Part shown: piece by piece, positions 1 through 64,000 of the stretch
Layout of the letters: every line of letters starts with the position of its first letter
Position numbering within the stretch: the stretch's first letter is position 1
Source of the DNA: SAR324 cluster bacterium
GTDB taxonomy: Bacteria > SAR324 > XYD2-FULL-50-16 > HCM1
Assembly: GCA_002995645.1 (NCBI GenBank)
Contig: PUHO01000006.1
Coordinates: 67,623 to 131,622 of the forward strand
Direction of reading: 5' to 3'
Length of the DNA stretch: 64,000 nucleotides
Program-made: the position numbers and the translations under genes
The notes under the pieces: model-generated
The model's input: the letters and a program-made list of their open reading frames with translations, nothing else
The model's database searches: none
What the model was told of the DNA's origin: nothing

Positions 1-137
1 AACTATTCGTTATATTATAGATAAAGCAATTACCTAAATTTGCTTATAGCTAACGTCCTCAAAAACTACCCGCCTGTTTTTCCTTCGTTTTTACCCTCAA
101 AAACAATAAATTTTTCTTTAGTTCTTTTACTTATTAC

Positions 138-166
138 TTGCTTATTTTTCAAAATAAGTGTATAAT
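138..166 (+). promoter_or_regulatory. Candidate sigma70-type promoter of copA with a dyad in the spacer
   Basis: TTGCTT (138-143), 17-nt spacer, TATAAT (161-166), 56 nt upstream of the copA ATG. The spacer holds a perfect 8-2-8 inverted repeat CTTATTTT-TC-AAAATAAG (141-158). Confidence 0.4.
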
Positions 167-221
167 ATAATACTTCTCTTTTTAGAAGCTAAATTATCCA
201 TCTAAGAAAATAAACAAGACT

Positions 222-2684
222 ATGACTCCAATCAATTTATTTATACCAAATATTCATTGTGCTAGTTGCAAATCTAATATTGAATCTACCATAGAATCCC
301 TTGCTTTTGTACAATCGGCAACTGTTAATATTCTAAGACGAACCGTACAAATCACGTTAAAACAAGAACAAACAGACAGCCAATCTTATATTAATATTAT
401 ATTAGAACAGCTTGCCGCGAAAAATTTTCCAGCTCAAGTACAAGAAACAAAGCAAATGGAAACTATTCGTTATATTATTGAAGGGCTACATTGCGCTAGT
501 TGTGTAGCTAAAATAGAATCGGCACTTTCTAAATTAGAAGGCATCTCTTCCCTTGGCGTTAATATTACCACAAATCGCCTTAACTTAACGTATAATCGTG
601 ATATACTTTCTTTTCGCACCATTAAAGAAACTATCCAAGCTCAAGGATATCGCCTTGGCGAACGTATAGAGCTAAATCAAGATAAAAACCAATATATACG
701 CCAAGAATTAAAAAAGTTAAAAATAAAAGGATTCTATGCTCTGCTTTTCAGCATACCTTTATTATTCATTACTATGGGCGGTATGTTTTTTCCTTTATTA
801 AAAATAGCTAATGAATCGATTTCTGCTATCATACAATTAGCACTAACGTTGCCTATACTTTGGTTAGGTCGCGATTTTTTTATCTATGGATTCCGTCATC
901 TATACTTACGCTCTACTAACATGGATAGTTTAATTGCAATTGGATCTAGCGCCGCATTTATATATAGCCTTGTGAATTCTTTCTTGATCTGGTTTAACCC
1001 GGCTATAACAAAACTGCCTTTATACTATGAATCAGCGGCAGTGATTATCACGTTAATTCTACTAGGTCGCTTTTTAGAAACAAAAAGCAAAGAAAAAGCA
1101 TCGGAAGCCATTAACATGCTAGCGAACTTAACGCCAAATAAAGCGACTTTACTTGTCAACGGCAAACAAACAACAATCACATCACATGAAATTGAACCCA
1201 ACGATTTACTACTTGTTAAAAACGGAGAGGCATTCCCGGCAGACGGCATTATAGAAGAAGGCATAACGCACGCTAATGAAGCTATGATCACAGGAGAAAG
1301 CAAGTTAGTACTAAAAGAAAAAGGAAGCTATGTTATTGGAGCTACCTTAAATCAAGGCGGCACTGTCACCACGAAAGTCACTAAACCAACGCATCATAGC
1401 CGTTTAGCACAAATCATTGAGGTCATGGAAAACACGCAAACAGATAAACCGCATATTGCAAAATTAGCAGATCAAATTGCCACTTACTTTGTACCCATTG
1501 TCATCTGTATTGCCTTAATAAGCGCAGGTGCATGGCTTTTCTTTGGGGCTAGCTTTGCGTTTGCTTTGCAAATTTTTATTTCTGTACTTGTTATTGCTTG
1601 TCCTTGCTCTCTTGGATTAGCAACGCCAACAGCCGTTGTTGTAGGGAGCTCTAAAGCGGCTTCACTTGGCATGCTTTTTAAAGGGGCTTATGCTTTAGAA
1701 CAAGTTGGGAAAATTAATTGTCTTGTTTTTGATAAGACAGGTACTATTACAAAAGGAAAAATGAACGTTACTAACATTGATTTAGTTGATCCTAGTTTTA
1801 CTAAAGACATAGTACTACAATATGCCGCTTCTCTAGAACAAACTGTTTCGCATCCTTTAGCAGAAAGTATCTGTGCAAAAGCAAAACAAAACAAACTGCC
1901 TCTACTTACTGTTAAAAATAGCCAGAGCTTCCCGGCATTAGGTTCTAAAGCAACACTAGAACAAGCCACCATTGCTATTGGCAACCTTCGCTTTATGCAA
2001 CAAGAAACAACCATATTAGAACCGCATATCATACAAGAAGGAAATAACAGTACAAAAACCTTAATATATCTAGCGTATAACAAAAAGCTAATAGCCATAT
2101 TCACATTAGAAGACGTGCTTAAAGAAGAAGCAAAAGAAACAATCCAAGCTATAAAAAAATTAAATATTACAACTAGCTTACTTAGCGGAGACAGGCAAGC
2201 TGTAGCAAATGAAATTGGGAAACAAGCCGGGCTAGATGAAATCATTGCTAATGTAGATCCGTCAGAAAAAGCAAATGTAATTAAAGAAAAACAAAAAGAT
2301 AAATCTATTGTAGCTATGGTTGGAGACGGCATTAACGATGCCCCGGCAATGCAACAAGCTCACATTGGCATAGCTCTCGCAAAAGGATCTGATATTGCAC
2401 TAGAAGCGGCAAATATTATTATTACTACTTCGTCTTTACAATCAGTATATCATTGTATTGAATTAAGTCGCGCTTTAATAGTTAATATAAAACAAAACTT
2501 ATTTTGGGCTTTTATCTATAATATTATAGGCATTCCTATTGCTGCCGGCGTATTAATCCCGACTTATCACATAGGATTAACGCCTATATTTGCGGCTTTT
2601 GCTATGACAGGAAGCTCTTTATTCGTTTTATTAAATGCATTACGTTTTCGCTTTTTTAAGCCTAGCTTTAACGTAGCAACATAA
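222..2684 (+). CDS. copA: Copper-translocating P1B-type ATPase
   Basis: 820-aa ORF. Two N-terminal HMA motifs (IHCASCKSNIE, LHCASCVAKIE), transmembrane CPC motif (ACPCSLGLATP), phosphorylation site FDKTGTITKG, hinge GDGINDAP. Confidence 0.95.
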   Translation: MTPINLFIPNIHCASCKSNIESTIESLAFVQSATVNILRRTVQITLKQEQTDSQSYINIILEQLAAKNFPAQVQETKQMETIRYIIEGLHCASCVAKIESALSKLEGISSLGVNITTNRLNLTYNRDILSFRTIKETIQAQGYRLGERIELNQDKNQYIRQELKKLKIKGFYALLFSIPLLFITMGGMFFPLLKIANESISAIIQLALTLPILWLGRDFFIYGFRHLYLRSTNMDSLIAIGSSAAFIYSLVNSFLIWFNPAITKLPLYYESAAVIITLILLGRFLETKSKEKASEAINMLANLTPNKATLLVNGKQTTITSHEIEPNDLLLVKNGEAFPADGIIEEGITHANEAMITGESKLVLKEKGSYVIGATLNQGGTVTTKVTKPTHHSRLAQIIEVMENTQTDKPHIAKLADQIATYFVPIVICIALISAGAWLFFGASFAFALQIFISVLVIACPCSLGLATPTAVVVGSSKAASLGMLFKGAYALEQVGKINCLVFDKTGTITKGKMNVTNIDLVDPSFTKDIVLQYAASLEQTVSHPLAESICAKAKQNKLPLLTVKNSQSFPALGSKATLEQATIAIGNLRFMQQETTILEPHIIQEGNNSTKTLIYLAYNKKLIAIFTLEDVLKEEAKETIQAIKKLNITTSLLSGDRQAVANEIGKQAGLDEIIANVDPSEKANVIKEKQKDKSIVAMVGDGINDAPAMQQAHIGIALAKGSDIALEAANIIITTSSLQSVYHCIELSRALIVNIKQNLFWAFIYNIIGIPIAAGVLIPTYHIGLTPIFAAFAMTGSSLFVLLNALRFRFFKPSFNVAT

Positions 2685-2766
2685 CGTACGTTGCGTTTTA
2701 CATAGCTAAAATCTGCGTTACTCACAATAAAGTATCATTTTAATATTACTTTTATGAGTAATTAAC

Positions 2767-2796
2767 TTGAATTTTTTATAGATACAATAGTATACT
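2767..2796 (+). promoter_or_regulatory. Candidate promoter of secA
   Basis: TTGAAT (2767-2772), 18-nt spacer, TATACT (2791-2796), about 50 nt upstream of the secA ATG. The AT-rich context makes a chance match possible. Confidence 0.3.
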
Positions 2797-2846
2797 TAAA
2801 AAGTTATACTCACACGTTATATACTAATTTAGTTTTTTCTACTTTT

Positions 2847-5549
2847 ATGTTACAACAAATTTTTGACTCTGTTTTTGGTAATTTTTCAAAACGAAAGCTT
2901 AAAACCTACCTACCTTTATTAAAAAAGGTGAATGCTCTAGAACAAAAATTCCAAGACTATTCACAAGAACAACTCCAAGAAGCAATTACTCAATTGCAAG
3001 AAAGAGCGAAGAACGGAGCTTCTTCAGAAGAATTATTACCGGAAACTTTTGCGGTTGTTCGCAAAGCCGGCATGGAGACACTACAACAACGCGCTTTTGA
3101 CGTACAAATTCTAGGCGCTATTGCCTTAAACGACGGGCAAATTGCAGAAATGAAAACAGGGGAAGGAAAGACCTTAACTTCCACCTTTCCACTTGTTTTA
3201 CAATCTTTATATGGTAAAGGCGTACATCTTGTTACAGTGAACGACTACCTAGCAGAACGCGATGCCTCTTGGATGGGAGAAATTTACAACTATCTTGGAC
3301 TTACTGTTGGCGTTATTAAACACGATATGGAAGAAACCGCGCGCAGAGAAGCGTATAACGCTGATATTACATACGGAACAAATAACGAATTTGGCTTTGA
3401 TTATCTTCGTGATAACATGAAATTTGATCTTACAGAATACGTTCAAAGAGATCATTTCTATTCTATTGTCGATGAGGTAGACAGCGTTTTAATTGACGAA
3501 GCAAGAACGCCTTTAATTATTTCAGGACCGTCTGAAGACACAACGGAAAACTATTATAAAGTCAATAGTTTTATCACAGGATTAACACGTGGTTGGACAA
3601 AAGGAGACAATCCAAACATTGAAGCAGTTGCTCGTGCTTTAGACAGCGACTCAAAAGCAGCAAAAGAATTCTTACAAACAAAAGAAGACAGTGAACTTGT
3701 TGTTCCCGGTGATTTTACGTTAGATGAAAAAGCAAAAAATATTCAACTAACAGAACAAGGCGTTGAACTTATGGAAAAACGACTTGATTCTTTTTTAAAG
3801 ACTTCTAATTTGTTTGATTTTGAAAACATTGAAATCTTACACCATGTTAACCAAGCTTTAAAAGCACATTATGTTTTTAAACGTAATACTGATTATGTAG
3901 TACAAAACGGGCAGGTTGTGATTGTAGATGAATTCACCGGTCGTTTAATGGAAGGAAGGCGTTTTTCCGAAGGGCTACACCAAGCTTTAGAAGCAAAAGA
4001 AAACGTTAAAATTGAAGCGGAAAACCAAACTTTAGCTTCTATTACGTTTCAAAATTATTTTCGTAAATATACTAAATTAGCAGGTATGACAGGAACAGCA
4101 GAAACAGAAGCCGAAGAATTTAGTAAAATATACGGTCTTGGGGTGGTTGCTATTCCAACAAACAAGCCCATTGCGAGAAAAGACCACGCTGATATTATAT
4201 ATAAAACTATTGACGTCAAAAATAAAGCTATTTGTACTAAAGTTGCTGAACTACATAAAAAAGGGCAACCTGTACTTGTTGGGACAGCGTCTATTGAAAA
4301 TTCAGAATACTTAAGCAGTCAATTTAAAAAACATGCTATTCCGCACAAAATTCTTAACGCTAAATTTCATAAACAAGAAGCAGAAATCATTGCCCAAGCA
4401 GGGAAAAAAGGAGCCGTTACCATTGCAACTAACATGGCGGGACGTGGTACTGATATTAAACTATCAGAAGAAGTGCTTGAACTAGGCGGTTTATTTATTC
4501 TAGGAACAGAACGACACGAATCTAGAAGGATAGATAACCAACTACGCGGGCGCGCCGGACGGCAAGGAGATATGGGAGAAAGCCGTTTCTTTTTATCTTT
4601 AGATGATAACTTGCTTCGTATTTTTGGCGGTGAACGGATTGCTAAATTAATGGATCGCCTACACATAAAAGAAGACGAACCTATTGAACATATGCTTATT
4701 TCAAGAGCCATTGCTTCTTCTCAATCTAAAGTAGAGGCACATAACTTTGATATTCGTAAGCATTTGCTTGAATATGACGACGTCATGAATCGGCAAAGAG
4801 AAATTATTTATAAACAAAGACAACGTATTTTAGGCGAAGACTCGCTTGGCATCTTCACAGAAATGTGTGAAAAAGTGGGCGATTACCTACTAGATACCTA
4901 TTGTGAAAGTAAACATATTGATCAGTGGGATACAGCAGAGCTAGCAAAAGAAATAAAAACTATTTTTGACTTATCTACTTCTCTAGACGAAGAACTTAAT
5001 AGTCTCTCAGCAGAAACGTTTGATACTTGGTTACATGATCAAATTAAAAAGAAGTTAACAGAAAATCTAAATCAATTTGAAGAAGAAATTCAATTACTCT
5101 TGCTAAGACGTATTCAGTTAGAAATAACGGATAACTTTTGGAAAGATCATTTGCTTTCTATGGATCACATGAAAGAAGGCATAGGCATGCAAGGATATGC
5201 ACAAAAAGATCCGCTTACAGAGTATAAAAAAGAAGGATTCACGTTATTTCAAGAATTAATGTCTAGAATAGAACTAGAATGCGTTCAAACTTTCTTTCAC
5301 GTACAATTGCAAGAACAAGAAACTTTATTAAATCACGAATTCAAAACAAACCAGTCTATTGAGCTTCAGCATCAGTCTGTACCTAATTTTGAACAAGAAA
5401 TGCAAGAAGAAACTCCGGTTAAAAAAGTTTCTGTACGAAAACGCGTCTTACCGTCTCGTAATAGTCCTTGTTGGTGTGGTAGTGGTAAAAAATATAAAAA
5501 ATGCCATTGGAATGCCGATCAAGAAATTCAAGAAAATGAAACTACTTAA
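2847..5549 (+). CDS. secA: Preprotein translocase ATPase SecA
   Basis: 900-aa ORF. Walker A MKTGEGKTL, DEVD box DEVDSVLIDEARTPLIISG, C-terminal zinc-binding tail CWCGSGKKYKKCH. Confidence 0.97.
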   Translation: MLQQIFDSVFGNFSKRKLKTYLPLLKKVNALEQKFQDYSQEQLQEAITQLQERAKNGASSEELLPETFAVVRKAGMETLQQRAFDVQILGAIALNDGQIAEMKTGEGKTLTSTFPLVLQSLYGKGVHLVTVNDYLAERDASWMGEIYNYLGLTVGVIKHDMEETARREAYNADITYGTNNEFGFDYLRDNMKFDLTEYVQRDHFYSIVDEVDSVLIDEARTPLIISGPSEDTTENYYKVNSFITGLTRGWTKGDNPNIEAVARALDSDSKAAKEFLQTKEDSELVVPGDFTLDEKAKNIQLTEQGVELMEKRLDSFLKTSNLFDFENIEILHHVNQALKAHYVFKRNTDYVVQNGQVVIVDEFTGRLMEGRRFSEGLHQALEAKENVKIEAENQTLASITFQNYFRKYTKLAGMTGTAETEAEEFSKIYGLGVVAIPTNKPIARKDHADIIYKTIDVKNKAICTKVAELHKKGQPVLVGTASIENSEYLSSQFKKHAIPHKILNAKFHKQEAEIIAQAGKKGAVTIATNMAGRGTDIKLSEEVLELGGLFILGTERHESRRIDNQLRGRAGRQGDMGESRFFLSLDDNLLRIFGGERIAKLMDRLHIKEDEPIEHMLISRAIASSQSKVEAHNFDIRKHLLEYDDVMNRQREIIYKQRQRILGEDSLGIFTEMCEKVGDYLLDTYCESKHIDQWDTAELAKEIKTIFDLSTSLDEELNSLSAETFDTWLHDQIKKKLTENLNQFEEEIQLLLLRRIQLEITDNFWKDHLLSMDHMKEGIGMQGYAQKDPLTEYKKEGFTLFQELMSRIELECVQTFFHVQLQEQETLLNHEFKTNQSIELQHQSVPNFEQEMQEETPVKKVSVRKRVLPSRNSPCWCGSGKKYKKCHWNADQEIQENETT

Positions 5550-5595
5550 CTCGTATTTTTGTACTGATAAAGTAATTTTTCTTAACTGCTAATAT

Positions 5596-5637
5596 AAAAA
5601 AACAAAAGTGAGTAAAATAGCCTCGCTTTTGTTTTTT
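5596..5637. terminator. Bidirectional rho-independent terminator between secA and proS
   Basis: Hairpin AAAACAAAAGTGAG / CTCGCTTTTGTTTT (one G-T wobble) with 9-nt loop TAAAATAGC. It is preceded by an A-run and followed by a T-run, so it can terminate on both strands. Confidence 0.7.
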
Positions 5638-5640
5638 AGT

Positions 5641-5741
5641 AAGATAACCTGTCGTGCCTAGCTTAATAGGCAACAGCAAACAAGGCTTTAATCTTTGTTG
5701 GATTGCCACTCACAACACACGCCCCTTCCTTTGTTTCTTGC
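5641..5741 (-). pseudogene. Detached duplicate of the proS 3' end (22 nt downstream + stop + 76 nt of coding tail)
   Basis: 101 nt identical to 5775-5875 except one mismatch (GGATTGCC vs GGCTTGCC). It is not attached to any upstream ORF. Confidence 0.9.
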
Positions 5742-5744
5742 CCT

Positions 5745-5769
5745 AAATGAAGCTACTTAACTCGTATTT
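5745..5769 (+). repeat. Detached duplicate of the secA 3' end including the stop codon
   Basis: AAATGAAGCTACTTAACTCGTATTT matches 5534-5558 (AAATGAAACTACTTAACTCGTATTT) with one mismatch. Confidence 0.85.
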
Positions 5770-5796
5770 AAGATAAGATAACCTGTCGTGCCTAGC

Positions 5797-7233
5797 TTAA
5801 TAGGCAACAGCAAACAAGGCTTTAATCTTTGTTGGCTTGCCACTCACAACACACGCCCCTTCCTTTGTTTCTTGCGCCACAGGCAAACAACGAATAGTAG
5901 CTTTGGTTTCGTCTTGTATTTGATTAGCAACAGCAGAACTACCGTCCCAATAAGCATATACAAAACCACCTTGTTTAATATATTCTTTAAACTGCTCGTA
6001 GTTCTCAGCATAAAACGTATTTTCTTCTTGGAAAGTACGCGCTTTCTCAAATAAAGCGTTTTGTATATCTTCCAATAAATCCGGGATTTGCGTACCTAAT
6101 TCGTCTATAGGAATAAAATCTTTTTTACGCGTATCACGGCGAACAGCAACAACTATATTTTTTTCTATATCTTTAATACCAATCTCAATACGTAAAGGCG
6201 TACCTTGCTGTATCCATGTAAAAAAGCGATCGCCCGGGCTTAAATGAAATTGCGTATCTAGCTCCACTTTAAGGCTACCAAGTTGCTTTTTCAAAACAGA
6301 AACTACATTATCCGCATAAGCAAGTATCTGCTCTTTTTGTTCTTCTGATTTAACAATAGGAATAACAACAACCGGTCTCGGTGCTAAACGTGGTGGAATA
6401 ATAATACCGTCGTCATCGCCGTGAGTCATAATTAACCCACCAAGAATACGTGTACTCACGCCCCAACTTGTTGTATAAGCATATTGTAATTCATTGTTTT
6501 GATCTGAAAATTGAATCCCAAACGCTTTAGAAAAATTTTGTCCTAAATTATGGCTTGTTCCCATTTGCAAAGCTTTTTTATCTTGCATCAGCGCTTCTAC
6601 TGTATAAGTTGTATCAGCACCCGGAAACTTCTCATGTTCCGGTTTTGCACCGTCAATAACAGGAATAGCACAAACATTTTCTAAAAAATCTTTATATATG
6701 CCTAGCATTTTTTCCGTTTCCTCTTGTGCCTCTTGCGCATTAGCGTGCGCCGTATGCCCTTCTTGCCATAGAAATTCAGAAGTACGTAAAAATAACCTTG
6801 TACGTTTTTCCCAACGCATCACACTACACCACTGATTCATTAACATAGGCAAATCGCGGTAACTTTGTATCCATTGCGCATAGGCATAACCTATAATCGT
6901 TTCCGAACTAGGACGGATAACATATTTTTCTTCTAATTCTTTACCGCCGGCATAGGTAACCATAGCAAGCTCAGGAGCAAAACCTTCCACATGTTCCGCT
7001 TCTTTTGTAATAAACGACTCAGGAATTAACAAAGGAAAATAAGCATTGCGATGTCCTGTTTCTTTAAACTTTGTATCTAAGTAATTTTGCAACGACTCCC
7101 AAATGCTATAGCCGTTAGGCTGGATTATCATACATCCCTTAACCGGCGCATGGGTTGCCAATTTACCTACTTTAATAACGTCTTGATACCATTGAGGAAA
7201 ATTTTCTTTTCTTGGTGTAATGTTTTTTGCCAT
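5797..7233 (-). CDS. proS: Prolyl-tRNA synthetase (archaeal/eukaryote-like short form)
   Basis: 478-aa ORF. Class II ProRS signature SYRDLPMLMNQWCSVMRWE, anticodon-binding and C-terminal zinc-like domain, ends in AY as in this ProRS type. Confidence 0.92.
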   Translation of the reverse strand: MAKNITPRKENFPQWYQDVIKVGKLATHAPVKGCMIIQPNGYSIWESLQNYLDTKFKETGHRNAYFPLLIPESFITKEAEHVEGFAPELAMVTYAGGKELEEKYVIRPSSETIIGYAYAQWIQSYRDLPMLMNQWCSVMRWEKRTRLFLRTSEFLWQEGHTAHANAQEAQEETEKMLGIYKDFLENVCAIPVIDGAKPEHEKFPGADTTYTVEALMQDKKALQMGTSHNLGQNFSKAFGIQFSDQNNELQYAYTTSWGVSTRILGGLIMTHGDDDGIIIPPRLAPRPVVVIPIVKSEEQKEQILAYADNVVSVLKKQLGSLKVELDTQFHLSPGDRFFTWIQQGTPLRIEIGIKDIEKNIVVAVRRDTRKKDFIPIDELGTQIPDLLEDIQNALFEKARTFQEENTFYAENYEQFKEYIKQGGFVYAYWDGSSAVANQIQDETKATIRCLPVAQETKEGACVVSGKPTKIKALFAVAY

Positions 7234-7235
7234 AG

Positions 7236-8576
7236 TTATTCCCCTTCCAATTTATATATATCCTCTACGCTAACTTTAGCTTTTCCATCTATAAAGTTAA
7301 TAAATAGAGTTTCCTTTTTGATAATGTCGTGTATAGACTGAATTTGATTATTATCTATATTAGAAACAACAATCTTTTTTTGCGCAGCTTTAAGTTTGGG
7401 ATTAGCTAAATATAATCTTTTCTCTAACGCAAAAAGACGTTGCTCTTTAGTGTATATTTTTTGTTTTGTGTTAGCAACAAGTTTAAAAAACTTACTTTCA
7501 TATTGAAAACGTCGTTGTAACAAAAATGAAGTTGCCGTATTTTTTGTAAGCTGGTAGCGATTATCTTGCAATTTCCATAATAAATTTTTACTATATCGAT
7601 CGATCTGCCTACGTAACTGTTCTAATACGTTTTGATTACGTTGTCGTAAAGTTTCTATTTTTTGTACTAAACTACGTTGCATTCTATGCGATATAGAAGC
7701 AAGGTCGGAGTCTCGTTGTGCAAGGAAAGAAGAAAAAGCATATTGTATACGTGTTGTTAACATATCAATACGTTCTTGTAGATCTGTTTGTAAAATAACC
7801 GCTGTTTGCGCCGCTGCCGTTGGCGTAGAAGCGCGTACGTCAGCAACAAAATCGGCAATTGTAAAATCACGTTCATGCCCAATGCCAGTAATCACAGGGA
7901 TAGGCGATTCAAAAATAGCTTGCGCTATATTCCGATCGTTAAAAACGGCTAAATCCTCCATAGCCCCGCCACCGCGTGCTAAAATAATAACGTCAAAATT
8001 ATCTTTTCTTTTAGCAATAGCATACAAAGTTTGCACAATATCTTGCGCAACTGCGGCACCTTGCACAGCCACAGGAAAAAGCGTTGTCTCTACAAACGAA
8101 TTTCTTTGCTCAATAGTACGAAGGATATCGTCCTTAGCCGCACCAGTCATAGAAGTAACAATAGCTATCCGTTTAGCAAACAACGGTAATGCCTTTTTAT
8201 GTATAGCATCAAAATAGCCTTTTGCTTCTAAATCTTTTTTAGTCTGTTCAAATACGAGCTGTAATACACCAGCCCCGCAAGGGTGAAGTTCATCGCAAGT
8301 TAACTGATAAATCCCTCTTTCCGGATACAGTCCAATACGTGCGCGCATAACTACTTCTAATCCGTTTTCAAGGCGAAAAGGTACCGTTTTAGCAACACCG
8401 CGAAACAAAATCACTGCTATTTTAGCTTTTTTATCTTGTAAGTTAAAATAGCAGTGTCCTGCCGCCGATTCTGCAAACGAAATAATCTCTCCTTTAACCC
8501 AAACACTCGTAAAGTTATCTTCTAATAACCCTTTAATACGATATGTAATTTCCTCAACGGACAGAACGTTTTGCAC
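7236..8576 (-). CDS. xseA: Exodeoxyribonuclease VII large subunit
   Basis: 446-aa ORF. N-terminal OB-fold region (VWVKGEIISF...GHCYFNLQDKKAKI), central catalytic region (ARGGGAMEDL, TGIGHERD), long C-terminal coiled coil. Confidence 0.9.
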   Translation of the reverse strand: MQNVLSVEEITYRIKGLLEDNFTSVWVKGEIISFAESAAGHCYFNLQDKKAKIAVILFRGVAKTVPFRLENGLEVVMRARIGLYPERGIYQLTCDELHPCGAGVLQLVFEQTKKDLEAKGYFDAIHKKALPLFAKRIAIVTSMTGAAKDDILRTIEQRNSFVETTLFPVAVQGAAVAQDIVQTLYAIAKRKDNFDVIILARGGGAMEDLAVFNDRNIAQAIFESPIPVITGIGHERDFTIADFVADVRASTPTAAAQTAVILQTDLQERIDMLTTRIQYAFSSFLAQRDSDLASISHRMQRSLVQKIETLRQRNQNVLEQLRRQIDRYSKNLLWKLQDNRYQLTKNTATSFLLQRRFQYESKFFKLVANTKQKIYTKEQRLFALEKRLYLANPKLKAAQKKIVVSNIDNNQIQSIHDIIKKETLFINFIDGKAKVSVEDIYKLEGE

Positions 8577-8600
8577 AAAAAGACTCTAGCTTTTATTTTC

Positions 8601-9590
8601 TTATAACCAAGAAAACATTTTACGTAACTTCGCACCTACTATTTCAATAAGATGCGTTTCTGAAGCACGGCGCAATCCTTTGAAATTAGGTTGACCTACT
8701 TTATTTTCAAGTAACCAGTTTCTTGCAAAAGTACCGTCTTGGATTTCTTTAAGAACACGTTTCATTGCTTTTTTTGATTCTTTACCAACAATACGTGAAC
8801 CTGTGATATAACCACCGTATTCTGCTGTTTCAGAAATAGAATAATTCATACGATTTAATCCACCTTCATAAATTAAATCAACTATTAATTTCATTTCATG
8901 CATACATTCAAAATAAGCAATTTCTGCCGGATAGCCAGCTTTTACAAGTGTGTCAAATCCAGCTCGAATTAATTCGGCAACACCACCGCAAAGAACGGCT
9001 TGTTCTCCAAAAAGATCGGTTTCCGTTTCAATTTTAAAGTCGGTTTCAATAACGCCTGCTCTTGTTCCACCAATACCTTTTGCCCAAGCTAAAGCGTATT
9101 CTTTTGCATGTCCTGAATAATCTTGATGAACGGCAATTAAACAAGGTGTTCCTGAATCTTCTTTAAAAGTACGGCGAACAAGGTGTCCCGGACCTTTAGG
9201 GGCTATCATTACAACGTCTACAGTTGAAGGCGGTTGAATTTGTTCGTAAAAGATATTAAACCCGTGAGCAAATGCAAGTACGTTTCCTTCTTGTAAGCCC
9301 GGAGCGATATCTCTATCATAAATTTCTTTTTGTAGCTGATCCGGTGCTAAAATTATAATCATATCGGCTTCTTTCGCTGCTTCCGCCGTTGTTTTTACAG
9401 TTAACCCGTCTTTTGTTGCTGCCGCTCTGTGTTCTGCCCCTTCCGGCAACCCTACTACTACTTTCATGCCTGAATCATGTAAATTTAAAGCATGAGCGTG
9501 TCCTTGACTGCCGTAACCAATAACGGCAAGCGTTTTATTTTCTAATAAATTCAAATTAGCATCTTTATCATATAAAATAGATATATCCAT
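8601..9590 (-). CDS. ilvC: Ketol-acid reductoisomerase (class I)
   Basis: 329-aa ORF. NADPH-binding [18 protein letters not shown], typical class I length and C-terminal knotted domain. Confidence 0.95.
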
Positions 9591-9771
9591 GTGTACTCCT
9601 ATGTATGGCTAAAAATTAAAAATTATGCTTTTTAATAAGAGCTTACAAGAATTACTATTTTTATGCAAGGTAAAACACGAATCTAGATTTATATAGAAAA
9701 AATTTTTATTAAAACCGTTTACTATTACATAAAGAAAAACAAAACAAAGTAGTAGCTTTTATCGTATAAAA

Positions 9772-11463
9772 TTACTTTGTTAAACGCACGTCTTTTATAG
9801 TTCCACCAGCGGGAATCATAGGATATACGTGGGCTTCACTATCAATAATAAATTCAATAACTATCGGCTTTTTTAATTGACAAGCGTGGGATATGACTTC
9901 TTTCAACTCTTCTTCTTTAGAACAACGAACGGCAGCAATACCATAAGCTTTTGCTAATAAGATAAAATCCGGACTTGTCTCTAAAATAGTAGCGGCATGT
10001 TGTGATTGCCAAAATAAATCTTGCCATTGTTTTACCATGCCAAGATTACCATTATTGAAAATACACATTACAATAGGAAGCTCGTATTGCTTCACTGTTA
10101 CTAATTCTTGTATATTCATTTGAAAACCGCCGTCCCCGGAAATAGAGATAACCAATTCATTCGGATTTGCTAAACTAATACCAATCGCCGCAGGAAGAGA
10201 GTAACCCATAGTTCCAAAGCCACCGGACGTAATATGCGTTAAAGGATTAGTAAATTTATAATATAAAGCGGTGAACATTTGATTTTGCCCAACGTCAGTA
10301 ACAACAATCGCATCGCCCTTTGTTTCTTCAGAAAGAGCAGTAACGACCGCTTCCGGACGTAACGCAGTATAATTTTGTTGCTGTGCAAAATAAGGAAGTT
10401 TATTTTGTTTTTTTAAATCAAGACAAAATTGCACCCATTCTTCTTTATGCAAATTCGTAGCTAAAACAAGGATTTGTTGTAAGAAAGAAGACAAGTCACT
10501 ATGTACGGCTAGATCTACTTTTTTAATGCGATTCAGCGTATGTGCGTCTATATCTACGTGTATGCTGTTTGCATCACGAATAAATTCAGCTACGTTAGAC
10601 GCAACGCGATCATCAAAGCGAGCACCAAGCACTAATACTAAATCTGCTTTTTGCATTGCTTTATTTGCCGTATATTCGCCGTGCATACCAAGCATGCCAA
10701 GAAATAAAGGATTATTGCCGTCAATAGCACCAAGACCAAGTAAAGTAGAAGTAACAAGCAAGCCCGTTTTTTCTACAAACTGACGTAATAAAGGAGCAAT
10801 CGCCGTTTTATTCGCACCACCACCAATATATAAAATAGGACGTTTTGCGTGGGATAGCATTTCCCAAGCTTGCTTAATTTGAGACTCGGGCGCCTCAATC
10901 GTTTGCAAGTTAATTTCCGCTTTACTATGAAAAGTACCGGTTATTGTTTCCGTTTGTATATCAACGGGGATATCTATCCAAATAACGCCGGGACGTCCTG
11001 TAACGGCTAAAGTAAACGCTTCTTTAAATGTAGGTACAATTTCTTCTATAGAAGTAAGTAAATAATTCTTTTTTGTAACCGGTTTAGAAATACCAACGGC
11101 GTCCACTTCTTGAAAAGCACTACTTCCTTGTAAACTACGTTTTACTTGCCCGCTAATAATGATAAGAGGGACTGCATCAATTTGTGCAGTTGCCGCACCG
11201 GTAACCGCATTAGTAGCACCGGGACCGGACGTTACGACGACGACGCCAACTTTTCCGCTTGTTCTTGCATATCCGTCTGCTGCATGAGTTGCTGCTTGTT
11301 CGTGTGCCGGACGAATTACTTCTATTTGATCTTTTCTTTTGTGTAATGCATCAAATAAGGGTATTACACAGCCGCCGGGATAACCAAAAACAAATTCAGT
11401 ATCATTCTCTATTAAAGAGTCAACAATTAATTCACTACCTTTCTTTTGTACTTCTTTATCCAT
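9772..11463 (-). CDS. ilvB: Acetolactate synthase large (catalytic) subunit, ThDP-dependent
   Basis: 563-aa ORF. ThDP/Mg motif SGDGGFQMNIQELVT...NNGNLGMV, N-terminal Pyr domain GYPGG...HEQAATHAADGYAR. Confidence 0.9.
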   Translation of the reverse strand: MDKEVQKKGSELIVDSLIENDTEFVFGYPGGCVIPLFDALHKRKDQIEVIRPAHEQAATHAADGYARTSGKVGVVVVTSGPGATNAVTGAATAQIDAVPLIIISGQVKRSLQGSSAFQEVDAVGISKPVTKKNYLLTSIEEIVPTFKEAFTLAVTGRPGVIWIDIPVDIQTETITGTFHSKAEINLQTIEAPESQIKQAWEMLSHAKRPILYIGGGANKTAIAPLLRQFVEKTGLLVTSTLLGLGAIDGNNPLFLGMLGMHGEYTANKAMQKADLVLVLGARFDDRVASNVAEFIRDANSIHVDIDAHTLNRIKKVDLAVHSDLSSFLQQILVLATNLHKEEWVQFCLDLKKQNKLPYFAQQQNYTALRPEAVVTALSEETKGDAIVVTDVGQNQMFTALYYKFTNPLTHITSGGFGTMGYSLPAAIGISLANPNELVISISGDGGFQMNIQELVTVKQYELPIVMCIFNNGNLGMVKQWQDLFWQSQHAATILETSPDFILLAKAYGIAAVRCSKEEELKEVISHACQLKKPIVIEFIIDSEAHVYPMIPAGGTIKDVRLTK

Positions 11464-11468
11464 TTTAT

Positions 11469-12023
11469 TTACTTTTTATACTGTTTGTTCATTTCTAGTA
11501 ACCAACTATTTAAGTAACTCCGTTCTGTTGTTGTTAAACCATTCTTCGGTTCTGCTATATACTCTAGTATTAACGGTCGTATAGTTAAATAATAAGTATC
11601 TTCCCAATGAGGGATTGCCTCTAATTTAGGAGAGAACGTATAGGAAGAAACTCCCATTGTTCTATCAAAATTTTCGTTTATTACTTTATACCCACGTGCG
11701 AATATATGTAGCTTTACTGTTCTTGTTTCATTATCAAAAGGTACAAAAAATTTCCCTCTTCTTGCAACGTGAACTAAAGCTACTTGTCTATAAGTCAACC
11801 TTCCATTTACTGTTTTAATTAACTGTGCTTGTTCTTTATCTACTAAAATAAAAACCTTTTGCTTTTGCAAAACAAACGGATCTAGCTTTAATCTACCTTC
11901 TATGCTTGTTGTAACAATACCAAAATGATATTGCACCGCTTCGCTACTAGCGCAGCTAGCAACAAATAAAAGCATAAAACCTAACAAAAAAATTAATTTA
12001 CTACGTAAATACAAAGAAAACAT
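11469..12023 (-). CDS. Hypothetical lipoprotein
   Basis: 184-aa ORF. Signal peptide with lipobox (LLFVASC). No family recognised. Tightly packed between the IclR gene and ilvB. Confidence 0.6.
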   Translation of the reverse strand: MFSLYLRSKLIFLLGFMLLFVASCASSEAVQYHFGIVTTSIEGRLKLDPFVLQKQKVFILVDKEQAQLIKTVNGRLTYRQVALVHVARRGKFFVPFDNETRTVKLHIFARGYKVINENFDRTMGVSSYTFSPKLEAIPHWEDTYYLTIRPLILEYIAEPKNGLTTTERSYLNSWLLEMNKQYKK

Positions 12024-12025
12024 TA

Positions 12026-12841
12026 CTATTCTTCACTCATAGGAACAAATCCAAGAGCACGCGAAATTTCAAGACTTGCTTCTCTTAATAAAGGAAGGCA
12101 GTCGGTTTCTATTTTATCCTCTGTCAAACGGTATATCGGCGCAGAAACAGAAATCCCCGCAGCCATTCTTCCTGAATGATCAAAAACAGGCATACCCACA
12201 CAAATAATATCCCTATTTGTTTCTTGCTGATCAAGAGCATACCCTCTTTCCCTTGTTTTTTCAATCTCCTTAAGAAGCAAAGCTTTATCAGTTATCGTAT
12301 ATTCTGTTAAAGGCTTAAGATCGCTTTGTTGCAAAATTTCTTTATATTTAGATTCATCTAAATAAGATAAGAATAATTTCCCAACAGCAGTACAAAACAT
12401 AGGCAAACTTTCACCTATACGCGAGCTAACGCGAAGAGCGTGCGTTGTTTCTATATCAAAGATATAAAAAATATTATTCCCAACTTGGATTCCTATATAC
12501 AAGGTTTCATTTAGCTCAACACTTAGTTTTTCTAAAACCGGCGCAGCAGCACGAACAATCCCTGTGTTTCGTGTAAAGATATGTCCTAAAGATACCGTTT
12601 TGTAACCTAGGCGATAATTACCTGTATATTGATTTTGTTCTATATAGCCGCGACTTACTAGCGTTGCTAATAATCGAAATATATTGTTTTTATGCAATCC
12701 TAGCTTTTGACTTAACACAGTAATACCAATTTCTGAATGATGCTGAAATTCTTCAAGTACGTTCAAAGCATGATTTACCGCTTTAATTGTATAATTTTGT
12801 TTCGGTTGTTTTTTATTCGTAGTTTTTGTTTTTTGTAGCAT
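12026..12841 (-). CDS. IclR-family transcriptional regulator
   Basis: 271-aa ORF. N-terminal winged HTH (LNVLEEF...ITVLSQKLGLHKNNIFRLLATLVSRGYIEQ) followed by an IclR-type effector domain. Confidence 0.85.
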   Translation of the reverse strand: MLQKTKTTNKKQPKQNYTIKAVNHALNVLEEFQHHSEIGITVLSQKLGLHKNNIFRLLATLVSRGYIEQNQYTGNYRLGYKTVSLGHIFTRNTGIVRAAAPVLEKLSVELNETLYIGIQVGNNIFYIFDIETTHALRVSSRIGESLPMFCTAVGKLFLSYLDESKYKEILQQSDLKPLTEYTITDKALLLKEIEKTRERGYALDQQETNRDIICVGMPVFDHSGRMAAGISVSAPIYRLTEDKIETDCLPLLREASLEISRALGFVPMSEE

Positions 12842-13095
12842 AATTACTCTGTTATAAAAAGGGTGTTACTACATACATAAATAAACTAATTTGACTAATC
12901 GATTTATATAAAAGTTAAAATATTATATACCACATAAATACATAATTGTATATAATATAAATGCTTTATAAAAATAACATATTACAAACTTAATGTAAAA
13001 CTAAACTTAATGTTCTTATAAGAAATTTACTAGACAAAGAAGTGTATAAGTTTGTATATTTTATATATTCATAGTAACTTTTTTATTTTTTATTT

Positions 13096-13740
13096 TTGTT
13101 TACCTATTTTTCTTTTTTGTTAAAACAAGCTTGTGTCTTAACTTGCTTTATTATAATATTGTTCCCCCAAACAGGGCAAGCAAAAACAATTTTATTTCTT
13201 GGCGATTCCCTTACTATTGGCAAAGGCGTTCTGGCAACGGAGGCTTATCCTGTTTTAGTGCAACAAAAATTGCAAAAACAAAGCCGTATCAAAGTAGATA
13301 TTATTAACGCAAGCCGTAGTGGGTCAACAACAAAAGGCGCGCTTGCTCGTTTTAATTGGCTTGCAAGCCAACGTAAAATTGACGTTTTATTCCTTGCCCT
13401 AGGAGCGAACGACGGACTACGAGCTTTGCCGGTTGCTTCTATTGAAGCGAATCTTAGTCGTGTCATTATAGCAGCGCAAAAAAAACGTATTACCATTGTA
13501 CTTGCCGGTATGTATATGCTTCCTAATTATGGAAAACAATATACAAAAGCATTTGCCCATATCTTCCCCAAATTAGCTAAAAAATATCATTTAATCCTTG
13601 TTCCTTTTCTTTTAGATAAAGTAGCGGGAGAAAAAAAATATAATCAAGCTGACGGCATTCATCCAACGGCAAAAGGACACGTTATTATTGCCCATACTGT
13701 TTTCCCCTATATTCAAAAAGCTCTTCGTTCTCATTCATAA
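13096..13740 (+). CDS. SGNH/GDSL hydrolase, TesA-like arylesterase/lysophospholipase
   Basis: 214-aa ORF with signal peptide. SGNH blocks FLGDSLT, GANDG and DGIHP. TTG start at 13096 is uncertain. Confidence 0.85.
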   Translation: MFTYFSFLLKQACVLTCFIIILFPQTGQAKTILFLGDSLTIGKGVLATEAYPVLVQQKLQKQSRIKVDIINASRSGSTTKGALARFNWLASQRKIDVLFLALGANDGLRALPVASIEANLSRVIIAAQKKRITIVLAGMYMLPNYGKQYTKAFAHIFPKLAKKYHLILVPFLLDKVAGEKKYNQADGIHPTAKGHVIIAHTVFPYIQKALRSHS

Positions 13741-14417
13741 TGACAGTACTTAATTTAAAAAACATAGAAAAATCATATCCTTCCCCTAAAGGCGGGACTT
13801 TACAAATCTTGCAAGATATTAATTTAAAAATAGAAAAAGGCGAAACGATTGCCATTATTGGGCGTTCCGGCAGTGGCAAATCTACTTTACTCTCGCTTAT
13901 GGCAGGCTTAGAAAAGCCTTCTAGCGGTACTATTGAAATTAACCAAGAACAAATTGCAACTTTTTCAGAACAACAACTAGCTAACTTCAGGAAGCAAACG
14001 CTTGGCATTGTATTTCAACAATTTCACCTTATGCCCTATTTAAACGCATTGGAAAACGTAGCTCTTCCTTTAGAGTTACAAAAAAATAAGCAAGCACAAA
14101 AAATAGCCGCAACATGGCTTGATAAAATAGGACTTAAAAACAGAAAAACTCACTATCCTTCGCAATTAAGCGGAGGCGAGAAACAGCGTGTTGCTATTGC
14201 AAGAGCATTAATTAACAATCCTACTTTATTACTAGCAGACGAACCAACCGGCAACCTTGACGAAGCTACCGGCGAAGAAATTAGTCAAATTTTATTTGAA
14301 CTTGTGAAAGAAAAACAAATGACTCTTATATTAGTTACTCATAACAAGGAACTAGCCCAAGTTTGTGACAAACGTTTTCTTTTACAACAAGGGGTTTTAA
14401 ATGAAATTACTATTTAA
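13740..14417 (+). CDS. ABC transporter ATP-binding protein (YbbA/LolD-like)
   Basis: 225-aa ORF. Walker [10 protein letters not shown], signature [15 protein letters not shown], Walker [13 protein letters not shown]. The ATG overlaps the upstream stop (TAATG). Confidence 0.92.
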
Positions 14418-16962
14418 ACTTGCGTTTCGTGAGTTATATAATAATCGTAAATTTAGCCTATTCTTTATTTCCACGCTTTTTGTTGGTTTAATTGGCTTTG
14501 CTCTTTTATCTAATTTACAATCTTCGATTAATCATTATATGAATCAGTACGCTAAATCCATTTTAGCGGCTGACGTGAAATTTTCCACTAATTTCAAGTT
14601 AACAGAAAAAGAAAGTAATTGGCTTAACAAGCAACTACCAAAAGGAACAAAGCAAGCAAGAATGATTTCTTTTTTTGCTATGGCACGAGCAAAAGATAAA
14701 GCTAAACTAGTATCAGTAAAAGCAATAGATAACGGCTACCCTTTATACGGTCGTTTTACATTTAAAACAAACAACAAGACAACAACAAAGAGCTTAAACA
14801 CACATGTTGCCACATGGGCACAAGCCGAATTATTACGGTTACTCAACGTTAAACAAGGCGATTCAATTCAACTAGGAGATGCTCAATTTCAAGTACAAGA
14901 ACAGGTAAAAGACGCCCCGGGTTTAAGTTTTTGGAACGCCAACATAGGCTATCAACTTTATATTGGATTAGATCAGGTTGATAAAACAGGATTATTACAA
15001 AAAGGAAGCCGCCAATCTTTTGCTTACTTTTTTCTATTTCCACCTCAAATAGATAGTGCCAAACTGAGTGAAAAAATTTCTAGTGATTTTGAAGCAGAGT
15101 TTCCTAATCATTCTTTTCAAATGACGCACTATTCTAATGCGAACAAACGTATTGGCGGGATTTTACTCACCTTAACGCGCTACCTTGCTCTTTTAGCTCT
15201 TGTGGCTCTCTTTCTTGCCGGCATTGGCATTGCCTATTTATTCCAAGCCTATCTTAGTGAACGTAAAAAAGAACTCGCTATTGTCATTTCTTTAGGCTTT
15301 ACTAAACTACAAGCGATTTCTATTTTAATTATACAAATTATTACGCTTTCGTTAATTGCTTCGCTTCTTGCCGTATTTGTTTCTTTTGCTTTACTTCCTT
15401 TTGCACTATCTCGTTTAGCTTATTTTTTACCTAATGGCTTTCATTTTATCAATAGCCCGTCTGTACTGCTTATTACTTTATTAATTAGCGTATCTAGCAG
15501 TTTTGCTTTTACGTTCCCCTTATTTTATCAACTTAAGTCAAATCCTATTTTATCTTTATTCCAAAGTATTAGTATAACGAAAAAAAATAGGCTTAACTTG
15601 CCTTTAATACTAAGCTACGTACCTTTATTGCTATTTTATGAAGTAGTTTCTGTTGTGCAAGTTAATTCGTTTTACATAGGCTCTTTATTCACCGGGTCAC
15701 TTGTTATTTCTATTATTATGTTTGCCTTCATTGCTATAGGGATAACTTACCTTCTTTCTCTGTGGAAAAAACGACCTTTAACAGTTACCTTTATTCTTCG
15801 ACGTTGGCAAAGAAATAAAGCAACTTTCCTTGCTATTTTTATTAGCTTAGCAACAGGTTCTTTATTATTAAACTTTATGCCTTTACTAGCAACGGGAATC
15901 ACACAAGAATTACAACGTCCTGACTCATTAGACATGCCTTCTTTCTTTTTATTTGACATACAAAAAGAAGAAAAACAAGATCTAGAAAATTGGCTACGTA
16001 CGCAAGACCTTACTTTAGCTAATGAAGCCGCAATGATACCGGCAAAGCTGCAAGCGGTTAATAATAAATCATTATCAAAACTAAGATTAAAAAAAGCGGT
16101 CACTAAAAAAGAAAAAGATAAAAAGCGAATTGCCACACGTGATTACTGGTTAAGTGAAAGAGCGAACCTATATAAATCGGAAACGGTTACAAAAGGAACT
16201 TGGTTTACTGATAAAAAAACGGAAAACGAACTTCCTCAAATATCAATAGATCGTTATTTTGCTAAACAAATGAACGTAGCATTAGGAGACAAGTTAACCT
16301 TTACTATTGACGGATTACCTGTTACCGGCAAGATTAAGAACTTCCGGCAAATTCGCTGGAATAGTTTTGAACCTAATTTTTTCGTTCTCTTCCAGCCGCC
16401 TACGTTAACACACGCCCCGGGAAGTTATCTTGGTACTTTAAATCACGTTCCGGAAAATAAAAAACTAAATTTACAACTTGCTTTAGCAAAAAAATTTCCA
16501 ACTATTTCTATTCTAGACGTAAGTTTTGTTTTAAAAAAAATACTCGCCTTACTTACTAGCATTCTTCTTGCCGTTAACAGTATGGCGTATATTTCTATTT
16601 TTGTTGGATTATTAATTGTATATACTATTACCTTCTATGAAACGGCACAAAGAAAACAAGAGGCAAATCTCCTTAAAGTCCTAGGTGCGAACGTACACCA
16701 TATATATACGTATTATCTTGTTGAATTTACGTTTCTTGGCTTTATTTGCGCTAGCATTGGCTTAGTTCTTTCTTTTATTCTTTCTTACGTTGTTGCCAAG
16801 CTGTTTTTCATTCATGTGACGCCTTCTTTTTCTCTTACCTTATGGAGTAATATAGGAATCATGACTTGCATTTCTACTTTTACTGCTTTGTTTTCTATGT
16901 ATAAAGTAATGCGATCGCAGCCGTCTTCTTTATTTTCTGAATTTTCTGCTTTATCGTCATAA
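14401..16962 (+). CDS. FtsX-family ABC transporter permease (YbbP-like, duplicated FtsX domains)
   Basis: 853-aa polytopic membrane ORF overlapping the ATPase gene by 17 nt. The tesA-ybbA-ybbP neighbourhood is known from E. coli. Confidence 0.8.
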   Translation: MKLLFKLAFRELYNNRKFSLFFISTLFVGLIGFALLSNLQSSINHYMNQYAKSILAADVKFSTNFKLTEKESNWLNKQLPKGTKQARMISFFAMARAKDKAKLVSVKAIDNGYPLYGRFTFKTNNKTTTKSLNTHVATWAQAELLRLLNVKQGDSIQLGDAQFQVQEQVKDAPGLSFWNANIGYQLYIGLDQVDKTGLLQKGSRQSFAYFFLFPPQIDSAKLSEKISSDFEAEFPNHSFQMTHYSNANKRIGGILLTLTRYLALLALVALFLAGIGIAYLFQAYLSERKKELAIVISLGFTKLQAISILIIQIITLSLIASLLAVFVSFALLPFALSRLAYFLPNGFHFINSPSVLLITLLISVSSSFAFTFPLFYQLKSNPILSLFQSISITKKNRLNLPLILSYVPLLLFYEVVSVVQVNSFYIGSLFTGSLVISIIMFAFIAIGITYLLSLWKKRPLTVTFILRRWQRNKATFLAIFISLATGSLLLNFMPLLATGITQELQRPDSLDMPSFFLFDIQKEEKQDLENWLRTQDLTLANEAAMIPAKLQAVNNKSLSKLRLKKAVTKKEKDKKRIATRDYWLSERANLYKSETVTKGTWFTDKKTENELPQISIDRYFAKQMNVALGDKLTFTIDGLPVTGKIKNFRQIRWNSFEPNFFVLFQPPTLTHAPGSYLGTLNHVPENKKLNLQLALAKKFPTISILDVSFVLKKILALLTSILLAVNSMAYISIFVGLLIVYTITFYETAQRKQEANLLKVLGANVHHIYTYYLVEFTFLGFICASIGLVLSFILSYVVAKLFFIHVTPSFSLTLWSNIGIMTCISTFTALFSMYKVMRSQPSSLFSEFSALSS

Positions 16963-16968
16963 GTATCT

Positions 16969-17817
16969 ATGCATTTAAATAATAAATGGAAAGTAATCTT
17001 TTTTACTCTTTTTCTTTCTGTGTTCCTTGCTTCTTGCAATAATATTAAAATTGGATACAACTACGGACATTGGTTTCTCCGTCATTCTGTCTATAAATAT
17101 ACTAATTTAAACTCTTCGCAAGTACGTTTACTAGAACAACAATTTCAAAGTTTTCTTGATTATAATAAGAAATACGATATTCCTAATTATATTGCTCTTT
17201 TACGACATATAAAACGACTCTCTAGCCATAAAGAAGCAACAGAACAAGCATTGGAAGAAATAACGTTAGATGCGCAAACACTGACTTACGCTGCTTTTGA
17301 ATCGTTCATAGACCATGCCGTACCAGTGATACAAACATTATCACCAAAACAAATACAAGAAATTAGAGAGAGTATTAGTGACAAATTTGACGAACGTATT
17401 GAAGAATATGAAGACAAGACACTAGAAGAAAGGCAAGATAAGCGTTTTAATCAGTTACTAGATCGCTTTGCAACCTATATGGGAGACTTAAACGAAGAAC
17501 AACAAAAACTGTTAAGAGACCGCGTTAATCTTATGCATTTCGTAACGGTAGAACAAGAAAAAGAAAGGAAACAATTCTCACTAGAGTGGCTTGATAAACT
17601 AGAAAAAGCACAAAAAGATAAACAGGAGCTTACTAGCTTGTTAAAAAGCCGCCTATTCTCCGTTGCGATTACAGAGTATAATAGAAGATGGATTCATTTT
17701 TATTTAGCTTTACAAAAAACAGCAACACAAAAACAAATCGACGGCTTTCAAAAGAAACTGCAAAATATTATAGATCCGCTACAAGACTTACATCAAGAAG
17801 CAATTAAGAAGATTTAA
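16969..17817 (+). CDS. Lipoprotein, possibly DUF6279-like
   Basis: 282-aa ORF. Lipobox FLASC. The N-terminal pattern C-x-IKIGYNYGHWFL...LNSSQ...L...F resembles the DUF6279 lipoprotein family as I remember it. Confidence 0.5.
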   Translation: MHLNNKWKVIFFTLFLSVFLASCNNIKIGYNYGHWFLRHSVYKYTNLNSSQVRLLEQQFQSFLDYNKKYDIPNYIALLRHIKRLSSHKEATEQALEEITLDAQTLTYAAFESFIDHAVPVIQTLSPKQIQEIRESISDKFDERIEEYEDKTLEERQDKRFNQLLDRFATYMGDLNEEQQKLLRDRVNLMHFVTVEQEKERKQFSLEWLDKLEKAQKDKQELTSLLKSRLFSVAITEYNRRWIHFYLALQKTATQKQIDGFQKKLQNIIDPLQDLHQEAIKKI

Positions 17818-18616
17818 GCCAATAAGAAGAAATTAAATCAGATGTAATCGGATCCCCTGTTTTCCAAAATCCAAGCCGAGCGTCCGGCTTATTAGCACCG
17901 TGAAAATCAGATCCAGCAGTAATTAGCAAATTATGTTTTGCAACTAACCCTTTAAAAATAGCAATCTCTTCTTCAGTATGTCTTCCTGAGTAGACTTCTA
18001 AAGCATCTAAGCCATATGCCACACATGCTTCAATGGTAGCAACACAAGTATCTTTGTCTTTGCTTATAGTCGTAGGATGAGCTATCACCGCTTTGCCGCC
18101 GGCTTCGTGCACTAAATTAATAGCATCTTGCGCACTAATATGCCCTTCATTTTTAAACTCTTTTAGATATTCGTCAAAAGAAACGCGTAAAGGAATATTA
18201 TGTTGATCTCTTAATAAGATAGCCATATGAAAACGTCCGTATGCAACTTCCGGCAAAAATGCAAACGCAACGTTTAAGTCATATTTATCTTTAACATGTT
18301 GCAACATGGCTTTCATTCGTTTTGTTCTTAAATCTATAGCTTCTTTTAGCGCTTGTTGCAAACGTTTGTTTGCAGGATCAATTCCTAATCCTAATAAATG
18401 AAATAGCCCTTCTGAAGCATCTATGGTTATCTCTACGCCTAAAATCGGACGTATTTGATATGCGGCACATGCTTTTTGAAAATCTAATAAACCCGCTACG
18501 TTATCATGATCTGTTAAAGCAAGTGTTTTAAGCCCCCTTCCTTTAGCCAATTGAGCTAAGTCTTTTGGTGAGGAAGTGCCGTCTGAAAAATAAGAATGCG
18601 CATGTAAATCAAGCAT
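17804..18616 (-). CDS. PHP-domain phosphoesterase (TrpH/YciV-like)
   Basis: 270-aa ORF. N-terminal DLHAHSYFSDG metal-binding motif and C-terminal GSDFHG. Its 3' end overlaps the convergent lipoprotein gene by 14 nt. Confidence 0.88.
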   Translation of the reverse strand: MLDLHAHSYFSDGTSSPKDLAQLAKGRGLKTLALTDHDNVAGLLDFQKACAAYQIRPILGVEITIDASEGLFHLLGLGIDPANKRLQQALKEAIDLRTKRMKAMLQHVKDKYDLNVAFAFLPEVAYGRFHMAILLRDQHNIPLRVSFDEYLKEFKNEGHISAQDAINLVHEAGGKAVIAHPTTISKDKDTCVATIEACVAYGLDALEVYSGRHTEEEIAIFKGLVAKHNLLITAGSDFHGANKPDARLGFWKTGDPITSDLISSYWLKSS

Positions 18617-18628
18617 AAGTACCCTGTA

Positions 18629-19513
18629 TTAATTTCTTTTTTTTACAATATAATTCATAGGATTAACAGCTTGGTCATTAAGCCGTACTTCATAATGAAC
18701 ATGATTTCCTGTTGATCGCCCCGTGCTACCAACATAACCAATAACGTCATAGCGATGCACAAAATCACCTACCTGTACGTTAAAACCAGACATGTGACCA
18801 TATCGCGTTACTATATTATAGCCATGATCAATAATTACCATTCTACCATAGGCACCGTTAATCCCGGCCATTACGACTCTACCGTCTGCCGGCGCATAAA
18901 TAGGCGTCCCTAAAGGAACGGCAAAATCAAGACCTTCATGCATATGCTGTTTTAAAGTAAACGGATCCGTACGCATGCCAAAAGGCGAAGATATCCTTCC
19001 ACCAGACACAACACGAATGGACGGGGTTCGTCTAAGACGAAATCTATTTTCTTGCATTAACGTTTGTTCACGAAACAAGTTAATTTCCAAGATTTTTACA
19101 TTGTTTTTAATTGTTTTTAATTGATCAAATGACTTGCCCGTATATTTCACTTCCACTTTTGGTGAGTTTTTAAGCCAGTCTGCTTGCAAATTATGTAATG
19201 TTTGCAATCGATACAACAATTTTGAAGTGTCTGTTATTTCTCTCTTTTTTTCTACAATAGCAACGTTCATTCTTTGCAATTCAAATTCTTGCAAAACCAC
19301 TTGCTTTTTTATCTGCAATTGTTGTTCTTTTCGTTGTATTTGATTTGTATAATTCCATATAACAAACAAAGTTATAACAAACAAAACCAACGCAGATATA
19401 AGCCCTCCCATTGCTTTTGTGTAAGACAAACGATATTGCTTTAATTTTCCGGTATGAGAAAAAATAACGTTAAAGGTAATATATTTCATAAAACTGAATA
19501 ATCGACAACCCAA
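18629..19513 (-). CDS. M23 (LytM-type) metallopeptidase, membrane-anchored
   Basis: 294-aa ORF. HEGLDFAVPLGTPIYAPADGRV and GNHVHYEV motifs, N-terminal TM helix and coiled coil. The start may be the internal ATG (MKYITF). Confidence 0.88.
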   Translation of the reverse strand: MGCRLFSFMKYITFNVIFSHTGKLKQYRLSYTKAMGGLISALVLFVITLFVIWNYTNQIQRKEQQLQIKKQVVLQEFELQRMNVAIVEKKREITDTSKLLYRLQTLHNLQADWLKNSPKVEVKYTGKSFDQLKTIKNNVKILEINLFREQTLMQENRFRLRRTPSIRVVSGGRISSPFGMRTDPFTLKQHMHEGLDFAVPLGTPIYAPADGRVVMAGINGAYGRMVIIDHGYNIVTRYGHMSGFNVQVGDFVHRYDVIGYVGSTGRSTGNHVHYEVRLNDQAVNPMNYIVKKRN

Positions 19514-19561
19514 ATACTTTCACTTGCTAAAACAAGCGTACTTATTTAAACTTAAATATAA

Positions 19562-19590
19562 TTGACATTATAATTGTATCTTTAGCTAAT
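19562..19590 (+). promoter_or_regulatory. Candidate promoter of the 19590 ORF
   Basis: Consensus TTGACA (19562-19567), 17-nt spacer, GCTAAT (19585-19590). It would give a near-leaderless mRNA if the ATG at 19602 is the start. Confidence 0.35.
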
Positions 19591-20939
19591 TGCAACAAAA
19601 TATGCCGACAAAATTACAACAAACAACAGCAGGCGTGCCCCTAGAAATAGAATCGCTTTGCAACTTATGGTATGCTTTATCCTCTGCAAAAGAAATCGTA
19701 TACGCACAAAATCAAACTTACGTGACTTTGCTTAAATCCGGCGTATTTTCTACGATAAACAACATTACTTTCCAAGATGCCCAAGTCTCAATGCAAGGAG
19801 AGACAAAATATTACTCCGTTTTGTTTTCTGCTGAAAATTTAGAAGAAAAAGAACAAAACGTAATTTTGTTTATAGATCAAAAACAAAGCCAACAAATATT
19901 CCCGCAACATTGGATTATCATTAATATACATAATGAAAAAAATCAATCTATTATAGCAAATTATAATAAATATATAGATCGACTGGGATTTTGCGGTTTA
20001 CTGCACCACACTACCCCCAAATCAAAAGTACTTAATTTTATATTAAACGCAGCGGAAGAAAGACAGCTTTCCCATGCTAAGACCCTTCTTCAATCTATAA
20101 AAGATTCTAATCTCTCCACATGGGAACAAGTTTTATTTGAACAAACTTGCTATTATCTTGGCAAACCTTCCTATAGTCCCCCTCTGCTTGCTTTTGCACA
20201 AAAACAAAACTTTGAACGTATACAACAAAGCTTTGACCAACCTTTAGAAAAAACTAAACAAGAAATACTTGGCAATTGGTTATTTAGCAATAATCTTTTA
20301 GCTCCTAAAACGCATTATAACCTAGTATATCAAAAGCAATGGGAACACTTCCCGGTAGTAACGCAAAGAGAAACGTTGCAACACAAAGGGCGTCCGGCAA
20401 ATCATCCTATTCGTTTATTTGTCGGTTTATTCTATCATTTAAACTACGTATGCAAAAAAGGAATTTTTACAACTTGGTTAGCTTGCTTGCAAAACATTTT
20501 TTCTATGATTGAAAAGAATCAATTTTCGCAACGATTATTACAACAAGAATTAAACAAACTATTTCCTATGCCGGAAGAAGAAGGTTTATATCGCTATTAC
20601 CTGCCAACAAGTTTAACTGAAATGAAAAAACCTATGAAATGTATAGGAACGCAAAAACAAATTATTATTTTTATTAACGTTATTATTCCCGTATTTTTAG
20701 CATGGAGCCTGCAAACAAAAGAAAAAGACTTACAACGTATACTTTTAGCCATATTTTTAGTTTTTCCTTATGAAACAGAAAATCATAAAATTAAAATCAT
20801 CAAAAAGAAGCTAGCTTGTACACAGAAATACAATAATTTAGCACTACATCAAGGATTAATCCAACTATTTGATTCCTATTGTGGAAAAGCAAAGCAACAA
20901 TGTTCTACTTGCTTACTGCCGTTTGTCCTTCAAAACTAA
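19590..20939 (+). CDS. Hypothetical protein (possibly DUF2851-like)
   Basis: 449-aa ORF. GRPANHPIRL and the C-terminal Cys cluster (CGKAKQQCSTC) are reminiscent of DUF2851, from memory only. Start is TTG 19590 or ATG 19602. Confidence 0.5.
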   Translation: MQQNMPTKLQQTTAGVPLEIESLCNLWYALSSAKEIVYAQNQTYVTLLKSGVFSTINNITFQDAQVSMQGETKYYSVLFSAENLEEKEQNVILFIDQKQSQQIFPQHWIIINIHNEKNQSIIANYNKYIDRLGFCGLLHHTTPKSKVLNFILNAAEERQLSHAKTLLQSIKDSNLSTWEQVLFEQTCYYLGKPSYSPPLLAFAQKQNFERIQQSFDQPLEKTKQEILGNWLFSNNLLAPKTHYNLVYQKQWEHFPVVTQRETLQHKGRPANHPIRLFVGLFYHLNYVCKKGIFTTWLACLQNIFSMIEKNQFSQRLLQQELNKLFPMPEEEGLYRYYLPTSLTEMKKPMKCIGTQKQIIIFINVIIPVFLAWSLQTKEKDLQRILLAIFLVFPYETENHKIKIIKKKLACTQKYNNLALHQGLIQLFDSYCGKAKQQCSTCLLPFVLQN

Positions 20940-21066
20940 TACCCTTTATAGAAATATAACATTTAACTTGACGTATTATACTATTTTAAGATAAGCATAG
21001 TTTATAGTATTTAAGTTTAAATTTGATTTAAACATTAAAAAACAATGTATATATTAAACTGATTTT

Positions 21067-21585
21067 ATGAAAAAATTATTATACCTTATTGTATTTGTTT
21101 CTCTTTTTGCATTCCCTTTTAATTTAAGCGCAGCAAATTTCAAAATAGGGATTGTTGACATGCAACAAATCATTCAAACGTCCAAAGTAGGGCAACAAAT
21201 CCTTGCTAAATTAAAAAAACAAGCTGCTACTAAAAAAGCAACGTTAGAAAAAAAAGGCAGCAATCTACAAAAGAAACAACAAGAATTACAAAACTCCGTT
21301 GTTTTAAGCCCACAAGCAAGAAAAAAGAAACAAACTGAAATCATGGAAATGCAACAATCTTTGCAAATGGAATTTGCAAATGCGCAACGTGAGTTTCAAA
21401 CAAAAGAAATGGAAGAAACGAAAATAATTATTGGGCAAGTACAAAAAATTATTGCTGTTTATGCAAAACAAAAAGCTTACGATTTGATTGTAGAAAAGAC
21501 CTTATACACGGCAATTCTATATTCAAAAAACAAACCGACAAACATTACTAAAATTATTTTAAAGCAATATAACGCAGCACATTAG
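21067..21585 (+). CDS. skp: Periplasmic chaperone Skp/OmpH
   Basis: 172-aa ORF. Signal peptide, K/Q/E-rich coiled-coil arms, location directly upstream of fabZ-lpxA-lpxB. Confidence 0.85.
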   Translation: MKKLLYLIVFVSLFAFPFNLSAANFKIGIVDMQQIIQTSKVGQQILAKLKKQAATKKATLEKKGSNLQKKQQELQNSVVLSPQARKKKQTEIMEMQQSLQMEFANAQREFQTKEMEETKIIIGQVQKIIAVYAKQKAYDLIVEKTLYTAILYSKNKPTNITKIILKQYNAAH

Positions 21586-21623
21586 TAAAGTATTATTTTT
21601 AAGAACTACTTTGGAGTTTTATT

Positions 21624-22046
21624 ATGATGGATATTAACGAAATTAAATTGCACTTAAAACATAGGTACCCATTCTTATTAATTGATCGAGTCCTAGAAAT
21701 AATTCCAACAAAATATGTTAAATCTTTAAAGAACGTGACTATCAACGAACCTTTCTTTCAAGGACATTTTCCGGATATGCCAATTATGCCCGGCGTGCTT
21801 CTTATTGAAATGTTAGCGCAAAATGCCGGTCTTGGTAGTATTAAAGGCGAAGAAGGCGAGCATTCTTTACTAGTTAGCGTTAAGAACAGTGTTTTCAAAA
21901 AACCGGTAGTACCGGGGGATCAATTAATTTTAGAATCTTCTATAACAGGACAAAAAGGAAAGTTTTTCATTACAGAAAATAAAGCCTCAGTAGATGGCAA
22001 CGTCGTAGTAAAATGCGAAATATGGTTAACGTTCTCCAAAATATAG
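21624..22046 (+). CDS. fabZ: 3-hydroxyacyl-ACP dehydratase FabZ
   Basis: 140-aa ORF. HRYPFLLIDRV and PFFQGHFPDMPIMPGVLLIE hot-dog dehydratase motifs. Confidence 0.95.
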   Translation: MMDINEIKLHLKHRYPFLLIDRVLEIIPTKYVKSLKNVTINEPFFQGHFPDMPIMPGVLLIEMLAQNAGLGSIKGEEGEHSLLVSVKNSVFKKPVVPGDQLILESSITGQKGKFFITENKASVDGNVVVKCEIWLTFSKI

Positions 22047-22067
22047 ATTAATTTATAAAATTATATC

Positions 22068-22859
22068 ATGATACACCCTACTGCCATTATTGATCCTTCA
22101 GCTGTAGTTCCTGATTCTAATTCTATTGGAGCTCATGTTATTATTGGAGCTAACGTTGTTTTAGGCGAAAATAATACGCTTCATCATCATGCGCAAATTG
22201 TTGGTAATTGCACTGTAGGGGATAATAATCAATTCTTTCCTTTTTCCCTTGTAGCACTACCACCACAAGATATTAGCTATAGAGAAGAAAATACACATAA
22301 CGACTCTTTCCTTACTATTGGAAACAATAATATTTTACGTGAATATATCACAGTACATCGCGGTACAAAAAAATATGATTCTGATGGTATTACAAAAATT
22401 GGCAATGATAATTTACTTTTAACGGCAACGCACATTGCACATGACGTACAGGTACATAATAACGTTATCGTTTCTGGTGGCGTGATTGCCGGACATGTGA
22501 TTCTAGAAGACCATGCTATTATTGGTTTATGCTCTGCTGTACACCAGTTTTGCCATATAGGACAATATGCCATGATTAGCGGTATGTCTTTTGTCTCAGC
22601 CGATATCCCCCCGTTTGCTATTTGTAACAATAATAATATACGAGGTATTAATATTATTGGCTTACAAAGAAATAATTTTACTGAAAAAACAATTGCCGCT
22701 CTTGCTTCTGCTTTTGCTTTCCTTAGATCAAATAAATTACTATATACTGAGTCGCTTAAGCAAATACAAAAAGATCTAGGCAGCTACCATGAAATACAGC
22801 AACTTCTATCCTTTCTTACGCAGTCCAAAAGAAAAGCGAATTTTAAAAAACTAGATTAG
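22068..22859 (+). CDS. lpxA: UDP-N-acetylglucosamine acyltransferase LpxA
   Basis: 263-aa ORF. N-terminal MIHPTAIIDPSA, left-handed beta-helix hexapeptide repeats, C-terminal helical domain. Synteny fabZ-lpxA-lpxB. Confidence 0.9.
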   Translation: MIHPTAIIDPSAVVPDSNSIGAHVIIGANVVLGENNTLHHHAQIVGNCTVGDNNQFFPFSLVALPPQDISYREENTHNDSFLTIGNNNILREYITVHRGTKKYDSDGITKIGNDNLLLTATHIAHDVQVHNNVIVSGGVIAGHVILEDHAIIGLCSAVHQFCHIGQYAMISGMSFVSADIPPFAICNNNNIRGINIIGLQRNNFTEKTIAALASAFAFLRSNKLLYTESLKQIQKDLGSYHEIQQLLSFLTQSKRKANFKKLD

Positions 22860-22870
22860 TACTTCTTACT

Positions 22871-24037
22871 ATGAAAGCGTCTCCTAAAATTATGTTTCTT
22901 GCTGGTGAAACGTCTAGTAGCGTGCACCTTAGCCGTGTCATTCATCATTTAAAAACGATCCTTCCTAATGCTATTATGTTAGGAACCGGTGGCGATGATA
23001 TGAAAAAAGAAGGTGTTTACCTTTACTACACAATGAAAGACCTTGAAGTAATGGGCTTGTTTAACATTCTTCCTCGTTTATTCTCTCTTATAAAAATCTT
23101 TAATCATCTACTTGAAGTAGTTGAAACAGAAAAACCGGATATTATTGTTCTTGCCGATTATCCCGGATTTAATTTGCGATTTATTAAAAAACTAAAAAAA
23201 GTTAAAAAACTCAATATTCCTATTGTTTATTATATTCCGCCTATTAAATCTATTTTTACAGGAAAAAGAAAAATCCGCACCTTACATAAATACGTTGATT
23301 ATAATATCCCTCTTTTTGCTAAAGAAGACGCTTTATTAAAAAAATATCATTGTAAGTCTCATTTTTTTGGTAATCCTTTAGTTGACGGCATGCATATTTC
23401 GTTAACTAAACAAGAATTTATTACAAAATATAATCTTCCTGAAAATAAACGTATTGTTTCTTTATTTCCGGGAAGTCGCCACAGTGAACTTGTACACAGT
23501 ATCCCATTCTTGTTAAAAACAGTTGCTAAGTTAACGGCAAAATATGATGATCTGACTTTTATTATGCCTATATCTGCTAGCAACACGCCTTTTGTTAAGT
23601 CTAAACTAAGTCACTATCCTATTCAAATTATTACAGATGATACGTATAACGCGATTAATGCTTCTTATGTAGCTCTTAACATGAGCGGAACGTTAACACT
23701 AGAGCTTATGTTGCTTAACTGCATATCCGTTACTTTCTATGCGGCTTCTTTTTTGGAAAACCTATTTTTTCGTTTTGTTGTTTTTCTTGCGCATATTAAA
23801 AAAATTAAACCTTTTATATCACTTACGAATATCCTTAACGATTCTCTAATTGTACCGGAAGTCCTACCTTATAAAGTAACGCCGGCTACACTTTATAAAC
23901 TTATTGCTTTGTATTTAGACCACCCTAGTGAATTTCCTATTATTAAAAAACAATTTACTACTATTAAGCCTTTACTAGGATCGGAAGGAGCATATCAAAA
24001 TACAGCTAAATTTATTGCTAAACTTATTCAGATCTAG
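22871..24037 (+). CDS. lpxB: Lipid-A-disaccharide synthase LpxB
   Basis: 388-aa ORF. GT19-like N-terminus (IMFLAGETSSSVHLSRVI), DYPGFNLR motif, synteny after lpxA. Confidence 0.85.
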   Translation: MKASPKIMFLAGETSSSVHLSRVIHHLKTILPNAIMLGTGGDDMKKEGVYLYYTMKDLEVMGLFNILPRLFSLIKIFNHLLEVVETEKPDIIVLADYPGFNLRFIKKLKKVKKLNIPIVYYIPPIKSIFTGKRKIRTLHKYVDYNIPLFAKEDALLKKYHCKSHFFGNPLVDGMHISLTKQEFITKYNLPENKRIVSLFPGSRHSELVHSIPFLLKTVAKLTAKYDDLTFIMPISASNTPFVKSKLSHYPIQIITDDTYNAINASYVALNMSGTLTLELMLLNCISVTFYAASFLENLFFRFVVFLAHIKKIKPFISLTNILNDSLIVPEVLPYKVTPATLYKLIALYLDHPSEFPIIKKQFTTIKPLLGSEGAYQNTAKFIAKLIQI

Positions 24038-24092
24038 TATACTGAGTATAGTAAAATTTAACTATAGTATCTATTTTGAATCGTATGGACAT

Positions 24093-24737
24093 ATGCCGTA
24101 TAAAATAATACTACTCATATTCATTTTAATATATGCTAATTGTAGTGTTCCTTTATACGCACAAAACAAATCAAATACAAAGCGTTATTACCTGAGTAAA
24201 GAAAAGCTATCAAGACATTCTAGTTTATTAGATACATTAAGTTATTTAATAAAAACAAATTCAACGTTTAACGCTGGCGTACATCTTTATGGATGGAGTG
24301 AAGAAAAAGTAATCCATAATAGTATTGAAAGTTTTAGTCTTGGTTTTGACTATCGCATTGTCCAAGTTGGTATGCAGGTTTTTATTGGAAGATTTCAGCT
24401 AGAGCATTTTGATAAAGAACTTCCTATTAAATATCTATCTACTACTACGTATCTTGCGTTACGTTTTGGTAAACCGGATAAACCGAATCAAACTAGCTAC
24501 TATTTACTTGCTGGACCGGCTTCTGTCTATTCGCAAATTGAACCAAAATCACTATCTTCTATTTCCGGAAATAATATAGGATTATTCTTAGGGGCTGGCA
24601 TCGTTACATATTGGGATAGACTTGGTATTGGCTTACAATTTCATTGGATTGATTCCAAAACTAAACTAGCAAATACAAAAGCTTCCTATTATAATGGGAC
24701 TAGAGATCTTCAACTTATATTTAAATGGCTTCTTTAA
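24093..24737 (+). CDS. Hypothetical secreted/outer-membrane protein
   Basis: The ORF is open from 24015. The likely start is ATG 24093, giving signal peptide MPYKIILLIFILIYANCSVPLYAQ. Alternating beta-strand-like pattern. No family recognised. Confidence 0.55.
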   Translation: MPYKIILLIFILIYANCSVPLYAQNKSNTKRYYLSKEKLSRHSSLLDTLSYLIKTNSTFNAGVHLYGWSEEKVIHNSIESFSLGFDYRIVQVGMQVFIGRFQLEHFDKELPIKYLSTTTYLALRFGKPDKPNQTSYYLLAGPASVYSQIEPKSLSSISGNNIGLFLGAGIVTYWDRLGIGLQFHWIDSKTKLANTKASYYNGTRDLQLIFKWLL

Positions 24738-26401
24738 TATTTCGTTTTTTATATCTATGGAAGATAGTTGTTTTATATAGCTTACTATGTATACTTACTA
24801 GCTGTTATCATGATTCTAATCTAGCAGATAAACTATTAGAAATAGAAGAAGTAGACAACTATTTTGCTGCCATTAACTTCACTCCAACAACAAACACGGC
24901 AGTCAAAGGCGTATATCTTCTTTCGCTACATGGCTCACAAGCGCTTGCACCTGTACTTGTCCCGGCAAGTAAAACTATTTTTCCCGTTTTTCCTATACGA
25001 ACTGAAGGGGATACTGTTTTTTCAGTATATAAACACTTTGATACGCCTTACCCCAATAACGAAGCTGTTTTTACGTTTGTTGCCCCGTTTCGTTCTAAAA
25101 ACTTACCGAACACTATAGCAGAAACAGGATTTATACATCCTATTCCCATTGTTAGCGCTACAACCTATCATTTTGATATAACAGGCCAAGCTGATCCCAC
25201 TCCAGACACCTATAAAGTAACTTATCTAGAAGACACAAATATCCCTAAAGACGCGATACAAATAAAACATCTTGCAAAAGACACGGAAACAATAACGTAT
25301 CACTTTAAAATGTATCCTAATAATGAGAAAGAATATTATCTAGCAGGATATAACTATCAACTGACTTCTAGTTTTGATATGTTTAAAACAGAAAAAATTA
25401 TCCGATCACGTATTTCAAACAATAGATTTGAACTCATTACAACAAGAACTAACTACAAAAACGGGATATTAGCCGATTTTCCACGTGAGTCTTTTGGGAC
25501 AAAGCCATATGGAAAAAATGGAACAGATAGCGCTCAAATCCTAGAAATTGTTAAAAACATTTCTACCCCTATAGACTCGACACAAAATACAAGCACAACA
25601 ACAACCTCCTATTATAACGGCGCTCTAACTATTGCTTTTCAAGAATTAGAAAAAGACGTATATTACAATACAAAGCTAAAACTACTTCAATCAAAAGAAG
25701 TCCATAGCTGGTCTTTTGACAAAACTTTCGCAGATATAAAATATAATTATTCATTACAAAAAACAGACTATGTCAACAATCCAAGTCAAGGGCTGTTTGG
25801 ATTACCGGCACATACCGTTCAATTTACGTTTGTATCCGGCTTAGCTACACGTAATTGGGAAAAGTTATATACATATAATACATGGGGATTGCCTAAAACC
25901 ATACAGACGAAAGACACAACCGGCACAGTCACAGAAACAGAAGAGTTTACCTATGATGCAAAAAATCGCTTAACTAAGCAAGAAACAATAGATAATAAAT
26001 TAAATCAGTGTAAAGATCAAAGTGAAAAAATAGAAAACGTATATACAGATATAGAAGAGAACCTAGACTCTATCACAGAAAAAAAGTTTATTTGTAACAC
26101 CGGGACCTATACGTTAACTTCGCAAAAAACAACGCATTATAGTACGGATCTCCAACCTACCGATATTATTACCTATGATGTTTCAACAACTCCGGCAGAA
26201 GCTACGCAAGAAACGATTATTTCCTATTCTTATTATAAACAAAAAAAGCAAGAACAGTTTTTAGAGTTGCCTTCCAAAAAAGAATTATATAGAGTTCTCT
26301 ATAGCTATGATGCTAATCATTTTTTTATTAGCGCGATTACAGTGGATCCCGATAATAATTTAACAAAAGGCTATGATCATAGTAGTTATGAATATAAATA
26401 A
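24725..26401 (+). CDS. Hypothetical lipoprotein with YD-repeat-like motifs
   Basis: 558-aa ORF. Lipobox LTSC. T/N/Y-rich beta-type sequence. FTYDAKNRLTKQE and YSYDANHFF resemble YD/RHS repeat cores. Confidence 0.55.
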   Translation: MASLIFRFLYLWKIVVLYSLLCILTSCYHDSNLADKLLEIEEVDNYFAAINFTPTTNTAVKGVYLLSLHGSQALAPVLVPASKTIFPVFPIRTEGDTVFSVYKHFDTPYPNNEAVFTFVAPFRSKNLPNTIAETGFIHPIPIVSATTYHFDITGQADPTPDTYKVTYLEDTNIPKDAIQIKHLAKDTETITYHFKMYPNNEKEYYLAGYNYQLTSSFDMFKTEKIIRSRISNNRFELITTRTNYKNGILADFPRESFGTKPYGKNGTDSAQILEIVKNISTPIDSTQNTSTTTTSYYNGALTIAFQELEKDVYYNTKLKLLQSKEVHSWSFDKTFADIKYNYSLQKTDYVNNPSQGLFGLPAHTVQFTFVSGLATRNWEKLYTYNTWGLPKTIQTKDTTGTVTETEEFTYDAKNRLTKQETIDNKLNQCKDQSEKIENVYTDIEENLDSITEKKFICNTGTYTLTSQKTTHYSTDLQPTDIITYDVSTTPAEATQETIISYSYYKQKKQEQFLELPSKKELYRVLYSYDANHFFISAITVDPDNNLTKGYDHSSYEYK

Positions 26402-27074
26402 TTTTCTTACTTCCTCTTTTTCTTTGCCCGGTTGGTGCTTACATTGTCAAAAATACCTTTATAAATCTTACGGTTTACCAATTTGTATTAGTTGTTATAA
26501 ACGCATTGTATTTTGGGATAAAGCACTTTGTCCTTTATGTAATCATTTCCATCCTTATTTAGCTTGTGAAAACTCTACTACCCCTTATTTAAGCCAAGTA
26601 TATGTTATTTGCCGCTATAATGAAATCTTGCATTCGCTTGTTACTAGCTTGAAATATAAAAAGAACTTACTTTCTAAAACTATTCTTGGGTTATTATTAT
26701 CCCATTATATGCGAAACAACCAACAAGAATGGCACCAGTTTGAAGGTATGATCCCTATTCCTATTAATAAACAAAGATTACGTACAAGAGGATTTAATCA
26801 AACTCATGTACTAGCATTAGCTCAATCTTATTTACCTATTTTATCTAATATATTAATTAAAACAAAATACCATGCGCACCAAGCCGGACTTTCCCAAGAA
26901 GAGCGATCGCGCAATATTATCCGTTCTTTTACAATAAAAAAATCCCTTCCACCTAAAAAATATCTTCTTTTAGACGACGTTTTCACAACAGGGAATACTT
27001 TAAATGAAGCGGCACGTATTTTATTAGAAGCCGGCGCTAAGGAAGTATGCGCTATTACACTTGCACATACGTAA
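26373..27074 (+). CDS. comF: ComF-family phosphoribosyltransferase-like competence protein
   Basis: 233-aa ORF. N-terminal CxxC pairs (CLHCQ, CISCYK, CPLCN), C-terminal PRTase motif LLLDDVFTTGNT. The start may be ATG 26388. Confidence 0.85.
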   Translation: MIIVVMNINNFLTSSFSLPGWCLHCQKYLYKSYGLPICISCYKRIVFWDKALCPLCNHFHPYLACENSTTPYLSQVYVICRYNEILHSLVTSLKYKKNLLSKTILGLLLSHYMRNNQQEWHQFEGMIPIPINKQRLRTRGFNQTHVLALAQSYLPILSNILIKTKYHAHQAGLSQEERSRNIIRSFTIKKSLPPKKYLLLDDVFTTGNTLNEAARILLEAGAKEVCAITLAHT

Positions 27075-27075
27075 C

Positions 27076-28002
27076 AAAAATAATGCTATTAAGTTAGATA
27101 CTTAATGTTTACTATCTTTTGAAAAAAGTTTGTCACCAATCAGCATAATCGGCACTTTTGTCATCATGTATACAAAGCACAAAATAAACAAACTTAACAT
27201 GACAAGACTAATAGCAAAATCATATAAAACTAAAATAATGCTATTAAGTTAGATACTTAATGTTTACTATCTTTTGAAAAAAGTTTGTCACCAATCGGCA
27301 TAATCGGCACTTTTGTCATCATGTATACAAAACACAAAATAAACAAACTTAACATGACAAGAGTAATAGCAAAATCATATAAAACTAAAATAATGCTATT
27401 AAGTTAGATACTTAATGTTTACTATCTTTTGAAAAAAGTTTGTCATCAATCGGCATAATCGGTACTTTTGTCATCATGTATACAATGCACAAAATAAACA
27501 AACTTAACATGACAAGAGTAATAGCAAAATCATATAAAACGAAAATAATGCTATTAAGTTAGATACTTAATGTTTACTATCTGTTGAAAAAAGTTTGTCA
27601 TCAATCGGCATAATCGCTACTTTTGTCATCATGTATACAAAACACAAAATAAACAAACTTAACATGACAAGACTAATAGCAAAATCATATAAAACAAAAA
27701 TAATGCTATTAAGTTAGATACTTAATCTTTACTATCTTTTGAAAAAAGTTTGTCACCAATCGGCATAATCGCTACTTTTGTCATCATGTATACAAAACAC
27801 AAAATAAACAAACTTAACATGACAAGACTAATAGCAAAATCATATAAAACTAAAATAATGCTATTAAGTTAGATACTTAATGTTTACTATCTTTTGAAAA
27901 AAGTTTGTCACCAATCGGCATAATAGGTACTTTTGTCATCATGTATACAAAACACAAAATAAACAAACTTAACATGCCAAGAGTAATAGCAAAATCATAT
28001 AA
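27076..28002 (-). repeat. Six tandem 155-bp units: five detached copies plus the functional copy of the actF 3' end with its downstream spacer
   Basis: The marker TAATGCTATT recurs at 27081, 27236, 27391, 27546, 27701 and 27856 (period exactly 155). Each unit is 27 nt of spacer, a stop codon and about 125 nt of actF coding tail. Only a few substitutions per unit and no indels. Confidence 0.95.
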
Positions 28003-29166
28003 GTTGAAAGAAAAACCAATAATTGCTTTATGCCCTATACCTAATGCCGCTTGATTTTCCTGTATAGACGGAACAACAAGCAAGTATTTCTCTAACCACA
28101 TACCAATAATAATGATAATGGCAATAATACGAGAAAACCAAACAGATTGGCTTGTCGTACGGCTAAGTAAACCAAAAAAAGGAATAACAACAACAGTCCC
28201 TGCAACAATCCAAAATACAATACGCCATTCATAAGAAAGCATACGTAAAGCGAGATACGGCGTTTCTTCCGGTAAGTTCGCATACCATATAGTAAGGATT
28301 TGCGCGAAAATAACATAGGTCCATAAAAGGCAACTAGCAAAACTTAGTTTAGACATATCGTGATATCGTTTTGTACTAATATATTCAGATAAGTTTTGCG
28401 TTTTTTTAAGGATACCGGCAATTAACATTAAAGAAGCAAAAGCAACCACAAGACCGGACACCGCATATTCAACGCCAAACATAGTACTAAACCAAGCTTG
28501 ATCTATAGACATAATCCAATCAAAAGCAATGAGACTAGTCAATAAACCGTACATAATAGCACATATAGGAGCTAAACGTCTCATTTTACAATAACTACGT
28601 TGCGTTTCATCGCTTTGTTCGCCATAAGAGCAGCTAAGAAGTTTCATAAACCAACTACGTTTCTCTGGAGCCACTAAACCGGCGTCCGCCCTAAGGCTAT
28701 AATATAAATAAGCAAAAGCAAAACCTAATAAAACAAGGTAAGTTATAATATTACGTTTTACAAAGAAAGAAAAATGAAGCCAACCTTGCTTTGCGGCAAT
28801 AACACGAGCTGGATATATCCATTCAAAGAAATGGCTTGCCCCAAAAAACAAGACAATAAACAAGACAAAACTAACCGGAGCAAAAGCAAACAAGCCTTCT
28901 GCCATACGTTTCACCGGTCTAGCCCAAACGGCAGAGGTAATAGTAAAAATTACAGACAAAGCTAAACCGCCAAGTGCCACGCTAGTAAAAAATAAATTAT
29001 TCACAAGTAAAATTTGCCATACGTCTTGCGCATGTGCCCCACTTTTACCAACGCAAAACATAACCACGCCAAAAGCAATGAATAACCATAGAACATGATA
29101 CAACCATTTAGGCGGACGTATTTGCACCTGTTTTTGTAGTATCTGCATATCTTCTTGTCGTATCAT
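27877..29166 (-). CDS. actF: Alternative complex III subunit ActF (NrfD-like membrane subunit 2)
   Basis: 429-aa polytopic membrane ORF, last gene of the actABCDEF-ordered operon, paralogous in character to ActC. Confidence 0.8.
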   Translation of the reverse strand: MIRQEDMQILQKQVQIRPPKWLYHVLWLFIAFGVVMFCVGKSGAHAQDVWQILLVNNLFFTSVALGGLALSVIFTITSAVWARPVKRMAEGLFAFAPVSFVLFIVLFFGASHFFEWIYPARVIAAKQGWLHFSFFVKRNIITYLVLLGFAFAYLYYSLRADAGLVAPEKRSWFMKLLSCSYGEQSDETQRSYCKMRRLAPICAIMYGLLTSLIAFDWIMSIDQAWFSTMFGVEYAVSGLVVAFASLMLIAGILKKTQNLSEYISTKRYHDMSKLSFASCLLWTYVIFAQILTIWYANLPEETPYLALRMLSYEWRIVFWIVAGTVVVIPFFGLLSRTTSQSVWFSRIIAIIIIIGMWLEKYLLVVPSIQENQAALGIGHKAIIGFSFNLYDFAITLGMLSLFILCFVYMMTKVPIMPIGDKLFSKDSKH

Positions 29167-29193
29167 ATATCCCTTTTCTATAAATATCTAAAA

Positions 29194-29751
29194 CTAGCGT
29201 ACTGTGTGGCGTAAATAGTTTACAAGATCCCAACGCTCTTTCTCTGTCATAGCATTACCTAAAGGCGGCATAATAGCGCCGGAACCATAGGTTGCTTTAT
29301 AAAAAATATAGCCGTCAGATAAAGCAGGAAGCATAGGCGTAAGGTACATTGCCATCATGCCCTTTTGATTAACTTTGCTATCGCCAAGCCCTGCTTTGTT
29401 CGGTTTTTGTAAGTTTCCATGACATACTTGGCAATATACGTGGTACATATATTCCCCGTCAGCAATAGACTCTTTTGTTGGTTTAATTGGATTTTTAGTT
29501 GTCGTAGTTGGCATTGCTTCTCTTGCAATCCATGAAGTTAATACAGTTGTATCACCTACGTTACGATATACTTTTCCTTTTCTCGTTACACTATCTATAG
29601 GAAAATGAAGCATACTGCCTTGCTCTTGTGGCTTAATATTTTTTTGATTATACATATCTGTAATTAAAACCATTAAAGCCGATTTCGCAAATAAACTTCC
29701 TGTTGTTAATATTAATATAAGAAAAGTTATAACTACCCATTTATTTTTCAC
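29194..29751 (-). CDS. actE: Alternative complex III monoheme cytochrome c subunit ActE
   Basis: 185-aa ORF with signal peptide and a single CQVCHG heme motif. Position after actD. Confidence 0.8.
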   Translation of the reverse strand: MKNKWVVITFLILILTTGSLFAKSALMVLITDMYNQKNIKPQEQGSMLHFPIDSVTRKGKVYRNVGDTTVLTSWIAREAMPTTTTKNPIKPTKESIADGEYMYHVYCQVCHGNLQKPNKAGLGDSKVNQKGMMAMYLTPMLPALSDGYIFYKATYGSGAIMPPLGNAMTEKERWDLVNYLRHTVR

Positions 29752-30271
29752 AATAAATCTCCTCTGCTTGGTAAGATTGAAAGATAGCTTGTATATCTTT
29801 TATTTCTTCTTCTTTACAAGGAACAACAACGCCAAAGCGATCGCGCATAAAACGAGTATAATCGCGATAGGTCTTGCTAGTAGGAAATAAATGCTTTTTG
29901 TGACTTCGATAAATTAAAAGTAGCATACCTATAACGGTTGCTTCTACTGCCATAATAACGGTTGCTTCGAATATTATGGGAATAGAAGAAGGAATAGAAA
30001 TAATTGACTTTTCTGAAACAGGTAAAATCCAATCTAGCGTTGCCATACATATTAAAAACGTAGCAAAAAAACAGCCCTTCAATCCACCAATAAGAGAGAA
30101 GAAAGGAACGCGACTTTGCGGGTTGCCAAGTGCTTCTTCAATTTCATGTTGCGGAAACGGTGAATGCGTTGTTATCCCCTTAAAGTTTGCCTTTCGCAAG
30201 CTAGTAATGGAATCACACGTATCGTCTAAAAATGCAAACGTAGCCCATACGCCTATAAATTTTTTTTTCAT
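29741..30271 (-). CDS. actD: Alternative complex III membrane subunit ActD (DUF3341-like)
   Basis: 176-aa ORF. N-terminal soluble part (GVWATF...THSPFPQHEIEEALG) followed by two TM helices. Position between actC and actE. Confidence 0.75.
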   Translation of the reverse strand: MKKKFIGVWATFAFLDDTCDSITSLRKANFKGITTHSPFPQHEIEEALGNPQSRVPFFSLIGGLKGCFFATFLICMATLDWILPVSEKSIISIPSSIPIIFEATVIMAVEATVIGMLLLIYRSHKKHLFPTSKTYRDYTRFMRDRFGVVVPCKEEEIKDIQAIFQSYQAEEIYCEK

Positions 30272-30274
30272 AGT

Positions 30275-31591
30275 TTAACTCCTTCTTTTTGGCGGGGTAA
30301 GCGTTTCTTTAACTTCACAAATCGCTAAAGACGGCATGATTTTAATAAATAAGAGAAACCACATAAAAAACCAACCAAAGCTCCCGAGAGTAATCCAAAT
30401 TTCGCCCCATTCAAAATGATAACTTCGCCACATATGCGGATCAAATGAATGCGCTAATGAAATCACAATAATATTAAATCGTTCAAGCCACATTCCAATA
30501 TTAATCACAATAGAAATAACAAATAAAGAAGGAATATGAGTTCGTACCTTTTTAAACCATAAAAGTAAAGGCACAACAAGAATACAAAAAATCGTTACAA
30601 AAAAGAAAAGCTTATATTCTCCAAAAGGTTGGAACCAAAAAATAGATTTCTCAAATTGATTACCAGAATAGTACGCCATAAAAAACTCAATTAAATACGA
30701 ATAGGCAACAAGTGTTCCCATAAAAATAACAAGTTTTGCAACACCTTCTAGATCGGCGATTTTAATTATATTTTTAAATCCGGGAAAAACAGCACGAACA
30801 GGAATGATAATAGTTAGCAACATGGCACAACCGGAAAAAATAGCACCTGCAAGAAAATAAGGACCAAAAATAGTAGAATGCCAACCTGGAATACTAGACA
30901 TGGCAAAATCCCAAGACACAATAGTTGCAACAGAAAAAACTAACGGCGTTGCAATAGCGGCGCATAGTAAGTAGCCGCGCATATAATGTAGCCATTGGTG
31001 ATTAGTTCCACGAAAACGAAAAGCTAACAAACTATAACAAAAACGTCGTAAGCCTTTTGTTTCATCTCGTAATACTGCCATATCTGGAATCAATCCTATC
31101 ATAAAGAAACTCATAGAAACAGATATATAGGTAGCCACCCCAAACACGTCCCATAATAAAGGCGATTTAAAGTTAACCCATAAATGCCTTTGATTAGGAT
31201 AGGGAATAAGCCAATAAAAATTCCAAATTCGCCCTAAGTGAATTAAAGGGAATAAACCGGCGGTCATAATAGCAAAAACAGTCATTGCTTCTGATATACG
31301 ATAAACAGAAGTACGAAACGGCGCCCTTACAAGGTAAAGGACTGCGGATATTAACGTTCCGGCATGGCCAATCTCAACCCAAAAGACAAAGTTAGTTATA
31401 TAAAATCCCCAATGAATAGAGTTGTTAATACCGCTTACTTCTAAGCCGTGTACTATTTGATACCACAATGCAACGGCTCCCATTGCTAATAGAATTAACG
31501 CTATATAAAATACTAACCACCACCCTTTTTTTGGTGGCTCCATAGCTCTTAAAATATCTTCGTTAACGCTTGCATATGTAACTTCTACCAC
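30275..31591 (-). CDS. actC: Alternative complex III quinol-interacting membrane subunit ActC (NrfD/PsrC-like)
   Basis: 438-aa polytopic membrane ORF immediately downstream of actB (2-nt gap). Confidence 0.85.
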   Translation of the reverse strand: MVEVTYASVNEDILRAMEPPKKGWWLVFYIALILLAMGAVALWYQIVHGLEVSGINNSIHWGFYITNFVFWVEIGHAGTLISAVLYLVRAPFRTSVYRISEAMTVFAIMTAGLFPLIHLGRIWNFYWLIPYPNQRHLWVNFKSPLLWDVFGVATYISVSMSFFMIGLIPDMAVLRDETKGLRRFCYSLLAFRFRGTNHQWLHYMRGYLLCAAIATPLVFSVATIVSWDFAMSSIPGWHSTIFGPYFLAGAIFSGCAMLLTIIIPVRAVFPGFKNIIKIADLEGVAKLVIFMGTLVAYSYLIEFFMAYYSGNQFEKSIFWFQPFGEYKLFFFVTIFCILVVPLLLWFKKVRTHIPSLFVISIVINIGMWLERFNIIVISLAHSFDPHMWRSYHFEWGEIWITLGSFGWFFMWFLLFIKIMPSLAICEVKETLTPPKRRS

Positions 31592-31592
31592 A

Positions 31593-34500
31593 CTATCTCC
31601 TATACGTTTGCTTTTTATGTTTCACCTTCTTAAGATAGGTAACTGCAGGCTTAAAATTTAACTCTTCTAACTGTTTATAGCCGCGCTGCGTTGTTTGTAT
31701 TTCTTTAGTTAATTGACTGTTTGAATCAGCACGATTACCAAATATAATAGCGTTTGCTCCGCAAGCTTGTTGGCAAGCCGGTTGAATTTCATGATCATAC
31801 ACTATTCTATTTTCTTCTTTTGCGATCGCTTGCTTTTCTCTAATACGAGCATAACAAAAATTACATTTTTCCATAACGCCTTTTTCGCGAACGCTAACGT
31901 CCGGATTGAGTTGTAAATGTAGCGGTTTTGGAAATTCATAAGTACGCCAATTAAACCGTCTTTGCTTATACACACAGTTATTAGCACAATATCTTGTTCC
32001 AACACAACGATTATACACCATTGCATTAATCCCGTCCGGCGTATGATACGTTGCATACACAGGGCAAACAGTTTCACAACCTGCATTATCACACTGCGCG
32101 CACATTTGCGGGAAGTGTTGCACTTCTATAGCGCCTGTTTGAGCATCTTGCTCTATAAACCTTTCAATACGTAGCCAATGCATTTCCCTTCCTGTTGCAA
32201 CGCGATCTTTACCCACAACAGGCACGTTGTTTTCCGCTTGGCAAGCAATAACGCAAGCACTGCAACCACTGCATTTATCTAAGTCAATTAGCATTTCAAA
32301 CTTATACGGGCTATGATATTTTGGCGTATTATTTTCTCCTTTCAGCGCTTTTGCTTCTTCCACATTATGTGGCGTCGTATTATATAAATTCGTATTTTTT
32401 TGTCTATTTGTCGTAAAATACCGCACATGGTGATCTCTTTCTTTTTTTGCATAACTACCTAACTGACTTAAGCTAATAGTTTGCATTAAATCCCTTTGCT
32501 TTTGCGAACGATCAGGCATGCCCATTGGTCTATTAAGTTGTTTTTCATATAAATCCGTACGTTCTAGCCCGTCTAAACTAACTAAGTCCGCTTTTTCTGC
32601 CGTTCCTTTTGCCGTTACGACACGCGCATAAATCAAGTCGCCTGTTTCTGTGGTTTCACAACGAAAAAGATCCATAGGATTTAACCCTACTTTCTGGTTT
32701 TTAATTTGCAAATCATATTTTCTTTCAATATGAGCTAAGAAACTACTTTTATTACGTGTAGAAATATAACTTGGCAAAGGAACGTTACGTCCTAATCCGG
32801 TTGGCATAATTAATACGTTATCTGCTACGCCGTCATGAAGCCACGCTCCTACTTGCATTGTTGTTTGTTCTGTTTTAATTTCAACAAGGAAACCCTGTTC
32901 TACGCCTAGTTTTTTTGCTGTTGTTGGATTCATTTCAACCCAACTTCCCCAAACAAGTTGCGTTAACGGATGCGGCGCTTCTAAAAGCCACGATTTATTA
33001 CCGTTAATACCGTTTGCATTATGAAAAATACTATTAACTGCTAATAGCTGTATTTTTTCTTTTTCTAGTTTTTGCGGTTTAATCTGAAAAATGGATTTAT
33101 AAGAGAAGCTAACTACTTCTTTTTTAGTCGGCACAACGTACACGCCTTTTTGCAATGTTTTTTCCCAGAAGCTTTCAAAATCAATTGGATTAATCCCTAA
33201 TTTGAGATTTCGCCACTGTGTTTTTAAGTATTCTTTATAATTTGTTTCTTTTCTATCAGCAAGCACGTCTAATTCTTGCCCAACGCTAAGCATTAAATCA
33301 CCAATACTTTTTGTATTATATCCCGGGACTTTCGCCATAACCGGTTGTTGCAAACTATAAACGCCATTACAAGGAAACGAATCGCCCCAGCTTTCTAAAA
33401 AATGAGAAGTAGGCATTTGTAAATGCGCTTTTCTTGCCGTTTCGTCTTGTTCTGTAGATAAAGAAACAACGTACTTTGCTTTTGCCAGGGCTTTTTCTAC
33501 TTCAATTGATTTTGGCAAACTAAACAAAGGATTCACATTTTCAATAATCACTAACTCATATTTTCCGTCACGTATATTATCAAATGCTTGTTTAATACCG
33601 CTTAAAGAAGCGCTTTGGTATTGGTAATCTGCACCAAAAACAATACGTTCATTAATCGCACCGGTTATATAGTTCAGCAAATTAACGGCTAGTTGTAAAT
33701 TGTCTGCTTGCTTTGTTGCTACGTCGTTTCCACCGGCAAGAACAATAGGTCTCTTTGCTGCGGCTATTTCTTTTGCTAAAAAACTTAATTTCTGTTTTGC
33801 AATACCTGTAACGTTATGCACATATTCTAAAGAGTAGGTTTTTAGAAATGAAGCTATTTCTTCTTTACCTTCTATGTCTTTATTTGTTGTATTAAATAGA
33901 GAAGAGGCAAGGAATAAAGCAACGTACACTTCCCCGCCAACAGGGCAAGCAAACCAATGATCCGCATTCGCCGCACTTTGACTTATATGCGCTCCAACAT
34001 GTATATACTTTCCTTTTGCACCTTGTTTATATGAATGCATTTGCGCAAATCCACGAGAAAGCTTTTCTGTATACAACCAACTTTCTAAAAAATCAGCACC
34101 AAAATTCAAAAGGAGATCCGCTTTTTCTAGTTGTATTTCGGGGATTTCATATTTATTAAACGAAGCTTGATTAGCAAACATATTAGATTTAACAGGCAAC
34201 ATGTCTAAAGTCATATATTGCCCGTGCATTGTTTCCACAACGCGTTGTATTAAATCGTATATACTACCGGTACGCCTTTTGCCTATATATAATATAGAGC
34301 CTTTCGCTTCTTGCATCTTGCTAACAAGTTTTGTTTGCGCTTCTTTCCAAGTTAAGCTTTTGATCTGCTCTTTTTCAAACTCATTCGGTCCGGTTATACG
34401 ATTAGGATTATATAACCCTTGCAAAATAGCTTGCACAGAAGCACTTGCGCTTCCTTGACTTAAAGGATGATCCGGATTGCCTTCTATTTTAATAGCCCTT

Positions 34501-34712
34501 CCTTCTCTAGTTTTAACAACAATACCTATATCGCCATGATCTTCCGACGTAGTTGCAAAATAAATAGGCTTGCCCACAACGTAATCTGTTGGCGGATTTA
34601 ACATAGGAATAATAGTTTCAACCGGATCTTTAGTACAACCTACTAAAGCCGCCGCCGCTCCACTTGTTGCCGCTACTTTAAAGAAATTTCTTCGATTCAT
34701 TCCTTTTTTCAT
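31593..34712 (-). CDS. actB: Alternative complex III subunit ActB (fused molybdopterin-oxidoreductase-like and 4Fe-4S ferredoxin domains)
   Basis: 1039-aa ORF. Tat signal MNRRNFFKVAATSGAAAALVGC. C-terminal Fe-S cysteine clusters CSGCSACVIAC, CAQCDNAGCETVCP, CVGTRYCANNC, CNFCYARI. Confidence 0.9.
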   Translation of the reverse strand: MKKGMNRRNFFKVAATSGAAAALVGCTKDPVETIIPMLNPPTDYVVGKPIYFATTSEDHGDIGIVVKTREGRAIKIEGNPDHPLSQGSASASVQAILQGLYNPNRITGPNEFEKEQIKSLTWKEAQTKLVSKMQEAKGSILYIGKRRTGSIYDLIQRVVETMHGQYMTLDMLPVKSNMFANQASFNKYEIPEIQLEKADLLLNFGADFLESWLYTEKLSRGFAQMHSYKQGAKGKYIHVGAHISQSAANADHWFACPVGGEVYVALFLASSLFNTTNKDIEGKEEIASFLKTYSLEYVHNVTGIAKQKLSFLAKEIAAAKRPIVLAGGNDVATKQADNLQLAVNLLNYITGAINERIVFGADYQYQSASLSGIKQAFDNIRDGKYELVIIENVNPLFSLPKSIEVEKALAKAKYVVSLSTEQDETARKAHLQMPTSHFLESWGDSFPCNGVYSLQQPVMAKVPGYNTKSIGDLMLSVGQELDVLADRKETNYKEYLKTQWRNLKLGINPIDFESFWEKTLQKGVYVVPTKKEVVSFSYKSIFQIKPQKLEKEKIQLLAVNSIFHNANGINGNKSWLLEAPHPLTQLVWGSWVEMNPTTAKKLGVEQGFLVEIKTEQTTMQVGAWLHDGVADNVLIMPTGLGRNVPLPSYISTRNKSSFLAHIERKYDLQIKNQKVGLNPMDLFRCETTETGDLIYARVVTAKGTAEKADLVSLDGLERTDLYEKQLNRPMGMPDRSQKQRDLMQTISLSQLGSYAKKERDHHVRYFTTNRQKNTNLYNTTPHNVEEAKALKGENNTPKYHSPYKFEMLIDLDKCSGCSACVIACQAENNVPVVGKDRVATGREMHWLRIERFIEQDAQTGAIEVQHFPQMCAQCDNAGCETVCPVYATYHTPDGINAMVYNRCVGTRYCANNCVYKQRRFNWRTYEFPKPLHLQLNPDVSVREKGVMEKCNFCYARIREKQAIAKEENRIVYDHEIQPACQQACGANAIIFGNRADSNSQLTKEIQTTQRGYKQLEELNFKPAVTYLKKVKHKKQTYRR

Positions 34713-34734
34713 AATATATCCCTACTTAATACTC

Positions 34735-35385
34735 TTATTTATGACAAGCCAAACAATCAGTTGATCCTTTTATATAATGAAGCACACCGTGTGTATTTAA
34801 TTCTGCTTTTGCTTTATCTTTTTTATTTTTATCTACAAAAGCGCCGCCTCTGGTTATCCTTAACGGGATAATTACTTTTTTATTTTTAACGGCATGTTTT
34901 TTTCTATGACATTCTACGCACCATTTCATACTTAAATCAGCTTTCATTGTTTTTATTGTAATCTTTTCTCGATCCCGTATTTCACCGTGACATTGAGTAC
35001 AATCAAAACCGGCTTTAATATGTCTTTCATGTGAAAAATAAACAAAGTCGGGCAAGTCATGGATTTTCTTCCATAAAATTGGTTTTTTCTTTTCCCAATA
35101 TTGTTTTAATTTTTTAATTTGCGTTTGTTGTTCTTTTGTTGTTCCTTGCACAAGCGCATGGCACCCCATACAGGTTCGCACAGAAGGAATCGAAGCAACA
35201 GACGAACGCCTTGCCGTGGTATGGCAAAACTCACATGCTATTTCATTTTGTTTTGCATGCGTTTTATGGCTAAAAGCAATTGGTTGCCGTATTTCCGTGG
35301 CATAGGCGTTGTTTAACAAAAAAACCGTAAAAAACAAGAAAATACTAATAAAGCTTGTTTTGTATATAATATTGTATATTTGCAT
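34735..35385 (-). CDS. actA: Alternative complex III pentaheme cytochrome c subunit ActA
   Basis: Five CxxCH motifs (CEFCH, CMGCH, CTQCH, CVECH, CLACH). The ORF is open to 35433, but MQIYNIIYKTSFISIFLFF... (ATG 35385) gives a proper signal anchor. Confidence 0.85.
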   Translation of the reverse strand: MQIYNIIYKTSFISIFLFFTVFLLNNAYATEIRQPIAFSHKTHAKQNEIACEFCHTTARRSSVASIPSVRTCMGCHALVQGTTKEQQTQIKKLKQYWEKKKPILWKKIHDLPDFVYFSHERHIKAGFDCTQCHGEIRDREKITIKTMKADLSMKWCVECHRKKHAVKNKKVIIPLRITRGGAFVDKNKKDKAKAELNTHGVLHYIKGSTDCLACHK

Positions 35386-35697
35386 AGATTTTTTATAAAA
35401 ATAATAAAGAACGTGTCTTTTTATTTCTAACAAACCGGCAATATAAAATCAAGTTTTAAATGCCCCTTGTTCTAGTATATCTTTAATTTATTTATTTAAA
35501 ATTGTTCTTGCATTTATAGTACTTATTATGTTTATAATTGTTTTTAATAACTATGAAACATATATTTAATTTATAGTTATTTAAAAAAAAGTTTGACTTT
35601 ATATTTCTATTATTATATTTTGTAGGCATGTTTATATTATATAAAAGTTTTATAAGCTACACTTGATAAATTTAAAGAATATCAAATGGCACGCTTT

Positions 35698-35734
35698 TTG
35701 CCTCTCTATACTTGGTCGCATATTTAAAATATGC
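35698..35734 (+). promoter_or_regulatory. Candidate porin promoter with an overlapping palindrome
   Basis: TTGCCT (35698-35703), 17-nt spacer, TATTTA (35721-35726). A perfect 8-1-8 palindrome GCATATTT-A-AAATATGC (35718-35734) covers the -10 element. Confidence 0.3.
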
Positions 35735-35837
35735 CTTTTATGGTGATATCATGGCTTAAAGCAATGTTTTTATTAAATAAAGCCTATTTATTGCCTCATT
35801 AATATTCTTTTAACAACTATACAGGAGTTAACCTAAT

Positions 35838-37094
35838 ATGAATAAATTTTTCAAAACCGCCCTAATAACTTTATTAGGTCTTTCTTGTGCTACTATTGCT
35901 GTGGCGCAGGATACAACAAAAAAAAGCTCAGTTGATTTTTCTGGATATGCTATCGGTAGCTTTGGTTACAATATGCAAAAGCATACTGATAACACTGGAA
36001 ATGACTACAAAATAAATGAAATTGAAACAACGGCTCACGGTCGTTTAATTGTTAAAGGCACGACGCAATTGAACGATTGGACAACGCAAGGTATCTTACG
36101 TTTTGCAGCTGTCGGAACAAGTACTAGCACTGCTAACGGTGTTGAAATGCAAAGAGCTTACGCTGTTGCATCTAATAAAACAATAGAAATCAGCGCTGGT
36201 TTAATGGATCCTGCTGATATTGAATTTTCAAAAAAATATTTCAATACTAATCAAATAGTATGTGGTCATGATGATTTTAGCGAAGGTGATGAAACTACAT
36301 TTGCTGGTTGTGATTATGATGCTGGTTCTGATTTTGTCTTTGGTTCGTCTACCTACGTTCAAGTAGGTTATGTTGCTCTAGATGCACATAAAGTATACGC
36401 TTTATTCGGTCATGGTCCTAAAACAATCAAGAACGACTTTGACATAACTAAAGGTGGACAACCGATAGATCAAACAAACTTAGCAGACACACCATATGGA
36501 AGCACTTCAATGGGTCTAATATACAAGGGTAGTTTTGATGTGACTTCTACTGATAAATTAGGTGTTAACGCTGCTTTCTATTATGGTTTAGGCAAAATTA
36601 ATCCTCTGTATACTGATGTTAATAAAAATCTTGAAAAATCTACTTTTGACGGTCTTTCTATTTTTCAAACTTCAGTTTATGCAAACTATGACTACAACAA
36701 TCAAATTTCAGCTAGTTTAGGTTTCAACTACGTTGGTAAATCTACTGGTGATAAAGATGTTGAAAATAAAGACGAAGACGGTAATGCATCTAAATATAAA
36801 AAATCTGAAAGCCTTATGCGTCTTGTAGGTGTAGTAAACTATACTATTGATTCTGCACAAGGTGCTTCTGCTATTTTTACATATAATTCAGACAAAAATA
36901 AATACTGGAAAGATGGAAACGATGTAACAAGAATACAGGCTGGTCTTGGTTATTCTTATGCTCTTTCTTCTAACTTACAAGCTCTTGGCTTTGCAAGATA
37001 TGAAGGTATTAGCACAAAAACTAAAGATAAAAGTCTAAAAACAGACAAAAGATCTGATATTTCTTTAGGTACTGGTTTAGGATATAGCTTCTAA
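35838..37094 (+). CDS. Porin-like outer-membrane beta-barrel protein
   Basis: 418-aa ORF. SD AGGAG upstream, signal peptide ...CATIAVAQD, alternating beta-strand pattern rich in G/Y/D/N/T, C-terminal GLGYSF with terminal Phe typical of OMPs. Confidence 0.7.
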   Translation: MNKFFKTALITLLGLSCATIAVAQDTTKKSSVDFSGYAIGSFGYNMQKHTDNTGNDYKINEIETTAHGRLIVKGTTQLNDWTTQGILRFAAVGTSTSTANGVEMQRAYAVASNKTIEISAGLMDPADIEFSKKYFNTNQIVCGHDDFSEGDETTFAGCDYDAGSDFVFGSSTYVQVGYVALDAHKVYALFGHGPKTIKNDFDITKGGQPIDQTNLADTPYGSTSMGLIYKGSFDVTSTDKLGVNAAFYYGLGKINPLYTDVNKNLEKSTFDGLSIFQTSVYANYDYNNQISASLGFNYVGKSTGDKDVENKDEDGNASKYKKSESLMRLVGVVNYTIDSAQGASAIFTYNSDKNKYWKDGNDVTRIQAGLGYSYALSSNLQALGFARYEGISTKTKDKSLKTDKRSDISLGTGLGYSF

Positions 37095-37122
37095 TTAAAA
37101 AAGCTTCTTAACCTTTTATAAT

Positions 37123-37156
37123 CCGGCTAGAGCATTTTGCTTTAGCCGGTTTTTTT
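37123..37156 (+). terminator. Rho-independent terminator of the porin gene
   Basis: 11-bp stem CCGGCTAGAGC / GCTTTAGCCGG (one G-T wobble), 5-nt loop ATTTT, followed by a run of 7 T. Confidence 0.85.
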
Positions 37157-37160
37157 ATAC

Positions 37161-39626
37161 CTTCTCGTAACCGCTTTATAATCCCGCACTACTTCAGTTA
37201 AAAACGAGGTATCGCAAACCGGCTTCTTGTACTCCCTCCGCAAGCATTTCTCTAGTCGCTTATCTTGCAAGTTATATTACCCTCTCGCAAACACTGCTTA
37301 AAACAATAATAAAGGCGTGCCCTTCCTTCGTTTAGAGTTATAACCCACTCTCATACGAACACTACTTTAAGCAAGGAAGAGAACCACAATGCAAGCCGTC
37401 TTCTTTTACGCCCTCCGCAAGCTCTTCTCTACTCGCTTATCTTGTAAGTTATATTACTCTCTCGCAAACACTGCTTTAATCCCTAATGCTATCACTATAT
37501 AAACTTACTCTATAACCTCGCCTATAAGAGATTGCAGGTTAGTACTATTTTACTTCTTTGTTTTGATGTGGAAGAGGGGAAGCTTTATTTATATCATCAC
37601 TATATAAAGCTATGCTGGAAGTTTAGTTGCCTAGTTTCAGGCTTTGCAAAAGAAAGATCATTCATAATGCAAGCCGGCTTCTTTTATAAGCCCCCTGCAA
37701 TCTCTTTTCTACTCGCTTATCTTGCAAGTTATATTACTTTCTCGCAAATGCTTTTTCAATCAAGACGTTCACGCTTGCCAGCTTTACTTGCGTCCAATCT
37801 CCACACAAGCACTGCTTTAATCTCTATCGCTAGCACTATATAAACTTACTCTATAACCCTGCCTATAAGAGATTGAAGGTTAGTACTATTTTACTTCTTG
37901 CTTTTGATGTGGAAGAGAGGAAGCTTTATTTATATCATCACTATATAAAGCTATGATTGCCTAGTTTCAGGCGTTGCAAGAGGAAGATAACCGCAAGCCG
38001 GCTTCTTTTACGCCCTCCGCAAACTCGTCTCTACTCGCTTATCTTGCAAGTTATATTACTCCCTCGCAAATGCTTCTCTAGTCGCTTATCTTGTCAGTTA
38101 TATTACTCTCTCGCAAATGCTTTTTCAGTCAAGGCGTTCACGTTTGCCAGCTTTACTTGCGTCCAATCTCCACACAAGCACTATATAAACTTACTCTATA
38201 ATCTCGCCTATAAGAGATTGCAGGTTAGTACTATTTTACTTCTTTGTTTTGATATGGAAGAGGGGAAGCTTTATTTATATCATCACTCTATAAAGCTATG
38301 ATTGCATATTTTCAGGCGTTGCAAAAGGAAGAGAACCGCAATGCAAGCCGGCTTTTTTACGCCCCCTGCAATCTCTTTTCTACTCGCTTATCTTGCAAGT
38401 TATATTACTCTCTCGCAAGCTCTTTTCTAGCCGCTTATCTTGTAAGTTATATTACTCTCTCGCAAGCTCTTTTCTACTCGCTTATCTTGTAAATTATATT
38501 ACTCTATCGCAAATGCTTTTTCAGTCAAGGCGTTCACGTTTGCCAGCTTTACTTGCGTCTAATCTCCCACACTCAAGCACTGCTTTAATCCCTAATGCTA
38601 TCACTATATAAACTTACTCTATAACCTCGCCTATAATAGATTGAAGGTTAGTACTATTTTACTTCTTTGTTTTGATATGGAAGAAGGGAAGCTTTATTTA
38701 TATCATCACTATATAAAGCTATGCTAGAAGTTTGCTTGCCTAGTTTCAGGCTTTGCAAAAGGAAGAGAACCGCAATGCAAGCCGGCTTCTTTTATAAGCC
38801 CCCCCGCAAACTCTTCTCTAATCGCTTATCTTGCAAGTTATATTACTCTCTCGCAAGCACTGCTTTAATCTCTAGCACTATATAAACTTACTCTATAACC
38901 CCGCCTATAAGAAATTGAAGGTTAGTACTATTTTACTTCTTGCTTTTGATGTGGAAGAGGGGAAGCTTTATTTATATCATCATAAAGCTATGCTGGTAGT
39001 TTGCTTGCCTAGTTTCAAGCGTTGCAAAAGGAAGAGCATTCATAATGCAAGCCGGCTTTTTTACGCCCTCCGCAAGCACTTCTCTACTCGCTTATCTTGC
39101 AAGCTATATTACTCTCTCGCAAACTCTTCTCTAGTCGCTTATCTTGTAAGTTATATTACTCTCTCGCAAGCACTGCTTTAATCCCTAATGCTAGCACTAT
39201 ATAAACTTACTCTATAACCCCGCCTATAATAGATTGCAGGTTAGTACTATTTTACTTCTTTGTTTTGATGTGGAAAAGGGGAAGCTTCATTTATATCATC
39301 ACTATATAAAGCTATGCTGGTAGTTTGGTTGCCTAGTTTCAGGCTTTGCAAAAGAGAGAGCATCGCAAGCCGGCTTCTTTTACGCCCTCCGCAAGCTCTT
39401 CTCTAGTCGCTTATCTTGCAAGTTATATTACTTTCTCGCAAGCACTGCTTTAATCTCTAGCGCTATCAGTATATAAACTTACTCTATAACCTCGTCTATA
39501 AGAGATTGCAGGTTAGTACTATTTTACTTCTTGGTTTTGATATGGAAGAGGGGAAGCTTTATTTATATCATCACTATATAAAGCTATGCTAGGAATTTGG
39601 TTGCCTAGTTTCAGGCGTTGCAAAAA
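37161..39626. repeat. Roughly 2.5-kb hierarchical (higher-order) non-coding tandem repeat array
   Basis: Seven units whose A module (CTTACTCTATAAC...) starts at 37504, 37845, 38190, 38613, 38887, 39206 and 39478, preceded by a degenerate leader (37161-37503). Unit length varies (341, 345, 423, 274, 319, 272 bp) through 1-3 copies of a 47-bp sub-repeat and an optional module of about 61 bp. Confidence 0.95.
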
Positions 39627-39653
39627 AATCTTTACTTCTTTGAAGAAACAAAG
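39622..39653 (-). terminator. Rho-independent terminator of the tRNA-Lys/tRNA-Glu operon
   Basis: On the minus strand: CTTTGTTTC-TTCAAA-GAAGTAAAG (9-bp stem with two G-U pairs) followed by ATTTTTTT. It lies about 75 nt downstream of tRNA-Glu. Confidence 0.65.
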
Positions 39654-39726
39654 CTTATAACATAGTAAAATACTACGTAGTAATTGCAAAATAATAAAAT
39701 GTACGTGGAATGAGCAAGAAAAATTG

Positions 39727-39799
39727 CATCCCCAAGGGGATTCGAACCCCTGCCGTCGCCGTGAAAGGGCGATGTCCTAGGCCTCTAGACGATGGGGAC
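39727..39799 (-). tRNA. tRNA-Glu (anticodon UUC)
   Basis: Reverse complement GTCCCCATCGTCTAGAGGCCTAGGACATCGCCCTTTCACGGCGACGGCAGGGGTTCGAATCCCCTTGGGGATG folds into a cloverleaf. Anticodon loop CTTTCAC, T-loop TTCGAAT. CCA is not encoded. Confidence 0.93.
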
Positions 39800-39818
39800 A
39801 CTATAGCAAGCAGTATAT

Positions 39819-39894
39819 TGGTGAGCCGAGCGGGGATCGAACCCACGACAACCTGATTAAAAGTCAGATGCTCTACCAACTGAGCTACCGGCCC
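39819..39894 (-). tRNA. tRNA-Lys (anticodon UUU)
   Basis: Reverse complement GGGCCGGTAGCTCAGTTGGTAGAGCATCTGACTTTTAATCAGGTTGTCGTGGGTTCGATCCCCGCTCGGCTCACCA. Anticodon loop CTTTTAA, T-loop TTCGATC. CCA is encoded. Confidence 0.93.
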
Positions 39895-39910
39895 CAACCA
39901 ATATTTTTTA

Positions 39911-39939
39911 ATTATATACAGATACTTTCTAAATGTCAA
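39911..39939 (-). promoter_or_regulatory. Consensus sigma70 promoter of the tRNA operon
   Basis: On the minus strand: TTGACA, 17-nt spacer, TATAAT (both hexamers perfect consensus), ending 16 nt upstream of the tRNA-Lys 5' end. Confidence 0.7.
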
Positions 39940-39957
39940 CTACTTTTTTATCTTTTT

Positions 39958-40986
39958 TTAAACGCCTAATGTTTGCCCTACAGAACGTAAGTCTTTAGCT
40001 GCTTCCATAACGCGTTTAGCCATGCCCTCTTCCGCTTTCTTACTGTAATTACGCGGATCATACACTTTCTTATTTCCTACTTCGCCTTCTATTTTTAACA
40101 CCCCGTCATAGTTCTTAAACATATGCTCAACAATCGGTCTAGTATAAGCATATTGCGTATCTGTATCTACGTTCATCTTAATCACGCCATAATCTAGCGT
40201 TTCTTGAATATCCTCTAAACTCGATCCAGAACCGCCGTGAAATACTAAATCCATACGTGCTTGCTCACCATATTTTGCCGCAACAGCATCTTGCCCTTCT
40301 TTAAGAATTTTAGGGCGTAGTTGCACGTTCCCCGGTTTATATACGCCATGAACGTTGCCAAAAGTAGCGGCTAACATAAAACGACTACCTACTTGAGATA
40401 ATTTATCATATACGTATAACATATCGTCTGTTGTAGTATACAATTTATCGGCTGGTAAATGCTCATTAGAAACGCCGTCTTCTTCTCCACCAACAACGCC
40501 GGCTTCCACTTCTAAAATAATATCATTTGCCGCGCATCTACCTAGCAATGCAACAGCTATATCCATATTCTTTGTTAAAGTGATTGTGCTGCCGTCAAAC
40601 ATATGAGAATTAAACAAATTAGGTTGCCCTTGCGCTCTTCTTTTTCTTGTTTCTTCTATTAAAACTTCAACAAAAACAGGAAGTTTCGTTTCAACGCAAT
40701 GATCCGTATGTAATGCCACATTAATATTATATTTATCGGCAACTAGATGAACGTGTTGCGCTAAAGAAACAGCGCCAAGTGCCATATCTTTTACTAACGA
40801 GCCTGATGCAAATTCGCCGCCGCCAGTTGAAACTTGTATAATGCCGTCGCTTTTTGCTTCAGCTAAACCTTGCAAGACTGCATTAATCGTACTTGTTGAC
40901 GTTATATTAAAGGCAGGCAATGCAAATTTATTCTTTTTTGCCGTATCTAGCATTTTGCAATATTTTTGATAATCTACAACAGGCAT
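39958..40986 (-). CDS. fba: Class II fructose-1,6-bisphosphate aldolase
   Basis: 342-aa ORF. ALPAFNITS, LHTDHC, FNSHMFDGS and VFHGGSGS motifs typical of class II FBA. Confidence 0.93.
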   Translation of the reverse strand: MPVVDYQKYCKMLDTAKKNKFALPAFNITSTSTINAVLQGLAEAKSDGIIQVSTGGGEFASGSLVKDMALGAVSLAQHVHLVADKYNINVALHTDHCVETKLPVFVEVLIEETRKRRAQGQPNLFNSHMFDGSTITLTKNMDIAVALLGRCAANDIILEVEAGVVGGEEDGVSNEHLPADKLYTTTDDMLYVYDKLSQVGSRFMLAATFGNVHGVYKPGNVQLRPKILKEGQDAVAAKYGEQARMDLVFHGGSGSSLEDIQETLDYGVIKMNVDTDTQYAYTRPIVEHMFKNYDGVLKIEGEVGNKKVYDPRNYSKKAEEGMAKRVMEAAKDLRSVGQTLGV

Positions 40987-41134
40987 AGTATCTCCTTAAG
41001 TAAGTTAATAATTATTCAAATCGATTAAGTATATCATAATATAAAAAAGGTGTCACTTTATTTTATATATTTCTCTATTACACTGTAAAACCGCCCTCCC
41101 TATTTTTTAACGGTTTTATATGTAAATCTTAAGT

Positions 41135-44011
41135 TTATTGCGCAGGCGAAGGTTGTTTCCCTAAATAATCTTTAAATTGCATATTATTTACTAAAATATC
41201 TTTTGTTTTACGTACCAAGGGAAGCCACATTGCGTCTTTTCCGTCCGGTCTTTTTAATAAAGCATTTAATAACGTTAGCGCTTGTTTATTTTGTCCGTAT
41301 TCCATTAATATTTCTGCTTTATGGTATTTAGCCCAGGGAACTTCTTTTGCCTTTGGATAATAAGCAATCGCTTTATCATACGCCTCTAAAGCTTCATGTA
41401 AAGATTTTTCTTGGAACAGTAATTCCCCAATAGCATAGAAAGATTCTACAATATAAGGCAAAATATGTTCTGATTGTAATGGATGTTCATAATTTGACGT
41501 TGCTTGTTGGTAAGCGTAAATTGCATTACGATACTTCCCAATACTTTCATAGACTTTAGCTAAAGAATACCATGTTTTTGCCACTATTTCTCTATCTAGT
41601 AAATTACTTGTGTTTTCATAATCTTTGATAGTTTGGCGATATATATTAATCGTTTTTTCAACTCTATCTGGCAATTGCGTTTGCAAGTTAACGTCACCGT
41701 ACAGTTTTTTAACAATAGGCGTATGCACTGAAATAGGATATTTTTCTATAAAAGAACCGTAAATTTTTTGCGCTTCCGCATAATTACCAATAGCTTGTTG
41801 CGCTCTTCCTTTATTAACTAAAGCAACTTCGCGTAAAGGGGAATCTTTTTGTTCAAGAACTTGATCTAAATAGGTAATAGCTTGTTTATATAATTTTAGT
41901 TGATAATACGAATCAGCGACTTCAAATAGAGGCGCTTCTTTTGAAACGTCCTTTTTTTGAGTCGATGCATAACTAGATACTAAATTATCTTGGCAAGCAT
42001 TAGATGCGGTATGGACATAATACCCATTATTATACTTTTCAAACACACCTAGCAATTCCATATATTGTCTTGTTTTATATAAAGACATTAAATATTCTGT
42101 TAATAAACTTTCTTGCTTATCTCGTAAAACAGGATATTTTACATATATATTTGTTGGGTAATCATGGCAAAATTGTTCCATTGCTTTAAGTGCAAGTCGG
42201 TAGTAATGAAACATACCTAACAATAAAGCTTTATGTAGTTTTGCCTTTTCAACAAAAGAAGACAAAGGATAATTTTTTATAATATAATCATAGATAGCCA
42301 ACGATTTTTTGAAGGCCTCTTGCGTTGGTGAAATAGCTACTAAATTAGCAATATTCATTTTAGCAAGTATATAAAAATCAAGGTCTTCTTTTCTTGTAGC
42401 TCTTTGGTAGGCAATAATAGCATCTTTATAACGATGTTGTTTTCTTAACATATCGCCAATACGAATCGAGACAAGGTTGCTAAATTTTTCATCAGGAAAC
42501 AGCGAGTCGAGCTCTTCATATAGTTCCCTTGCAATACCGTAATTCTCTGTTTGATAATAGGTTTCTGCAATATGAAATAAAAGAACGGCGTCTGATTTTC
42601 TAAATTCAGGATCTAACTTTCTTGCTATAGTAAAACTAAGTTTAGCTTGTTCATAATGCTTTTGTTGGAACTGTACTTCTCCTAGTTTATAATAAGCAAA
42701 CGGGACTTGCGGCGAATTACTCACTTGCTGAATAAACTGGGCAAATGCTTCTTCTGCTTTGGCATAGCGTTTTAACTCTAGTTGAATAATCCCTGTTTCA
42801 AAAATAGCTTGTTGCGTAAACGGCGAAGACTCGTAATATTGTCGTAACGTATCAAAATAGGACAACGCCACTGCATACGATTTAATATCAAAATTAATTT
42901 TACCCATATTATAATAGGCTCTTGGCATATCTTCAAAGCCTTTATCTGCTGTTAAAGCGCTTGCAATAGCGGCATTATATTCAGAAACAATAAAATCAGC
43001 ATTAGCTTGGCTTTTGTTTGCTTTTTCTATTTCATAAAAGGAATCGGCAGCTCTAAAGTTAGCGCGCAACCCTAGTGGAGTATAAGGCGTGTAATTAGAT
43101 ATATTGCGAAAAGCAATTGCCGCTTCTTTGAATTTTCCATTTCTATATAATTCTTCTGCTGTTTGGAATTTATTTATAACAAACAAATTTGGTTTTGCTA
43201 GTTTATTTTGACTTGCTTGCGCTTGCTGCCTTTTTTCTAGCTCAGCATCTTCCATTGCAACTGTTTTCTTTGTATTTGAACTTAACGTAATATATAATTG
43301 ATAGGTTTTATTACTTTTTCTATGTTTAACATTAAGCGTATATATTTCAGGGGCAAACGATATGGATAAATATTCTTTTTCTTTTTTCACGGTGAACTTA
43401 GACACAATAAGACTTTCCCCGTTAGATTCAACAAATCCTTTTCCAATAGCTCCATTGAGTATATGAAAACGAATAATACTTCCTTTTCTAGATTTATCGC
43501 GAATAAAATTATATTGGAAAGGCTTATCAAAACTAAAGACAAACAATTCTTCTTTAGACTTAATTTCCCTTGTCATTTCAAGCAAACTAACGCCAGTAAA
43601 AGCATTTTTGCCATTAGTGGGAAGAAGAAAACGAAACTCTACGTTCGTGGAATCTTTGCGCTGTGGGATTACTTCAAAACGAATATCCGGTGCTTGCAGC
43701 CTAATTTGTAGCCACATTTCGGACTCCCCTATTTTGAGCCACTTAACACCGCGTATAGCAGTAGATGCTATATTTTGCTTCATACGAAAACTAGCGGCAG
43801 CACTCGTTTTAAGAAATTTAACAGTAATTACCTGTTCTTCCTTATGACGAACGATTTCAAATAAAGGTTGTTTAGAGAAATGTAAAATAAGCTGCGTTTG
43901 CTCAGGCGTGTTTAGCTCTTGCTGCATATTAATAATATGCGCATCTAAAGCAAAAACAGAAGAGGCATAGCACAAAGAAATAGCTAAAAGCGCAATTAGT
44001 TTTGTATACAT
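41135..44011 (-). CDS. Large secreted TPR-repeat protein
   Basis: 958-aa ORF. Signal peptide ...SSVFALD, beta-rich N-terminal region of about 250 aa, then many TPR-like helical pairs (e.g. YEQAKLSFTIARKLDPEF, YKDAIIAYQRATRKED, YRNAIYAYQQATSNYE, LHEALEAYDKAIAYYP). Confidence 0.75.
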   Translation of the reverse strand: MYTKLIALLAISLCYASSVFALDAHIINMQQELNTPEQTQLILHFSKQPLFEIVRHKEEQVITVKFLKTSAAASFRMKQNIASTAIRGVKWLKIGESEMWLQIRLQAPDIRFEVIPQRKDSTNVEFRFLLPTNGKNAFTGVSLLEMTREIKSKEELFVFSFDKPFQYNFIRDKSRKGSIIRFHILNGAIGKGFVESNGESLIVSKFTVKKEKEYLSISFAPEIYTLNVKHRKSNKTYQLYITLSSNTKKTVAMEDAELEKRQQAQASQNKLAKPNLFVINKFQTAEELYRNGKFKEAAIAFRNISNYTPYTPLGLRANFRAADSFYEIEKANKSQANADFIVSEYNAAIASALTADKGFEDMPRAYYNMGKINFDIKSYAVALSYFDTLRQYYESSPFTQQAIFETGIIQLELKRYAKAEEAFAQFIQQVSNSPQVPFAYYKLGEVQFQQKHYEQAKLSFTIARKLDPEFRKSDAVLLFHIAETYYQTENYGIARELYEELDSLFPDEKFSNLVSIRIGDMLRKQHRYKDAIIAYQRATRKEDLDFYILAKMNIANLVAISPTQEAFKKSLAIYDYIIKNYPLSSFVEKAKLHKALLLGMFHYYRLALKAMEQFCHDYPTNIYVKYPVLRDKQESLLTEYLMSLYKTRQYMELLGVFEKYNNGYYVHTASNACQDNLVSSYASTQKKDVSKEAPLFEVADSYYQLKLYKQAITYLDQVLEQKDSPLREVALVNKGRAQQAIGNYAEAQKIYGSFIEKYPISVHTPIVKKLYGDVNLQTQLPDRVEKTINIYRQTIKDYENTSNLLDREIVAKTWYSLAKVYESIGKYRNAIYAYQQATSNYEHPLQSEHILPYIVESFYAIGELLFQEKSLHEALEAYDKAIAYYPKAKEVPWAKYHKAEILMEYGQNKQALTLLNALLKRPDGKDAMWLPLVRKTKDILVNNMQFKDYLGKQPSPAQ

Positions 44012-44114
44012 AACAGTAAAATAAAAACCTTTTTAAATATACTAAAGTCTATGTTTTATAAAGCAAAAGTCACGCCCTTTTTAACAAACAAGACAAATAA
44101 ACTATATTATTTTA

Positions 44115-44534
44115 TTATAAAGAAAAGTTTTTATATTCTTGATAGGAATAGCTAAACGGAACAGAACGAAATTGTTCTTTTTTGTGAGGCGTCCAATCTT
44201 TTAGGGAAATACATTCACCTTGGAATTTCCCATCTGATTCGACAATAAAATTACTTGTGTAAACAATACCTTTGAGGCTAGCCGCAGGCTGGATATGTAA
44301 ACACTCAATAGCTTTAATGCTACCTTCCATTTGCCCGGCAATAATAACGTGATTTGCTAAGATTTCAGCTTCCACAACGGCATCACTGCCTATCATTACA
44401 ATATCCTTATCCCCGCCGCCTTGAATAGTACCTTGAAAGTACCCGTCAATACGAAAAATACCAGTAAAGTTAATCGTACCTGCAAAGCTACTATCTTTCC
44501 CCAAAATACCGTTTAAATTAGACCGGGATATCAT
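44115..44534 (-). CDS. Bactofilin (DUF583) cytoskeletal protein
   Basis: 139-aa ORF. Beta-helical repeat pattern FAGTINFTGIFRIDGYFQGTIQG...VVEAEILANHVIIAGQMEGSIKA...ASLKGIVYTSNFIVESDGKFQGE. Confidence 0.85.
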   Translation of the reverse strand: MISRSNLNGILGKDSSFAGTINFTGIFRIDGYFQGTIQGGGDKDIVMIGSDAVVEAEILANHVIIAGQMEGSIKAIECLHIQPAASLKGIVYTSNFIVESDGKFQGECISLKDWTPHKKEQFRSVPFSYSYQEYKNFSL

Positions 44535-44535
44535 A

Positions 44536-45210
44536 TTAAATCTGCACCGCTTCTTTAAGTGGAATACGTCGTTTTAAAACGACACTTCCTTTATAAGTAT
44601 AAGCAAATATCATAGCTTCTTCATAAGCATCAAGGTCATTAGGGACTTCAAACTTAGCTTGGAAGTTTTTAGATACGTTTTTAGCAAGCCAGTAATTTTT
44701 ACCATGTTTATAATTGGTAGGATAGCCGTTAGAAGAAACGGAAAAATTCTCTTTACTAAAGTATTCCGGTTTGCCGCCTGTTCGTTTTACTAACATAACA
44801 AAAAGATAGCCACCAACAGCATGGCGAACACTAGAAGTGTTTTTTATACCAAAATTAATTTTAACTTGATTTTTATCATGAGAAACAGATAAATGCTCTA
44901 ATGCAAGAGCTAATTTGTTTTCTTCTTCTACATTGATTATTTTAGGCGCTTTCCAAAAAAACGACTCTGTTTTTAATGATTGTTTTGCTTCTATAACATT
45001 TTCTGTTTTCGTGTGTTTAGTAAGCAACTGATGTTTTAACGCAGTAATATTATTTTTTTGTATAAAAAAAGAAATACAAAAAAAGCCTAATGCTAAAATA
45101 AGAATAAACCCAAAGAAAGCAATAGTATAAATTATACTAGGTTTAAGAGAAAAAGACAAAGAATGAGTCTTGCCTCCGGTGATAACAACATGATAATTGG
45201 AATTTTGCAT
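44536..45210 (-). CDS. Hypothetical single-pass membrane protein
   Basis: 224-aa ORF. One TM helix (IIYTIAFFGFILILALGFFCISFFI). The stop is 1 nt from the bactofilin start, so it is probably co-transcribed. Confidence 0.6.
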   Translation of the reverse strand: MQNSNYHVVITGGKTHSLSFSLKPSIIYTIAFFGFILILALGFFCISFFIQKNNITALKHQLLTKHTKTENVIEAKQSLKTESFFWKAPKIINVEEENKLALALEHLSVSHDKNQVKINFGIKNTSSVRHAVGGYLFVMLVKRTGGKPEYFSKENFSVSSNGYPTNYKHGKNYWLAKNVSKNFQAKFEVPNDLDAYEEAMIFAYTYKGSVVLKRRIPLKEAVQI

Positions 45211-45232
45211 GTCCTAAAATAAATTAATAAAA

Positions 45233-47653
45233 TTATTGTTTTAAAGAATATCCATAACTAGCTAAATAAGCAACAACGCCGTCCTGTAATTTTTTGGCAT
45301 CGTCCGCACTAATTGTTCCATTTTGATCTTGGAACAATATTTCAATAGAAATAGATTTTATCTCTATATTTAAAGAGTATACACTAAGACATTTTACTTT
45401 GAAAACCCTTTTTTCATATCCATAAATCAAATTTTCTAAAACGCTATAATCCGTTCGGATAGGCGCCTCTATAGAAATTTCAAAACGAACAACAGGAAAG
45501 CGATTTTCTTCCACTGCTTGGTATTGCTTCTTTTCTATTGCTTCCAACGTATGAATTGCAATTTCAGCAAAATAAGCTTCCGTTCGTATAGATAAACTAT
45601 TACTATATGAAGGAGATAAAGCAAAGATTGTGCCGATCTTTTGATTAGCAATAATAATCTCAGCATATATATTTTTATGTTGCCATTTGTTTTGCGGGAT
45701 TTTCCTTTCCCACTTTGCTTGTGGCAGCTGCAATACAGACAATACACGATTGATATGATTTTTTAAAGTATAAAAACTTTCGTTATTTGATTCTTTTTGC
45801 TTTTCTCTTGTAATCGCAATATAAGCATGGTCTTGCTCTATGGGATTACCGTCTTGCGAAGTGGAATAAATACGCCCTATTTCAAATACTTGCAAATTCA
45901 GTTCGTTCTTTTGTAAACTAACTATTCTATTGCAAAACTGATTAGCAAGATTATCTCGTAAATAGCTTTGATCTTGGGAAACCGGATTAATTAGTTTCCA
46001 ACTTGTTTCCTTTTTGTGAACTTGATTTTCTGCAATAAGTGGATGCGAATACAGCTCATTATATCCTTGCGCTACTAACGTATCTTGCACCGTTCTTTGT
46101 ATTTGATAACTCTTGTTCATATTAGAAGGAACAATGCTAAGCTTTGGCGGGATTGCCACTATCTCGTTATATCCGTATATACGACCTAGCTCTTCTATAA
46201 TATCTTCTTTAATTGTGATATCTTTTTGTTGCCGCCAAGAAGGAACAATCAATTTTATTTCTTTATCAACAATACGAACTTGAAAGCCTAATTTTTTCAA
46301 ATTTGTTTCAATTGTATTTATATGTAATTGATTTTCTGCAATACCTAATCGTTTATATACGTCTTGTACTTGTAATATAATCTCTTTTTCTTGTAATGGC
46401 GAAGGATAATAATCCATAAGATCAGTATAGTCAACTTCCTCATGTGTCCCTTCTAAAAAAGAAAGCGATCTTTGTAAAGCTAATAGCGTAGTAGAAGGAT
46501 CTAACGTTTTTTCAAATCGCTGACTTGAATCCGTACGAATACCAATACGAGAAGAAGTCCTTCGTATAGTAGCGCCAGCCCATGTTGCTGCTTCTACAAT
46601 AATTTTTGTTGTGCTTTCGTGTACGCCGCTTTCTTTACCGCCAACAATACCGGCAACAACAAGTACTTTATCATCATTGCAAATAACCATATCTTGCGGT
46701 GTTAAGCTTGCGTCTTTTCCGGCTAGCGTGTCTAATGTTTCCCCTTGCTTAGCCATACGAATAGACAAGCCTTGTTGCGTAATTGTATCGGCATCAAAGG
46801 CATGCATTGGCTGCCCTATTTCAGTCATAATATAGTTTGTCATATCTACTATATTATTAATGGCACGTAATCCCACGCGATAGAGCCTTTGTTGCTCTTT
46901 TGCCGGGCTTGGCTTTACCTTAATATTATCAATCACAAAAGCAGAATACCTTTGCACTGTGTCTTTACAATTTGCGGCAACTTGTATCGGTTTTTCTATC
47001 TTGTCCGCTTTCACAAGATCGACCGGCCTTGCAACAATAGGTTTTAACTCGGAATCTTTAAACAAAATAGCAAACTCCCTAGCAAAACCGTAATGCCCCC
47101 ATAAATCAGCACGATGCGTAATAGATTTATTATCTATATCAAATACAATATCTTTGTGATCTGGAAAAAGAGTATCTAAGCTTTGTCCAATTTCTGTTGC
47201 GCTTGGTAACTCTAAAATCGTATCGTCTTCATCAGATAAGCCTATTTCTTTAGCAGAACAAAGCATTCCCGTACTCTCAACACCGCGAATCGTAGTTGGT
47301 TTGATTTCTAAACCGTTCTCTAACACCGTGCCAGTTGGTGCATAAACAACTATCATTCCTTCACGAACATTGGGAGCACCGCAAACAAGCGTTATCTCTT
47401 CGCCTGCCGTAATGGTGACTAAATGCAATTTATCTGAATTAGGATGATCTGCGACTGCTTTTATTTTTGCCGTTTTAAGATAAGATAAAGATCGTCCCCA
47501 AATTTCCCAATCGTCTACTTCACAAATAGACATGGTAATTTTTTCCGCTATCTCTTTTGCTAGTTCTTCAATTTTGTTTAACGGCTTGTCTTTTATCTGA
47601 TATTTTTGAGGAAGAGTAATAAAATCACTTACCCAGTTTAAAGAAATTTTCAT
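45233..47653 (-). CDS. pheT: Phenylalanyl-tRNA synthetase beta subunit
   Basis: 806-aa ORF. N-terminal MKISLNWV, tRNA-binding OB domain, B3/4 and B5 regions, C-terminal FDX-ACB-like domain. Directly downstream of pheS. Confidence 0.95.
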   Translation of the reverse strand: MKISLNWVSDFITLPQKYQIKDKPLNKIEELAKEIAEKITMSICEVDDWEIWGRSLSYLKTAKIKAVADHPNSDKLHLVTITAGEEITLVCGAPNVREGMIVVYAPTGTVLENGLEIKPTTIRGVESTGMLCSAKEIGLSDEDDTILELPSATEIGQSLDTLFPDHKDIVFDIDNKSITHRADLWGHYGFAREFAILFKDSELKPIVARPVDLVKADKIEKPIQVAANCKDTVQRYSAFVIDNIKVKPSPAKEQQRLYRVGLRAINNIVDMTNYIMTEIGQPMHAFDADTITQQGLSIRMAKQGETLDTLAGKDASLTPQDMVICNDDKVLVVAGIVGGKESGVHESTTKIIVEAATWAGATIRRTSSRIGIRTDSSQRFEKTLDPSTTLLALQRSLSFLEGTHEEVDYTDLMDYYPSPLQEKEIILQVQDVYKRLGIAENQLHINTIETNLKKLGFQVRIVDKEIKLIVPSWRQQKDITIKEDIIEELGRIYGYNEIVAIPPKLSIVPSNMNKSYQIQRTVQDTLVAQGYNELYSHPLIAENQVHKKETSWKLINPVSQDQSYLRDNLANQFCNRIVSLQKNELNLQVFEIGRIYSTSQDGNPIEQDHAYIAITREKQKESNNESFYTLKNHINRVLSVLQLPQAKWERKIPQNKWQHKNIYAEIIIANQKIGTIFALSPSYSNSLSIRTEAYFAEIAIHTLEAIEKKQYQAVEENRFPVVRFEISIEAPIRTDYSVLENLIYGYEKRVFKVKCLSVYSLNIEIKSISIEILFQDQNGTISADDAKKLQDGVVAYLASYGYSLKQ

Positions 47654-47682
47654 ATACGTTTATAATCTGCAAAGTAAATAGT

Positions 47683-48702
47683 TTACGCAAAACTTTGTAT
47701 AAAAGGAATGCCACCGTTATATAAAAGGCGAATATCTTTGATTCCATATGCCATCATGGCAAAGCGATCAACGCCAATCCCAAAAGCAAAGCCGGAATAT
47801 TTCTTTGAATCCACGTCCCCGGCTTGTAATACATTAGGATGCACTAAACCGCAACCCATTACTTCAATCCAACCTGTTTGTTTGCAAGCACTGCAACCTT
47901 TCCCGCCACAAAGCATACAATTAAGGTCTAACTCTAAGCCGGGCTCTACAAAAGGAAAATAAGCCGGTCTAAGTCGCATTTTTGTATTACTACCAAAAAC
48001 AGCTTTTGTATAGGTATCAATAAAATATTTTAAATGAGCAAGTGAAATATCTTCATCTACTAACATGCCTTCTAACTGATGAAAACAGGATTCATGCGAA
48101 GCGTCTACCCGTTCGCAACGAAAGACCTTGCCTGAACCAATCACACGAAGCGGCGCCCCTAGTTTTTTCATGCCATGTATTTGTATAGACGAAGTATGCG
48201 TTCGTAATAAACGATTTTCCCCAAGATAAAACGTGTCTTGCATGTCTCTTGCGGGATGATCTTTAGGAATATTCAAAGCTTCAAAATTGTAATACTCAGT
48301 TTCAACATGGTTCCCTTTTAAGAGCTGAAAACCCATAGATAAAAACACGTCTTCTAGTTTCCGCCGCATATGTGTTACCGGATGTAAAGCCCCAGCTAAG
48401 TTATAAGCACTTTCTAAAGAAATATCAAGCCACTGCTTGTCCATCAACTTTTCTTCTTCTTGTTCTAAAAAGCGATTATTTTGCTCTGTAATTTTATCTG
48501 TAATTTCTTGTTTCAAACGGTTTAGATCTTGCCCTCTTTGCGCTCTGTCGGCTGCCGGAACGTCGCGTAGCAATTTCATTTGATCGGCAATAATTCCTTT
48601 TTTCCCAAGAAAGGCTATTTTGATTTTTTCCATATCGGCAAGGGAATGCATTCCTTGCCATTCTTTTTGAAAATCTTGCTTAATTTGCTCTAACGTAATC
48701 AT
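47683..48702 (-). CDS. pheS: Phenylalanyl-tRNA synthetase alpha subunit
   Basis: 339-aa ORF. Class II motifs HPARDMQDTFY, VFRCERVDASHESCFHQLEGM, GFAFGIGVDRFAMM. Confidence 0.95.
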   Translation of the reverse strand: MITLEQIKQDFQKEWQGMHSLADMEKIKIAFLGKKGIIADQMKLLRDVPAADRAQRGQDLNRLKQEITDKITEQNNRFLEQEEEKLMDKQWLDISLESAYNLAGALHPVTHMRRKLEDVFLSMGFQLLKGNHVETEYYNFEALNIPKDHPARDMQDTFYLGENRLLRTHTSSIQIHGMKKLGAPLRVIGSGKVFRCERVDASHESCFHQLEGMLVDEDISLAHLKYFIDTYTKAVFGSNTKMRLRPAYFPFVEPGLELDLNCMLCGGKGCSACKQTGWIEVMGCGLVHPNVLQAGDVDSKKYSGFAFGIGVDRFAMMAYGIKDIRLLYNGGIPFIQSFA

Positions 48703-48716
48703 ATATACTACAGAAT

Positions 48717-50189
48717 TTATATTTGCAAAGAAGGAGTCGCTACTTGCTTATGTTGTTCAAAAAAGTGCGCTATTTGAAATAAAGTTTCTTCTTGCAAAAA
48801 GTTAGCTTGAAACTGAATCCCAACAGGAAGCGACTCTTTAGAAAGTCCGGCAGGAAGAGAGATCGCGGGAATGCTTGCTAAGTTAGCAGGAATAGTAAAC
48901 ACATCTTGTAAAAAATAAAACAAAGGATCGTCTGTTTTGTAGTTAAGATCAAACGGCGCGCTTGGAGCAGTTGGGCAAACAATAACGTCTACTTGTTTGA
49001 AAATGGCAGCATATTGGCTACGAAGTAAATTTTGCACTTGTAAAGCTTTATTATAATACGCATCATAGTAACCGGACGATAAAACGTAAGTCCCTAATAA
49101 AATACGCATCTTGACTTCTTTACCAAATCCATGTTCCCTTGATAATTCGTAAATCGATTCTAAAGTCTCTGCTTCTTGTGCACGGCTACCATAATGTACG
49201 CCGTCATATCGCCCTAGATTAGAGCTACACTCTGCCGGAGCTATAATATAATAAGCCGCTAAAGATTGTTTAATATTAGGAACGGAAACTTCCACAAACT
49301 CGCACCCTGATTCTTTCAAAAAAGCAAGGCTTTCGTCATATACGGCACGTATATCACTTGGCAGTTCATAAGCTGCTTGTTCTTTAATAATACCAACTTT
49401 AAGCCCTTTAATTGACTTATGTAACGCCGATTTATAAGAAGGCACAGGTACTTTCAAGCTTGTAGCGTCTTTAGGATCAAATCCGGCAATAGCTTCTAAC
49501 AATAAAGCCGCATCTTCTACGTCCCTTGTCATAGGTCCGGCTTGGTCAAGAGAGCTAGCAAACGCCGTCATACCCCATCGGCTTACCCGTCCGTACGTTG
49601 GTTTTAAGCCAACAATATGATTAAACGAAGCCGGTTGACGAATAGATCCGCCTGTATCCGTACCAATCGCACCAACTGATAAACCGGCAGAAACGGCAAC
49701 GGCAGAACCGCCAGACGATCCGCCCGGAACTTTAGTTAAATCATAGGGATTTTTAACAGGAAAAAAAGAAGAATTTTCATTACTTGACCCCATGGCAAAT
49801 TCGTCCATATTGGTTTTGCCAATCATCATATAAGAAGCTTCTTGCAACTTTGTTGTTACTGTTGAGTCATATGGCGCAACATAATTTTTTAACATTTGTG
49901 AAGCACATGTTGTCGGCGTTCCTTTAATGTTAAAAAGATCTTTAATAGCTAGCGGCATGCCTTCTAGTTCGCCCACAGCATCGCCTTGCATAATTTTTTT
50001 ATCTACTGCCTTAGCTTGGTTTAAAACTTCTTCTTCTTTTGCTAAATATAGATAGACGCCTAGTTCTTTATTAGTATCTTTAATACGTTGTAAAACGGCT
50101 TGTACTATTTCTTCTGTTGTAATTTCTTTGGCAAGTCGTTTTTGATGCAGTTCGTGAATAGGAGTAAAAGCTAAGCTCATAATAGACAT
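48717..50189 (-). CDS. gatA: Glutamyl/aspartyl-tRNA amidotransferase subunit A
   Basis: 490-aa ORF. Amidase signature GGSSGGSAVAVSAG...GTDTGGSIRQPASF. Confidence 0.95.
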   Translation of the reverse strand: MSIMSLAFTPIHELHQKRLAKEITTEEIVQAVLQRIKDTNKELGVYLYLAKEEEVLNQAKAVDKKIMQGDAVGELEGMPLAIKDLFNIKGTPTTCASQMLKNYVAPYDSTVTTKLQEASYMMIGKTNMDEFAMGSSNENSSFFPVKNPYDLTKVPGGSSGGSAVAVSAGLSVGAIGTDTGGSIRQPASFNHIVGLKPTYGRVSRWGMTAFASSLDQAGPMTRDVEDAALLLEAIAGFDPKDATSLKVPVPSYKSALHKSIKGLKVGIIKEQAAYELPSDIRAVYDESLAFLKESGCEFVEVSVPNIKQSLAAYYIIAPAECSSNLGRYDGVHYGSRAQEAETLESIYELSREHGFGKEVKMRILLGTYVLSSGYYDAYYNKALQVQNLLRSQYAAIFKQVDVIVCPTAPSAPFDLNYKTDDPLFYFLQDVFTIPANLASIPAISLPAGLSKESLPVGIQFQANFLQEETLFQIAHFFEQHKQVATPSLQI

Positions 50190-50228
50190 TAAAATAATAG
50201 TTTAAAATTGTATCTTCTAATAATTTTA

Positions 50229-50257
50229 ATTATAGCAATATTTCCTTGTTGTAACAA
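50229..50257 (-). promoter_or_regulatory. Candidate gatA promoter
   Basis: On the minus strand: TTGTTA, 17-nt spacer, TATAAT, ending 39 nt upstream of the gatA ATG. It lies just beyond the comM-tail repeats. Confidence 0.5.
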
Positions 50258-50280
50258 GAATATTTTTAGCTATTTTCTTT

Positions 50281-50815
50281 TTAGATCTTTAGCGATTGGT
50301 CTAGATTCCTATATGGCAACGCTTCGGCAAGGTGTTCTGTTTGTATTGATTCGCTATTTTCCAGATCGGCAATCGTACGACTCACCTTCAAAATACTATC
50401 GTACCCCCCGTCCGCTTAGCTTAAGTTTACTAACTGCTAATTGCAAAAGGGCTTCGCTTTGCTTATCTAACTTATTATAGTTTTGATTTTATTTCTTACA
50501 ATTAGAATTCTAGCGCTCTGTCTAGGTTCCTATATTGCAATGCTTCGGCAAGGTGCTCTGTTTGTATTGATTCGCTATTTTCCAGATCGGCAATTGTACG
50601 ACTCACTTTCAAAATACTATCGTACCCCCGTCCGCTTAGCTTAAGCTTACTAACTGCTAATTGCAAAAGGGATTCGCTTTGTTTATTTAGCTTGTTTTGA
50701 TTTTATTTGTTACAATTAGAATTCTAACGCTCTGTCCAGATTCCTATATTACAACGCTTCGGCAAGGTGCTTTGCTTTGTTTATCTAGTTTGTTATGATT
50801 TTGAATTTGTTACAA
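50281..50815 (-). pseudogene. Three detached tandem copies (one internally deleted) of the comM 3' end
   Basis: Copies of the stop-codon region TTAGAATTCTA... start at 50281 (most diverged), 50502 and 50716 (about 115 nt internally deleted). The functional copy starts at 50816. Each full unit is about 215 bp: 6 nt downstream plus about 210 nt of coding tail. Confidence 0.9.
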
Positions 50816-52354
50816 TTAGAATTCTAACGATCTGTCTAGATTCCTATATTGCAATGCTTCGGCAAGGTGTTCTGTTTGTATCGCTTCGCTATTTTCTAAA
50901 TCGGCAATCGTACGACTCACTTTCAAAATACTATCGTACCCCCGTCCGCTTAGCTTAAGCTTACTAACTGCTAATTGCAAAAGTGATTCGCTTTGTTTAT
51001 CTAGCTTGCAATAGTTTTGAATTTGCTTCGCTTTTAACAATCCGTTACGAAGCGTTTCATTTTGATATCTATCTTTTTGTTTTTGGCTAGCTTGGATTAC
51101 TTTCTCTTTCATCTGCTTACTAGAAGTAAACGAGGTTGTTGCTTGCCTTGCATCGGTTGAAATCACAGGCACTTCAATTTGCAAATCAATTCTATCTAGT
51201 AACGGACCGGATAAACGACTACGATACCGCGTGATTTGAGTCACACTGCAACGGCATTCATGATCGGCATCACCTAAATAACCACAAGGGCAAGGATTGG
51301 TGGCGGCTATTAATTGAAAATCAGCAGGGAACACAAAACTATCTTTTGCTCGTGTAATTGTAATTTGTTTATCCTCTAGCGGTTGCCTTAGCAAGTCTAA
51401 TGTAGCGCGCGAATATTCAGCTAATTCATCAAGAAATAAAACGCCATGATGTGCTAATGAAACTTCGCCAGCTCGTGGCGTACTTCCCCCTCCAACTAAG
51501 CCGGCACCGGAAACAGAATGGTGCGGCGTACGAAAAGGGCGTGTAATACGTTGTAAATCTTCTGTGGTAAATCCGTAATATAAAGAATAAATTTTTGCGA
51601 CTTGCAGTATTTCATCATAAGAAAGAGGTGACAAAATCGAAGGAAACCTACTAGCTAGCATAGATTTGCCCGATCCCGGTGGTCCTATTAATAAAATATG
51701 ATGTCTTCCTGCTGCTGCAATTTCTAAAGCGCGTTTTGCCTGTATATGCCCTTTAACATCGGCATAATCAAGCTCATTAGTGTGTCCTAGATTCTGTTTC
51801 AGGACGTCCTGTAAAGTGTCCTGGTATGATTCCAATACTTTTTCTTCTGTGTAAAAATCGATAATATCCTTAAGCGTATCAGCTATATAGATATCCATTT
51901 CCGGGACTATTGCCGCAACAGGTGCGTTCTCTCTAGGAAGGATACAAGTTTTTATGCCCTGTTTTTTTGCCTCCATTAACATAGCTAATATCCCGGCAAC
52001 AGGACGTATTCTACCTTGTAAAGAAAGCTCCCCAACTAAGAGCGTATTCTCTCCGCTTGTTGCAGGTAATCGTTTATCCGCTTTCAGAATTGCAATCGCT
52101 ATTGGCAAATCAAATCCGGTTCCGCCTTTACTTAATCCGGCAGGGGCAAGGTTCACCACAACGCGGCGAATAGGGAATCCGCCGGCTACATTAGACAGGC
52201 TTGCTGTTACACGCTCTCTACTTTCGCGAATAGCATGATCTGGCAAACCTACAATTTGAAACGCCCCTAAGCCAATAGAAACGTCAGCTTCCACTTCTAT
52301 AATATGAGCCTCAATTCCTATAACGGTTGCTGTATAGGTTATTATCTCGCTCAT
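50816..52354 (-). CDS. comM: Mg-chelatase-like AAA+ protein ComM/YifB
   Basis: 512-aa ORF. N-terminal Lon-protease-like domain, Walker A GPPGSGKSM, Walker B VLFLDEL, zinc-like CPCGYLGDADHECRC insertion. Confidence 0.93.
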   Translation of the reverse strand: MSEIITYTATVIGIEAHIIEVEADVSIGLGAFQIVGLPDHAIRESRERVTASLSNVAGGFPIRRVVVNLAPAGLSKGGTGFDLPIAIAILKADKRLPATSGENTLLVGELSLQGRIRPVAGILAMLMEAKKQGIKTCILPRENAPVAAIVPEMDIYIADTLKDIIDFYTEEKVLESYQDTLQDVLKQNLGHTNELDYADVKGHIQAKRALEIAAAGRHHILLIGPPGSGKSMLASRFPSILSPLSYDEILQVAKIYSLYYGFTTEDLQRITRPFRTPHHSVSGAGLVGGGSTPRAGEVSLAHHGVLFLDELAEYSRATLDLLRQPLEDKQITITRAKDSFVFPADFQLIAATNPCPCGYLGDADHECRCSVTQITRYRSRLSGPLLDRIDLQIEVPVISTDARQATTSFTSSKQMKEKVIQASQKQKDRYQNETLRNGLLKAKQIQNYCKLDKQSESLLQLAVSKLKLSGRGYDSILKVSRTIADLENSEAIQTEHLAEALQYRNLDRSLEF

Positions 52355-52389
52355 ATTATTTCTTTTTTATCAAATTAACCCTACGGTTA

Positions 52390-53967
52390 TTATTGTTCAG
52401 TTTCGTCTGTTGGTGCTTTTTGCCCTGCTGGGGCTTCAAGCTCCTCTTCTTGCTTTGTTATGATTGCCACTAGTCGCTTACGCATTGTTGCAATTTGACG
52501 TAATAATTCAGCATCACTTGTATATTTTTCCGCAGTATCTAGGCGCTCTATTAACTGCCTATATTCACTTGAATCCATAGCGTCCACATTATGCATCATT
52601 GTTGCCACAAGTTGTAATGTCAACATTGCTATTTGCTCTTGTAGCTGATTCCTTAAATTCAATGCCCTTTGTAGGTTCGCATCATTTTTAGCATACAAGG
52701 CAGCTTGGGTAAAGAGATCTATAGCTTTCATCATGTTGTCTAATCCGCTTTCTAGATTTGCATCTGATTGCGCGAGTTCTTGCGCGTGTACTGCCGCTAA
52801 GAAATATTCTCCAAACTTAGTATTACCCCAATCGTGTCGTTGTACTGTAATTGTTCTTTCCGTTGTTTTTTCCAACTGGCGTCTTTTCTCTGCTTCAAGC
52901 AACATACGACGGTTCAAAATACTTTGATCTATCATAGAGAAGAAACTCACATATATAGACTTATCGCTATTCACTTCTATAGACGGAAGGATATCTAGCA
53001 CCTCCGGATTAAATCTTGCTCTTAACACCATACGCTTACGATATCCCGGGCTAGGCATTACACGAATATTATGTAAGTATTCTAGATTTGCTATTTCCGG
53101 AATATAATATTTCTCTTCACTATTAGGAATAATAATATCTAAAATATATTGCTTTTCAAATTCTTTTGTTTTTTTATTAAAAATTCGTTTTTCATATATT
53201 TCAATCGGGAAATTTTTTGCTTTTAATTGTATAGGCGTATCAAACCTAAGCTCTATCCCAAATTGCTCAATATTCGGCTTCACTGCTTCTTTTGTGCCTA
53301 TAGTCAAGCTACGTACATGATAAGCATGTTTAAGAAGGACTTGCCCTTCGTCCTGCCCTTGTGATCTACCCATCTTAAAGTTATGATTTAACATAGCGTA
53401 GTAAGCATCTTTATAAGTTAAAAGCTCTTTATCGCCATTATATAAATCAATAATATACCTATACTTTTCCCCTTGATTATTATAACCAAAACCTTTTTCA
53501 TGTACAGATATTAAATTAAAGTTTTTAATACTAAAGTTTAAATTTTGCCCAGCCAACGGATCGCCCATAGCAAATCTTTTTACATAAGTATGACTTTGCA
53601 AGGCAAGTCTATGAAATTTATTCTTATCAAAGATTACAAATTTAGTTTCATGTGGATTTAAAAACAACAATACACGATTATTTTTTAATTGTAATTCATC
53701 TGTTTGCACCCACTGGTAAATTTTATCTACATACCAAACGTGCGAAGTCCCGTCGCTTAAAATCACATTAAGAAAAAACTCCTTTACTCCATGATTGCGA
53801 ACAAACGCCACGGAAATAGTTTTTTCTCCTATAGTTCCGCCGTTTAAAGCATTGGCAAGCTTTAACGCTTCTGTTTTTGTCGCATATTTTGGCATAGCAA
53901 AACCAGCGCTTGGCACGCCTATCACTAAGCACACCAACACTGTCACGTAGACACAAAATAATTTCAT
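52390..53967 (-). CDS. Hypothetical secreted protein with C-terminal coiled coil
   Basis: 525-aa ORF. Signal peptide ...GVPSAGFAMP, C-terminal helical and acidic tail. No family recognised. Confidence 0.6.
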   Translation of the reverse strand: MKLFCVYVTVLVCLVIGVPSAGFAMPKYATKTEALKLANALNGGTIGEKTISVAFVRNHGVKEFFLNVILSDGTSHVWYVDKIYQWVQTDELQLKNNRVLLFLNPHETKFVIFDKNKFHRLALQSHTYVKRFAMGDPLAGQNLNFSIKNFNLISVHEKGFGYNNQGEKYRYIIDLYNGDKELLTYKDAYYAMLNHNFKMGRSQGQDEGQVLLKHAYHVRSLTIGTKEAVKPNIEQFGIELRFDTPIQLKAKNFPIEIYEKRIFNKKTKEFEKQYILDIIIPNSEEKYYIPEIANLEYLHNIRVMPSPGYRKRMVLRARFNPEVLDILPSIEVNSDKSIYVSFFSMIDQSILNRRMLLEAEKRRQLEKTTERTITVQRHDWGNTKFGEYFLAAVHAQELAQSDANLESGLDNMMKAIDLFTQAALYAKNDANLQRALNLRNQLQEQIAMLTLQLVATMMHNVDAMDSSEYRQLIERLDTAEKYTSDAELLRQIATMRKRLVAIITKQEEELEAPAGQKAPTDETEQ

Positions 53968-54003
53968 ACCTTCTCCTTAGAATTCCTATGATTAAATAGC
54001 TAG

Positions 54004-54630
54004 TTAGCTATCCTTTCCTACATAAATTAAAATATCCACACCTGTACTTAACTCTTGATTAGGTAACGGTAATATCCGCTGGTCTCCGGGAATAAGCGAG
54101 GCTAAAAACAAAGCTGATTTTAAATAGTTTTCTCTAAAATAAATAATAGTTTGCGCATACCGAAGCGGCGTGTCTACTATATTAATAATATCAAAATGAA
54201 CGCCTAGTCTTTCTTCAATTTGGCGTTTTTTAACCTTTCCAAGATACACAGACAGTTTATAAGCTGATTTCGGTACCCCGTTCGCATTATATATAGCTAC
54301 TTGTAGCGTTGTAGGACGGTGATATTGTCTTAAAATCTTTTGCTTTGATCGTAAATACTCCATTTTCTTCAATGGCATTTCCGATTCATACATATCTTTT
54401 TGCACACCGGGAATAGTATTGTCTTCTATTTTTATTTGTTTTTGTTTTTTTTCATCTACTACCGGCGCTTTTCCGTCTTTTTTCACTGTTGCCGCCTCTG
54501 TTTCCTTGGTCGGCGTACTTTCTTTTTGGGCAAACAAGCTAGGTACTAAAAAGCAATTTAAAAGTAATATGATAAAACAATTTAAACATATCAACTTACT
54601 TAGTTTTATATAAAATTCTTGTTGCCACAT
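54004..54630 (-). CDS. Hypothetical envelope protein with a possible LytR_C-like C-terminal domain
   Basis: 208-aa ORF. N-terminal signal anchor, K/E-rich linker, C-terminal VAIYNANGVPKSAYKLSVYLGK...TIIYFRENYLKSALFLASLIP...DILIYVGKD resembles the LytR_C domain pattern. Confidence 0.5.
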   Translation of the reverse strand: MWQQEFYIKLSKLICLNCFIILLLNCFLVPSLFAQKESTPTKETEAATVKKDGKAPVVDEKKQKQIKIEDNTIPGVQKDMYESEMPLKKMEYLRSKQKILRQYHRPTTLQVAIYNANGVPKSAYKLSVYLGKVKKRQIEERLGVHFDIINIVDTPLRYAQTIIYFRENYLKSALFLASLIPGDQRILPLPNQELSTGVDILIYVGKDS

Positions 54631-54870
54631 AAAATATCTCTCATTATTGAATCTTTGTACGGCTATAAAGTATTATTTTATAGTTTTTATACTTTACTAA
54701 TATTACAAAGTACTTTTATTATGTATATACTGTACTGTTGCTTATCGTCAAGTTACACTTAAGTTTACAAAGCCACTGCCGTTATATGTAAATAGCTATA
54801 GCCAAATCATTACGTATTTGTATATAATTTACATATAAAATAGAAGCATCTTACATTATATATTTAAACT

Positions 54871-56364
54871 ATGCTAATTTCTTGCCAAAACTGTAGTTCT
54901 CAATATGAAATTGATGAAAATAAAATTACAGAACCTAATTCTTTTATTCGCTGCAAAGCTTGTAAAGAGCCTATTTTCCTGCATCGGACACAAAATTCCT
55001 TGCAAATTAGCGATACTCCGCAGACTTTGATTCTCTGCCCAACTTGTGAAACTACGTATTCTTTATCGGCAGATGTTTTTACAGATGAGGGACCTACGCA
55101 AACAAAATGCTATAAATGTAAGTCACTTTTTAATAGTTACGCTTCTGGAAATACGGAAATACTAGACAAGGGAGAACAAGATTCGTCAACTGACAACAAA
55201 GATAATATAAACTTAGAGACAGCAGGTAACGAAGAGCAAGAAGAAACTAATGCTATAGACGATCAATTTGATTCTATTTTAACAGAATCTTTAGATATTG
55301 ATAGTGATGATCGTTCTAATCTTTTTCTTTCAACCGATGAAGAGACAAACAAAAATAACCAAGAAAATCAAGACACTACAAAAAACTTATTTTCTACTCA
55401 GGAAGAAAATTTAAACCAAGATATAGAAAACAATTTATTTTCTACCGATTCAGAAGAAGTCGATTTAAATGAGGAAGATAGCCTATTCTCTCCTCAAGAA
55501 GGCGATTCAAATCAAAATATAGAAACCGATTTATTTTCTACTGATTCAGAAATACTTTCTTTAGATAATACAGATACCTCGCTCTCTGATGATACAATAA
55601 AAATCACTCCCGACTCTACGGAAGAAGATTTATTTGCAGCTAATATAACAACTCCAAACCAAGATAAAAACAATATCTCCTCTAAAGGTATTATAGAAGA
55701 CGACCTATTTGATAATGAAACAGTTGCTGAGACACTAGATAAAGACTCGCCTTTTACTCAAAAAGACGAACGCTCATCAATAAAGCAAGAAGAAAATCCT
55801 GCCATAACAAAGCAAGCTGGCAAAAGAAGTAACCATGCAACTTTAAAAATAGTTGCCGCTGCTTGTATAATATGTCTTCTTGTTGGGACTACCTATTTCT
55901 GGTACTTTGCTCATCAAAGAGCACAAGTAGCTAGCACATCTAAAAACATAGTTTCCCAAATTCAAAATAAAATTTGGAAAAGACCTATTTCAATTTCGAA
56001 TCCATTGAAAGGAAAATATATTTTTAACAATAAAGAACAAAAATATATATTTATTATGGAAGGCAAGTTAAGGAATGAGACGAATAATCCAATCCATTTT
56101 GCGCATATTACGCTAAGCGCTAGAATCTACAATAAAAGTAACGAACTGTTATCTTCTAATATAAGCTATGCTGGAAAAAATCTTACTATAAAGCAAATTA
56201 CTAATAATAAGTTGCAAAAATTACAAAACTTCTTAAATCAAGATCCAGGCAAAGAAATTGATATTCCCGCTCATGGGCAAATTAATTTTCAAGCTTTATT
56301 CCCTAGACCTTCCACACGCATTTACGCTATGGAAGCGCATGTTGTTGCTTTCAAAAAAATCTAG
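54871..56364 (+). CDS. MJ0042-type double zinc-ribbon membrane protein with acidic LF-repeat linker and DUF3426-like C-terminus
   Basis: 497-aa ORF. Two zinc ribbons (C5/C8/C28/C31 and C56/C59/C80/C83), acidic low-complexity region with seven [NSD]LF motifs (aa 149-281), TM helix (aa 325-346), C-terminal beta-rich domain. Confidence 0.7.
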   Translation: MLISCQNCSSQYEIDENKITEPNSFIRCKACKEPIFLHRTQNSLQISDTPQTLILCPTCETTYSLSADVFTDEGPTQTKCYKCKSLFNSYASGNTEILDKGEQDSSTDNKDNINLETAGNEEQEETNAIDDQFDSILTESLDIDSDDRSNLFLSTDEETNKNNQENQDTTKNLFSTQEENLNQDIENNLFSTDSEEVDLNEEDSLFSPQEGDSNQNIETDLFSTDSEILSLDNTDTSLSDDTIKITPDSTEEDLFAANITTPNQDKNNISSKGIIEDDLFDNETVAETLDKDSPFTQKDERSSIKQEENPAITKQAGKRSNHATLKIVAAACIICLLVGTTYFWYFAHQRAQVASTSKNIVSQIQNKIWKRPISISNPLKGKYIFNNKEQKYIFIMEGKLRNETNNPIHFAHITLSARIYNKSNELLSSNISYAGKNLTIKQITNNKLQKLQNFLNQDPGKEIDIPAHGQINFQALFPRPSTRIYAMEAHVVAFKKI

Positions 56365-56384
56365 TTAATACTAACGTTTCTACT

Positions 56385-58154
56385 TTATAACGTAGCTGTC
56401 GTTTTGTAGTTTGCTTCTTTTTTTCTTTCTTCTATCCTATCCGTAATATTAGCATCTATAAATTGTTTTGAAATACTTTGTAGAAACTTATGTAATACAG
56501 ACGAAATAGAATGTAACGTATACTTTTGCTCTTTAATTGTAGTAACGTCTACCTCTATAAGCAAGCCTTCTTGTAGATGATATGGATTAGTTAAACTAGA
56601 AAAATGTAAAAACTGCTCTTCAAGATAATTAATACGCTTTTCTATAATCATTCTTTCTTTTGGGAATTGATCTTTATAACACTCTTCTACTTTAGAGTCC
56701 ATAAACTTAATATACGATTTAATACGATCAAAAAAAGTATAGCTTTTCTCAGCACTATTATTAGTTGAAAAAACCTGTAATTCATGCCAAAGAATATCTT
56801 TATAAGTATCTTCTTCCCCTTCTTGAGTACCGGTAATCTCGCGAGCAATATCAAAATAAGATAAAGTTCGTTTTGTATCTCTATGTTGATTGTACACTTC
56901 TAAAATAACACGCAAAGTGCTTTCAATTTGTTCTTCTAGTTGTTTAGCTTGCTTATCCCACGTAGTACGAAGTTCTTTTAATTGTTTATTATTATAGTAT
57001 ATCAATCGCATACCAAAATTTTCGTCCGGTTGATCTTCCGGTGCTAATTTAGTATACTCTCGCAAAACACATTCTCTTGCATTCTTTAAATTATTAACGA
57101 ACTGGCAACCTAATTGCGCTTCATCTAGTAAAGAAAGAATATTATTAACAATATGGTCAAAACCAATATATTGCAAACGAGAATCTTCTATAAGATTACG
57201 AATATTTGCAACCGGTGAGTTATGATCTATTATTCCCTCATTAGGAACGTCTTCTAAGTAATCAATAAACTTTTTTGCTAATCGACTATAACGAGGACTA
57301 TCTTCAGATTGGATATCTGTATCATCGCCAAGATACTCATCTAATTGTTTAATATGTTCAAAGACATACCTAGAAGAAGACAAGCCGTCCATGCCGTCTT
57401 CTTTAAGAGATTGACTAAGTTGATCAATACAACTTTCAATATTAAGACAAATATCTTCAGCTAATATTTTTTTCAAAAACTCAGACAGTGTTTCTTGATA
57501 GTGATAAAGTGGCAATAATAAATCAGTATTTAAAATATTAAAAGCAAGTTTAATATCTAAAACAGTCGCCGGTTTTTTACGATTACTTTTAAAAGAACAC
57601 TTAATCATTTTATAAGCGTTATTATCTGCAATAAAGGCACCGGCACCGTCTTTTTGTATTAAAGAAGACGAAGTTGCATCGGCAAAATTTTGTAAAGATC
57701 GATTAATATAAGCTTGTAAATTTTGGTAAACATGCGTGAATGATTTCTCTATTTTACCAGTATGAAAAGTGTCTTCTTTACCAAGTTGATTTAAAATATC
57801 AGAAATAAACGTAGGCATATACGTAAGTGCATTTTTGGACTCTTCCGTACTAATTAAGCGATTATATTTTTTAAGCAATTCATCTTCTGTCGTAGTTAAA
57901 TAACGACCTAACATGTTTTGTAAACCTTGATTGTAGTAGTTATGCAATAAAGATTTAACATTACTTTTAACTTGTAACTCAGATAATACTTCTTGCGGAA
58001 GCTTTGCTTCAATGTGGTTTAAAATACGATCAACTTGTTCGTCAATTAATAATTGACTTTCAGCATACTCGTCTCTATCTTTACGCAATATACTATTACG
58101 GCTACCAATAGTTCCCGGATCACTGGGATGAATATAGTTATTATTATTTTCCAT
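56385..58154 (-). CDS. Hypothetical cytoplasmic protein
   Basis: 589-aa ORF. No TM segment or signal peptide, helical and acidic. No family recognised. Confidence 0.55.
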   Translation of the reverse strand: MENNNNYIHPSDPGTIGSRNSILRKDRDEYAESQLLIDEQVDRILNHIEAKLPQEVLSELQVKSNVKSLLHNYYNQGLQNMLGRYLTTTEDELLKKYNRLISTEESKNALTYMPTFISDILNQLGKEDTFHTGKIEKSFTHVYQNLQAYINRSLQNFADATSSSLIQKDGAGAFIADNNAYKMIKCSFKSNRKKPATVLDIKLAFNILNTDLLLPLYHYQETLSEFLKKILAEDICLNIESCIDQLSQSLKEDGMDGLSSSRYVFEHIKQLDEYLGDDTDIQSEDSPRYSRLAKKFIDYLEDVPNEGIIDHNSPVANIRNLIEDSRLQYIGFDHIVNNILSLLDEAQLGCQFVNNLKNARECVLREYTKLAPEDQPDENFGMRLIYYNNKQLKELRTTWDKQAKQLEEQIESTLRVILEVYNQHRDTKRTLSYFDIAREITGTQEGEEDTYKDILWHELQVFSTNNSAEKSYTFFDRIKSYIKFMDSKVEECYKDQFPKERMIIEKRINYLEEQFLHFSSLTNPYHLQEGLLIEVDVTTIKEQKYTLHSISSVLHKFLQSISKQFIDANITDRIEERKKEANYKTTATL

Positions 58155-58208
58155 TACTTAAGTTATCCCTTTAATTTTAATAAAATATATATCTGGTTAT
58201 TTTGTAGT

Positions 58209-58877
58209 TTATTTTGGCAGTATATCATATTCTTTTTCAAAAAACATACTAGAATTTTCCCAATTTAAATTTAGCTTTGCTTTTACACTAGATATGACTA
58301 ATTCAATATTTGCCTTATTTTGTTGTGTTTTAAACTTAGGGAAGCGCACTTCATATATTGTACTCCATGCGTTTAAGTTCACAAAGTATTTTTCTAAAAA
58401 CAAATCAAGATAATCTTTTTTATTTACCTTTTTTATCTGCGAAGCATAAATTATTGTTCCTTCGCTATCTTGAAGATATGCTTGCCATTCACTATGCCGC
58501 ACGCCAAAATTAACGTCGCCACTATCTGAATTAAGAACAACAATAAAATCATAAAAATTATCGTATTCCATTTTAGAATGAGCCCAATAATCTGCTCTAT
58601 CCGTATCCCTTAAGTAATAACTCTGCACTCTTTCGTCTAAGTATATTTTACGAAAACGCAAATCTCGATATAAAGCCCAGCCACGTAGCAAGCTAGTGTA
58701 TCTATCATAAGCAACGTCATTTCTTGAATTTTCTGTTAAGTAGTCCACTATGTCAGTATTTTTAGACTGCATCACATGATACAAGTTGCTCGTTTTAATT
58801 CGAGACATATTACTTGAACAACTTGCTAACATAAACAATAATAACGAGCAAAATATAATAAGCTTAATATACTTCAT
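58209..58877 (-). CDS. Hypothetical lipoprotein
   Basis: 222-aa ORF. Lipobox MLASCSS. Directly downstream of the solute-binding protein gene. Confidence 0.6.
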   Translation of the reverse strand: MKYIKLIIFCSLLLFMLASCSSNMSRIKTSNLYHVMQSKNTDIVDYLTENSRNDVAYDRYTSLLRGWALYRDLRFRKIYLDERVQSYYLRDTDRADYWAHSKMEYDNFYDFIVVLNSDSGDVNFGVRHSEWQAYLQDSEGTIIYASQIKKVNKKDYLDLFLEKYFVNLNAWSTIYEVRFPKFKTQQNKANIELVISSVKAKLNLNWENSSMFFEKEYDILPK

Positions 58878-58886
58878 GCTTTCTTG

Positions 58887-60662
58887 CTATTTAATCTTAA
58901 CATGATATGGATTAGCAATAGGCTTTAATAAATCAAACTTTTTGTTATTACGTTGCGCTTGCTCCAGTTTTTGTTTTTCTGCTTTATCATACCAAAGGAA
59001 TTGCCAATCAGTTCCGTCTGCAGTAACAAATTCTTTAGGGCCTTTAATATAACGCCACCATAAAAGACGTACACGATCACTTTTCCAAAAAGGAATTAAA
59101 AGAGCTTTTTCTTTAATTTTATCTTCTAAACTAAATATAGCTTGTACTCGTTTTTTTTCTGACAAACTAGTTTCATATGTCTGAATCAAAGCATCGACTG
59201 ACTTATCTCGTAACATAAAAATATTATTTGTATTTTTTATAGCATTACGACTATCTAAAAATTGCTTTGGCGCCGGTAAAGTAAAAGCGCTAAAAATAAG
59301 GGTTATAGCTTGGTAATTTTTTTCACTTACCGCTTTAAATAATGCCGCGCCGTCAAGTAACTTTAATTGAATATCTACTCCCGCCTTTTTTGCGTTTTCT
59401 TGAAAAAAAACAAGGTACTTCATCCACACTTGCGCACCAAAAGATATAGTAATTTGTAAAGGTCGCCCGTTCTTTGTTCTAATGGCGTTCCTAGTTCGTT
59501 TCCCAGTCCATTTTGCTTGATCAAGCAATTGATTTGCTTTCTTTACAGAATATTCCCATACCGTTTGATTTTTTTTATAATAAGGTGGCGGCACATCAAA
59601 AAAGTTAGTTTGCCTCATAGTGCTATTATACAAAAAATTCTTTCGCATAGTTTTATAATCAAATATATGTGCTAAAGCCTTACGCACTTTTTTATCTTTC
59701 AAAATAGGATCGTTTAAATTAAAGAAAATCCCGTTTGGTCCACTAGGACGATTCAACAAAATAGCTTGTTTATTAATATAACCTTTTGTAATCGCTGGAG
59801 TCGTAGTTTGTCTATTCCAAAGAGTAATATGAGTTACAGGATATATATCTAGCTTTCCTTTTTTGAATAAAGCGTATGCTGTATTTTCATTACGTACTAC
59901 TTGTAAATGGATCGTATCAAAGTTAAACCTTGATTGAAATCGTTTTTCTTTTTCGCCCCACCAATGTTTTACTCTAGAAAACGAAACGCTACGGCCTCTT
60001 TGAAAATGACTTAGCACGTAAGGAGACGCTACAACATTAGGCTTCCAATTTGCCGTTCGTACCCAATTTTTAGTTAAATTTGTACTATGTTTAGGAACAG
60101 GACTTATATTAGTTTCAAATAATAAACGCCAACTTGCTTTAACAGTCGTTATCTTTATAATATATTTTGATATTGCCTGTACGCTTTTAATATGCTCTTT
60201 AAAATATTGCTTCAGATAGGGCGATTCAATATAGGACGATCGAAGAAATTGCCAAGCAAAGACATAATCTTCACTTGTAATTGGTTTACCGTCTGACCAA
60301 GTAGCTTTAGGGTCTAATTTAAAATAGATTGTTTTTCTATCTTTTCCTATTGCCCAAGCAAGTGCCAACATTGGCATATATTTTCTAGTAACAGGGTGTC
60401 TTTCTACTAAAGAAAAAACGGAAAGTTCACTGTTTATCAGAGCAAACTCACCACTAGTAGCATGCGGTCCATATAAACGAAACGTTAAAGGATAAGTTGC
60501 AATAGACGCGTTAAGTTGCCCACCTTTCGTTGCCTGTTTAGAAGCAAAGTCAGTTGCCAATACGCCTGTTTCCCATTTGGAACCTTTAGGCAAGGTAAAA
60601 GCAAAAAGAGAATGCAAGCTTAGCAATAAAAGGAACAACAATAATATTATTTTTTTTTGCAT
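58887..60662 (-). CDS. ABC transporter substrate-binding protein, family 5 (peptide/opine/nickel type, YejA-like)
   Basis: 591-aa ORF. Signal peptide, and size and motifs (WSDGKPITSEDYVFAW, PYVLSHF) typical of SBP_bac_5. No cognate permease or ATPase genes adjacent. Confidence 0.75.
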   Translation of the reverse strand: MQKKIILLLFLLLLSLHSLFAFTLPKGSKWETGVLATDFASKQATKGGQLNASIATYPLTFRLYGPHATSGEFALINSELSVFSLVERHPVTRKYMPMLALAWAIGKDRKTIYFKLDPKATWSDGKPITSEDYVFAWQFLRSSYIESPYLKQYFKEHIKSVQAISKYIIKITTVKASWRLLFETNISPVPKHSTNLTKNWVRTANWKPNVVASPYVLSHFQRGRSVSFSRVKHWWGEKEKRFQSRFNFDTIHLQVVRNENTAYALFKKGKLDIYPVTHITLWNRQTTTPAITKGYINKQAILLNRPSGPNGIFFNLNDPILKDKKVRKALAHIFDYKTMRKNFLYNSTMRQTNFFDVPPPYYKKNQTVWEYSVKKANQLLDQAKWTGKRTRNAIRTKNGRPLQITISFGAQVWMKYLVFFQENAKKAGVDIQLKLLDGAALFKAVSEKNYQAITLIFSAFTLPAPKQFLDSRNAIKNTNNIFMLRDKSVDALIQTYETSLSEKKRVQAIFSLEDKIKEKALLIPFWKSDRVRLLWWRYIKGPKEFVTADGTDWQFLWYDKAEKQKLEQAQRNNKKFDLLKPIANPYHVKIK

Positions 60663-60665
60663 ACT

Positions 60666-61538
60666 TTATCCTTGTAAAATTTGTTTCATTACGCGCCCAA
60701 TATCGCAAGGCACATTTACAACATGAACGCCGGCTTGCGCTAATGCTTTCATTTTATCGGCTGCTTTGCCGCTTGTAGAAGAAATAATCGCCCCTGCATG
60801 TCCCATTCGTTTACCAGACGGGGCTTCTTGCCCGGCAATATAAGATACAACAGGTTTACTAAAATGAGAGGCAATATAACTAGCTGCCTCTTCTTCAGCA
60901 CTGCCGCCTATCTCACCAATTAAAACAACGGCTTGCGTTTGTTCATCTTGTTCAAAAAGAGAAAGGACATCAATAAAACTCAACCCTTGCACTGGATCGC
61001 CGCCAATACCAATACAAGTACTTTGTCCTAAACCTTCTTTTGTTAACTGCGCCACAGCTTCATATGTTAACGTGCCAGATCTAGAAACAACGCCAATATT
61101 GCCGGCTTTATGAATATTACCGGGCATAATACCAATTTTTGTTTCTTCCGGCGTGATAATACCCGGACAATTAGGACCTAATAGTTTTGTGTTTGAATAG
61201 GACAACCGGTGCTTGATGCGAATCATATCCATAACCGGAATACCTTCTGTAATAACAACAACAAAAGGAACTTCTGCTTCTATAGCTTCTAAAATAGCAT
61301 CAGCACAAAAAGCGGGAGGTACAAAAATTAAAGAACAATCTGCTTTAGTTTCATTTCTTGCTTCTTGTACTGTATTAAAAATAGGAACGTCTTGGTGTCT
61401 TTCTCCACCTTTGCCAAAACGAACAACCCCAACAATTTGTGTACCATAGGCTTGGCAAGCGGCTAAATGTAAGCTGCCTTGTTTTCCTGTTCCGCCTTGC
61501 ACAATAACACGTGTTTGCTTATTTACTAATATACTCAC
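60666..61538 (-). CDS. sucD: Succinyl-CoA synthetase alpha subunit
   Basis: 290-aa ORF. GGTGKQG CoA-binding motif, SRSGTLTYE, phosphohistidine loop MGHAGAIIS. Confidence 0.95.
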
Positions 61539-61549
61539 TTTGTCCCTTA

Positions 61550-62734
61550 TTATGCTTTTGAAGCAACAAGAATTGCCGATTTCGCTGCTTCTGCAAAATC
61601 AGAAATCATTTTAATTTGATTATAAAAAGGCGATTGTTCAATTAACTCTTTTGCTTCTTGAGCTTTAGCGCCTTCAAGACGAACAATAACCGGCAAATTT
61701 ATACCCGTACGTTGGATAGCGTTAATCACTCCTTCCGCTATCATATCACAACGAACAATCCCGCCAAAAATATTAACAAAAATACATTTAACTTTTGTAT
61801 CGTTACAAATTAACTTAATTGCTTCCGTTACTCTTTCTTCCGTAGCATTGCCGCCTATATCCAAAAAATTGGCAGGCGATCCGCCAAAATAGCTTAAAGT
61901 ATCTAACGTCCCCATAGCTAACCCGGCACCGTTCACCATACAACCTATATTCCCGTCTAAAGAAATAAAACTAAGACCGTGTTGCTGCGCTTCCAGTTCG
62001 CTAACGTCTTCTTCTTTAGGATCTTGCATATTTTGCGTTTCTACATGGCGAAATAAAGCATTGTCGTCAATTTGCATTTTACAATCAACAATAGCCAATT
62101 CATTTTCATCGGTAACAGCTAACGGATTCAACTCTAATAAACTCATATCTTCAGCTATAAAAGCTTGATATAAAGATTGAATAAAAGCAATTGCCTTTTG
62201 TAACTGTTGTGTTGTAAAAAACGTAGCTAGCCCAAGATTGGCTAGTACGCGTCTTATTTGAAAAACAGGAAGTCCTGTAAACGTATCAATATACTCTGTA
62301 TATATTTTATCAGGCATAGTTGCCGCGACTTCTTCTATATTCATGCCTCCAGCTTGGGAAGCAACAAGCATAATACGCGAACTAGATCGATCTAGCAAAA
62401 AAGAAAAATATAATTCTTTTTGCATTACCAACACCGGTTCAATACTAACAATGCTAACAAGTTTGCCTTTAGATCCCGTTTGCGGCGTAACAAGCGTTGC
62501 CCCTAAAATAGAATCTACATGTGTAAGCACTTCTTGCGTAGATGAAGCGAGCTTAACGCCGCCTGCTTTACCACGACCACCTGCATGAATCTGCGCTTTA
62601 ACAACCCAACTACCTTCGTCTAGCTTTTCCGTAATGGACAAGGCTTCTTCTTTCGTTGAAGCAACGTAGACAGGCGAAATAGGAACGCCATATTTTTTTA
62701 ATATGCGTTTAGCTTGGTATTCATGCAAGTTCAT
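61550..62734 (-). CDS. sucC: Succinyl-CoA synthetase beta subunit
   Basis: 394-aa [24 protein letters not shown]-grasp N-terminus, [14 protein letters not shown] motif. Confidence 0.95.
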
Positions 62735-62761
62735 AGTCTAAATTAATATACAATTAGTAAT

Positions 62762-63733
<972 letters not shown>

Positions 63734-63840
63734 CTAAGTTTTATAAATAATGTATTAAATCTAAGAATCTAGTTATATATTTATACGATTCCTTTTGTTT
63801 TACCTTAAAATATCATATTTTGTCAATAATGCTTTACTAT

Positions 63841-64000
63841 TTAAACCTCTATATGTCTTTGTAAAAAAGCAATACATTTTTCTTTTCCAAAAATATCGGC
63901 TATCACTGGCAACTCAGGACCTTGCATACTGTTAGTTAAAGCCAATCGTAGTGGCAACCAAAGTTGTTTTCCTTTGTAGCCCGTTTCTTTTTGTATATCT
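63841..64000 (-). CDS. gltX: Glutamyl-tRNA synthetase, C-terminal fragment (5' part beyond the window)
   Basis: The minus-strand frame reads ...KGKQLWLPLRLALTNSMQGPELPVIADIFGKEKCIAFLQRHIEV*, matching the conserved GltX C-terminal pattern (PLRvAlTG...GPeL...lGke...RL). Confidence 0.7.
   Translation of the reverse strand, partial: DIQKETGYKGKQLWLPLRLALTNSMQGPELPVIADIFGKEKCIAFLQRHIEV

Follow-up and report, generated by a model that had tools for sequence, protein, structure and literature searches.

Four tandem arrays at gene 3′ ends of a compact bacterial genome segment: probable local duplications surviving where no gene is broken

The window analyzed here, a 64-kb stretch of bacterial DNA, carries repeated DNA at only four loci, as identified by self-BLAST and in concordance with TRF and a repeat search. 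These loci lie between secA and proS, between comF and actF, between a gene encoding a porin-like outer-membrane protein and a tRNA operon, and between comM and gatA (Table 1), and in three of them (secA/proS, comF/actF, and comM/gatA) copies of a gene 3′ tail are found. With ilvBC, alternative complex III, and LPS synthesis, the gene set of the window looks free-living in type, and the nearest relatives of its SecA are found in Lambdaproteobacteria/SAR324-like MAGs. For the window proteins looked up, no protein at least 90% identical to any of them was found, and no contig encoding an exact protein match is on record. The genes flanking all four arrays are full length when compared to family profiles or homologues (SecA, ProS, ComM, and ActF, with ProS matching profile positions 2–475 of 475); the gene calls hold and, as originally predicted, no gene is disrupted.

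Table 1. Features of the four tandem arrays and their surroundings, in window coordinates.
Feature	Position	Strand	Description
secA/proS array	5534–5875		Whole locus
Real secA 3′ end	5534–5558	+	Last codons, TAA (5547–5549), and 9 nt; copied at 5745–5769
Bidirectional intrinsic-terminator-like hairpin	5597–5637	.	16-nt arms, 94% complementary, 9-nt loop
Extra proS end copy	5640–5741	-	23 nt of spacer and last 79 nt (26 codons and stop)
Extra secA end copy	5745–5769	+	25 nt including TAA, 24/25 identical to 5534–5558
Gene-attached spacer and real proS 3′ tail	5774–5875	-	proS stop at 5797–5799
comF/actF (actF-tail) array	27066–28002	-	Six 155-nt units in register and a 7-nt partial (CATATAA)
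Real actF tail	27841–27995	-	Last unit; stop at 27877–27879
Intrinsic terminator of the porin-like gene	37123–37149	+	12-bp stem, then T7; left limit of the porin/tRNA array spacer
porin/tRNA array	37200–39658	.	Higher-order noncoding tandem array; one partial and seven full units, 268–434 nt, 63–93% identity
tRNA-Lys(UUU) and tRNA-Glu(UUC) operon	39726–39894	-	3′ end faces the porin/tRNA array
comM/gatA (comM [yifB] tail) array	50259–51029	-	About 3.5 copies of last 214 nt of comM and 22 nt, 85–94% identity
comM array unit 1	50263–50480	-	Frameshift and diverged stop region
comM array unit 2	50481–50693	-	Reading frame kept
comM array unit 3	50694–50793	-	Short; 114-nt internal deletion
comM array unit 4	50794–51029	-	Real tail; comM stop at 50816–50818

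At the convergent secA/proS junction, the ends of both facing genes have been copied, in line with the original prediction. The extra proS end is 99% identical to the gene-attached one at an offset of 134 nt (E = 1e-35). Between the secA stop and the proS-tail copy lies a unique 80-nt segment (5560–5639) holding the hairpin, which was found by an inverted-repeat search and is preceded by an A-run and followed by a T-run. The ancestral spacer is reconstructed as about 36 nt, close to the figure of about 27 nt obtained for comF/actF. There, the array comprises 6.05 copies of a 155-nt unit, each combining about 27–36 nt of the comF/actF spacer with the last ~40 codons of actF. Amplification of only a gene tail and its downstream spacer had been claimed for both actF and comM; this is correct for comM but not for actF, since the first unit begins inside the last three comF codons (CAT ACG TAA; stop at 27072–27074), 6 nt before the comF stop, making this array a whole-junction duplication as well. 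Its length equals 6 × 155 + 7 nt and its ends form short matching arms (CATA..TAA), namely, CATATAA inside actF on the right and CATACGTAA at the comF stop on the left, which is a signature of microhomology. This relation (n × period + arm length) could be read for the actF array, the boundaries of the other three being too diverged or too complex.

All five extra actF tails carry a Val at position G397, an invariant Gly in the real actF and in all eight homologues compared, and variant sites are common, in mosaic, to nonadjacent units. The comM array lies upstream of gatA (start at 50189), with a promoter-like site at 50257–50229, and no intrinsic terminator was detected in either the comM/gatA or the comF/actF spacer. 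Taken together, the Val substitution, the comM frameshift, and the comM deletion show the extra tail copies to be decaying pseudo-tails, free of constraint, whereas the gene-attached copy is constrained. Furthermore, the mosaic sharing of actF variants and the comM deletion derivative point to several rounds of exchange. Copies were also expected to differ in age, which is borne out by identities of 99% at secA/proS, 94–97% at actF, and 85–94% at comM, and copy number may still be changing.

The units of the porin/tRNA array each contain one to three copies of a 47-nt sub-repeat and, in some cases, an optional module of ~65 nt. The sub-repeat includes a near-palindrome (TATCTTGCAAG.TA) that occurs 12 times. 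The array ends about 70 nt downstream of tRNA-Glu, and the tRNA operon has a perfect TTGACA-17-TATAAT promoter at 39939–39911. No recognizable gene tail is present in this array, which fits the 3′-tail theme by position alone; the proposed anchoring at 3′ ends is thus seen as tails at secA/proS, actF, and comM only.

Self-BLAST revealed no similarity between the four loci, which share no word of at least 12 nt, confirming the earlier view of four independent head-to-tail arrays. The arrays are not copies of any element. No unit occurs at several unlinked places within the 64 kb, as would be expected of an interspersed repeat family (REP/MITE/Correia-like). A CRISPR array was rejected because the units abut without unique spacers between repeats, and so was a known structured RNA family, the only Rfam matches being the two tRNAs and unit folding being no better than that of shuffled sequences. 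As in VNTRs, copies run head to tail at a constant period, uninterrupted by unrelated sequence; the unit differs from locus to locus and derives from adjacent gene tails at secA/proS, comF/actF, and comM/gatA.

The arrays are the largest spacers of the window, representing 6.9% of its length and ~60% of its noncoding DNA. With them, the window is 90% coding; once they are removed, it is ~96% coding, and the median co-directional spacer is 16 nt. As a control, we used 80 unrelated bacterial loci totaling 1.33 Mb, of which the window exceeds the tandem repeat content by roughly 10–30 times. Given that the controls contained only three comparable local duplications and had a TRF coverage of 0.39%, versus 4.3% for the window, this excess goes beyond chance. 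The sole intragenic tandem repeat of the window (96 nt, 55388–55579) is in frame. With respect to gene orientation, arrays were found in three of five convergent junctions, as stated in the original prediction, in one of 38 co-directional junctions (comM/gatA), and in none of the four divergent ones (hypergeometric P = 0.0024 for at least three arrays in convergent junctions, computed from the junction counts). The two unexpanded convergent junctions measure −14 nt and +20 nt.

These observations are probably best explained by four tandem duplications of minisatellite or VNTR type that arose locally and independently of one another and survived only where no gene breaks. The first duplication would have been microhomology mediated, with replication slipping or switching template from one short sequence to a similar one. 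With two copies present, unequal homologous exchange or slippage could add, remove, and homogenize copies, and those unattached to a gene would then be eroded by point mutations, frameshifts, and internal deletions. Slippage during replication or repair is also the best supported of the four causes put forward earlier, among which selection for longer spacers and a role as decoy or antisense elements stand as mere candidates. The targeting of 3′ ends would be only apparent and reflect survivorship: intragenic duplications and those including a 5′ end would be purged by selection, and duplications over one stop codon, above all over two facing stops, would keep one complete copy of every gene and add just tail fragments devoid of promoter or start.

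Since the window without its arrays is 96% coding with 16-nt median spacers, nearly any duplication of 130–350 nt has at least one endpoint in a gene. We simulated randomly placed duplications of 134–300 nt in the window with the extra copies removed: 72–85% were intragenic, 10–22% included a gene 5′ end, and 3.5–5% covered tails only, such that 95% would cut into a gene or copy a 5′ end. Because tail-only and convergent-junction duplications spare all genes and create no promoter-bearing truncated gene, selection alone could yield the observed pattern, and the in-frame phase of the sole intragenic repeat is as such a filter predicts. According to this model, no 3′-specific mechanism would be needed, and the simulation, together with the precedents of Ehrlichia and Wolbachia, leaves the earlier idea of an undescribed mechanism specific to gene 3′ termini unsupported. 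Some observations fit less well. Microhomology arms are clear at actF and boundaries are diverged elsewhere, the secA/proS locus needs a second event in which the 80-nt terminator segment was gained or lost, and the filter accounts for where arrays survive but not for their 10–30 times excess over controls. Moreover, tolerated placements in the simulation favored one tail plus spacer over convergent duplications by about 4:1, a prediction against which the gene-derived arrays observed (two convergent and one single-tail) are too few to decide.

The enrichment in convergent junctions (3/5 versus 1/42 for the others) could also reflect a targeted process, in which forks stalling at a head-on 3′ end in a convergent, terminator-poor junction duplicate it upon template-switch restart. 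GC skew is negative over the entire window and about two thirds of the genes are on the minus strand, suggesting a replication fork running from right to left. If so, the amplified tails (proS, actF, comM, and the tRNA operon side) would all come from co-oriented genes, and three arrays would border on the 3′ end of a gene transcribed head-on (secA, comF, and porin); the comF/actF and comM/gatA spacers, with no intrinsic terminator detected, would also suit this process. We nevertheless consider it unlikely, given that two convergent junctions of like geometry are unexpanded, that the comM/gatA array is not convergent, that terminators are present at the secA/proS and porin junctions, that replication direction is read from skew alone, and that a selective filter would give equal enrichment without targeting. 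Positive selection for spacers, which would offer room for termination (e.g., by Rho), less collision or antisense read-through, or longer or more stable 3′ UTRs, would agree with the short ancestral convergent spacers, with the absence of terminator-like sites in the comF/actF and comM/gatA spacers, and with the arrays being the largest spacers of the window. However, close packing is tolerated at the two remaining convergent junctions (an overlap, −14 nt, and a spacer of 20 nt), the units lack structure or family signal, and the copies decay like neutral DNA, making this explanation unlikely as well. It is rather improbable that this little-sampled, low-GC lineage experiences an unusually active duplication focused on convergent ends, possibly caused by collisions of replication forks with head-on transcription where junctions are poor in terminators, and retains the tail arrays as insulating spacers or 3′ UTRs; the arrays would then represent directed, junction-specific genome growth and not a residue of selection.

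The near-palindrome and the persistence of the older porin/tRNA array (63–93% identity) in recognizable form could indicate that units, especially in this array, are small RNA genes or protein-binding-site arrays that are useful in multiple copies. Yet this array gave no Rfam match at threshold, the folding of its units did not differ from that of shuffled sequences (z-scores of −0.40 and +0.84 for the two strands), its promoter-like and terminator-like sites were at chance level, unit length and composition vary freely, and array units had no match in the metagenome contigs searched; a function of this type thus seems highly improbable. Integration of mobile elements creates a second copy of the 3′ end of the target gene, and the porin/tRNA array adjoins two tRNA genes. 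Scars of site-specific (Campbell-type) integration, left as duplicated tails by elements that bring along a replacement tail and have an att site in the 3′ end of a gene or tRNA, had been proposed, but are exceedingly improbable here: no integrase or transposase was found among the window proteins and no foreign DNA between copies, which are directly adjacent in strict head-to-tail order, with a fixed period and up to six in a row. In addition, self-BLAST revealed no similarity between the porin/tRNA array and the adjoining tRNAs, and the loci have no common sequence. Finally, the window comes from one 141-kb NCBI contig without close relatives, possibly from a metagenome-assembled genome, in which strain variants or misjoined reads could have been laid in tandem, and repeats are known to cause assembly errors (PMC9879509). 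Such an artifact is very unlikely, as assemblers usually collapse tandem repeats instead of creating them, the copies can be told apart by substitutions of their own, a frameshift, and a 114-nt deletion, and the four arrays are far from the contig ends, with clean boundaries that make biological sense by falling at stop codons; four artifacts each sparing all genes would be a strange coincidence.

Local duplication followed by a selective filter would make the window a clean example of the way purifying selection limits the places in a compact genome at which structural mutations can last, and this filter could serve as a null model before 3′-end-specific mechanisms are invoked. If the load of ~7% (~60% of noncoding DNA) holds genome-wide, the host would compete with Ehrlichia ruminantium for the highest tandem repeat content of any bacterium; as an unrelated lineage of high coding density whose genes look free-living in type, it would loosen the association of such repeats with obligate intracellular life. 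The arrays are also potential high-resolution strain markers, as well as a warning for short-read assembly and for annotation, where tail copies could give rise to false calls of small ORFs or pseudogenes.

By analogy, the arrays appear to be a further case of a known kind, the intergenic VNTRs, whose closest precedents are found in E. ruminantium and Wolbachia. Both have intergenic tandem repeats with periods of about 100–300 nt (PMC10710844, PMC3287509), those of E. ruminantium having been described by Collins et al. 2005 and Frutos et al. 2006, whom both of these papers cite. Tandem repeats make up 6.3% of E. ruminantium, averaging 139 nt in period and 4.8 in copy number, versus 0.38% for E. 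coli (PMC3287509). E. ruminantium resembles the window in its many independent noncoding arrays of similar period (about 100–350 nt) with several copies each, and its load, measured over a genome, is close to the 6.9% of our single 64-kb segment. Truncated gene fragments were reportedly associated with these repeats by Collins et al. In contrast to this member of the Rickettsiales, the window host is Lambdaproteobacteria/SAR324-like, its DNA is 90% coding versus about 64%, and its gene set looks free-living; moreover, Ehrlichia arrays are defined by copy-number variability, whereas those of the window are known from one sequence. Wolbachia VNTR-105 and VNTR-141, attributed by their authors to slipped-strand mispairing and concerted evolution (PMC3287509), are likewise intergenic, with periods above 100 nt, internal unit deletions, and higher-order structure. 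They are not described as tails of flanking genes, unlike three of the window arrays, and hairpins were proposed as their slippage triggers, whereas the window units have weak inverted repeats only. Microhomology-mediated duplication, reported to account for most tandem duplication in bacteria (bioRxiv 10.64898/2026.02.28.708716), produces segments with short identical arms that follow n × period + arm and can expand to multiple copies, as in the actF array; it is a general mutational route and not a class of locus, and its arms are unreadable at the other three loci, which are older or more complex. In Borg extrachromosomal elements, tandem repeats inside ORFs always have a unit length divisible by three (PMC9879509). 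Borg units are about 20–50 nt, perfect, and A-rich, whereas those of the window are 134–434 nt, imperfect, and located on a bacterial chromosome; in both, tandem repeats (pervasive in Borgs) arose independently, and the same selective logic would apply to in-frame repeats within ORFs.

Self-BLAST of the whole window placed repeated DNA at four places only, none linked to another (alignment E-values of 1e-35 to 0), and both TRF and a repeat finder concurred, confirming the four tandem-expanded loci recognized in the original prediction. At the secA/proS junction (locus 1), the order of real and copied gene ends shows that the entire convergent junction was duplicated, the second copy giving an ancestral stop-to-stop distance of ~36 nt. 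The proS gene (5797-7233, minus strand) encodes a type I, archaeal/eukaryote-like prolyl-tRNA synthetase (TIGR00408, 553 bits) rather than the common bacterial type II. In the comF/actF array (locus 2), the first unit starts within the last three comF codons and every unit contains the short spacer together with the terminal ~40 codons of actF; the final unit is the real tail, i.e., the copy still attached to its gene. The extra copies, tail fragments detached from actF (27084-27867, minus strand), each retain an ATG-initiated hydrophobic ORF of ~32 codons (MLSLFILCFVYMMTKV...) with a weak promoter-like site (TTAATA-17-TATGAT, 9/12 matches) just upstream; these predicted ORFs could be called as small membrane proteins by annotation pipelines. 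The porin/tRNA array (locus 3, or array 3) comprises seven full units of 268-434 nt and a partial one; how many 47-nt sub-repeats a unit has, and whether it includes an optional ~65-nt module, varies among them. This sub-repeat carries a near-palindrome (TATCTTGCAAG.TATA) that has 12 occurrences between 37256 and 39433 and, from its symmetry, could be a candidate protein-binding site. Directly upstream of the neighboring tRNA-Lys/tRNA-Glu pair lies a perfect sigma-70 consensus promoter (TTGACA, 17 nt, TATAAT; 39911-39939, minus strand). The junction counts made earlier were also correct, with three of five convergent junctions expanded and the remaining two measuring -14 and +20 nt. The genes for a DUF6279 protein (16969-17817, plus strand) and a PHP-domain protein (17804-18616, minus strand) converge with 3' ends overlapping by 14 nt, and unexpanded convergent junctions are thus very compact.

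Coordinates of the array components and of the act operon (window positions)
Feature	Position	Strand	Details
Locus 1, real secA end	5534-5558		TAA at 5547-5549
Locus 1, unique segment	between real secA end and proS-tail copy		80 nt
Locus 1, bidirectional terminator hairpin	5597-5637		16-nt arms; inside unique 80-nt segment
Locus 1, proS-tail copy	5640-5741		23 nt of spacer and the final 79 nt of proS
Locus 1, copy of secA end	5745-5769		25 nt including stop; 24/25 identical
Locus 1, real spacer and proS tail	5774-5875		proS stop at 5797-5799
Locus 2, comF/actF array	27066 to 27995 (six units)		six 155-nt units in perfect register plus 7-nt partial unit
actA to actF operon	27877-35433	-	complete, six genes
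Locus 3, higher-order array	between porin terminator (37123-37149) and 3' side of tRNA operon		2.4 kb
Locus 4, comM/gatA array	upstream of gatA	same as gatA	~3.5 copies of the final 214 nt of comM and a further 22 nt

The repeat load was compared with a background of 80 loci from diverse bacteria, fetched with SecA and totaling 1.33 Mb, under the same self-BLAST criterion. Only 3 local duplications were found in this background versus 4 in the 64-kb window, and TRF coverage was 0.39% versus 4.3% overall and 0.14% versus 4.1% for periods of at least 40 nt; the background contigs carrying the few tandem duplications were high-GC. By BLAST-defined limits, the arrays span ~4.4 kb (6.9% of the window) and account for roughly 60% of the non-coding DNA in it, and the segment without them is ~96% coding. 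In a published TRF survey, Ehrlichia ruminantium had the highest tandem repeat content reported for bacteria, at 6.3%, and E. coli had 0.38% (PMC3287509).

The extra copies act as unconstrained DNA, whereas the gene-attached copies are constrained. Residue G397 is replaced by Val in all five extra actF tails, while Gly is invariant in the real gene and in 8/8 aligned homologues, and the end of the real actF tail coincides exactly with the homologue ends. The Val common to the extra copies points to either a single, already-mutated founder copy or homogenization among the copies themselves, and in both cases formation took more than one step. Furthermore, non-adjacent actF units have variant sites in common, a mosaic pattern indicative of repeated unequal exchange. 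The comM array is older: a frameshift and an altered stop region mark one copy, a deletion of 114 nt between two short similar sequences marks another, and one is still in frame throughout. Compared with the real comM tail, copy 2 shows synonymous and non-synonymous differences at 6 to 3, too few for interpretation. SecA, ProS, and ComM match their family profiles from end to end.

The position of the arrays at gene ends can be understood from what a duplication would do to the genes it touches. With endpoints in two facing genes, each gene would keep one complete copy and only promoter-less, start-less tails would be inserted between them; a duplication within one gene would insert sequence into that gene, and one covering a 5' end would yield a promoter-driven truncated gene. 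When the extra copies were removed from the arrays and duplications of 134-300 nt were placed at every window position, 72-85% of placements were intragenic, 10-22% included a 5' end, 3.5-5% contained 3' tails only, and 1-2% fell wholly in spacer. All three gene-derived arrays belong to the tail-only classes, and the fourth array is spacer-only. The sole intragenic tandem repeat of the window, a 96-nt repeat in a zinc-ribbon protein gene (55388-55579), is in frame. It amounts to 32 codons at 74% identity in a 497-aa protein (gene 54871-56364, plus strand), whose zinc-ribbon domain is N-terminal and whose C-terminal part is membrane-anchored; the protein also has a long acidic region in which 'D/N-LFS-T/P-x-x-E' motifs recur. 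By junction type, arrays occupy 3/5 convergent, 1/38 co-directional, and 0/4 divergent junctions (hypergeometric P = 0.0024, post hoc). This enrichment fits purifying selection that leaves only duplications breaking no gene (the filter), provided that selection also acts against tail arrays within operons, as these place untranslated RNA ahead of the following gene; in comM/gatA, the sole co-directional case, a promoter-like site immediately precedes gatA.

The interpretation in the original prediction is thus partly supported: the pattern is real and non-random, no new mechanism amplifying 3' termini specifically is needed, and there are described precedents. The recurrent theme of tail arrays is the residue that selection would be expected to leave when duplications arise without targeting in so compact a genome. 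The filter does leave unexplained the 10-30 times excess of arrays over the controls, for which one has to invoke either a raised rate of duplication or weak selection.

As for the molecular steps, we infer microhomology-mediated tandem duplication followed by slippage or unequal recombination. The actF array has a length of n x 155 + 7, with CATATAA inside actF and CATACGTAA at the comF stop as its ends, a geometry expected from the first of these steps, which a recent preprint reports to be how most tandem duplications and tandem repeats arise, in bacteria as in other organisms (bioRxiv 10.64898/2026.02.28.708716). Once formed, 130-350 nt of perfect homology would permit slippage or unequal recombination, with copies gained and lost, as has been proposed for the arrays of Wolbachia and Ehrlichia (PMC3287509).

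Other origins were weighed against duplication followed by the filter. The copy-specific substitutions, the frameshift, and the deletion make an assembly artefact unlikely. No word of at least 12 nt is shared between the four loci, ruling out a motif or element common to the array boundaries; no integrase or transposase was found among the window proteins, and the Campbell-type integration scars suggested originally were not borne out, being contradicted by the array anatomy. The same anatomy contradicts a functional RNA. For array 3, an RNA role was ruled out by the lack of any Rfam family in the window besides the two tRNAs, by unit folding no better than shuffles on both strands (z of -0.40 and +0.84), and by chance-level counts of promoter-like and terminator-like sites in and around the array; coding was also ruled out, its unit lengths not being multiples of three and its two ORFs having no Pfam match. 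In two scans of metagenomes, words of 23-24 nt taken from array 3 and the actF unit had no match.

Two further readings concern the placement of the arrays. Fork stalling at the 3' ends of head-on genes might favor template switching there; the GC skew is uniformly negative and three arrays lie directly against the 3' end of a head-on gene, but we regard such a targeted origin as improbable. From the same skew, the amplified tails probably all derive from genes co-oriented with replication. Almost all 2-kb bins from 1 to 64000 have negative skew, with a steadily dropping cumulative curve, and about two thirds of window genes lie on the minus strand; the window is probably inside one replichore, with the minus strand leading and neither origin nor terminus. 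Positive selection for longer spacers would be compatible with the data, as the ancestral spacers measured 27-36 nt and no terminator was detected at two junctions, and it too seems to us a long shot beside the filter.

The window is a housekeeping segment of a low-GC (~35%) bacterial chromosome, carrying copA, secA, proS, xseA, ilvC/ilvB, an IclR regulator, an ABC transporter, skp-fabZ-lpxA-lpxB, comF, actA-F (alternative complex III, six genes), a porin-like outer-membrane protein, tRNA-Lys/tRNA-Glu, fbaA, a TPR protein, a bactofilin, pheST, gatA, comM/yifB, sucCD, and mdh. Of these, xseA occupies 7236-8576. The act products are a multihaem cytochrome, a 1039-aa molybdopterin/FeS subunit, NrfD-like ActC, ActD, a mono-haem cytochrome, and ActF. 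The ActF gene ends an operon that includes an ActD domain protein; its product has 429 aa, and its hundreds of homologues of ~434 aa are labelled molybdopterin oxidoreductase or NrfD-like, the nearest among 5.8 billion proteins sharing only 52% identity. All five window proteins looked up were singletons in 90% identity clusters, and no close relative of the host was found in any collection searched. In a scan of genome contigs, the closest SecA sequences (61-63% identity) came from Lambdaproteobacteria/SAR324-like MAGs. The three relatives examined (L001, L004, and L005) have co-directional genes downstream of secA and no convergent partner, so the ancestral secA junction is unreadable from them.

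The arrays matter chiefly for the high repeat load and as a clean illustration of the filter. Borg elements follow the same rule of in-frame intragenic repeats, with intragenic units always divisible by three and some intergenic arrays beginning in an ORF end (PMC9879509). The window arrays belong with the intergenic tandem-duplication arrays of the Ehrlichia/Wolbachia type, here in the compact genome of a lineage that is unrelated and poorly sampled.

Follow-up and report, generated by a model that had tools for sequence, protein, structure and literature searches.

Two convergent genes, comF and actF, are separated by a tandem array within the 64-kb window, which here means the whole stretch of DNA that was analysed. 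The comF-family phosphoribosyltransferase gene lies on the + strand (26373..27074), and its stop codon TAA at 27072-27074 overlaps the first repeat unit. Its product matches Pfam PF00156 (E 4e-8) and NCBIfam TIGR00201 comF (E 9e-31, under the curated cut-off). actF lies on the - strand (27877..29166) and its stop codon is the reverse complement of TTA at 27877-27879. ActF has neither a Pfam nor an NCBIfam match; among PDB sequences it matches subunit F of four alternative complex III structures (6btm_F at 6e-27, 6lod_F, 8k9e_F and 6f0k_F; E 6e-27 to 3e-22), and these matches outscore the paralogous subunit C chains. The gene stands last in an alternative complex III operon whose members share the - strand in the order ActA (34735-35433), ActB (31593-34712; 1039 aa, QrcB/QrcC-like), ActC (30275-31591; NrfD domain match), ActD (29741-30271; PF11821), ActE (29194-29751; cytochrome c domain match) and then actF, with ActA and ActB resembling QrcA/QrcB/QrcC. 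The gene whose tail is copied in the array is thus predicted to encode the alternative complex III subunit ActF. The names actF and comF used in the original prediction are acceptable on these grounds, i.e. the PDB subunit F matches and the ActA-F operon for the former, and the sub-cut-off ComF/phosphoribosyltransferase family match for the latter. LpxB and two ORFs without a Pfam match are also found nearby.

Layout of the array

The array occupies positions 27073-28002 and consists of six 155-bp units arranged head-to-tail without gaps, as seen by reading the sequence and by column-by-column comparison of the units. A repeat search and TRF delimit the same array, and TRF reports 27073-28002 with a period of 155, 6.0 copies, 96% matches, 0% indels and a score of 1720. 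The exact 155-bp period had been predicted from a marker, TAATGCTATT, which does recur at 27081 + 155n. Each unit is made up of AA, a 27-nt spacer, TTA (the actF stop codon, on the - strand) and 41 actF codons (amino acids 389-429). Unit 1 begins on the second base of the comF stop TAA, and its AA is formed by the final two bases of that stop. The amplified segment had been described as reaching from the comF stop to about 125 nt inside actF; the measured value is 126 nt. Only the rightmost unit, unit 6 (27848-28002), runs on into the gene, also as predicted. The fivefold detached array adds 775 extra bp between comF and actF. The spacer, which was claimed to have grown from 27 to about 800 nt, now measures 802 nt between the comF stop and the genuine stop of actF.

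Several familiar kinds of repeat do not fit this layout. An in-frame protein tandem repeat is ruled out, in agreement with the original prediction, by a period of 155 that is not a multiple of 3 and by an actF stop codon in every unit. The units abut directly and have no unique spacers between them, which rules out a CRISPR array. A mobile element of the MITE, IS or REP type does not fit a unit that is confined to the actF locus within the window. A 20-mer that is invariant among the units occurs six times in the window, always inside the array, whereas shuffled sequence predicts 0.00. A BLAST search of the remainder of the window with the unit returned nothing meaningful and no dispersed copies.

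Variation among the units and the history of the array

The six units vary at 12 columns and are all mutually distinct, with three to seven pairwise differences and a divergence of 2-4.5%. The claim of substitutions without indels therefore stands, as there are zero indels among the units. Column comparison also showed that the motif variants quoted earlier are exact (CACC/CATC; CGGCAC/CGGTAC/CGCTAC/AGGTAC), and that the detached units do share CATGACAAG where the functional unit has CATGCCAAG.

The consequences of these substitutions for ActF were judged on an alignment of 20 homologues that are 48-53% identical, where T395, P414 and P417 show no variation and conservation of G397 reaches at least 90%. 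G397V is common to the five detached units and results from a C to A change at unit column 130. In addition to V397, unit 1 (27073..27227, - strand, as for all units) contains T395S and P417L, unit 3 (27383..27537) contains F406I and G419D, unit 4 (27538..27692) contains T395S, P414A, G419D and K425T, and unit 5 (27693..27847) contains T395S, P414A and H429D. Unit 2 (27228..27382) has V397 and is nearest to unit 6; at three differences, these two form the closest pair in the array. Eight of the 11 variable coding columns are amino-acid-changing and three are silent, and every replacement falls in a detached unit. Unit 6 (27848..28002), which holds the genuine spacer, the stop codon and the last 41 codons of actF, keeps all of the conserved residues, and its sole private change is synonymous (CCG to CCT at P414).

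Because the replacements fall on invariant or near-invariant residues of ActF and the attached unit is spared, the detached units are best read as decaying, unconstrained fragments of the gene tail, with selection probably acting on the single functional copy. One copy under selection and five drifting copies would be expected to give just this contrast between attached and detached units. The common G397V suggests either that all five detached units come from one mutated copy, or that exchanges of V397 into the attached unit have been purged. The array has the constant period and high identity of a VNTR- or minisatellite-type repeat, with copies that lie outside functional coding sequence and appear unconstrained.

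The duplication junction is blunt. There is no in-register microhomology, since the flanking bases differ from the unit-end bases on both sides: a T stands to the left of unit 1 where units end in A, and a G stands to the right of unit 6 where units begin with A. The original prediction placed the junction on similar short strings, and both of these (CATACGTAA and CATATAA) do exist; however, they lie 2 nt out of register, and the junction itself has 0 bp in common on either side. Similarly, the claim that neighbouring units share variants holds at columns 64, 80 and 81 only, whereas adjacency overall does not predict similarity. In a permutation test, 80 of 720 unit orders gave a sum of neighbour differences as low as the real one, which is not significant. 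The four-gamete test was failed by six of the ten pairs of two-state informative sites, which points to exchange among units, by unequal crossing-over or conversion, or to recurrent mutation. The proposal of stepwise amplification is thus supported as far as tandem amplification is concerned, but growth neighbour by neighbour is not demonstrated by the permutation result or by the four-gamete failures.

Other arrays in the window

The window holds at least four tandem arrays, and two besides the actF array have the same anatomy of gene tail plus spacer, as established by repeat and sequence comparisons. The first of these (50255..51012, - strand) has units of about 221 bp, each comprising a spacer of about 25 nt and the last approximately 65 codons of a comM/yifB-like ORF (50816..52354, - strand). 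It includes two full detached copies (one 94% identical, the other older, frameshifted and about 70% identical), one partial copy and the attached copy. The other (5640..5875, - strand) lies at the convergent proS/secA junction, where the tail of proS (5797..7233) and its spacer have been duplicated as a 102-nt copy with one difference (99%), 134 bp from the genuine copy. Between the two proS-tail copies lie 25 nt copied from the 3' end of secA (5744-5770). A + strand ORF and two - strand tRNA genes flank the stretch at 37.2-39.6 kb, which consists of 2.6 kb of gene-free, complex tandem repeats. A 2 x 96-nt repeat lies in frame within the ORF at 54871..56364.

Tandem repeat load was measured with TRF using the settings of PMC3287509, and 881 kb of loci around the actF homologues of other bacteria served as controls. 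Tandem repeats make up 4.2% of the 64-kb window and 0.24% of the control loci, an excess that applies to the window only. The TRF arrays of the window have a mean period of 136 bp and identities of 89-96%. The window is otherwise compact, with 89% coding sequence and a median intergenic gap of 22 nt, and every intergenic gap longer than 410 nt is a tandem array. Arrays are found at three of five convergent junctions, one of 38 co-directional junctions and none of four divergent junctions (hypergeometric P=0.0024). Together, the arrays indicate that the genome is unusually rich in long-period tandem repeats and that these cluster at convergent junctions.

The copies differ in age, with identities of 99% for proS, 95.5-98% for actF, and 94% and about 70% with a frameshift for comM. 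Because the arrays differ in age, the process behind them has acted repeatedly, and the recurrence of the gene-tail anatomy argues for a general mutational process that is not specific to actF. The + strand has a negative GC skew over the entire window and, for this reason, the - strand is probably the leading strand; comF and secA would then be transcribed head-on to replication.

Related sequences are distant. In protein searches the best non-self matches, from SAR324 and Deltaproteobacteria MAGs, are 52% identical for ActF and 62% for GatA. A scan of GTDB species found no ActF relative above 52% identity, and a metagenome scan with the invariant unit 20-mer gave 0 matches. The closest ActF relatives have other genes downstream of actF, with neither synteny nor an array.

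Function and origin of the array

The array is most probably a long-period tandem repeat, near-neutral and non-coding, of the minisatellite or VNTR type, built from a gene tail and its spacer and without a dedicated function. The comparisons above show directly how the array is built, that the detached units decay while the attached one is conserved, that the variants form a mosaic and that the anatomy recurs elsewhere in the window; from these we infer in what order the events took place, by which mechanism, and that a function is lacking. A single illegitimate duplication, without junction microhomology, would have copied 155 bp from the comF stop to 126 nt within actF. This event would have cost nothing, because one complete actF and one complete comF both remained. 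The detached copy would then have gained G397V and multiplied until there were five copies, through unequal homologous recombination and/or replication slippage, as 155 bp of identity would let either process add and remove units. Exchanges between units would account for the mosaic pattern of variants, and purifying selection would act only on the unit joined to actF while the other five drift as pseudogene fragments. Duplications across 3' ends, and above all at 3'-3' junctions, would be the best tolerated because each gene stays complete and no promoter is hit. Such tolerance alone can explain the positions of the arrays. This near-neutral account is favoured by the arrays of the same tail-plus-spacer anatomy, of differing ages, at proS/secA and comM, by precedents in Ehrlichia ruminantium and in Wolbachia VNTR-141 and VNTR-105, and by the absence of a detectable function in searches of Rfam, folds, terminators and ORF substitution patterns. 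Against it stand a perfect period without indels despite 2-4.5% divergence, the presence of a small hairpin and 9/12 promoter-like hexamers in every unit, and the enrichment at convergent junctions, which could also mean that it is beneficial to space or terminate convergent transcripts, for example.

Searches for an RNA-level or regulatory function were made in and around the array. Rfam gave zero matches in 26900-28200, both at the gathering threshold and at E<=1, and the unit does not fold better than its dinucleotide shuffles (z -0.8 on the + strand and -1.0 on the - strand), so a structured non-coding RNA is not indicated. An 11-bp long-range helix (columns 82-92/127-137) is completed in the detached units by their shared C-to-A change; it is broken at column 136 in three units, the overall fold is not significant, and the pairing is taken as chance. 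The units contain promoter-like hexamers scoring 9/12 on both strands, a score from which activity cannot be judged on sequence alone. Promoters were not accepted, as the excess of hexamers over shuffles is accounted for by the sixfold repetition of DNA with 30% G+C. No terminator-like site was found in 26300-29300, even under a lax definition. A weak A+T-rich hairpin (27863..27881; ATTAAGT-TAGAT-ACTTAAT) does extend over the actF stop, with a fold of -6.9 kcal/mol (z -2.3), and it occupies the same place in all units (columns 16-34), with a 7-bp stem of A-T or G-U pairs only. An intrinsic terminator or an array of terminators calls for a G+C-rich stem-loop with a T run behind it, a combination that the units lack. 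By contrast, the secA/proS spacer holds a clear bidirectional terminator (-17.7 kcal/mol, z -6.9).

The hairpin nevertheless gives rise to an explanation in which the array has been retained as a transcription buffer, a spacer with serial weak terminators between comF and the convergent act operon. Six weak sites and 775 extra bp would cut read-through and antisense transcription into either gene. The original 27-nt spacer had no strong terminator whereas the secA/proS spacer has one, each stop-codon hairpin is followed by AUUAUUUU, a T-rich tail, and arrays occur at 3/5 convergent against 1/42 other junctions (P=0.0024). However, the hairpin with its A-T and G-U pairs fails even the lax definition, two other convergent junctions cope with spacers of -14 and 20 nt, the comM array occupies a co-directional junction, and the proS/secA junction has been duplicated despite its own strong terminator. 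Tolerance would produce an enrichment at convergent junctions just as well, as promoters are undisturbed there. A buffer is accordingly improbable. The array could also be one product of a genome-wide, ongoing process that repeatedly duplicates segments of 100-350 bp at gene 3' ends, preferably where genes converge, which would amount to an independent plasticity syndrome like that of E. ruminantium; the host would be a deep-branching, SAR324-related lineage of low G+C content. Such a process might be tied mechanistically to convergent transcription or to head-on conflict between replication and transcription, a conflict that is also a possible cause of the first duplication at actF, or it might be favoured by selection because it insulates transcription in an otherwise very compact genome. 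This wider reading is doubtful at present.

The remaining explanations are weaker than the near-neutral tandem repeat in different ways. The assembler may have expanded or mis-threaded the repeat, with the true genome holding one unit or another number. The 155-bp period is close to the short-read length, shared variants make unit order and copy number hard to resolve from short reads, and published drafts of E. ruminantium lose repeat units in a like manner. However, the units are pairwise distinct by at least three differences, which requires at least six unit sequences in the sample. Radical replacements at invariant residues are limited to detached units and cannot stem from strain variants of a functional gene or from read duplication, tandem repeats are usually collapsed and not expanded by short-read assemblers, and two further arrays have the same anatomy at different ages. 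Since six distinct units exist and five are incompatible with a working actF, an artefact is very unlikely; an error in copy number is possible, if with a similarly small chance, and would be unlikely to abolish the array. Small proteins were considered because ORFs are open in 5/5 detached units, namely five 40-codon + strand ORFs (TTG start, MSPIGIIGTFVIMYTKHKINKLNMTRVIAKSYKTKIMLLS) and five 32-codon - strand ORFs that correspond to the last ActF helix (MLSLFILCFVYMMTKVPIMPIGDKLFSKDSKH) and could be translated from act-operon read-through. Yet the - frame has eight amino-acid-changing and three silent columns, including residues invariant in ActF, and the changes in the + frame, an antisense of the coding tail, are likewise mostly non-synonymous (P/S, S/G, G/A, K/M, T/P, L/V). 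No Shine-Dalgarno motif precedes the ORFs of the units, and the motif is found at 10/46 real genes of the window and hence is uninformative for small ORFs. The substitution pattern in both frames makes small proteins highly improbable, and neither the five 40-codon ORFs nor the tail fragments should be annotated as genes. Finally, the detached units could be silent cassettes or a diversity-generating retroelement (DGR) template that diversifies the ActF C-terminus, through pilS/pilE-like conversion or a TR/VR pair. The layout is superficially like that of a variable repeat at a gene 3' end with near-identical copies downstream, but the two positions specific to attached versus detached units read T (detached)/G (attached) and G/T on the coding strand and are not adenine-specific. 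No reverse transcriptase domain is present in the neighbouring ORFs (ActA-F, ComF, LpxB and the two ORFs without a Pfam match), and conversion of an inner-membrane respiratory subunit with cassette variants at invariant residues would damage the protein, which leaves this explanation hardly credible.

Taken as a near-neutral tandem repeat, the actF array may serve as a textbook case of duplication over a gene end, in which the gene stays intact, the tail fragments decay and selection sets the attached copy visibly apart from the detached ones. It is likely to be a hypervariable typing marker (VNTR) for this uncultured lineage. A repeat load like that of E. ruminantium in an unrelated and otherwise compact genome is a more interesting point than the actF array itself, and given more genomes of the lineage the repeat pattern could be used for studying the origin of such duplications.

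Comparison with known systems

Tandem amplification in bacteria starts with a RecA-independent first duplication, which is followed by unequal crossing-over between homologous units. A tandem duplication with end points in different genes leaves both genes whole. Classical amplifications are kilobases long, selected for gene dosage and unstable. The actF array agrees with the general model in its homology-free first junction and in its expansion among identical units; it differs from classical amplifications in having only 155 bp per unit, no complete gene and an old age (2-4.5% diverged). The likeness to DGR and silent-cassette systems is confined to the near-identical copy of a gene 3' end just downstream of the gene, whereas the lack of a reverse transcriptase and of adenine-specific mismatches, the number of copies (five) and the nature of the gene product, a housekeeping membrane protein, all set the array apart.

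The closest parallels come from E. ruminantium and Wolbachia, and judged by these the kind of array is already known, with the actF locus adding what appears to be a further case. The long-period intergenic repeats of E. ruminantium, known from Collins et al. (2005 PNAS) and Frutos et al. (2006 J Bacteriol) as cited through PMC10710844 and PMC3287509, resemble those of the window in their head-to-tail units of about 100-350 bp, in their non-coding position and in that long intergenic regions are due to them. Collins et al. are said to have described, in 2005, many E. ruminantium pseudogenes as truncated gene fragments made by such duplications. Tandem repeats account for 6.3% of the E. ruminantium genome, with a mean period of 138.7 bp and a mean identity of 91.6% by TRF, and for 0.38% of that of E. 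coli (PMC3287509). The E. ruminantium numbers are near those of the window (6.3%/138.7 bp/91.6% against 4.2%/136 bp/89-96%). E. ruminantium is, however, an unrelated lineage with about 64% coding sequence, in contrast to a window that is 89% coding and compact outside its arrays, with a median spacer of 22 nt. Passages in two sources describe the expansion and contraction of E. ruminantium repeats in non-coding regions, and give slipped-strand mispairing or unequal recombination as the accepted mechanism for these repeats and for Wolbachia VNTRs (PMC10710844, PMC3287509). Active change in copy number has been shown for E. ruminantium, whereas the actF array is known from the sequence of one assembly. 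Wolbachia VNTR-105 and VNTR-141 are intergenic, have periods of 105 and 141 bp in one to seven copies, and serve as neutral markers for typing; a short hairpin present in each period has been proposed to favour slippage (PMC3287509). The actF array is similar in its intergenic long period and in the small hairpin in each unit. The Wolbachia periods, however, are 98-99% identical, show internal sub-repeats as well as deletions and do not originate from a gene tail, whereas the actF units are 2-4.5% divergent, free of indels and demonstrably copies of the actF 3' end.

Repeat load and junction types across the window

Tandem repeats make up 4.2% of the window, as against 0.24% of the control loci, i.e. 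881 kb of sequence around actF homologues from other bacteria. The arrays are unevenly distributed among junction types, being found at three of the five convergent junctions, one of the 38 co-directional junctions and none of the four divergent ones (P=0.0024). Intergenic gaps in the window have a median of only 22 nt. The 3' ends of two convergent ORFs, 16969..17817 (+) and 17804..18616 (-), share 14 nt (17804-17817), which illustrates how tight a junction in this genome is where an array is absent. Within an ORF, 54871..56364 (+) holds an in-frame tandem repeat at 55388-55579, comprising two copies of 96 nt (32 amino acids) that are 74% identical.

The G+C content of the window is approximately 35%. 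No close relative of the organism was found among 5.8 billion database proteins; the highest non-self identities were 52% for the alternative complex III subunit ActF (actF, 27877-29166) and 62% for GatA (gatA, 48717-50189), to proteins from SAR324 and Deltaproteobacteria MAGs.

The secA/proS junction and replication direction

The convergent secA/proS junction (5535-5875) carries a 102-nt duplicate of the proS tail and spacer (5640-5741), which differs by one base from the real tail and spacer at 5774-5875. Between the two proS tail copies sits a 25-nt piece (5744-5770) duplicated from the 3' end of secA, and a strong bidirectional terminator hairpin lies at approximately 5597-5637 (-17.7 kcal/mol, z -6.9). 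Both secA here and comF at the actF array are the plus-strand partners of convergent junctions with arrays. GC skew of the plus strand is negative in all 2-kb bins of the window, and the minus strand is therefore probably the leading strand; if so, comF and secA would run head-on to replication.

The gene-free gap and the comM-like tail array

Complex tandem repeats fill a gene-free gap of 2.6 kb (37200-39630), by far the largest intergenic region of the window, between ORF 35838..37094 (+) and the tRNA-Glu/tRNA-Lys genes (39726-39894, -). A 47-nt sub-repeat (about CGCAAACTCTTCTCTACTCGCTTATCTTGCAAGTTATATTACTCTCT) is nested within periods of 272, 319 and 345 nt. These repeats had no Rfam match and no further copies within the window.

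Downstream of the comM/yifB-like ORF 50816..52354 (-), an array with a period of approximately 221 bp spans 50255-51012. Its unit consists of the last ~65 codons (the 3' tail) plus the spacer, and its copies comprise one that is 94% identical, one that is older and frameshifted, and a partial one of 100 bp. This anatomy matches that of the actF array; however, the comM/yifB-like array occupies a co-directional junction, upstream of gatA.

Follow-up and report, generated by a model that had tools for sequence, protein, structure and literature searches.

The Wolbachia wMel loci VNTR-141 and VNTR-105 are locus-specific, non-coding head-to-tail arrays located between two genes, about 1 kb or more in size. 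Their long periods (141 and 105 bp) contain internal short repeats and hairpins, and some of the periods are internally deleted; the authors invoked slipped-strand mispairing at hairpins together with concerted evolution (Riegler et al. 2012, PMC3287509). For Ehrlichia ruminantium, which has the highest tandem-repeat content reported for bacteria (PMC3287509), the TRF total is 6.3% with a mean period of 139 bp, and the corresponding total for E. coli is 0.38% (PMC3287509, Table 4). According to the passages of PMC10710844 and PMC3287509 that relate the results of Collins et al. (2005) and Frutos et al. (2006), expansion and contraction in E. ruminantium target non-coding regions.

We studied a 2.5-kb repeat array found in a 64-kb stretch of a SAR324 cluster bacterium contig; this whole stretch is called here the window. 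The array, at positions 37161-39629, consists of a degenerate leader and seven units assembled from five modules, named A, B, C, D and T (Table 1). Its general plan is that of the Wolbachia loci: it exceeds 1 kb, the repeats are direct, arranged head to tail and wholly contained in non-coding DNA between two genes, and within the 64-kb window they are confined to a single locus. The period is long, with internal sub-repeats, predicted hairpins and internal deletions (one to three copies of C per unit; losses of D and of T, the latter missing in unit 2). TRF reported periods of 345, 319, 272 and 47 bp within the array. The original prediction, made from the sequence alone, of a higher-order array built from modules was reproduced exactly in the unit lengths. 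It also agreed with our results in the counts of module C, which were 2 in the leader and 1, 2, 3, 1, 2 and 1 in units 1-6 (12 in total), and in the restriction of module D to units 1-3.

Table 1 Features of the array, its flanks and the other tandem duplications of the window
Feature	Coordinates	Strand	Description
Degenerate leader	37161..37503		Two B-end + C + T units (from 37214 and 37391) with a decayed stretch between them; no intact module A
Unit 1	37504..37844		A-B-C-D-T, 341 bp
Unit 2	37845..38189		A-B-C-C-D, without T, 345 bp
Unit 3	38190..38612		A-B-C-C-C-D-T, 423 bp
Unit 4	38613..38886		A-B-C-T, 274 bp
Unit 5	38887..39205		A-B-C-C-T, 319 bp
Unit 6	39206..39477		A-B-C-T, 272 bp
Unit 7	39478..39629		Truncated, 152 bp: A + start of B; final bases TTGCAAAA enter the A/T-run of the tRNA terminator
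Module C, 12 copies of 47 bp	starts 37239, 37416, 37696, 38018, 38065, 38367, 38414, 38461, 38805, 39071, 39118, 39390
Nested module C sub-array	38367..38507		3 copies, in unit 3
Module D, 3 copies	37748-37809, 38117-38178, 38513-38577
Porin-like outer-membrane ORF	35838..37094	+	ORF call; 418 aa, orphan, left flank; weak MipA-like C-terminal match
Porin intrinsic terminator	37123..37156	+	12-bp stem with 7 G-C pairs (37123-37149), then T7 (37150-37156)
'Copy zero'	37129..37183	+	Terminator loop, 3' arm, T-run and downstream bases; aligns to B end/C start of unit 5
tRNA-operon intrinsic terminator	39622..39653	-	10-bp A/U-rich hairpin (39653-39630), then A + U7 (39628-39622); region z = -2.4
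tRNA-Lys(UUU) + tRNA-Glu(UUC)	39726..39894	-	Right flank
tRNA-operon promoter	39911..39939	-	Perfect sigma-70 consensus TTGACA-17-TATAAT, 12/12 matches
ACIII last gene array	27877-29166	-	Last 38 codons + stop + 38 nt, present 6 times
comM array	50816-52354	-	About the last 65 codons, about 2.5 extra copies
proS duplication	5797-7233	-	Last 26 codons, one extra copy, 99% identity

The neighbouring genes encode ACIII subunits, the porin-like ORF, tRNAs, FBA, a TPR protein, bactofilin and pheST. The only match of the porin-like protein among 5.8 billion proteins was the protein itself. Both flanking terminators were located where they had first been placed, the porin T-run ending at 37156 and that of the tRNA operon spanning 39628-39622. 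Unit 7 terminates within the T-run of the tRNA terminator, and both edges of the array fall in the flanking terminators. The left edge had been set at 37161, but similarity to the units starts at about 37129, already inside the porin terminator, so that 37161 is no true left edge. The local alignment of this segment ('copy zero') had z = 4.4, and none of 300 dinucleotide shuffles reached its score; as about 12 alignments were tried, the match is suggestive, not proven. The proposed seeding of the array in the spacer between the two terminators is supported by these edges and by the alignment that joins the porin terminator's 3' half with the end of module B. Similarity with the porin locus was confined to the terminator, and we rejected a derivation of the array from the porin coding end. 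A tRNA-derived origin was likewise rejected: the adjacent tRNA genes were dissimilar to the array on either strand, no tRNA-like match was present in it, and the earlier observation that it holds no tRNA fragments was correct. The tRNA terminator and module A share a 12-nt match that was not significant (p about 0.05-0.09).

Copies of module A showed mismatches at 3-9 of 110 positions. Divergence between units was 3-12% and the leader was further off, with identity down to about 66%, indicating that the array has existed for some time in a genome that is otherwise compact (most co-directional gaps in the window are shorter than 40 nt). Variants were distributed as a mosaic among the copies, and at sites 32 and 65 of module A all four combinations of alleles were present, a sign that units have recombined with one another. 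Our preferred interpretation of the array, which we consider probable, is a locus-specific complex VNTR that originated in the inter-terminator spacer and was reshaped by unequal recombination; no dedicated function is apparent. An ancestral spacer of about 270 bp between the porin and tRNA-operon terminators would have been duplicated in tandem with end-points within both terminator hairpins, presumably by slipped-strand or template-switch events at hairpins. The array would have grown and been reshuffled via unequal recombination and gene conversion among units, slippage would have produced the nested 47-bp array of module C, and some units would have dropped modules D and T. It may have persisted because a spacer sealed by converging terminators is a rare site where extra DNA breaks no promoter or operon.

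Chimeric assembly paths could also yield a mosaic sharing of variants, i.e., the array could be an artefact in which short reads were mis-joined or a smaller repeat was inflated. This is extremely improbable, since the units differ by many substitutions and in module content and hence offer unique paths to an assembler; moreover, four separate arrays with clean in-register structure lie in one contig, and the contig bearing the array is 141 kb long.

The GC content of the array was 38.9%, compared with 17-26% in ordinary intergenic spacers and 34-36% in genes of the same window, so the ancestral unit differed from typical spacer DNA. It could be what is left of a gene or of an RNA, it could be constrained, or biased gene conversion could have increased its GC. 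The purine skew of the array resembles that of minus-strand genes. Four observations count against the VNTR interpretation, namely this GC content, the long survival of the array, and the folding of the minus-strand B+C segment and the conserved core of module C described below.

Three further tandem duplications, overlooked in the original prediction, were found in the same 64 kb (the ACIII last gene, comM and proS), the repeated sequence being in each case a minus-strand gene's 3' end and a few bases beyond it. Tandem arrays were present at three of the five convergent junctions vs one of the 41 other junctions (Fisher p = 0.0025), and they cover 6.9% of the window, or about 4.3% when the union of TRF rows is taken by hand. 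It had been stated that convergent genes are 0-36 nt apart in this DNA; this holds at two of the five convergent junctions, and the other three all bear tandem duplications. With the three further duplications, seen in 64 kb, the array becomes one case of a genome-wide habit and no one-off device, and it looks like the oldest of several gene-end tandem duplications built up by the genome. One could go as far as to regard the arrays as the footprint of a directed process, which we find on the whole unlikely: duplication would be triggered at the intrinsic terminators of leading-strand genes (e.g., by fork stalling or template switching at transcription ends) and convergent junctions would be actively expanded in this deep and little-sampled lineage, the 2.5-kb array being kept as a topological or termination buffer between very strongly transcribed converging units, possibly via a protein on the module C core.

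Since the three other arrays can be shown to copy gene 3' ends, we also considered that the 2.5-kb array might consist of decayed tandem copies of such an end, the parent gene, beside the tRNA operon or the porin gene, having since been lost or diverged. Its GC content and purine skew are nearer to minus-strand coding sequence than to spacer, and on the minus strand module D reads ...WRLDASKAGKRERLD and then a stop in 3/3 copies. The chances of this origin nevertheless appear slim: stops amount to about 8.5% in each of the three minus-strand frames, near the figure of about 7% roughly estimated for random sequence of like composition, the length of the 47-bp sub-repeat is not divisible by three, and protein searches gave no support. 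The Pfam scan of the array produced no match, and tblastn against the window proteins detected no significant similarity, the best E value among 46 queries being 0.041, on which an origin from any window gene was rejected. Stops were found in all six frames and no frame was kept from unit to unit; the peptide starting at the ATG of module A, for instance, differs between the GATGTGG and GATATGG variants. The description of the array as non-coding thus stood in every one of these searches.

The array could instead act as RNA, either as small transcription units on the plus strand, as originally put forward, or as a processed 3' extension of the tRNA operon on the minus strand bearing B+C hairpins. 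Plus-strand units were suggested by a putative promoter, TTGATR-17-TATTTA, which had been attributed to every A module and was found in 6 of the 7. By eye it matches about 7 of 12 consensus positions (4/6 + 3/6), promoter-like sites in the array were at chance level (15 vs 14.3 expected), and no intrinsic terminators were found inside the units; small transcription units were accordingly not supported. On the minus strand, the B+C segment folded somewhat better than shuffles in six of six units (z from -0.75 to -2.7), with an alifold consensus hairpin predicted at -25.7 kcal/mol; the purine skew resembling that of minus-strand genes, the perfect tRNA promoter and the A/U-rich, possibly leaky tRNA terminator would fit a transcript from this side. 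However, both flanking terminators point at the array, so read-through should be limited. Folds were no better than shuffles for whole units (z = +1.1 for the plus and -1.2 for the minus strand) or for single modules (z between -1.25 and +1.6), and covariance, an analysis proposed at the outset, amounted to 1-2 compensatory pairs among aligned units whose copies are not independent, with no convincing RNA structure. Searches of Rfam gave no family, whether at the gathering threshold or with E <= 5. We consider a role as RNA very unlikely. Tandem sRNA genes or type I toxin-antitoxin loci (Ldr, Sib/Ibs) were rejected on the lack of unit promoters and terminators, of an Rfam match and of an in-frame small ORF. 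GC skew was negative throughout the window, without a switch that would mark a replication origin or terminus.

Module C contains a 24-nt conserved core, CGCTTATCTTG(C/T)AAGTTATATTAC, also written CGCTTATCTTGCAAGTTATATTAC, with a near-palindrome inside (TATCTTGCAAGTTA; near-palindromic form TATCTTG(C/T)AAGTTA). Over the 12 copies of C, including the old ones of the leader, the core was significantly more conserved than its flanks (4 of the 17 variable columns lie within it, Fisher p = 0.006). In addition, the perfect 10-bp palindrome AAGCCGGCTT has one exact copy in each of units 1-6. These sites raise the possibility of a cis-acting array whose 12 cores and six palindromes would be bound by a dimeric protein, for example a nucleoid-associated protein, gyrase or a regulator, either absorbing positive supercoiling between the converging units or titrating a regulator. 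The flanks are probably highly expressed, given the tRNA operon with its perfect consensus promoter and the porin-like gene, and the elevated GC speaks against plain spacer DNA. The motif is also in great excess (12 in the array vs 0.12 expected by chance), but this is an automatic product of tandem duplication and hence uninformative on binding. The sole copy outside the array in the window, at 8432, falls within the part of xseA that codes for the conserved OB-fold; it is accordingly a chance match and was rejected as a regulatory site. The 47-bp spacing would correspond to about 4.5 helical turns, placing successive sites on opposite faces of the helix, and no candidate DNA-binding gene adjoins the array. 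We judge a binding array to be quite unlikely.

The modules have no second site in the 64-kb window (none at E < 0.08), which disagrees with a dispersed element. A 730-bp unit had no match among plasmids and phages. In 185,579 species-representative genomes and in JGI metagenomes, all matches to the invariant module C motif were single ones due to chance within coding sequence, and in IMG/VR viral contigs neither this motif nor a module A 19-mer was found. The nearest FBA homologues (75-77% identity) are mostly in genomes without the gene order of the window; one relative keeps the order FBA - tRNA-Lys - tRNA-Glu and has no array after tRNA-Glu. Of the two FBA loci L003 and L005, the latter had no long-period repeats and the former had none except one 45-bp repeat. 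Nothing sampled exceeds 64% identity to the window SecA, whose nearest named relatives are Lambdaproteobacteria and SAR324 MAGs, and across 45 kb the nearest SecA relatives (63-64% identity) lacked long-period repeats. Within the reach of these searches, the array has no counterpart away from its locus.

Several known kinds of repeat resemble the array in part. Pneumococcal BOX elements are modular (boxA-boxB(n)-boxC), occur at more than 100 dispersed intergenic sites and behave like small mobile elements. The array shares with them an internal module of 45-47 bp in variable tandem copy number between fixed flanking modules; in contrast, its units all follow one another head to tail at one locus and none recurs elsewhere in the 64 kb, and no terminal inverted repeats were seen, so we discarded a BOX-like mobile element. 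BIMEs are made of palindromic REP units in alternating orientation and have hundreds of dispersed copies. Like the array, they are extragenic mosaics of short motifs placed after terminators, often between converging genes, and a BIME-like nature had been suggested on first inspection; here, however, all modules are direct repeats without a copy elsewhere in the 64 kb, and the suggestion was not supported. Inverted similarity in the array is limited to a 37-nt stretch in which the beginning of module A is 70-73% complementary to the B/C junction in some units. A MITE reading of module A was rejected, as it is flanked by a 13-bp direct repeat (ATCACTATATAAA) but has no terminal inverted repeats by eye. 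As first noted, no cas, integrase or transposase gene was present among those window ORFs that were scanned against Pfam. A CRISPR array was rejected, as the 47-bp copies of C abut without unique spacers, the intervening modules are themselves repeated and no cas genes lie in the flanks within this window; so was an integron cassette array, with no integrase among the scanned ORFs and units devoid of ORFs. Overall, we found no indication of an RNA, protein-binding or defence system in the array.

By itself, the array is a striking piece of probably functionless DNA, and its value lies in its context. This is a free-standing chromosomal core region (secA, proS, pheST, gatA, lpxB, ACIII) of a deep lineage, in which repeats cluster at convergent junctions and gene 3' ends, with edges in terminators. 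If the pattern proves genome-wide, it would offer a natural system for how tandem duplications start at terminators and which sites of a compact genome tolerate them, and the arrays could be used as VNTR markers for strain typing. The long-period repeat load of the region equals that of Ehrlichia ruminantium: the two share a richness in such repeats (4.3-6.9% of the window, periods of 100-345 bp), although the organisms are unrelated and the density here comes from 64 kb, so that a genome-wide value is extrapolated.

Compared with the Wolbachia loci VNTR-141 and VNTR-105, the period of the array is two to four times longer (272-423 bp vs 105-141 bp), a 47-bp array of variable copy number is nested inside the units, and its edges coincide with two converging terminators. 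The Wolbachia loci are defined by copy-number polymorphism between strains, whereas the array is known from one sequence, and its units, at 88-93% identity, are more diverged than the Wolbachia periods (98-99%). With its direct repeats of long period, internal sub-repeats and internal deletions between two genes, the array is probably an intergenic VNTR or minisatellite of the same general type.

The repeat DNA between the porin-like ORF and the tRNA-Lys/tRNA-Glu genes (37161-39629) is real and had been described accurately. Cutting the sequence read from 36900 to 39900 at the recurring CTTACTCTATAA reproduced the unit and leader lengths of the original prediction. Units 1-7 measured 341, 345, 423, 274, 319, 272 and 152 bp, the last one being cut, and the periods reported by TRF were 345, 319, 272 and 47 bp. 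The units are built from modules A, B, C, D and T, while the leader, i.e., the degenerate start of the array, consists of short units made of a B end, C and T without an intact module A and looks like an older layer than the units. Many substitutions distinguish the units from each other, so an artefact of assembly is extremely improbable.

Location and composition of the array modules, flanking signals and other tandem arrays in the window
Feature	Position	Associated ORF or strand	Description
Leader	37161-37503		343 bp, obtained by cutting at CTTACTCTATAA
Module A			~110 bp; copies differ at 3-9 positions (unit alignment)
Module B			Ends in GCAAGCCGGCTTCTTTTACGCC (unit alignment)
Module C			47 bp; 12 copies: 2 in the leader and 1, 2, 3, 1, 2 and 1 in units 1-6
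Module D			62-65 bp; confined to units 1-3
Module T			Absent in unit 2
Porin-like ORF terminator	Stem 37123-37149, then T7		Strong intrinsic terminator, left of the array
tRNA-side terminator	Hairpin 39653-39630, then U7	Minus	A/U-rich hairpin, downstream of tRNA-Lys and tRNA-Glu
Sigma-70 consensus promoter	39911-39939	Minus	Perfect TTGACA-17-TATAAT, within the 63 nt that separate tRNA-Lys from the FBA stop codon
ACIII last-gene array	27066-28140	ORF 27877-29166, minus	Six copies, 155-bp period
comM array	50259-51025	comM 50816-52354, minus	~65 C-terminal codons, ~2.5 additional times
proS duplication	5640-5875	proS 5797-7233, minus	Last 26 codons plus 23 nt, one extra copy, 99% identity

The right edge of the array was confirmed: unit 7 matches the other units identically up to TTGCAAAA, which is the other-strand reading of the tRNA terminator T-run, and ends within that run. 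The left edge, placed originally at 37161, is blurred because similarity to the units begins within the porin terminator. The loop, 3' arm, T-run and next bases of this terminator (37129-37183) align with unit 5 where module B ends and module C starts (AGAGCATT..TGC..AGCCGG.TTTTTT..CC.TC.CG.AA; z = 4.4, with none of 300 dinucleotide shuffles as high), a match that is only suggestive since ~12 alignments were tried. The porin-like outer-membrane ORF itself (35838-37094) codes for 418 aa with the C-terminus ...GLGYSF; among 5.8 billion proteins it had no homologue except itself, and its sole Pfam signal was a weak, C-terminal MipA-like match.

A repeat search of the whole window revealed three further arrays; in each, a minus-strand gene has its 3' end duplicated in tandem. 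For the last gene of the alternative complex III (ACIII) operon, each copy comprises the last 38 codons, the stop codon and 38 nt beyond it, and each has a small A/T-rich hairpin; the frame is intact in all six copies (FAI(T/S)L...KLFSKDSKH, then stop) and the array occupies the whole convergent gap as far as the comF-like stop codon at 27074. The comM array, in which full units measure 221 bp and partial ones 100 bp, presents a second higher-order pattern and sits in a co-directional gap ahead of a 490-aa amidase-family ORF (48717-50189). At proS, in the convergent gap with secA, 32 unrelated bases lie between the copies, an arrangement that could correspond to a young duplication or to the scar of an integrated element. 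A 96-nt tandem repeat in the ORF of a zinc-ribbon protein (54871-56364; repeat at 55388-55579, two copies, 74% identity) is coding, unlike the other arrays.

Arrays were present at three of the five convergent junctions and at one of the 41 others (Fisher p = 0.0025), the two array-free convergent junctions being -14 and 20 nt wide. They account for 6.9% of the window (4.3% by manual union of TRF rows). GC skew was negative throughout the 64 kb, independently of gene strand, which probably makes the minus strand the leading one; all four arrays would then extend from leading-strand genes. Most likely, gene ends in this genome are unusually liable to tandem duplication, and we read the array in that context.

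The array is not coding, is not a known RNA and is without transcription signals. Stop codons were found in all six frames (per ~822 codons, 28-37 in each frame of the plus strand, which is pyrimidine-rich, and 69-70 on the minus strand), the frame shifts between units, and no match was obtained either with Pfam, for called ORFs and stop-free stretches, or by tblastn of the window proteins. Rfam yielded the two tRNAs alone at the gathering threshold, and relaxing the search to E <= 5 added no credible match. Folding of a whole unit showed no gain over shuffled sequence (z = +1.1 and -1.2 for the plus and minus strands, respectively), and single modules gave z values from -1.25 to +1.6. The minus-strand B+C segment folded slightly better than its shuffled versions in each of the six units (z between -0.75 and -2.7); however, these copies are not independent, and alifold detected just 1-2 compensatory pairs. 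That the array acts as an RNA is quite unlikely.

Nor did the proposed array of small transcription units find support. Between 35.4 and 40.1 kb, 15 promoter-like sites were observed vs 14.3 expected, and no terminator-like site fell within the array. The TTGATR-17-TATTTA pair, claimed for each A module, occurs in six and is missing from the seventh; by eye, it agrees with the consensus at ~7 of 12 positions, a weak match beside the perfect promoter of tRNA-Lys, from which we conclude that the organism uses sigma-70-type promoters.

The GC content of the array, 38.9%, compares with 17-26% in ordinary spacers of the window and 34-36% in genes, and its purine skew is similar to that of minus-strand genes. 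As the units differ by only 3-12%, the ancestral unit was already GC-rich; it could have been a former gene end, as in the three other arrays, or an RNA gene, or could reflect constraint or GC raised by repeated gene conversion. With these parallels on one side and the negative tblastn search on the other, we consider it quite improbable that the array originated as a decayed gene end. The best hint of a putative binding site is the 24-nt core of module C, CGCTTATCTTG(C/T)AAGTTATATTAC, which holds only 4 of the 17 variable columns (Fisher p = 0.006) and contains the near-palindrome TATCTTGCAAGTTA; this core is intact also in the old leader copies. However, the only occurrence of the motif beyond the array falls within a conserved coding region of xseA, and a protein-binding or topological-buffer element seems unlikely. 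The GC content and the conserved core give a genuine cis-acting role some chance, but such a role is rather unlikely, and the array is most probably inert DNA.

Within the reach of the searches, the array is confined to one locus. The BLASTN comparison proposed for dispersed modules disclosed no recurrence within the 64-kb window: the repeat search found none outside the array, and the best E value with blastn at word size 7 was 0.08. Three collections were scanned with the invariant module C motif CGCTTATCTTG-N5-TATATTAC, which matched twice by chance in 185,579 species-representative genomes, both times in coding sequence, once in the JGI metagenomes, again in coding sequence, and never in IMG/VR, where a module A 19-mer was likewise without match. 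A 730-bp unit had no match in plasmids and phages. The source belongs to a deep lineage with very sparse sampling; the closest sampled matches to SecA and to FBA, whose gene lies upstream of tRNA-Lys, were 64% and 77% identical, and the nearest named relatives were Lambdaproteobacteria, SAR324 and 'Deltaproteobacteria' MAGs. In one relative (FBA 75% identical) the order FBA - tRNA-Lys - tRNA-Glu is kept with an ORF directly after tRNA-Glu, so the array is not ancestral to this order. No long-period repeats were present in 45 kb around secA in the nearest sampled relatives, represented by short-read metagenome contigs prone to break at repeats.

We regard it as fairly probable that the array is a complex VNTR grown from the inter-terminator spacer in a genome prone to gene-end duplication. 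One unit would represent that ancestral spacer, stretching from within the porin terminator as far as the tRNA-side T-run, and the first duplication would have joined these two points. Later, the 47-bp module C would have slipped, some units would have lost D or T, and units would have exchanged sequence with each other; such exchange is indicated by module A, where all four allele combinations of sites 32 and 65 are present, and by module B variants common to non-adjacent units (unit alignment). For the Wolbachia VNTR loci and Ehrlichia ruminantium, slipped-strand mispairing triggered by hairpins, with subsequent concerted evolution, has been proposed (PMC3287509), and we infer the same for the array. 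A convergent junction sealed by two terminators would be the place of least harm for duplication products, which fits the junction statistics. In units 1 and 4 (37671-37700 and 38779-38810), the variant TTTTATAAGCC replaces TTTTACGCC after the palindrome AAGCCGGCTT, lengthening the GGCTT/AAGCC stem from 3 to 5 bp; this change looks like a templated, quasi-palindrome-correcting mutation and would fit template switching at the locus.

Several known systems were rejected for the array: BIMEs, the type envisaged originally, since neither alternating palindromic units nor dispersal were found; BOX-type elements, also for want of dispersal; CRISPR, with unique spacers absent and, as noted originally, no cas genes in the window; integron arrays; and tandem sRNA or type I toxin-antitoxin loci, with no per-unit promoter/terminator, conserved small ORF or Rfam match. 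Judged from the one sequence examined, the array behaves like, and is best filed with, complex intergenic VNTRs, a family defined by strain-to-strain variation in copy number. In Wolbachia VNTR-141 and VNTR-105, the period is 105-141 bp, internal repeats and hairpins are present, copies number at most 7.3 and some periods are internally deleted, all explained by slippage and concerted evolution (PMC3287509); relative to them, the array has a longer period (272-423 bp), a nested variable 47-bp array, more diverged units and edges anchored in terminators. That long-period duplications cluster at terminators and convergent junctions here, in a deep lineage, makes the whole genome worth a look. 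The genome-wide habit seen in the window resembles E. ruminantium, where expansion and contraction are aimed at non-coding tandem repeats (PMC10710844) and whose tandem-repeat content is described as the highest reported for bacteria (PMC3287509), with TRF totals of 6.3% compared with 1.6% in Wolbachia wMel and 0.38% in E. coli (PMC3287509, Table 4).

Follow-up and report, generated by a model that had tools for sequence, protein, structure and literature searches.

A probable relic tandem array derived from the 3′ end of comM in the comM-gatA spacer of a SAR324-like bacterium

We report a set of head-to-tail repeats between comM and gatA in a SAR324-like bacterium and propose that this spacer probably holds a relic tandem array derived from comM's own 3′ end. 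The array seems to have arisen through DNA slippage and unequal exchange, most likely as a harmless side product rather than a new device, a reading in which both the mechanism and the apparent lack of function of the copies are judged from patterns in the sequence. On present evidence, the comM array does not represent a new molecular system.

Results

Within the 64-kb window (the whole stretch of DNA that was analyzed), the comM/yifB gene (50816..52354, minus strand, 512 aa) is intact (TIGR00368, E 2.6e-178), and its C-terminus coincides with the end of 10 aligned homologues (...LDRSLEF* versus ...LDRELNF*). Downstream of comM and co-directional with it lies gatA (48717..50189, minus strand; TIGR00132, E 1.1e-175), in agreement with the gene identities and shared orientation put forward in the original prediction for this region; the neighborhood of the array is made up of gatA, pheS, pheT and two ORFs without a significant family match. 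The spacer from the comM stop codon to the gatA start codon measures 626 nt with the copies and would measure ~91 nt without them. Its additional length consists of three copies of a comM tail unit of ~216 bp, comprising the last 69 codons, the stop codon and 6 nt, arranged head-to-tail on the minus strand directly downstream of the functional tail (U0). These extra copies are outside any gene, and neither of the two antisense ORFs in the array (50208..50480 and 50767..50958, both on the plus strand) has a family match. The elements of the region are the following.

50810-51025, minus strand: U0, functional tail of comM, 216 nt, with its stop codon at 50818..50816
50710-50809, minus strand: U1, short copy, 100 nt, missing the middle 116 nt of the unit
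50496-50709, minus strand: U2, full copy, 214 nt, with 64 codons plus stop still open
50281-50495, minus strand: U3, most distal copy, whose stop codon (50283..50281) is the array end
50816..50827, minus strand: 12-nt perfect palindrome TTAGAATTCTAA, spanning the comM stop codon
50229..50257, minus strand: promoter-like site for gatA, TTGTTA-17-TGnTATAAT, a consensus match in unique sequence 23 nt past the array

Copies of the comM 3′ end had been predicted at these coordinates with periods of 221, 214 and 100 nt, and both self-BLAST and the repeat search, which returns the same stop-motif spacings (221, 214 and 100 nt), agree. The predicted number of about 3.5 copies holds if the functional tail is included; the spacer itself contains only 2.5 extra copies. 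The short copy, U1, fuses the first 36 nt of the unit to its last ~64 nt and carries an in-frame stop arising from a CAA>TAA change. Its description as an internally deleted copy is consistent with the missing middle segment, but TRF detects a 100-nt period present twice at 50676-50869, and a secondary duplication of 100 nt spanning the U0/U2 junction fits equally well as an internal deletion. U2 has no complete gene upstream, and its sole ORF begins at a TTG start (50666..50502); the U2 translation still matches Pfam Mg_chelatase_C (PF13335, E 1.3e-17), as expected from the claimed homology of the copies to the comM tail. In U3 the frame is broken by one additional G (GGGGGG versus GGGGG in the other copies), which on the plus strand is the change in C-run length that had been noticed in the 50281 copy, and the last ~25 nt are more diverged; alignments of U3 were taken over 50275-50495, 6 nt beyond its stop codon.

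The copies abut directly, and TAATTGTAA(C/G)AAAT is common to all three junctions, which argues for one founding duplication. Local alignments for microhomology at the founding junction were no better than shuffles (P = 0.48-0.93), and the flank beyond U3, assessed in the same way for a further partial unit, does not significantly resemble the start of the unit. The palindrome at the comM stop codon recurs in U1 (50716-50727) and, as CTAGAATTCTAA, in U2 (50502-50513). Stop-codon read-through into the copies was rejected, given a second in-frame TAA two codons past the comM stop.

This junction structure bears on the alternative that the copies go back to att sites duplicated by mobile elements, which would have integrated at the comM 3′ end and brought a replacement tail. 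comM is an insertion target in some bacteria, and replacement tails borne by such elements would be expected to differ mainly at synonymous sites. However, the copies abut with no DNA between them and with one common junction, the neighboring genes have no integrase, transposase or reverse-transcriptase family match, phage and plasmid records yielded no similar sequence, and the actF and proS arrays described below, which have the same architecture, are nearly identical local copies. We regard this reading as highly improbable and close to refuted.

The similarity among the copies is far beyond chance. Self-BLAST matches 50281-50495 to 50816-51029 with E 7.7e-68, and two further copy matches have E values of 3.9e-89 and 1.6e-82. 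U0 and U2 are 94.8% identical, with indels only in the first ~25 nt and 11 substitutions, a count in line with the dozen or so initially estimated between the 50502 copy and the functional tail; identity is 89.2% between U0 and U3 (23 substitutions) and 91.4% between U2 and U3. The longest exact run common to any two copies is 74 nt, which makes repeat collapse or expansion unlikely, and every junction has a sequence variant peculiar to it, something that an assembler could not invent. The three distinct junction variants, together with the structurally different short unit, require at least one real tandem duplication.

These properties weigh against the copies being comM tails from alleles of diverged strains, introduced by inter-strain recombination into an existing duplication or threaded together in a mixed-strain metagenome assembly, as does the presence in the window of other arrays differing in age and unit length. 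The differences between copies do resemble those of functional alleles (dN/dS 0.09-0.19, dS 0.23-0.36), and the protein is listed in the database on a single 141-kb contig. We consider such an origin unlikely; if true, the copy number and order in the contig would not be those of any one cell.

Substitutions among the comM copies are strongly biased toward synonymous sites. In statistics based on just 23 substitutions, 15 are synonymous (P = 0.0003 versus neutrality), and the changes private to U2 or U3 divide into 10 synonymous and 7 non-synonymous (P = 0.011); the dN/dS ratio is 0.09 for U0-U2, 0.13 for U0-U3 and 0.19 between the two relics, U2 and U3. The actF array is without such bias and looks neutral. 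The strength of the bias indicates that the divergence of the comM copies is not simple decay: a split from a selected tail followed by neutral decay should yield a dN/dS of at least 0.5 on any copy-to-copy path, a value with respect to which the observed shortfall is marginal (11-17 differences, estimated P about 0.07-0.3). This bias is the one unexplained feature of the array, and we infer that ongoing exchange with the functional tail is its likeliest cause; such exchange has a precedent (PMC9937504) and can explain the bias without any function of the copies. Within the last 45 nt, three sites are informative on how the four copies group, and they yield three mutually incompatible groupings, pointing to exchange or to homoplasy through recurrent mutation. 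A diversity-generating retroelement was rejected, there being no reverse-transcriptase family among the neighbors and no adenine-specific mismatch (of the 11 U0/U2 differences, only three have A in U2 and three have A in U0, the others being changes among G, C or T).

The synonymous excess, its persistence between relics and its absence from the actF array also speak for the alternative that the copies are selected because they are used, either as promoterless donor cassettes repairing or replacing the comM 3′ end or, in the case of U2, as a ~54-aa ComM C-terminal 'lid' peptide; the open frame of U2 and its strong Mg_chelatase_C match fit the same explanation. Against it, U1 contains a stop and has lost half the unit, U3 is frameshifted, the U2 ORF has no recognizable translation signal before its TTG start, the number of substitutions behind the statistics is small, and exchange with the functional tail accounts for the bias. 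In Neisseria pilE/pilS, Borrelia vlsE and Anaplasma msp2, promoterless, 5′-truncated copies of the 3′ part of a gene lie in tandem beside the expressed gene, an arrangement that the comM tails share. These silent cassettes, however, hold diversified surface-antigen variants, whereas the comM copies are nearly synonymous, encode a near-identical protein with no diversity to donate and belong to the gene of a cytoplasmic AAA+ ATPase and not of a surface antigen. Use of the copies appears quite unlikely, and we are equally doubtful of the wider proposal that the tails are under purifying selection, as recombination templates by which the comM 3′ end is swapped, repaired or, through the frameshifted U3, switched off, or as a U2 lid peptide, in a lineage with a hairpin-at-stop-codon mechanism for the repeated spawning of tails.

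The array had been predicted to end just before a candidate gatA promoter. It does end 23 nt upstream of the promoter-like site, but this site is a candidate only, since promoter-like matches in the AT-rich region are no more numerous than expected by chance (3 found versus 4.1 expected from shuffles). A further promoter-like sequence, TTGTAA-16-TATAAT, is created by the U2/U3 junction at 50501..50474. No terminator-like site was detected in 49900-51300, which suggests that comM transcription probably reads through the copies into gatA, itself preceded by a promoter-like site. An Rfam search gave no match in the array, the only match at E <= 1 being one of chance level in the unique flank, and the folding of the array is ordinary (z-scores -1.3 and -0.8); together with the lack of terminator-like sites, these results led us to reject a structured RNA or terminator array. 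They also bear on the broader notion of the repeat as a functional RNA or regulatory array, acting through a series of terminators, a structured 3′ UTR or promoters that drive gatA. The junction promoter-like sequence and the palindrome at each stop codon can be cited in its favor, but with promoter-like sites at shuffle expectation and no terminator or RNA family in evidence it has very little probability.

The comM tail array is one of four such loci in the window, the others being the tail arrays of actF and proS and a complex array spanning 2.4 kb; outside the arrays, the coding density of the window is high. The actF tail forms an array of 6 x 155 nt with copies 95-96% identical, and the proS tail has a 102-nt duplicate that is 99% identical. 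The comM copies, at 89-95% identity, are more diverged, as the original prediction held, and their divergence above that of actF and proS fits its view that this expansion is of the same kind but older. No repeat with a period of at least 40 was found in ~130 kb from other organisms. A perfect palindrome of at least 6 bp crosses the stop codon in all three tail-array genes and in 10 of 46 genes overall, a post hoc association on n = 3 (hypergeometric about 0.008); hairpins are a recognized trigger of slipped-strand mispairing (PMC3287509).

The nearest SecA and ComM proteins come from SAR324/Lambdaproteobacteria MAGs at 53-64% identity. The ComM protein search gave a best match of 56% identity, the SecA protein search nothing above 64% (other than one partial sequence at 66%), and a ComM scan of genome contigs only relatives at 48% identity or less. 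Neither of the two best long contigs has comM-gatA synteny or tail copies, and JGI metagenome contigs contained no exact match to the unit core. None of the collections searched contained a close relative.

Discussion

The origin of the array may be outlined as follows. One illegitimate duplication of ~216 bp (69 codons, the stop codon and a few nt) would have generated the new junction stop-TTGTAA|CAAAT. Because the unit includes the stop codon, this first copy would have left comM intact, and the duplication would therefore have been tolerated. Unequal homologous exchange between copies, or slippage between them during replication, could then have extended the array to 3.5 units, with the 100-nt unit arising either from a deletion between short repeats resembling AAACAAAG/CAAACAGA or from re-duplication across a junction, and ongoing exchange with the functional tail would keep the copies protein-like and their differences mostly synonymous.

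The closest known parallel is offered by Ehrlichia ruminantium and its tandem-repeat genome, in which, as in this window, many long-period repeats lengthen intergenic spacers. The genome papers of Collins et al. (PNAS, 2005) and Frutos et al. (J Bacteriol, 2006) reportedly describe many non-coding tandem repeats with a period of about 100-300 bp, and many E. ruminantium pseudogenes are said by Collins et al. to be truncated gene fragments associated with repeats. Tandem repeats in its non-coding regions undergo active expansion and contraction (PMC10710844), with slipped-strand mispairing as their proposed source (PMC3287509). The comM locus resembles this system in having abutting head-to-tail copies with one junction, in deriving from a fragment of an adjacent gene that is itself intact and in being one of several such loci. 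Unlike E. ruminantium, the source organism does not belong to the intracellular pathogens of the Rickettsiales; genes for branched-chain amino-acid synthesis and for Alternative Complex III are among those it carries. Moreover, copy-number variability is the defining observation in E. ruminantium, whereas the comM array is known from one assembled sequence.

A second point of comparison is the partial ntrX duplicate of E. ruminantium, which is not expressed and exchanges sequence with its parent gene, resulting in site patterns incongruent with a simple tree (PMC9937504). The authors of that study propose that two-way conversion may slow degeneration of the duplicate and that the gene can acquire a frameshift from its duplicate (PMC9937504). 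The comM array likewise combines partial copies near the parent gene with tree-incongruent site patterns, and by analogy with ntrX the extra G of U3 could inactivate comM. The ntrX duplicate, however, is inverted, lies 2 kb away and represents a 5′-proximal segment, whereas the comM copies are direct, abutting and derived from the 3′ end; exchange at ntrX was read from a comparison of strains, and for comM it is suggested by three sites in one genome.

The VNTR loci of Wolbachia are also long-period intergenic repeats, with some periods internally deleted, concerted evolution among periods and palindromes proposed as a trigger of slippage (PMC3287509). The comM array shares their long periods and intergenic position, the palindromes and, in U1, a possible internal deletion, but the Wolbachia periods are not described in PMC3287509 as copies of the coding 3′ end of an adjacent gene.

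Conclusions

Although its best-known example is the obligate intracellular E. ruminantium, the tandem duplication of gene ends into intergenic DNA is also found in an unrelated, SAR324-like lineage whose metabolism is fuller than that of E. ruminantium. For genome annotation, it follows that comM-tail copies should not be called genes or pseudogene 'paralogues', and for the quality control of assemblies tail arrays mark sites where copy number may be wrong. Such arrays are useful for studying how bacterial spacers grow. The relic comM copies look protein-constrained and, if this holds true in more genomes, they would offer a natural example of partial duplicates that exchange with the parent gene either shields or renders dangerous.

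Organization of the comM-gatA region

The run of repeated gene ends between comM and the co-directional gatA, here termed the comM array, is a real feature and was correctly described by the original prediction. It comprises the functional comM 3′ tail (U0) and successively more distal downstream copies (U1 to U3), and is followed, reading the minus strand, by gatA, pheS and pheT:

50816..52354, minus: comM/yifB, encoding a 512-aa YifB/ComM Mg-chelatase-like AAA ATPase (TIGR00368, E 2.6e-178)
50810-51025, minus: U0, the genuine tail (69 codons, TAA at 50818..50816, then TTGTAA)
50710-50809, minus: U1, 100 nt
50496-50709, minus: U2, 214 nt
50281-50495, minus: U3, terminating at its own TAA (50283..50281)
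48717..50189, minus: gatA, the next gene after comM (TIGR00132, E 1.1e-175)

The 626-nt spacer from the comM stop to the gatA start is mostly made up of copies of the comM end. The predicted unit boundaries and stop-motif spacings (100, 214 and 221 nt) were reproduced, and self-BLAST E-values of 7.7e-68 to 3.9e-89 exclude chance similarity among the copies. In pairwise alignments, U0 and U2 are 94.8% identical, with 11 substitutions and with indels confined to the A-rich first ~25 nt; identity is 89.2% between U0 and U3 and 91.4% between U2 and U3. The first 36 nt of the unit are fused in U1 to its last ~64 nt, with a CAA>TAA change, and TRF calls this stretch as two 100-nt periods (50676-50869). 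U1 is thus shortened as predicted, but the internal deletion proposed for it is not a unique route, because re-duplication across the U0/U2 junction yields an identical product and fits equally well.

The comM gene is intact and the downstream copies are not genes. In an alignment with ten homologues, ComM has the normal C-terminus of its family (...LDRSLEF* versus ...LDRELNF*), and the comM stop is backed up two codons later by another in-frame TAA, so that read-through would add nothing. U1 contains an in-frame stop and is missing the central part of the unit, and the frame of U3 is broken by an extra G in a G-run, the run-length change noted originally. U2 has 64 open codons and retains a match to Pfam Mg_chelatase_C (E 1.3e-17), its only ORF beginning at a TTG internal to the unit. 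Antisense ORFs of the array matched no family in profile searches.

Origin of the array and related repeats

All three junctions in the array carry the sequence TAATTGTAA(C/G)AAAT, which argues for one founding duplication, since independent duplications would give different junctions. In the simplest history, the comM tail would have been duplicated once, and copy number would then have grown through slippage or homologous unequal exchange among the copies already present. Three informative sites in the last 45 nt of U0-U3 support three incompatible groupings (U0+U2 versus U1+U3, U0+U3 versus U1+U2, and U0+U1 versus U2+U3), a pattern that points to exchange among copies, with recurrent mutation as the alternative. 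The unit start shows no significant microhomology with the flank after U3, which places the end of the array at the stop codon of U3. An assembler is unlikely to have collapsed, expanded or invented the copies, whose order and number are those of the assembled contig: no two of them share an identical stretch longer than 74 bases, variants are junction-specific and U1 is structurally distinct.

Further repeats occur in the window:

5640-5741 and 5774-5875: proS-tail duplicate, 102 nt, 99% identical, spacing 134 nt
27073-28002: actF-tail array, six tandem 155-nt copies, 95-96% identical; unit of 41 codons, stop and 29 nt
37200-39660: complex nested tandem array, 2.4 kb, units of 272-345 nt with 47-nt sub-repeats

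The source of the actF tails (27877..29166, minus) is the last gene of the Alternative Complex III (ACIII) operon, and the array directly adjoins the stop of comF, a convergent gene (26373..27074). A TGCCTA/TAGGCA hairpin holds the proS stop codon in its loop; a fragment, aaatacgagttaagtag, reappears a further ~100 nt downstream, suggesting that a larger duplication later underwent a deletion. The nested array, flanked by an OMP-like gene and by tRNA-Glu and tRNA-Lys genes, showed no Rfam match, long ORF or similarity to flanking genes. Elsewhere, the zinc-ribbon ORF 54871..56364 contains a 96-nt direct repeat (55388-55587, 73% identical), probably an in-frame 32-aa protein repeat, and a 52-nt imperfect palindrome (77%, 35538-35589) lies in the spacer from which the ACIII operon and the OMP-like gene diverge.

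A stop codon lies inside the unit in all three tail arrays (comM, actF, proS), as expected if only gene-sparing duplications survive. In each source gene (5797..7233, 27877..29166 and 50816..52354) a perfect 6-7-bp palindrome spans the stop codon, compared with 10 of the 46 genes in the window overall (P ~0.008, post hoc). Such palindromes may act as slippage triggers, and they fit the hairpin-promoted slippage proposed for Wolbachia VNTRs (PMC3287509).

Transcription signals and likely role

A promoter-like site for gatA (50257..50229, minus; 10/12 consensus positions, preceded by TG) lies in unique sequence 23 nt beyond the array; promoter-like matches across the comM-gatA region are no commoner than in shuffles. 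A promoter-like TTGTAA-16-TATAAT facing gatA (50474-50501, minus; 10/12 positions) arises at the U2/U3 junction, likewise not above chance. An RNA element was rejected: the array matches no Rfam family, folding is ordinary (z = -1.3 for U2, -0.8 for the whole spacer) and terminator-like sites between comM and gatA number 0 against 1.1 expected. We read the array as a by-product that is tolerated: it would extend the comM 3′ region, read-through transcription into gatA probably covers it, and it would have no function of its own.

Comparison with relatives and known systems

The closest matches to SecA (63-64%) and ComM (53-56%) come from MAGs carrying the label SAR324 or Lambdaproteobacteria, no closer genome being present in the collections searched. 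In ~130 kb of loci taken from other organisms, the closest ComM relatives among them, no repeat with a period of at least 40 was detected; comM and gatA are not syntenic in the nearest relatives. G+C content is ~35%. IlvB, IlvC, ACIII and CopA are encoded in the window, and the organism is therefore not an obviously reduced symbiont. A 589-aa protein (56385..58154, minus) matches the NCBIfam model for cytoplasmic filament protein CfpA, characteristic of spirochaetes, at 454 bits, below the cutoff of 500; judged by its housekeeping proteins, the organism is nevertheless closest to the SAR324/Lambdaproteobacteria MAGs.

Many Ehrlichia ruminantium pseudogenes are reported by Collins (2005) to be truncated gene fragments associated with repeats. 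The E. ruminantium genome is the closest parallel to the array, which is known here from one genome; its non-coding DNA contains many long-period tandem repeats that actively expand and contract (PMC10710844; PMC3287509). Features of this type found here are abutting copies, one junction, a unit drawn from the adjacent gene, an intact gene and several loci per genome. Silent-cassette systems have a similar architecture, but the comM copies are not diversified. A DGR was discarded, as no neighbour matches a reverse-transcriptase family and no adenine-specific pattern appears, and so were att-site remnants, given that element DNA is absent, that neighbouring genes match no integrase family and that there is no phage or plasmid similarity. 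The comM array consists of tandem-duplication relics of a gene end, of a kind already known and previously unnoted in this lineage.

Synonymous-site bias

Substitutions were analyzed over the 192-nt core common to U0, U2 and U3. Fifteen of its 23 substitutions are synonymous, against 6.9 expected in simulations at the observed transition:transversion ratio (P = 0.0003), and second codon positions account for only two of the 23; among changes unique to either U2 or U3, 10 are synonymous and 7 non-synonymous (P = 0.011).

Nei-Gojobori estimates for pairs of comM-tail units
U0-U2: dS 0.23, dN/dS 0.09
U0-U3: dS 0.36, dN/dS 0.13
U2-U3 (both relic copies): dS 0.27, dN/dS 0.19

Under a null history in which a tail held under purifying selection gave rise to copies at various times, each free to decay afterwards, any copy-to-copy path should show dN/dS of at least 0.5; the observed values fall below this, marginally so with 11-17 differences (estimated P ~0.07-0.3). 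The actF copies, unlike those of comM, look neutral (3, 5 and 3 variable columns at codon positions 1, 2 and 3; dN/dS ~0.5). The bias could reflect allelic comM tails captured from diverged strains, strain mixing during metagenome assembly or real selection on the copies, but it most likely stems from ongoing exchange, in both directions, between the copies and the functional tail. A precedent comes from E. ruminantium, whose partial ntrX duplicate and parent gene exchange sequence both ways; this has been proposed to perhaps slow degeneration of the duplicate, and a frameshift in the duplicate has been copied into the gene (PMC9937504). The extra G of U3 could likewise pass a frameshift into comM, and the synonymous-site bias of the comM copies merits whole-genome testing.
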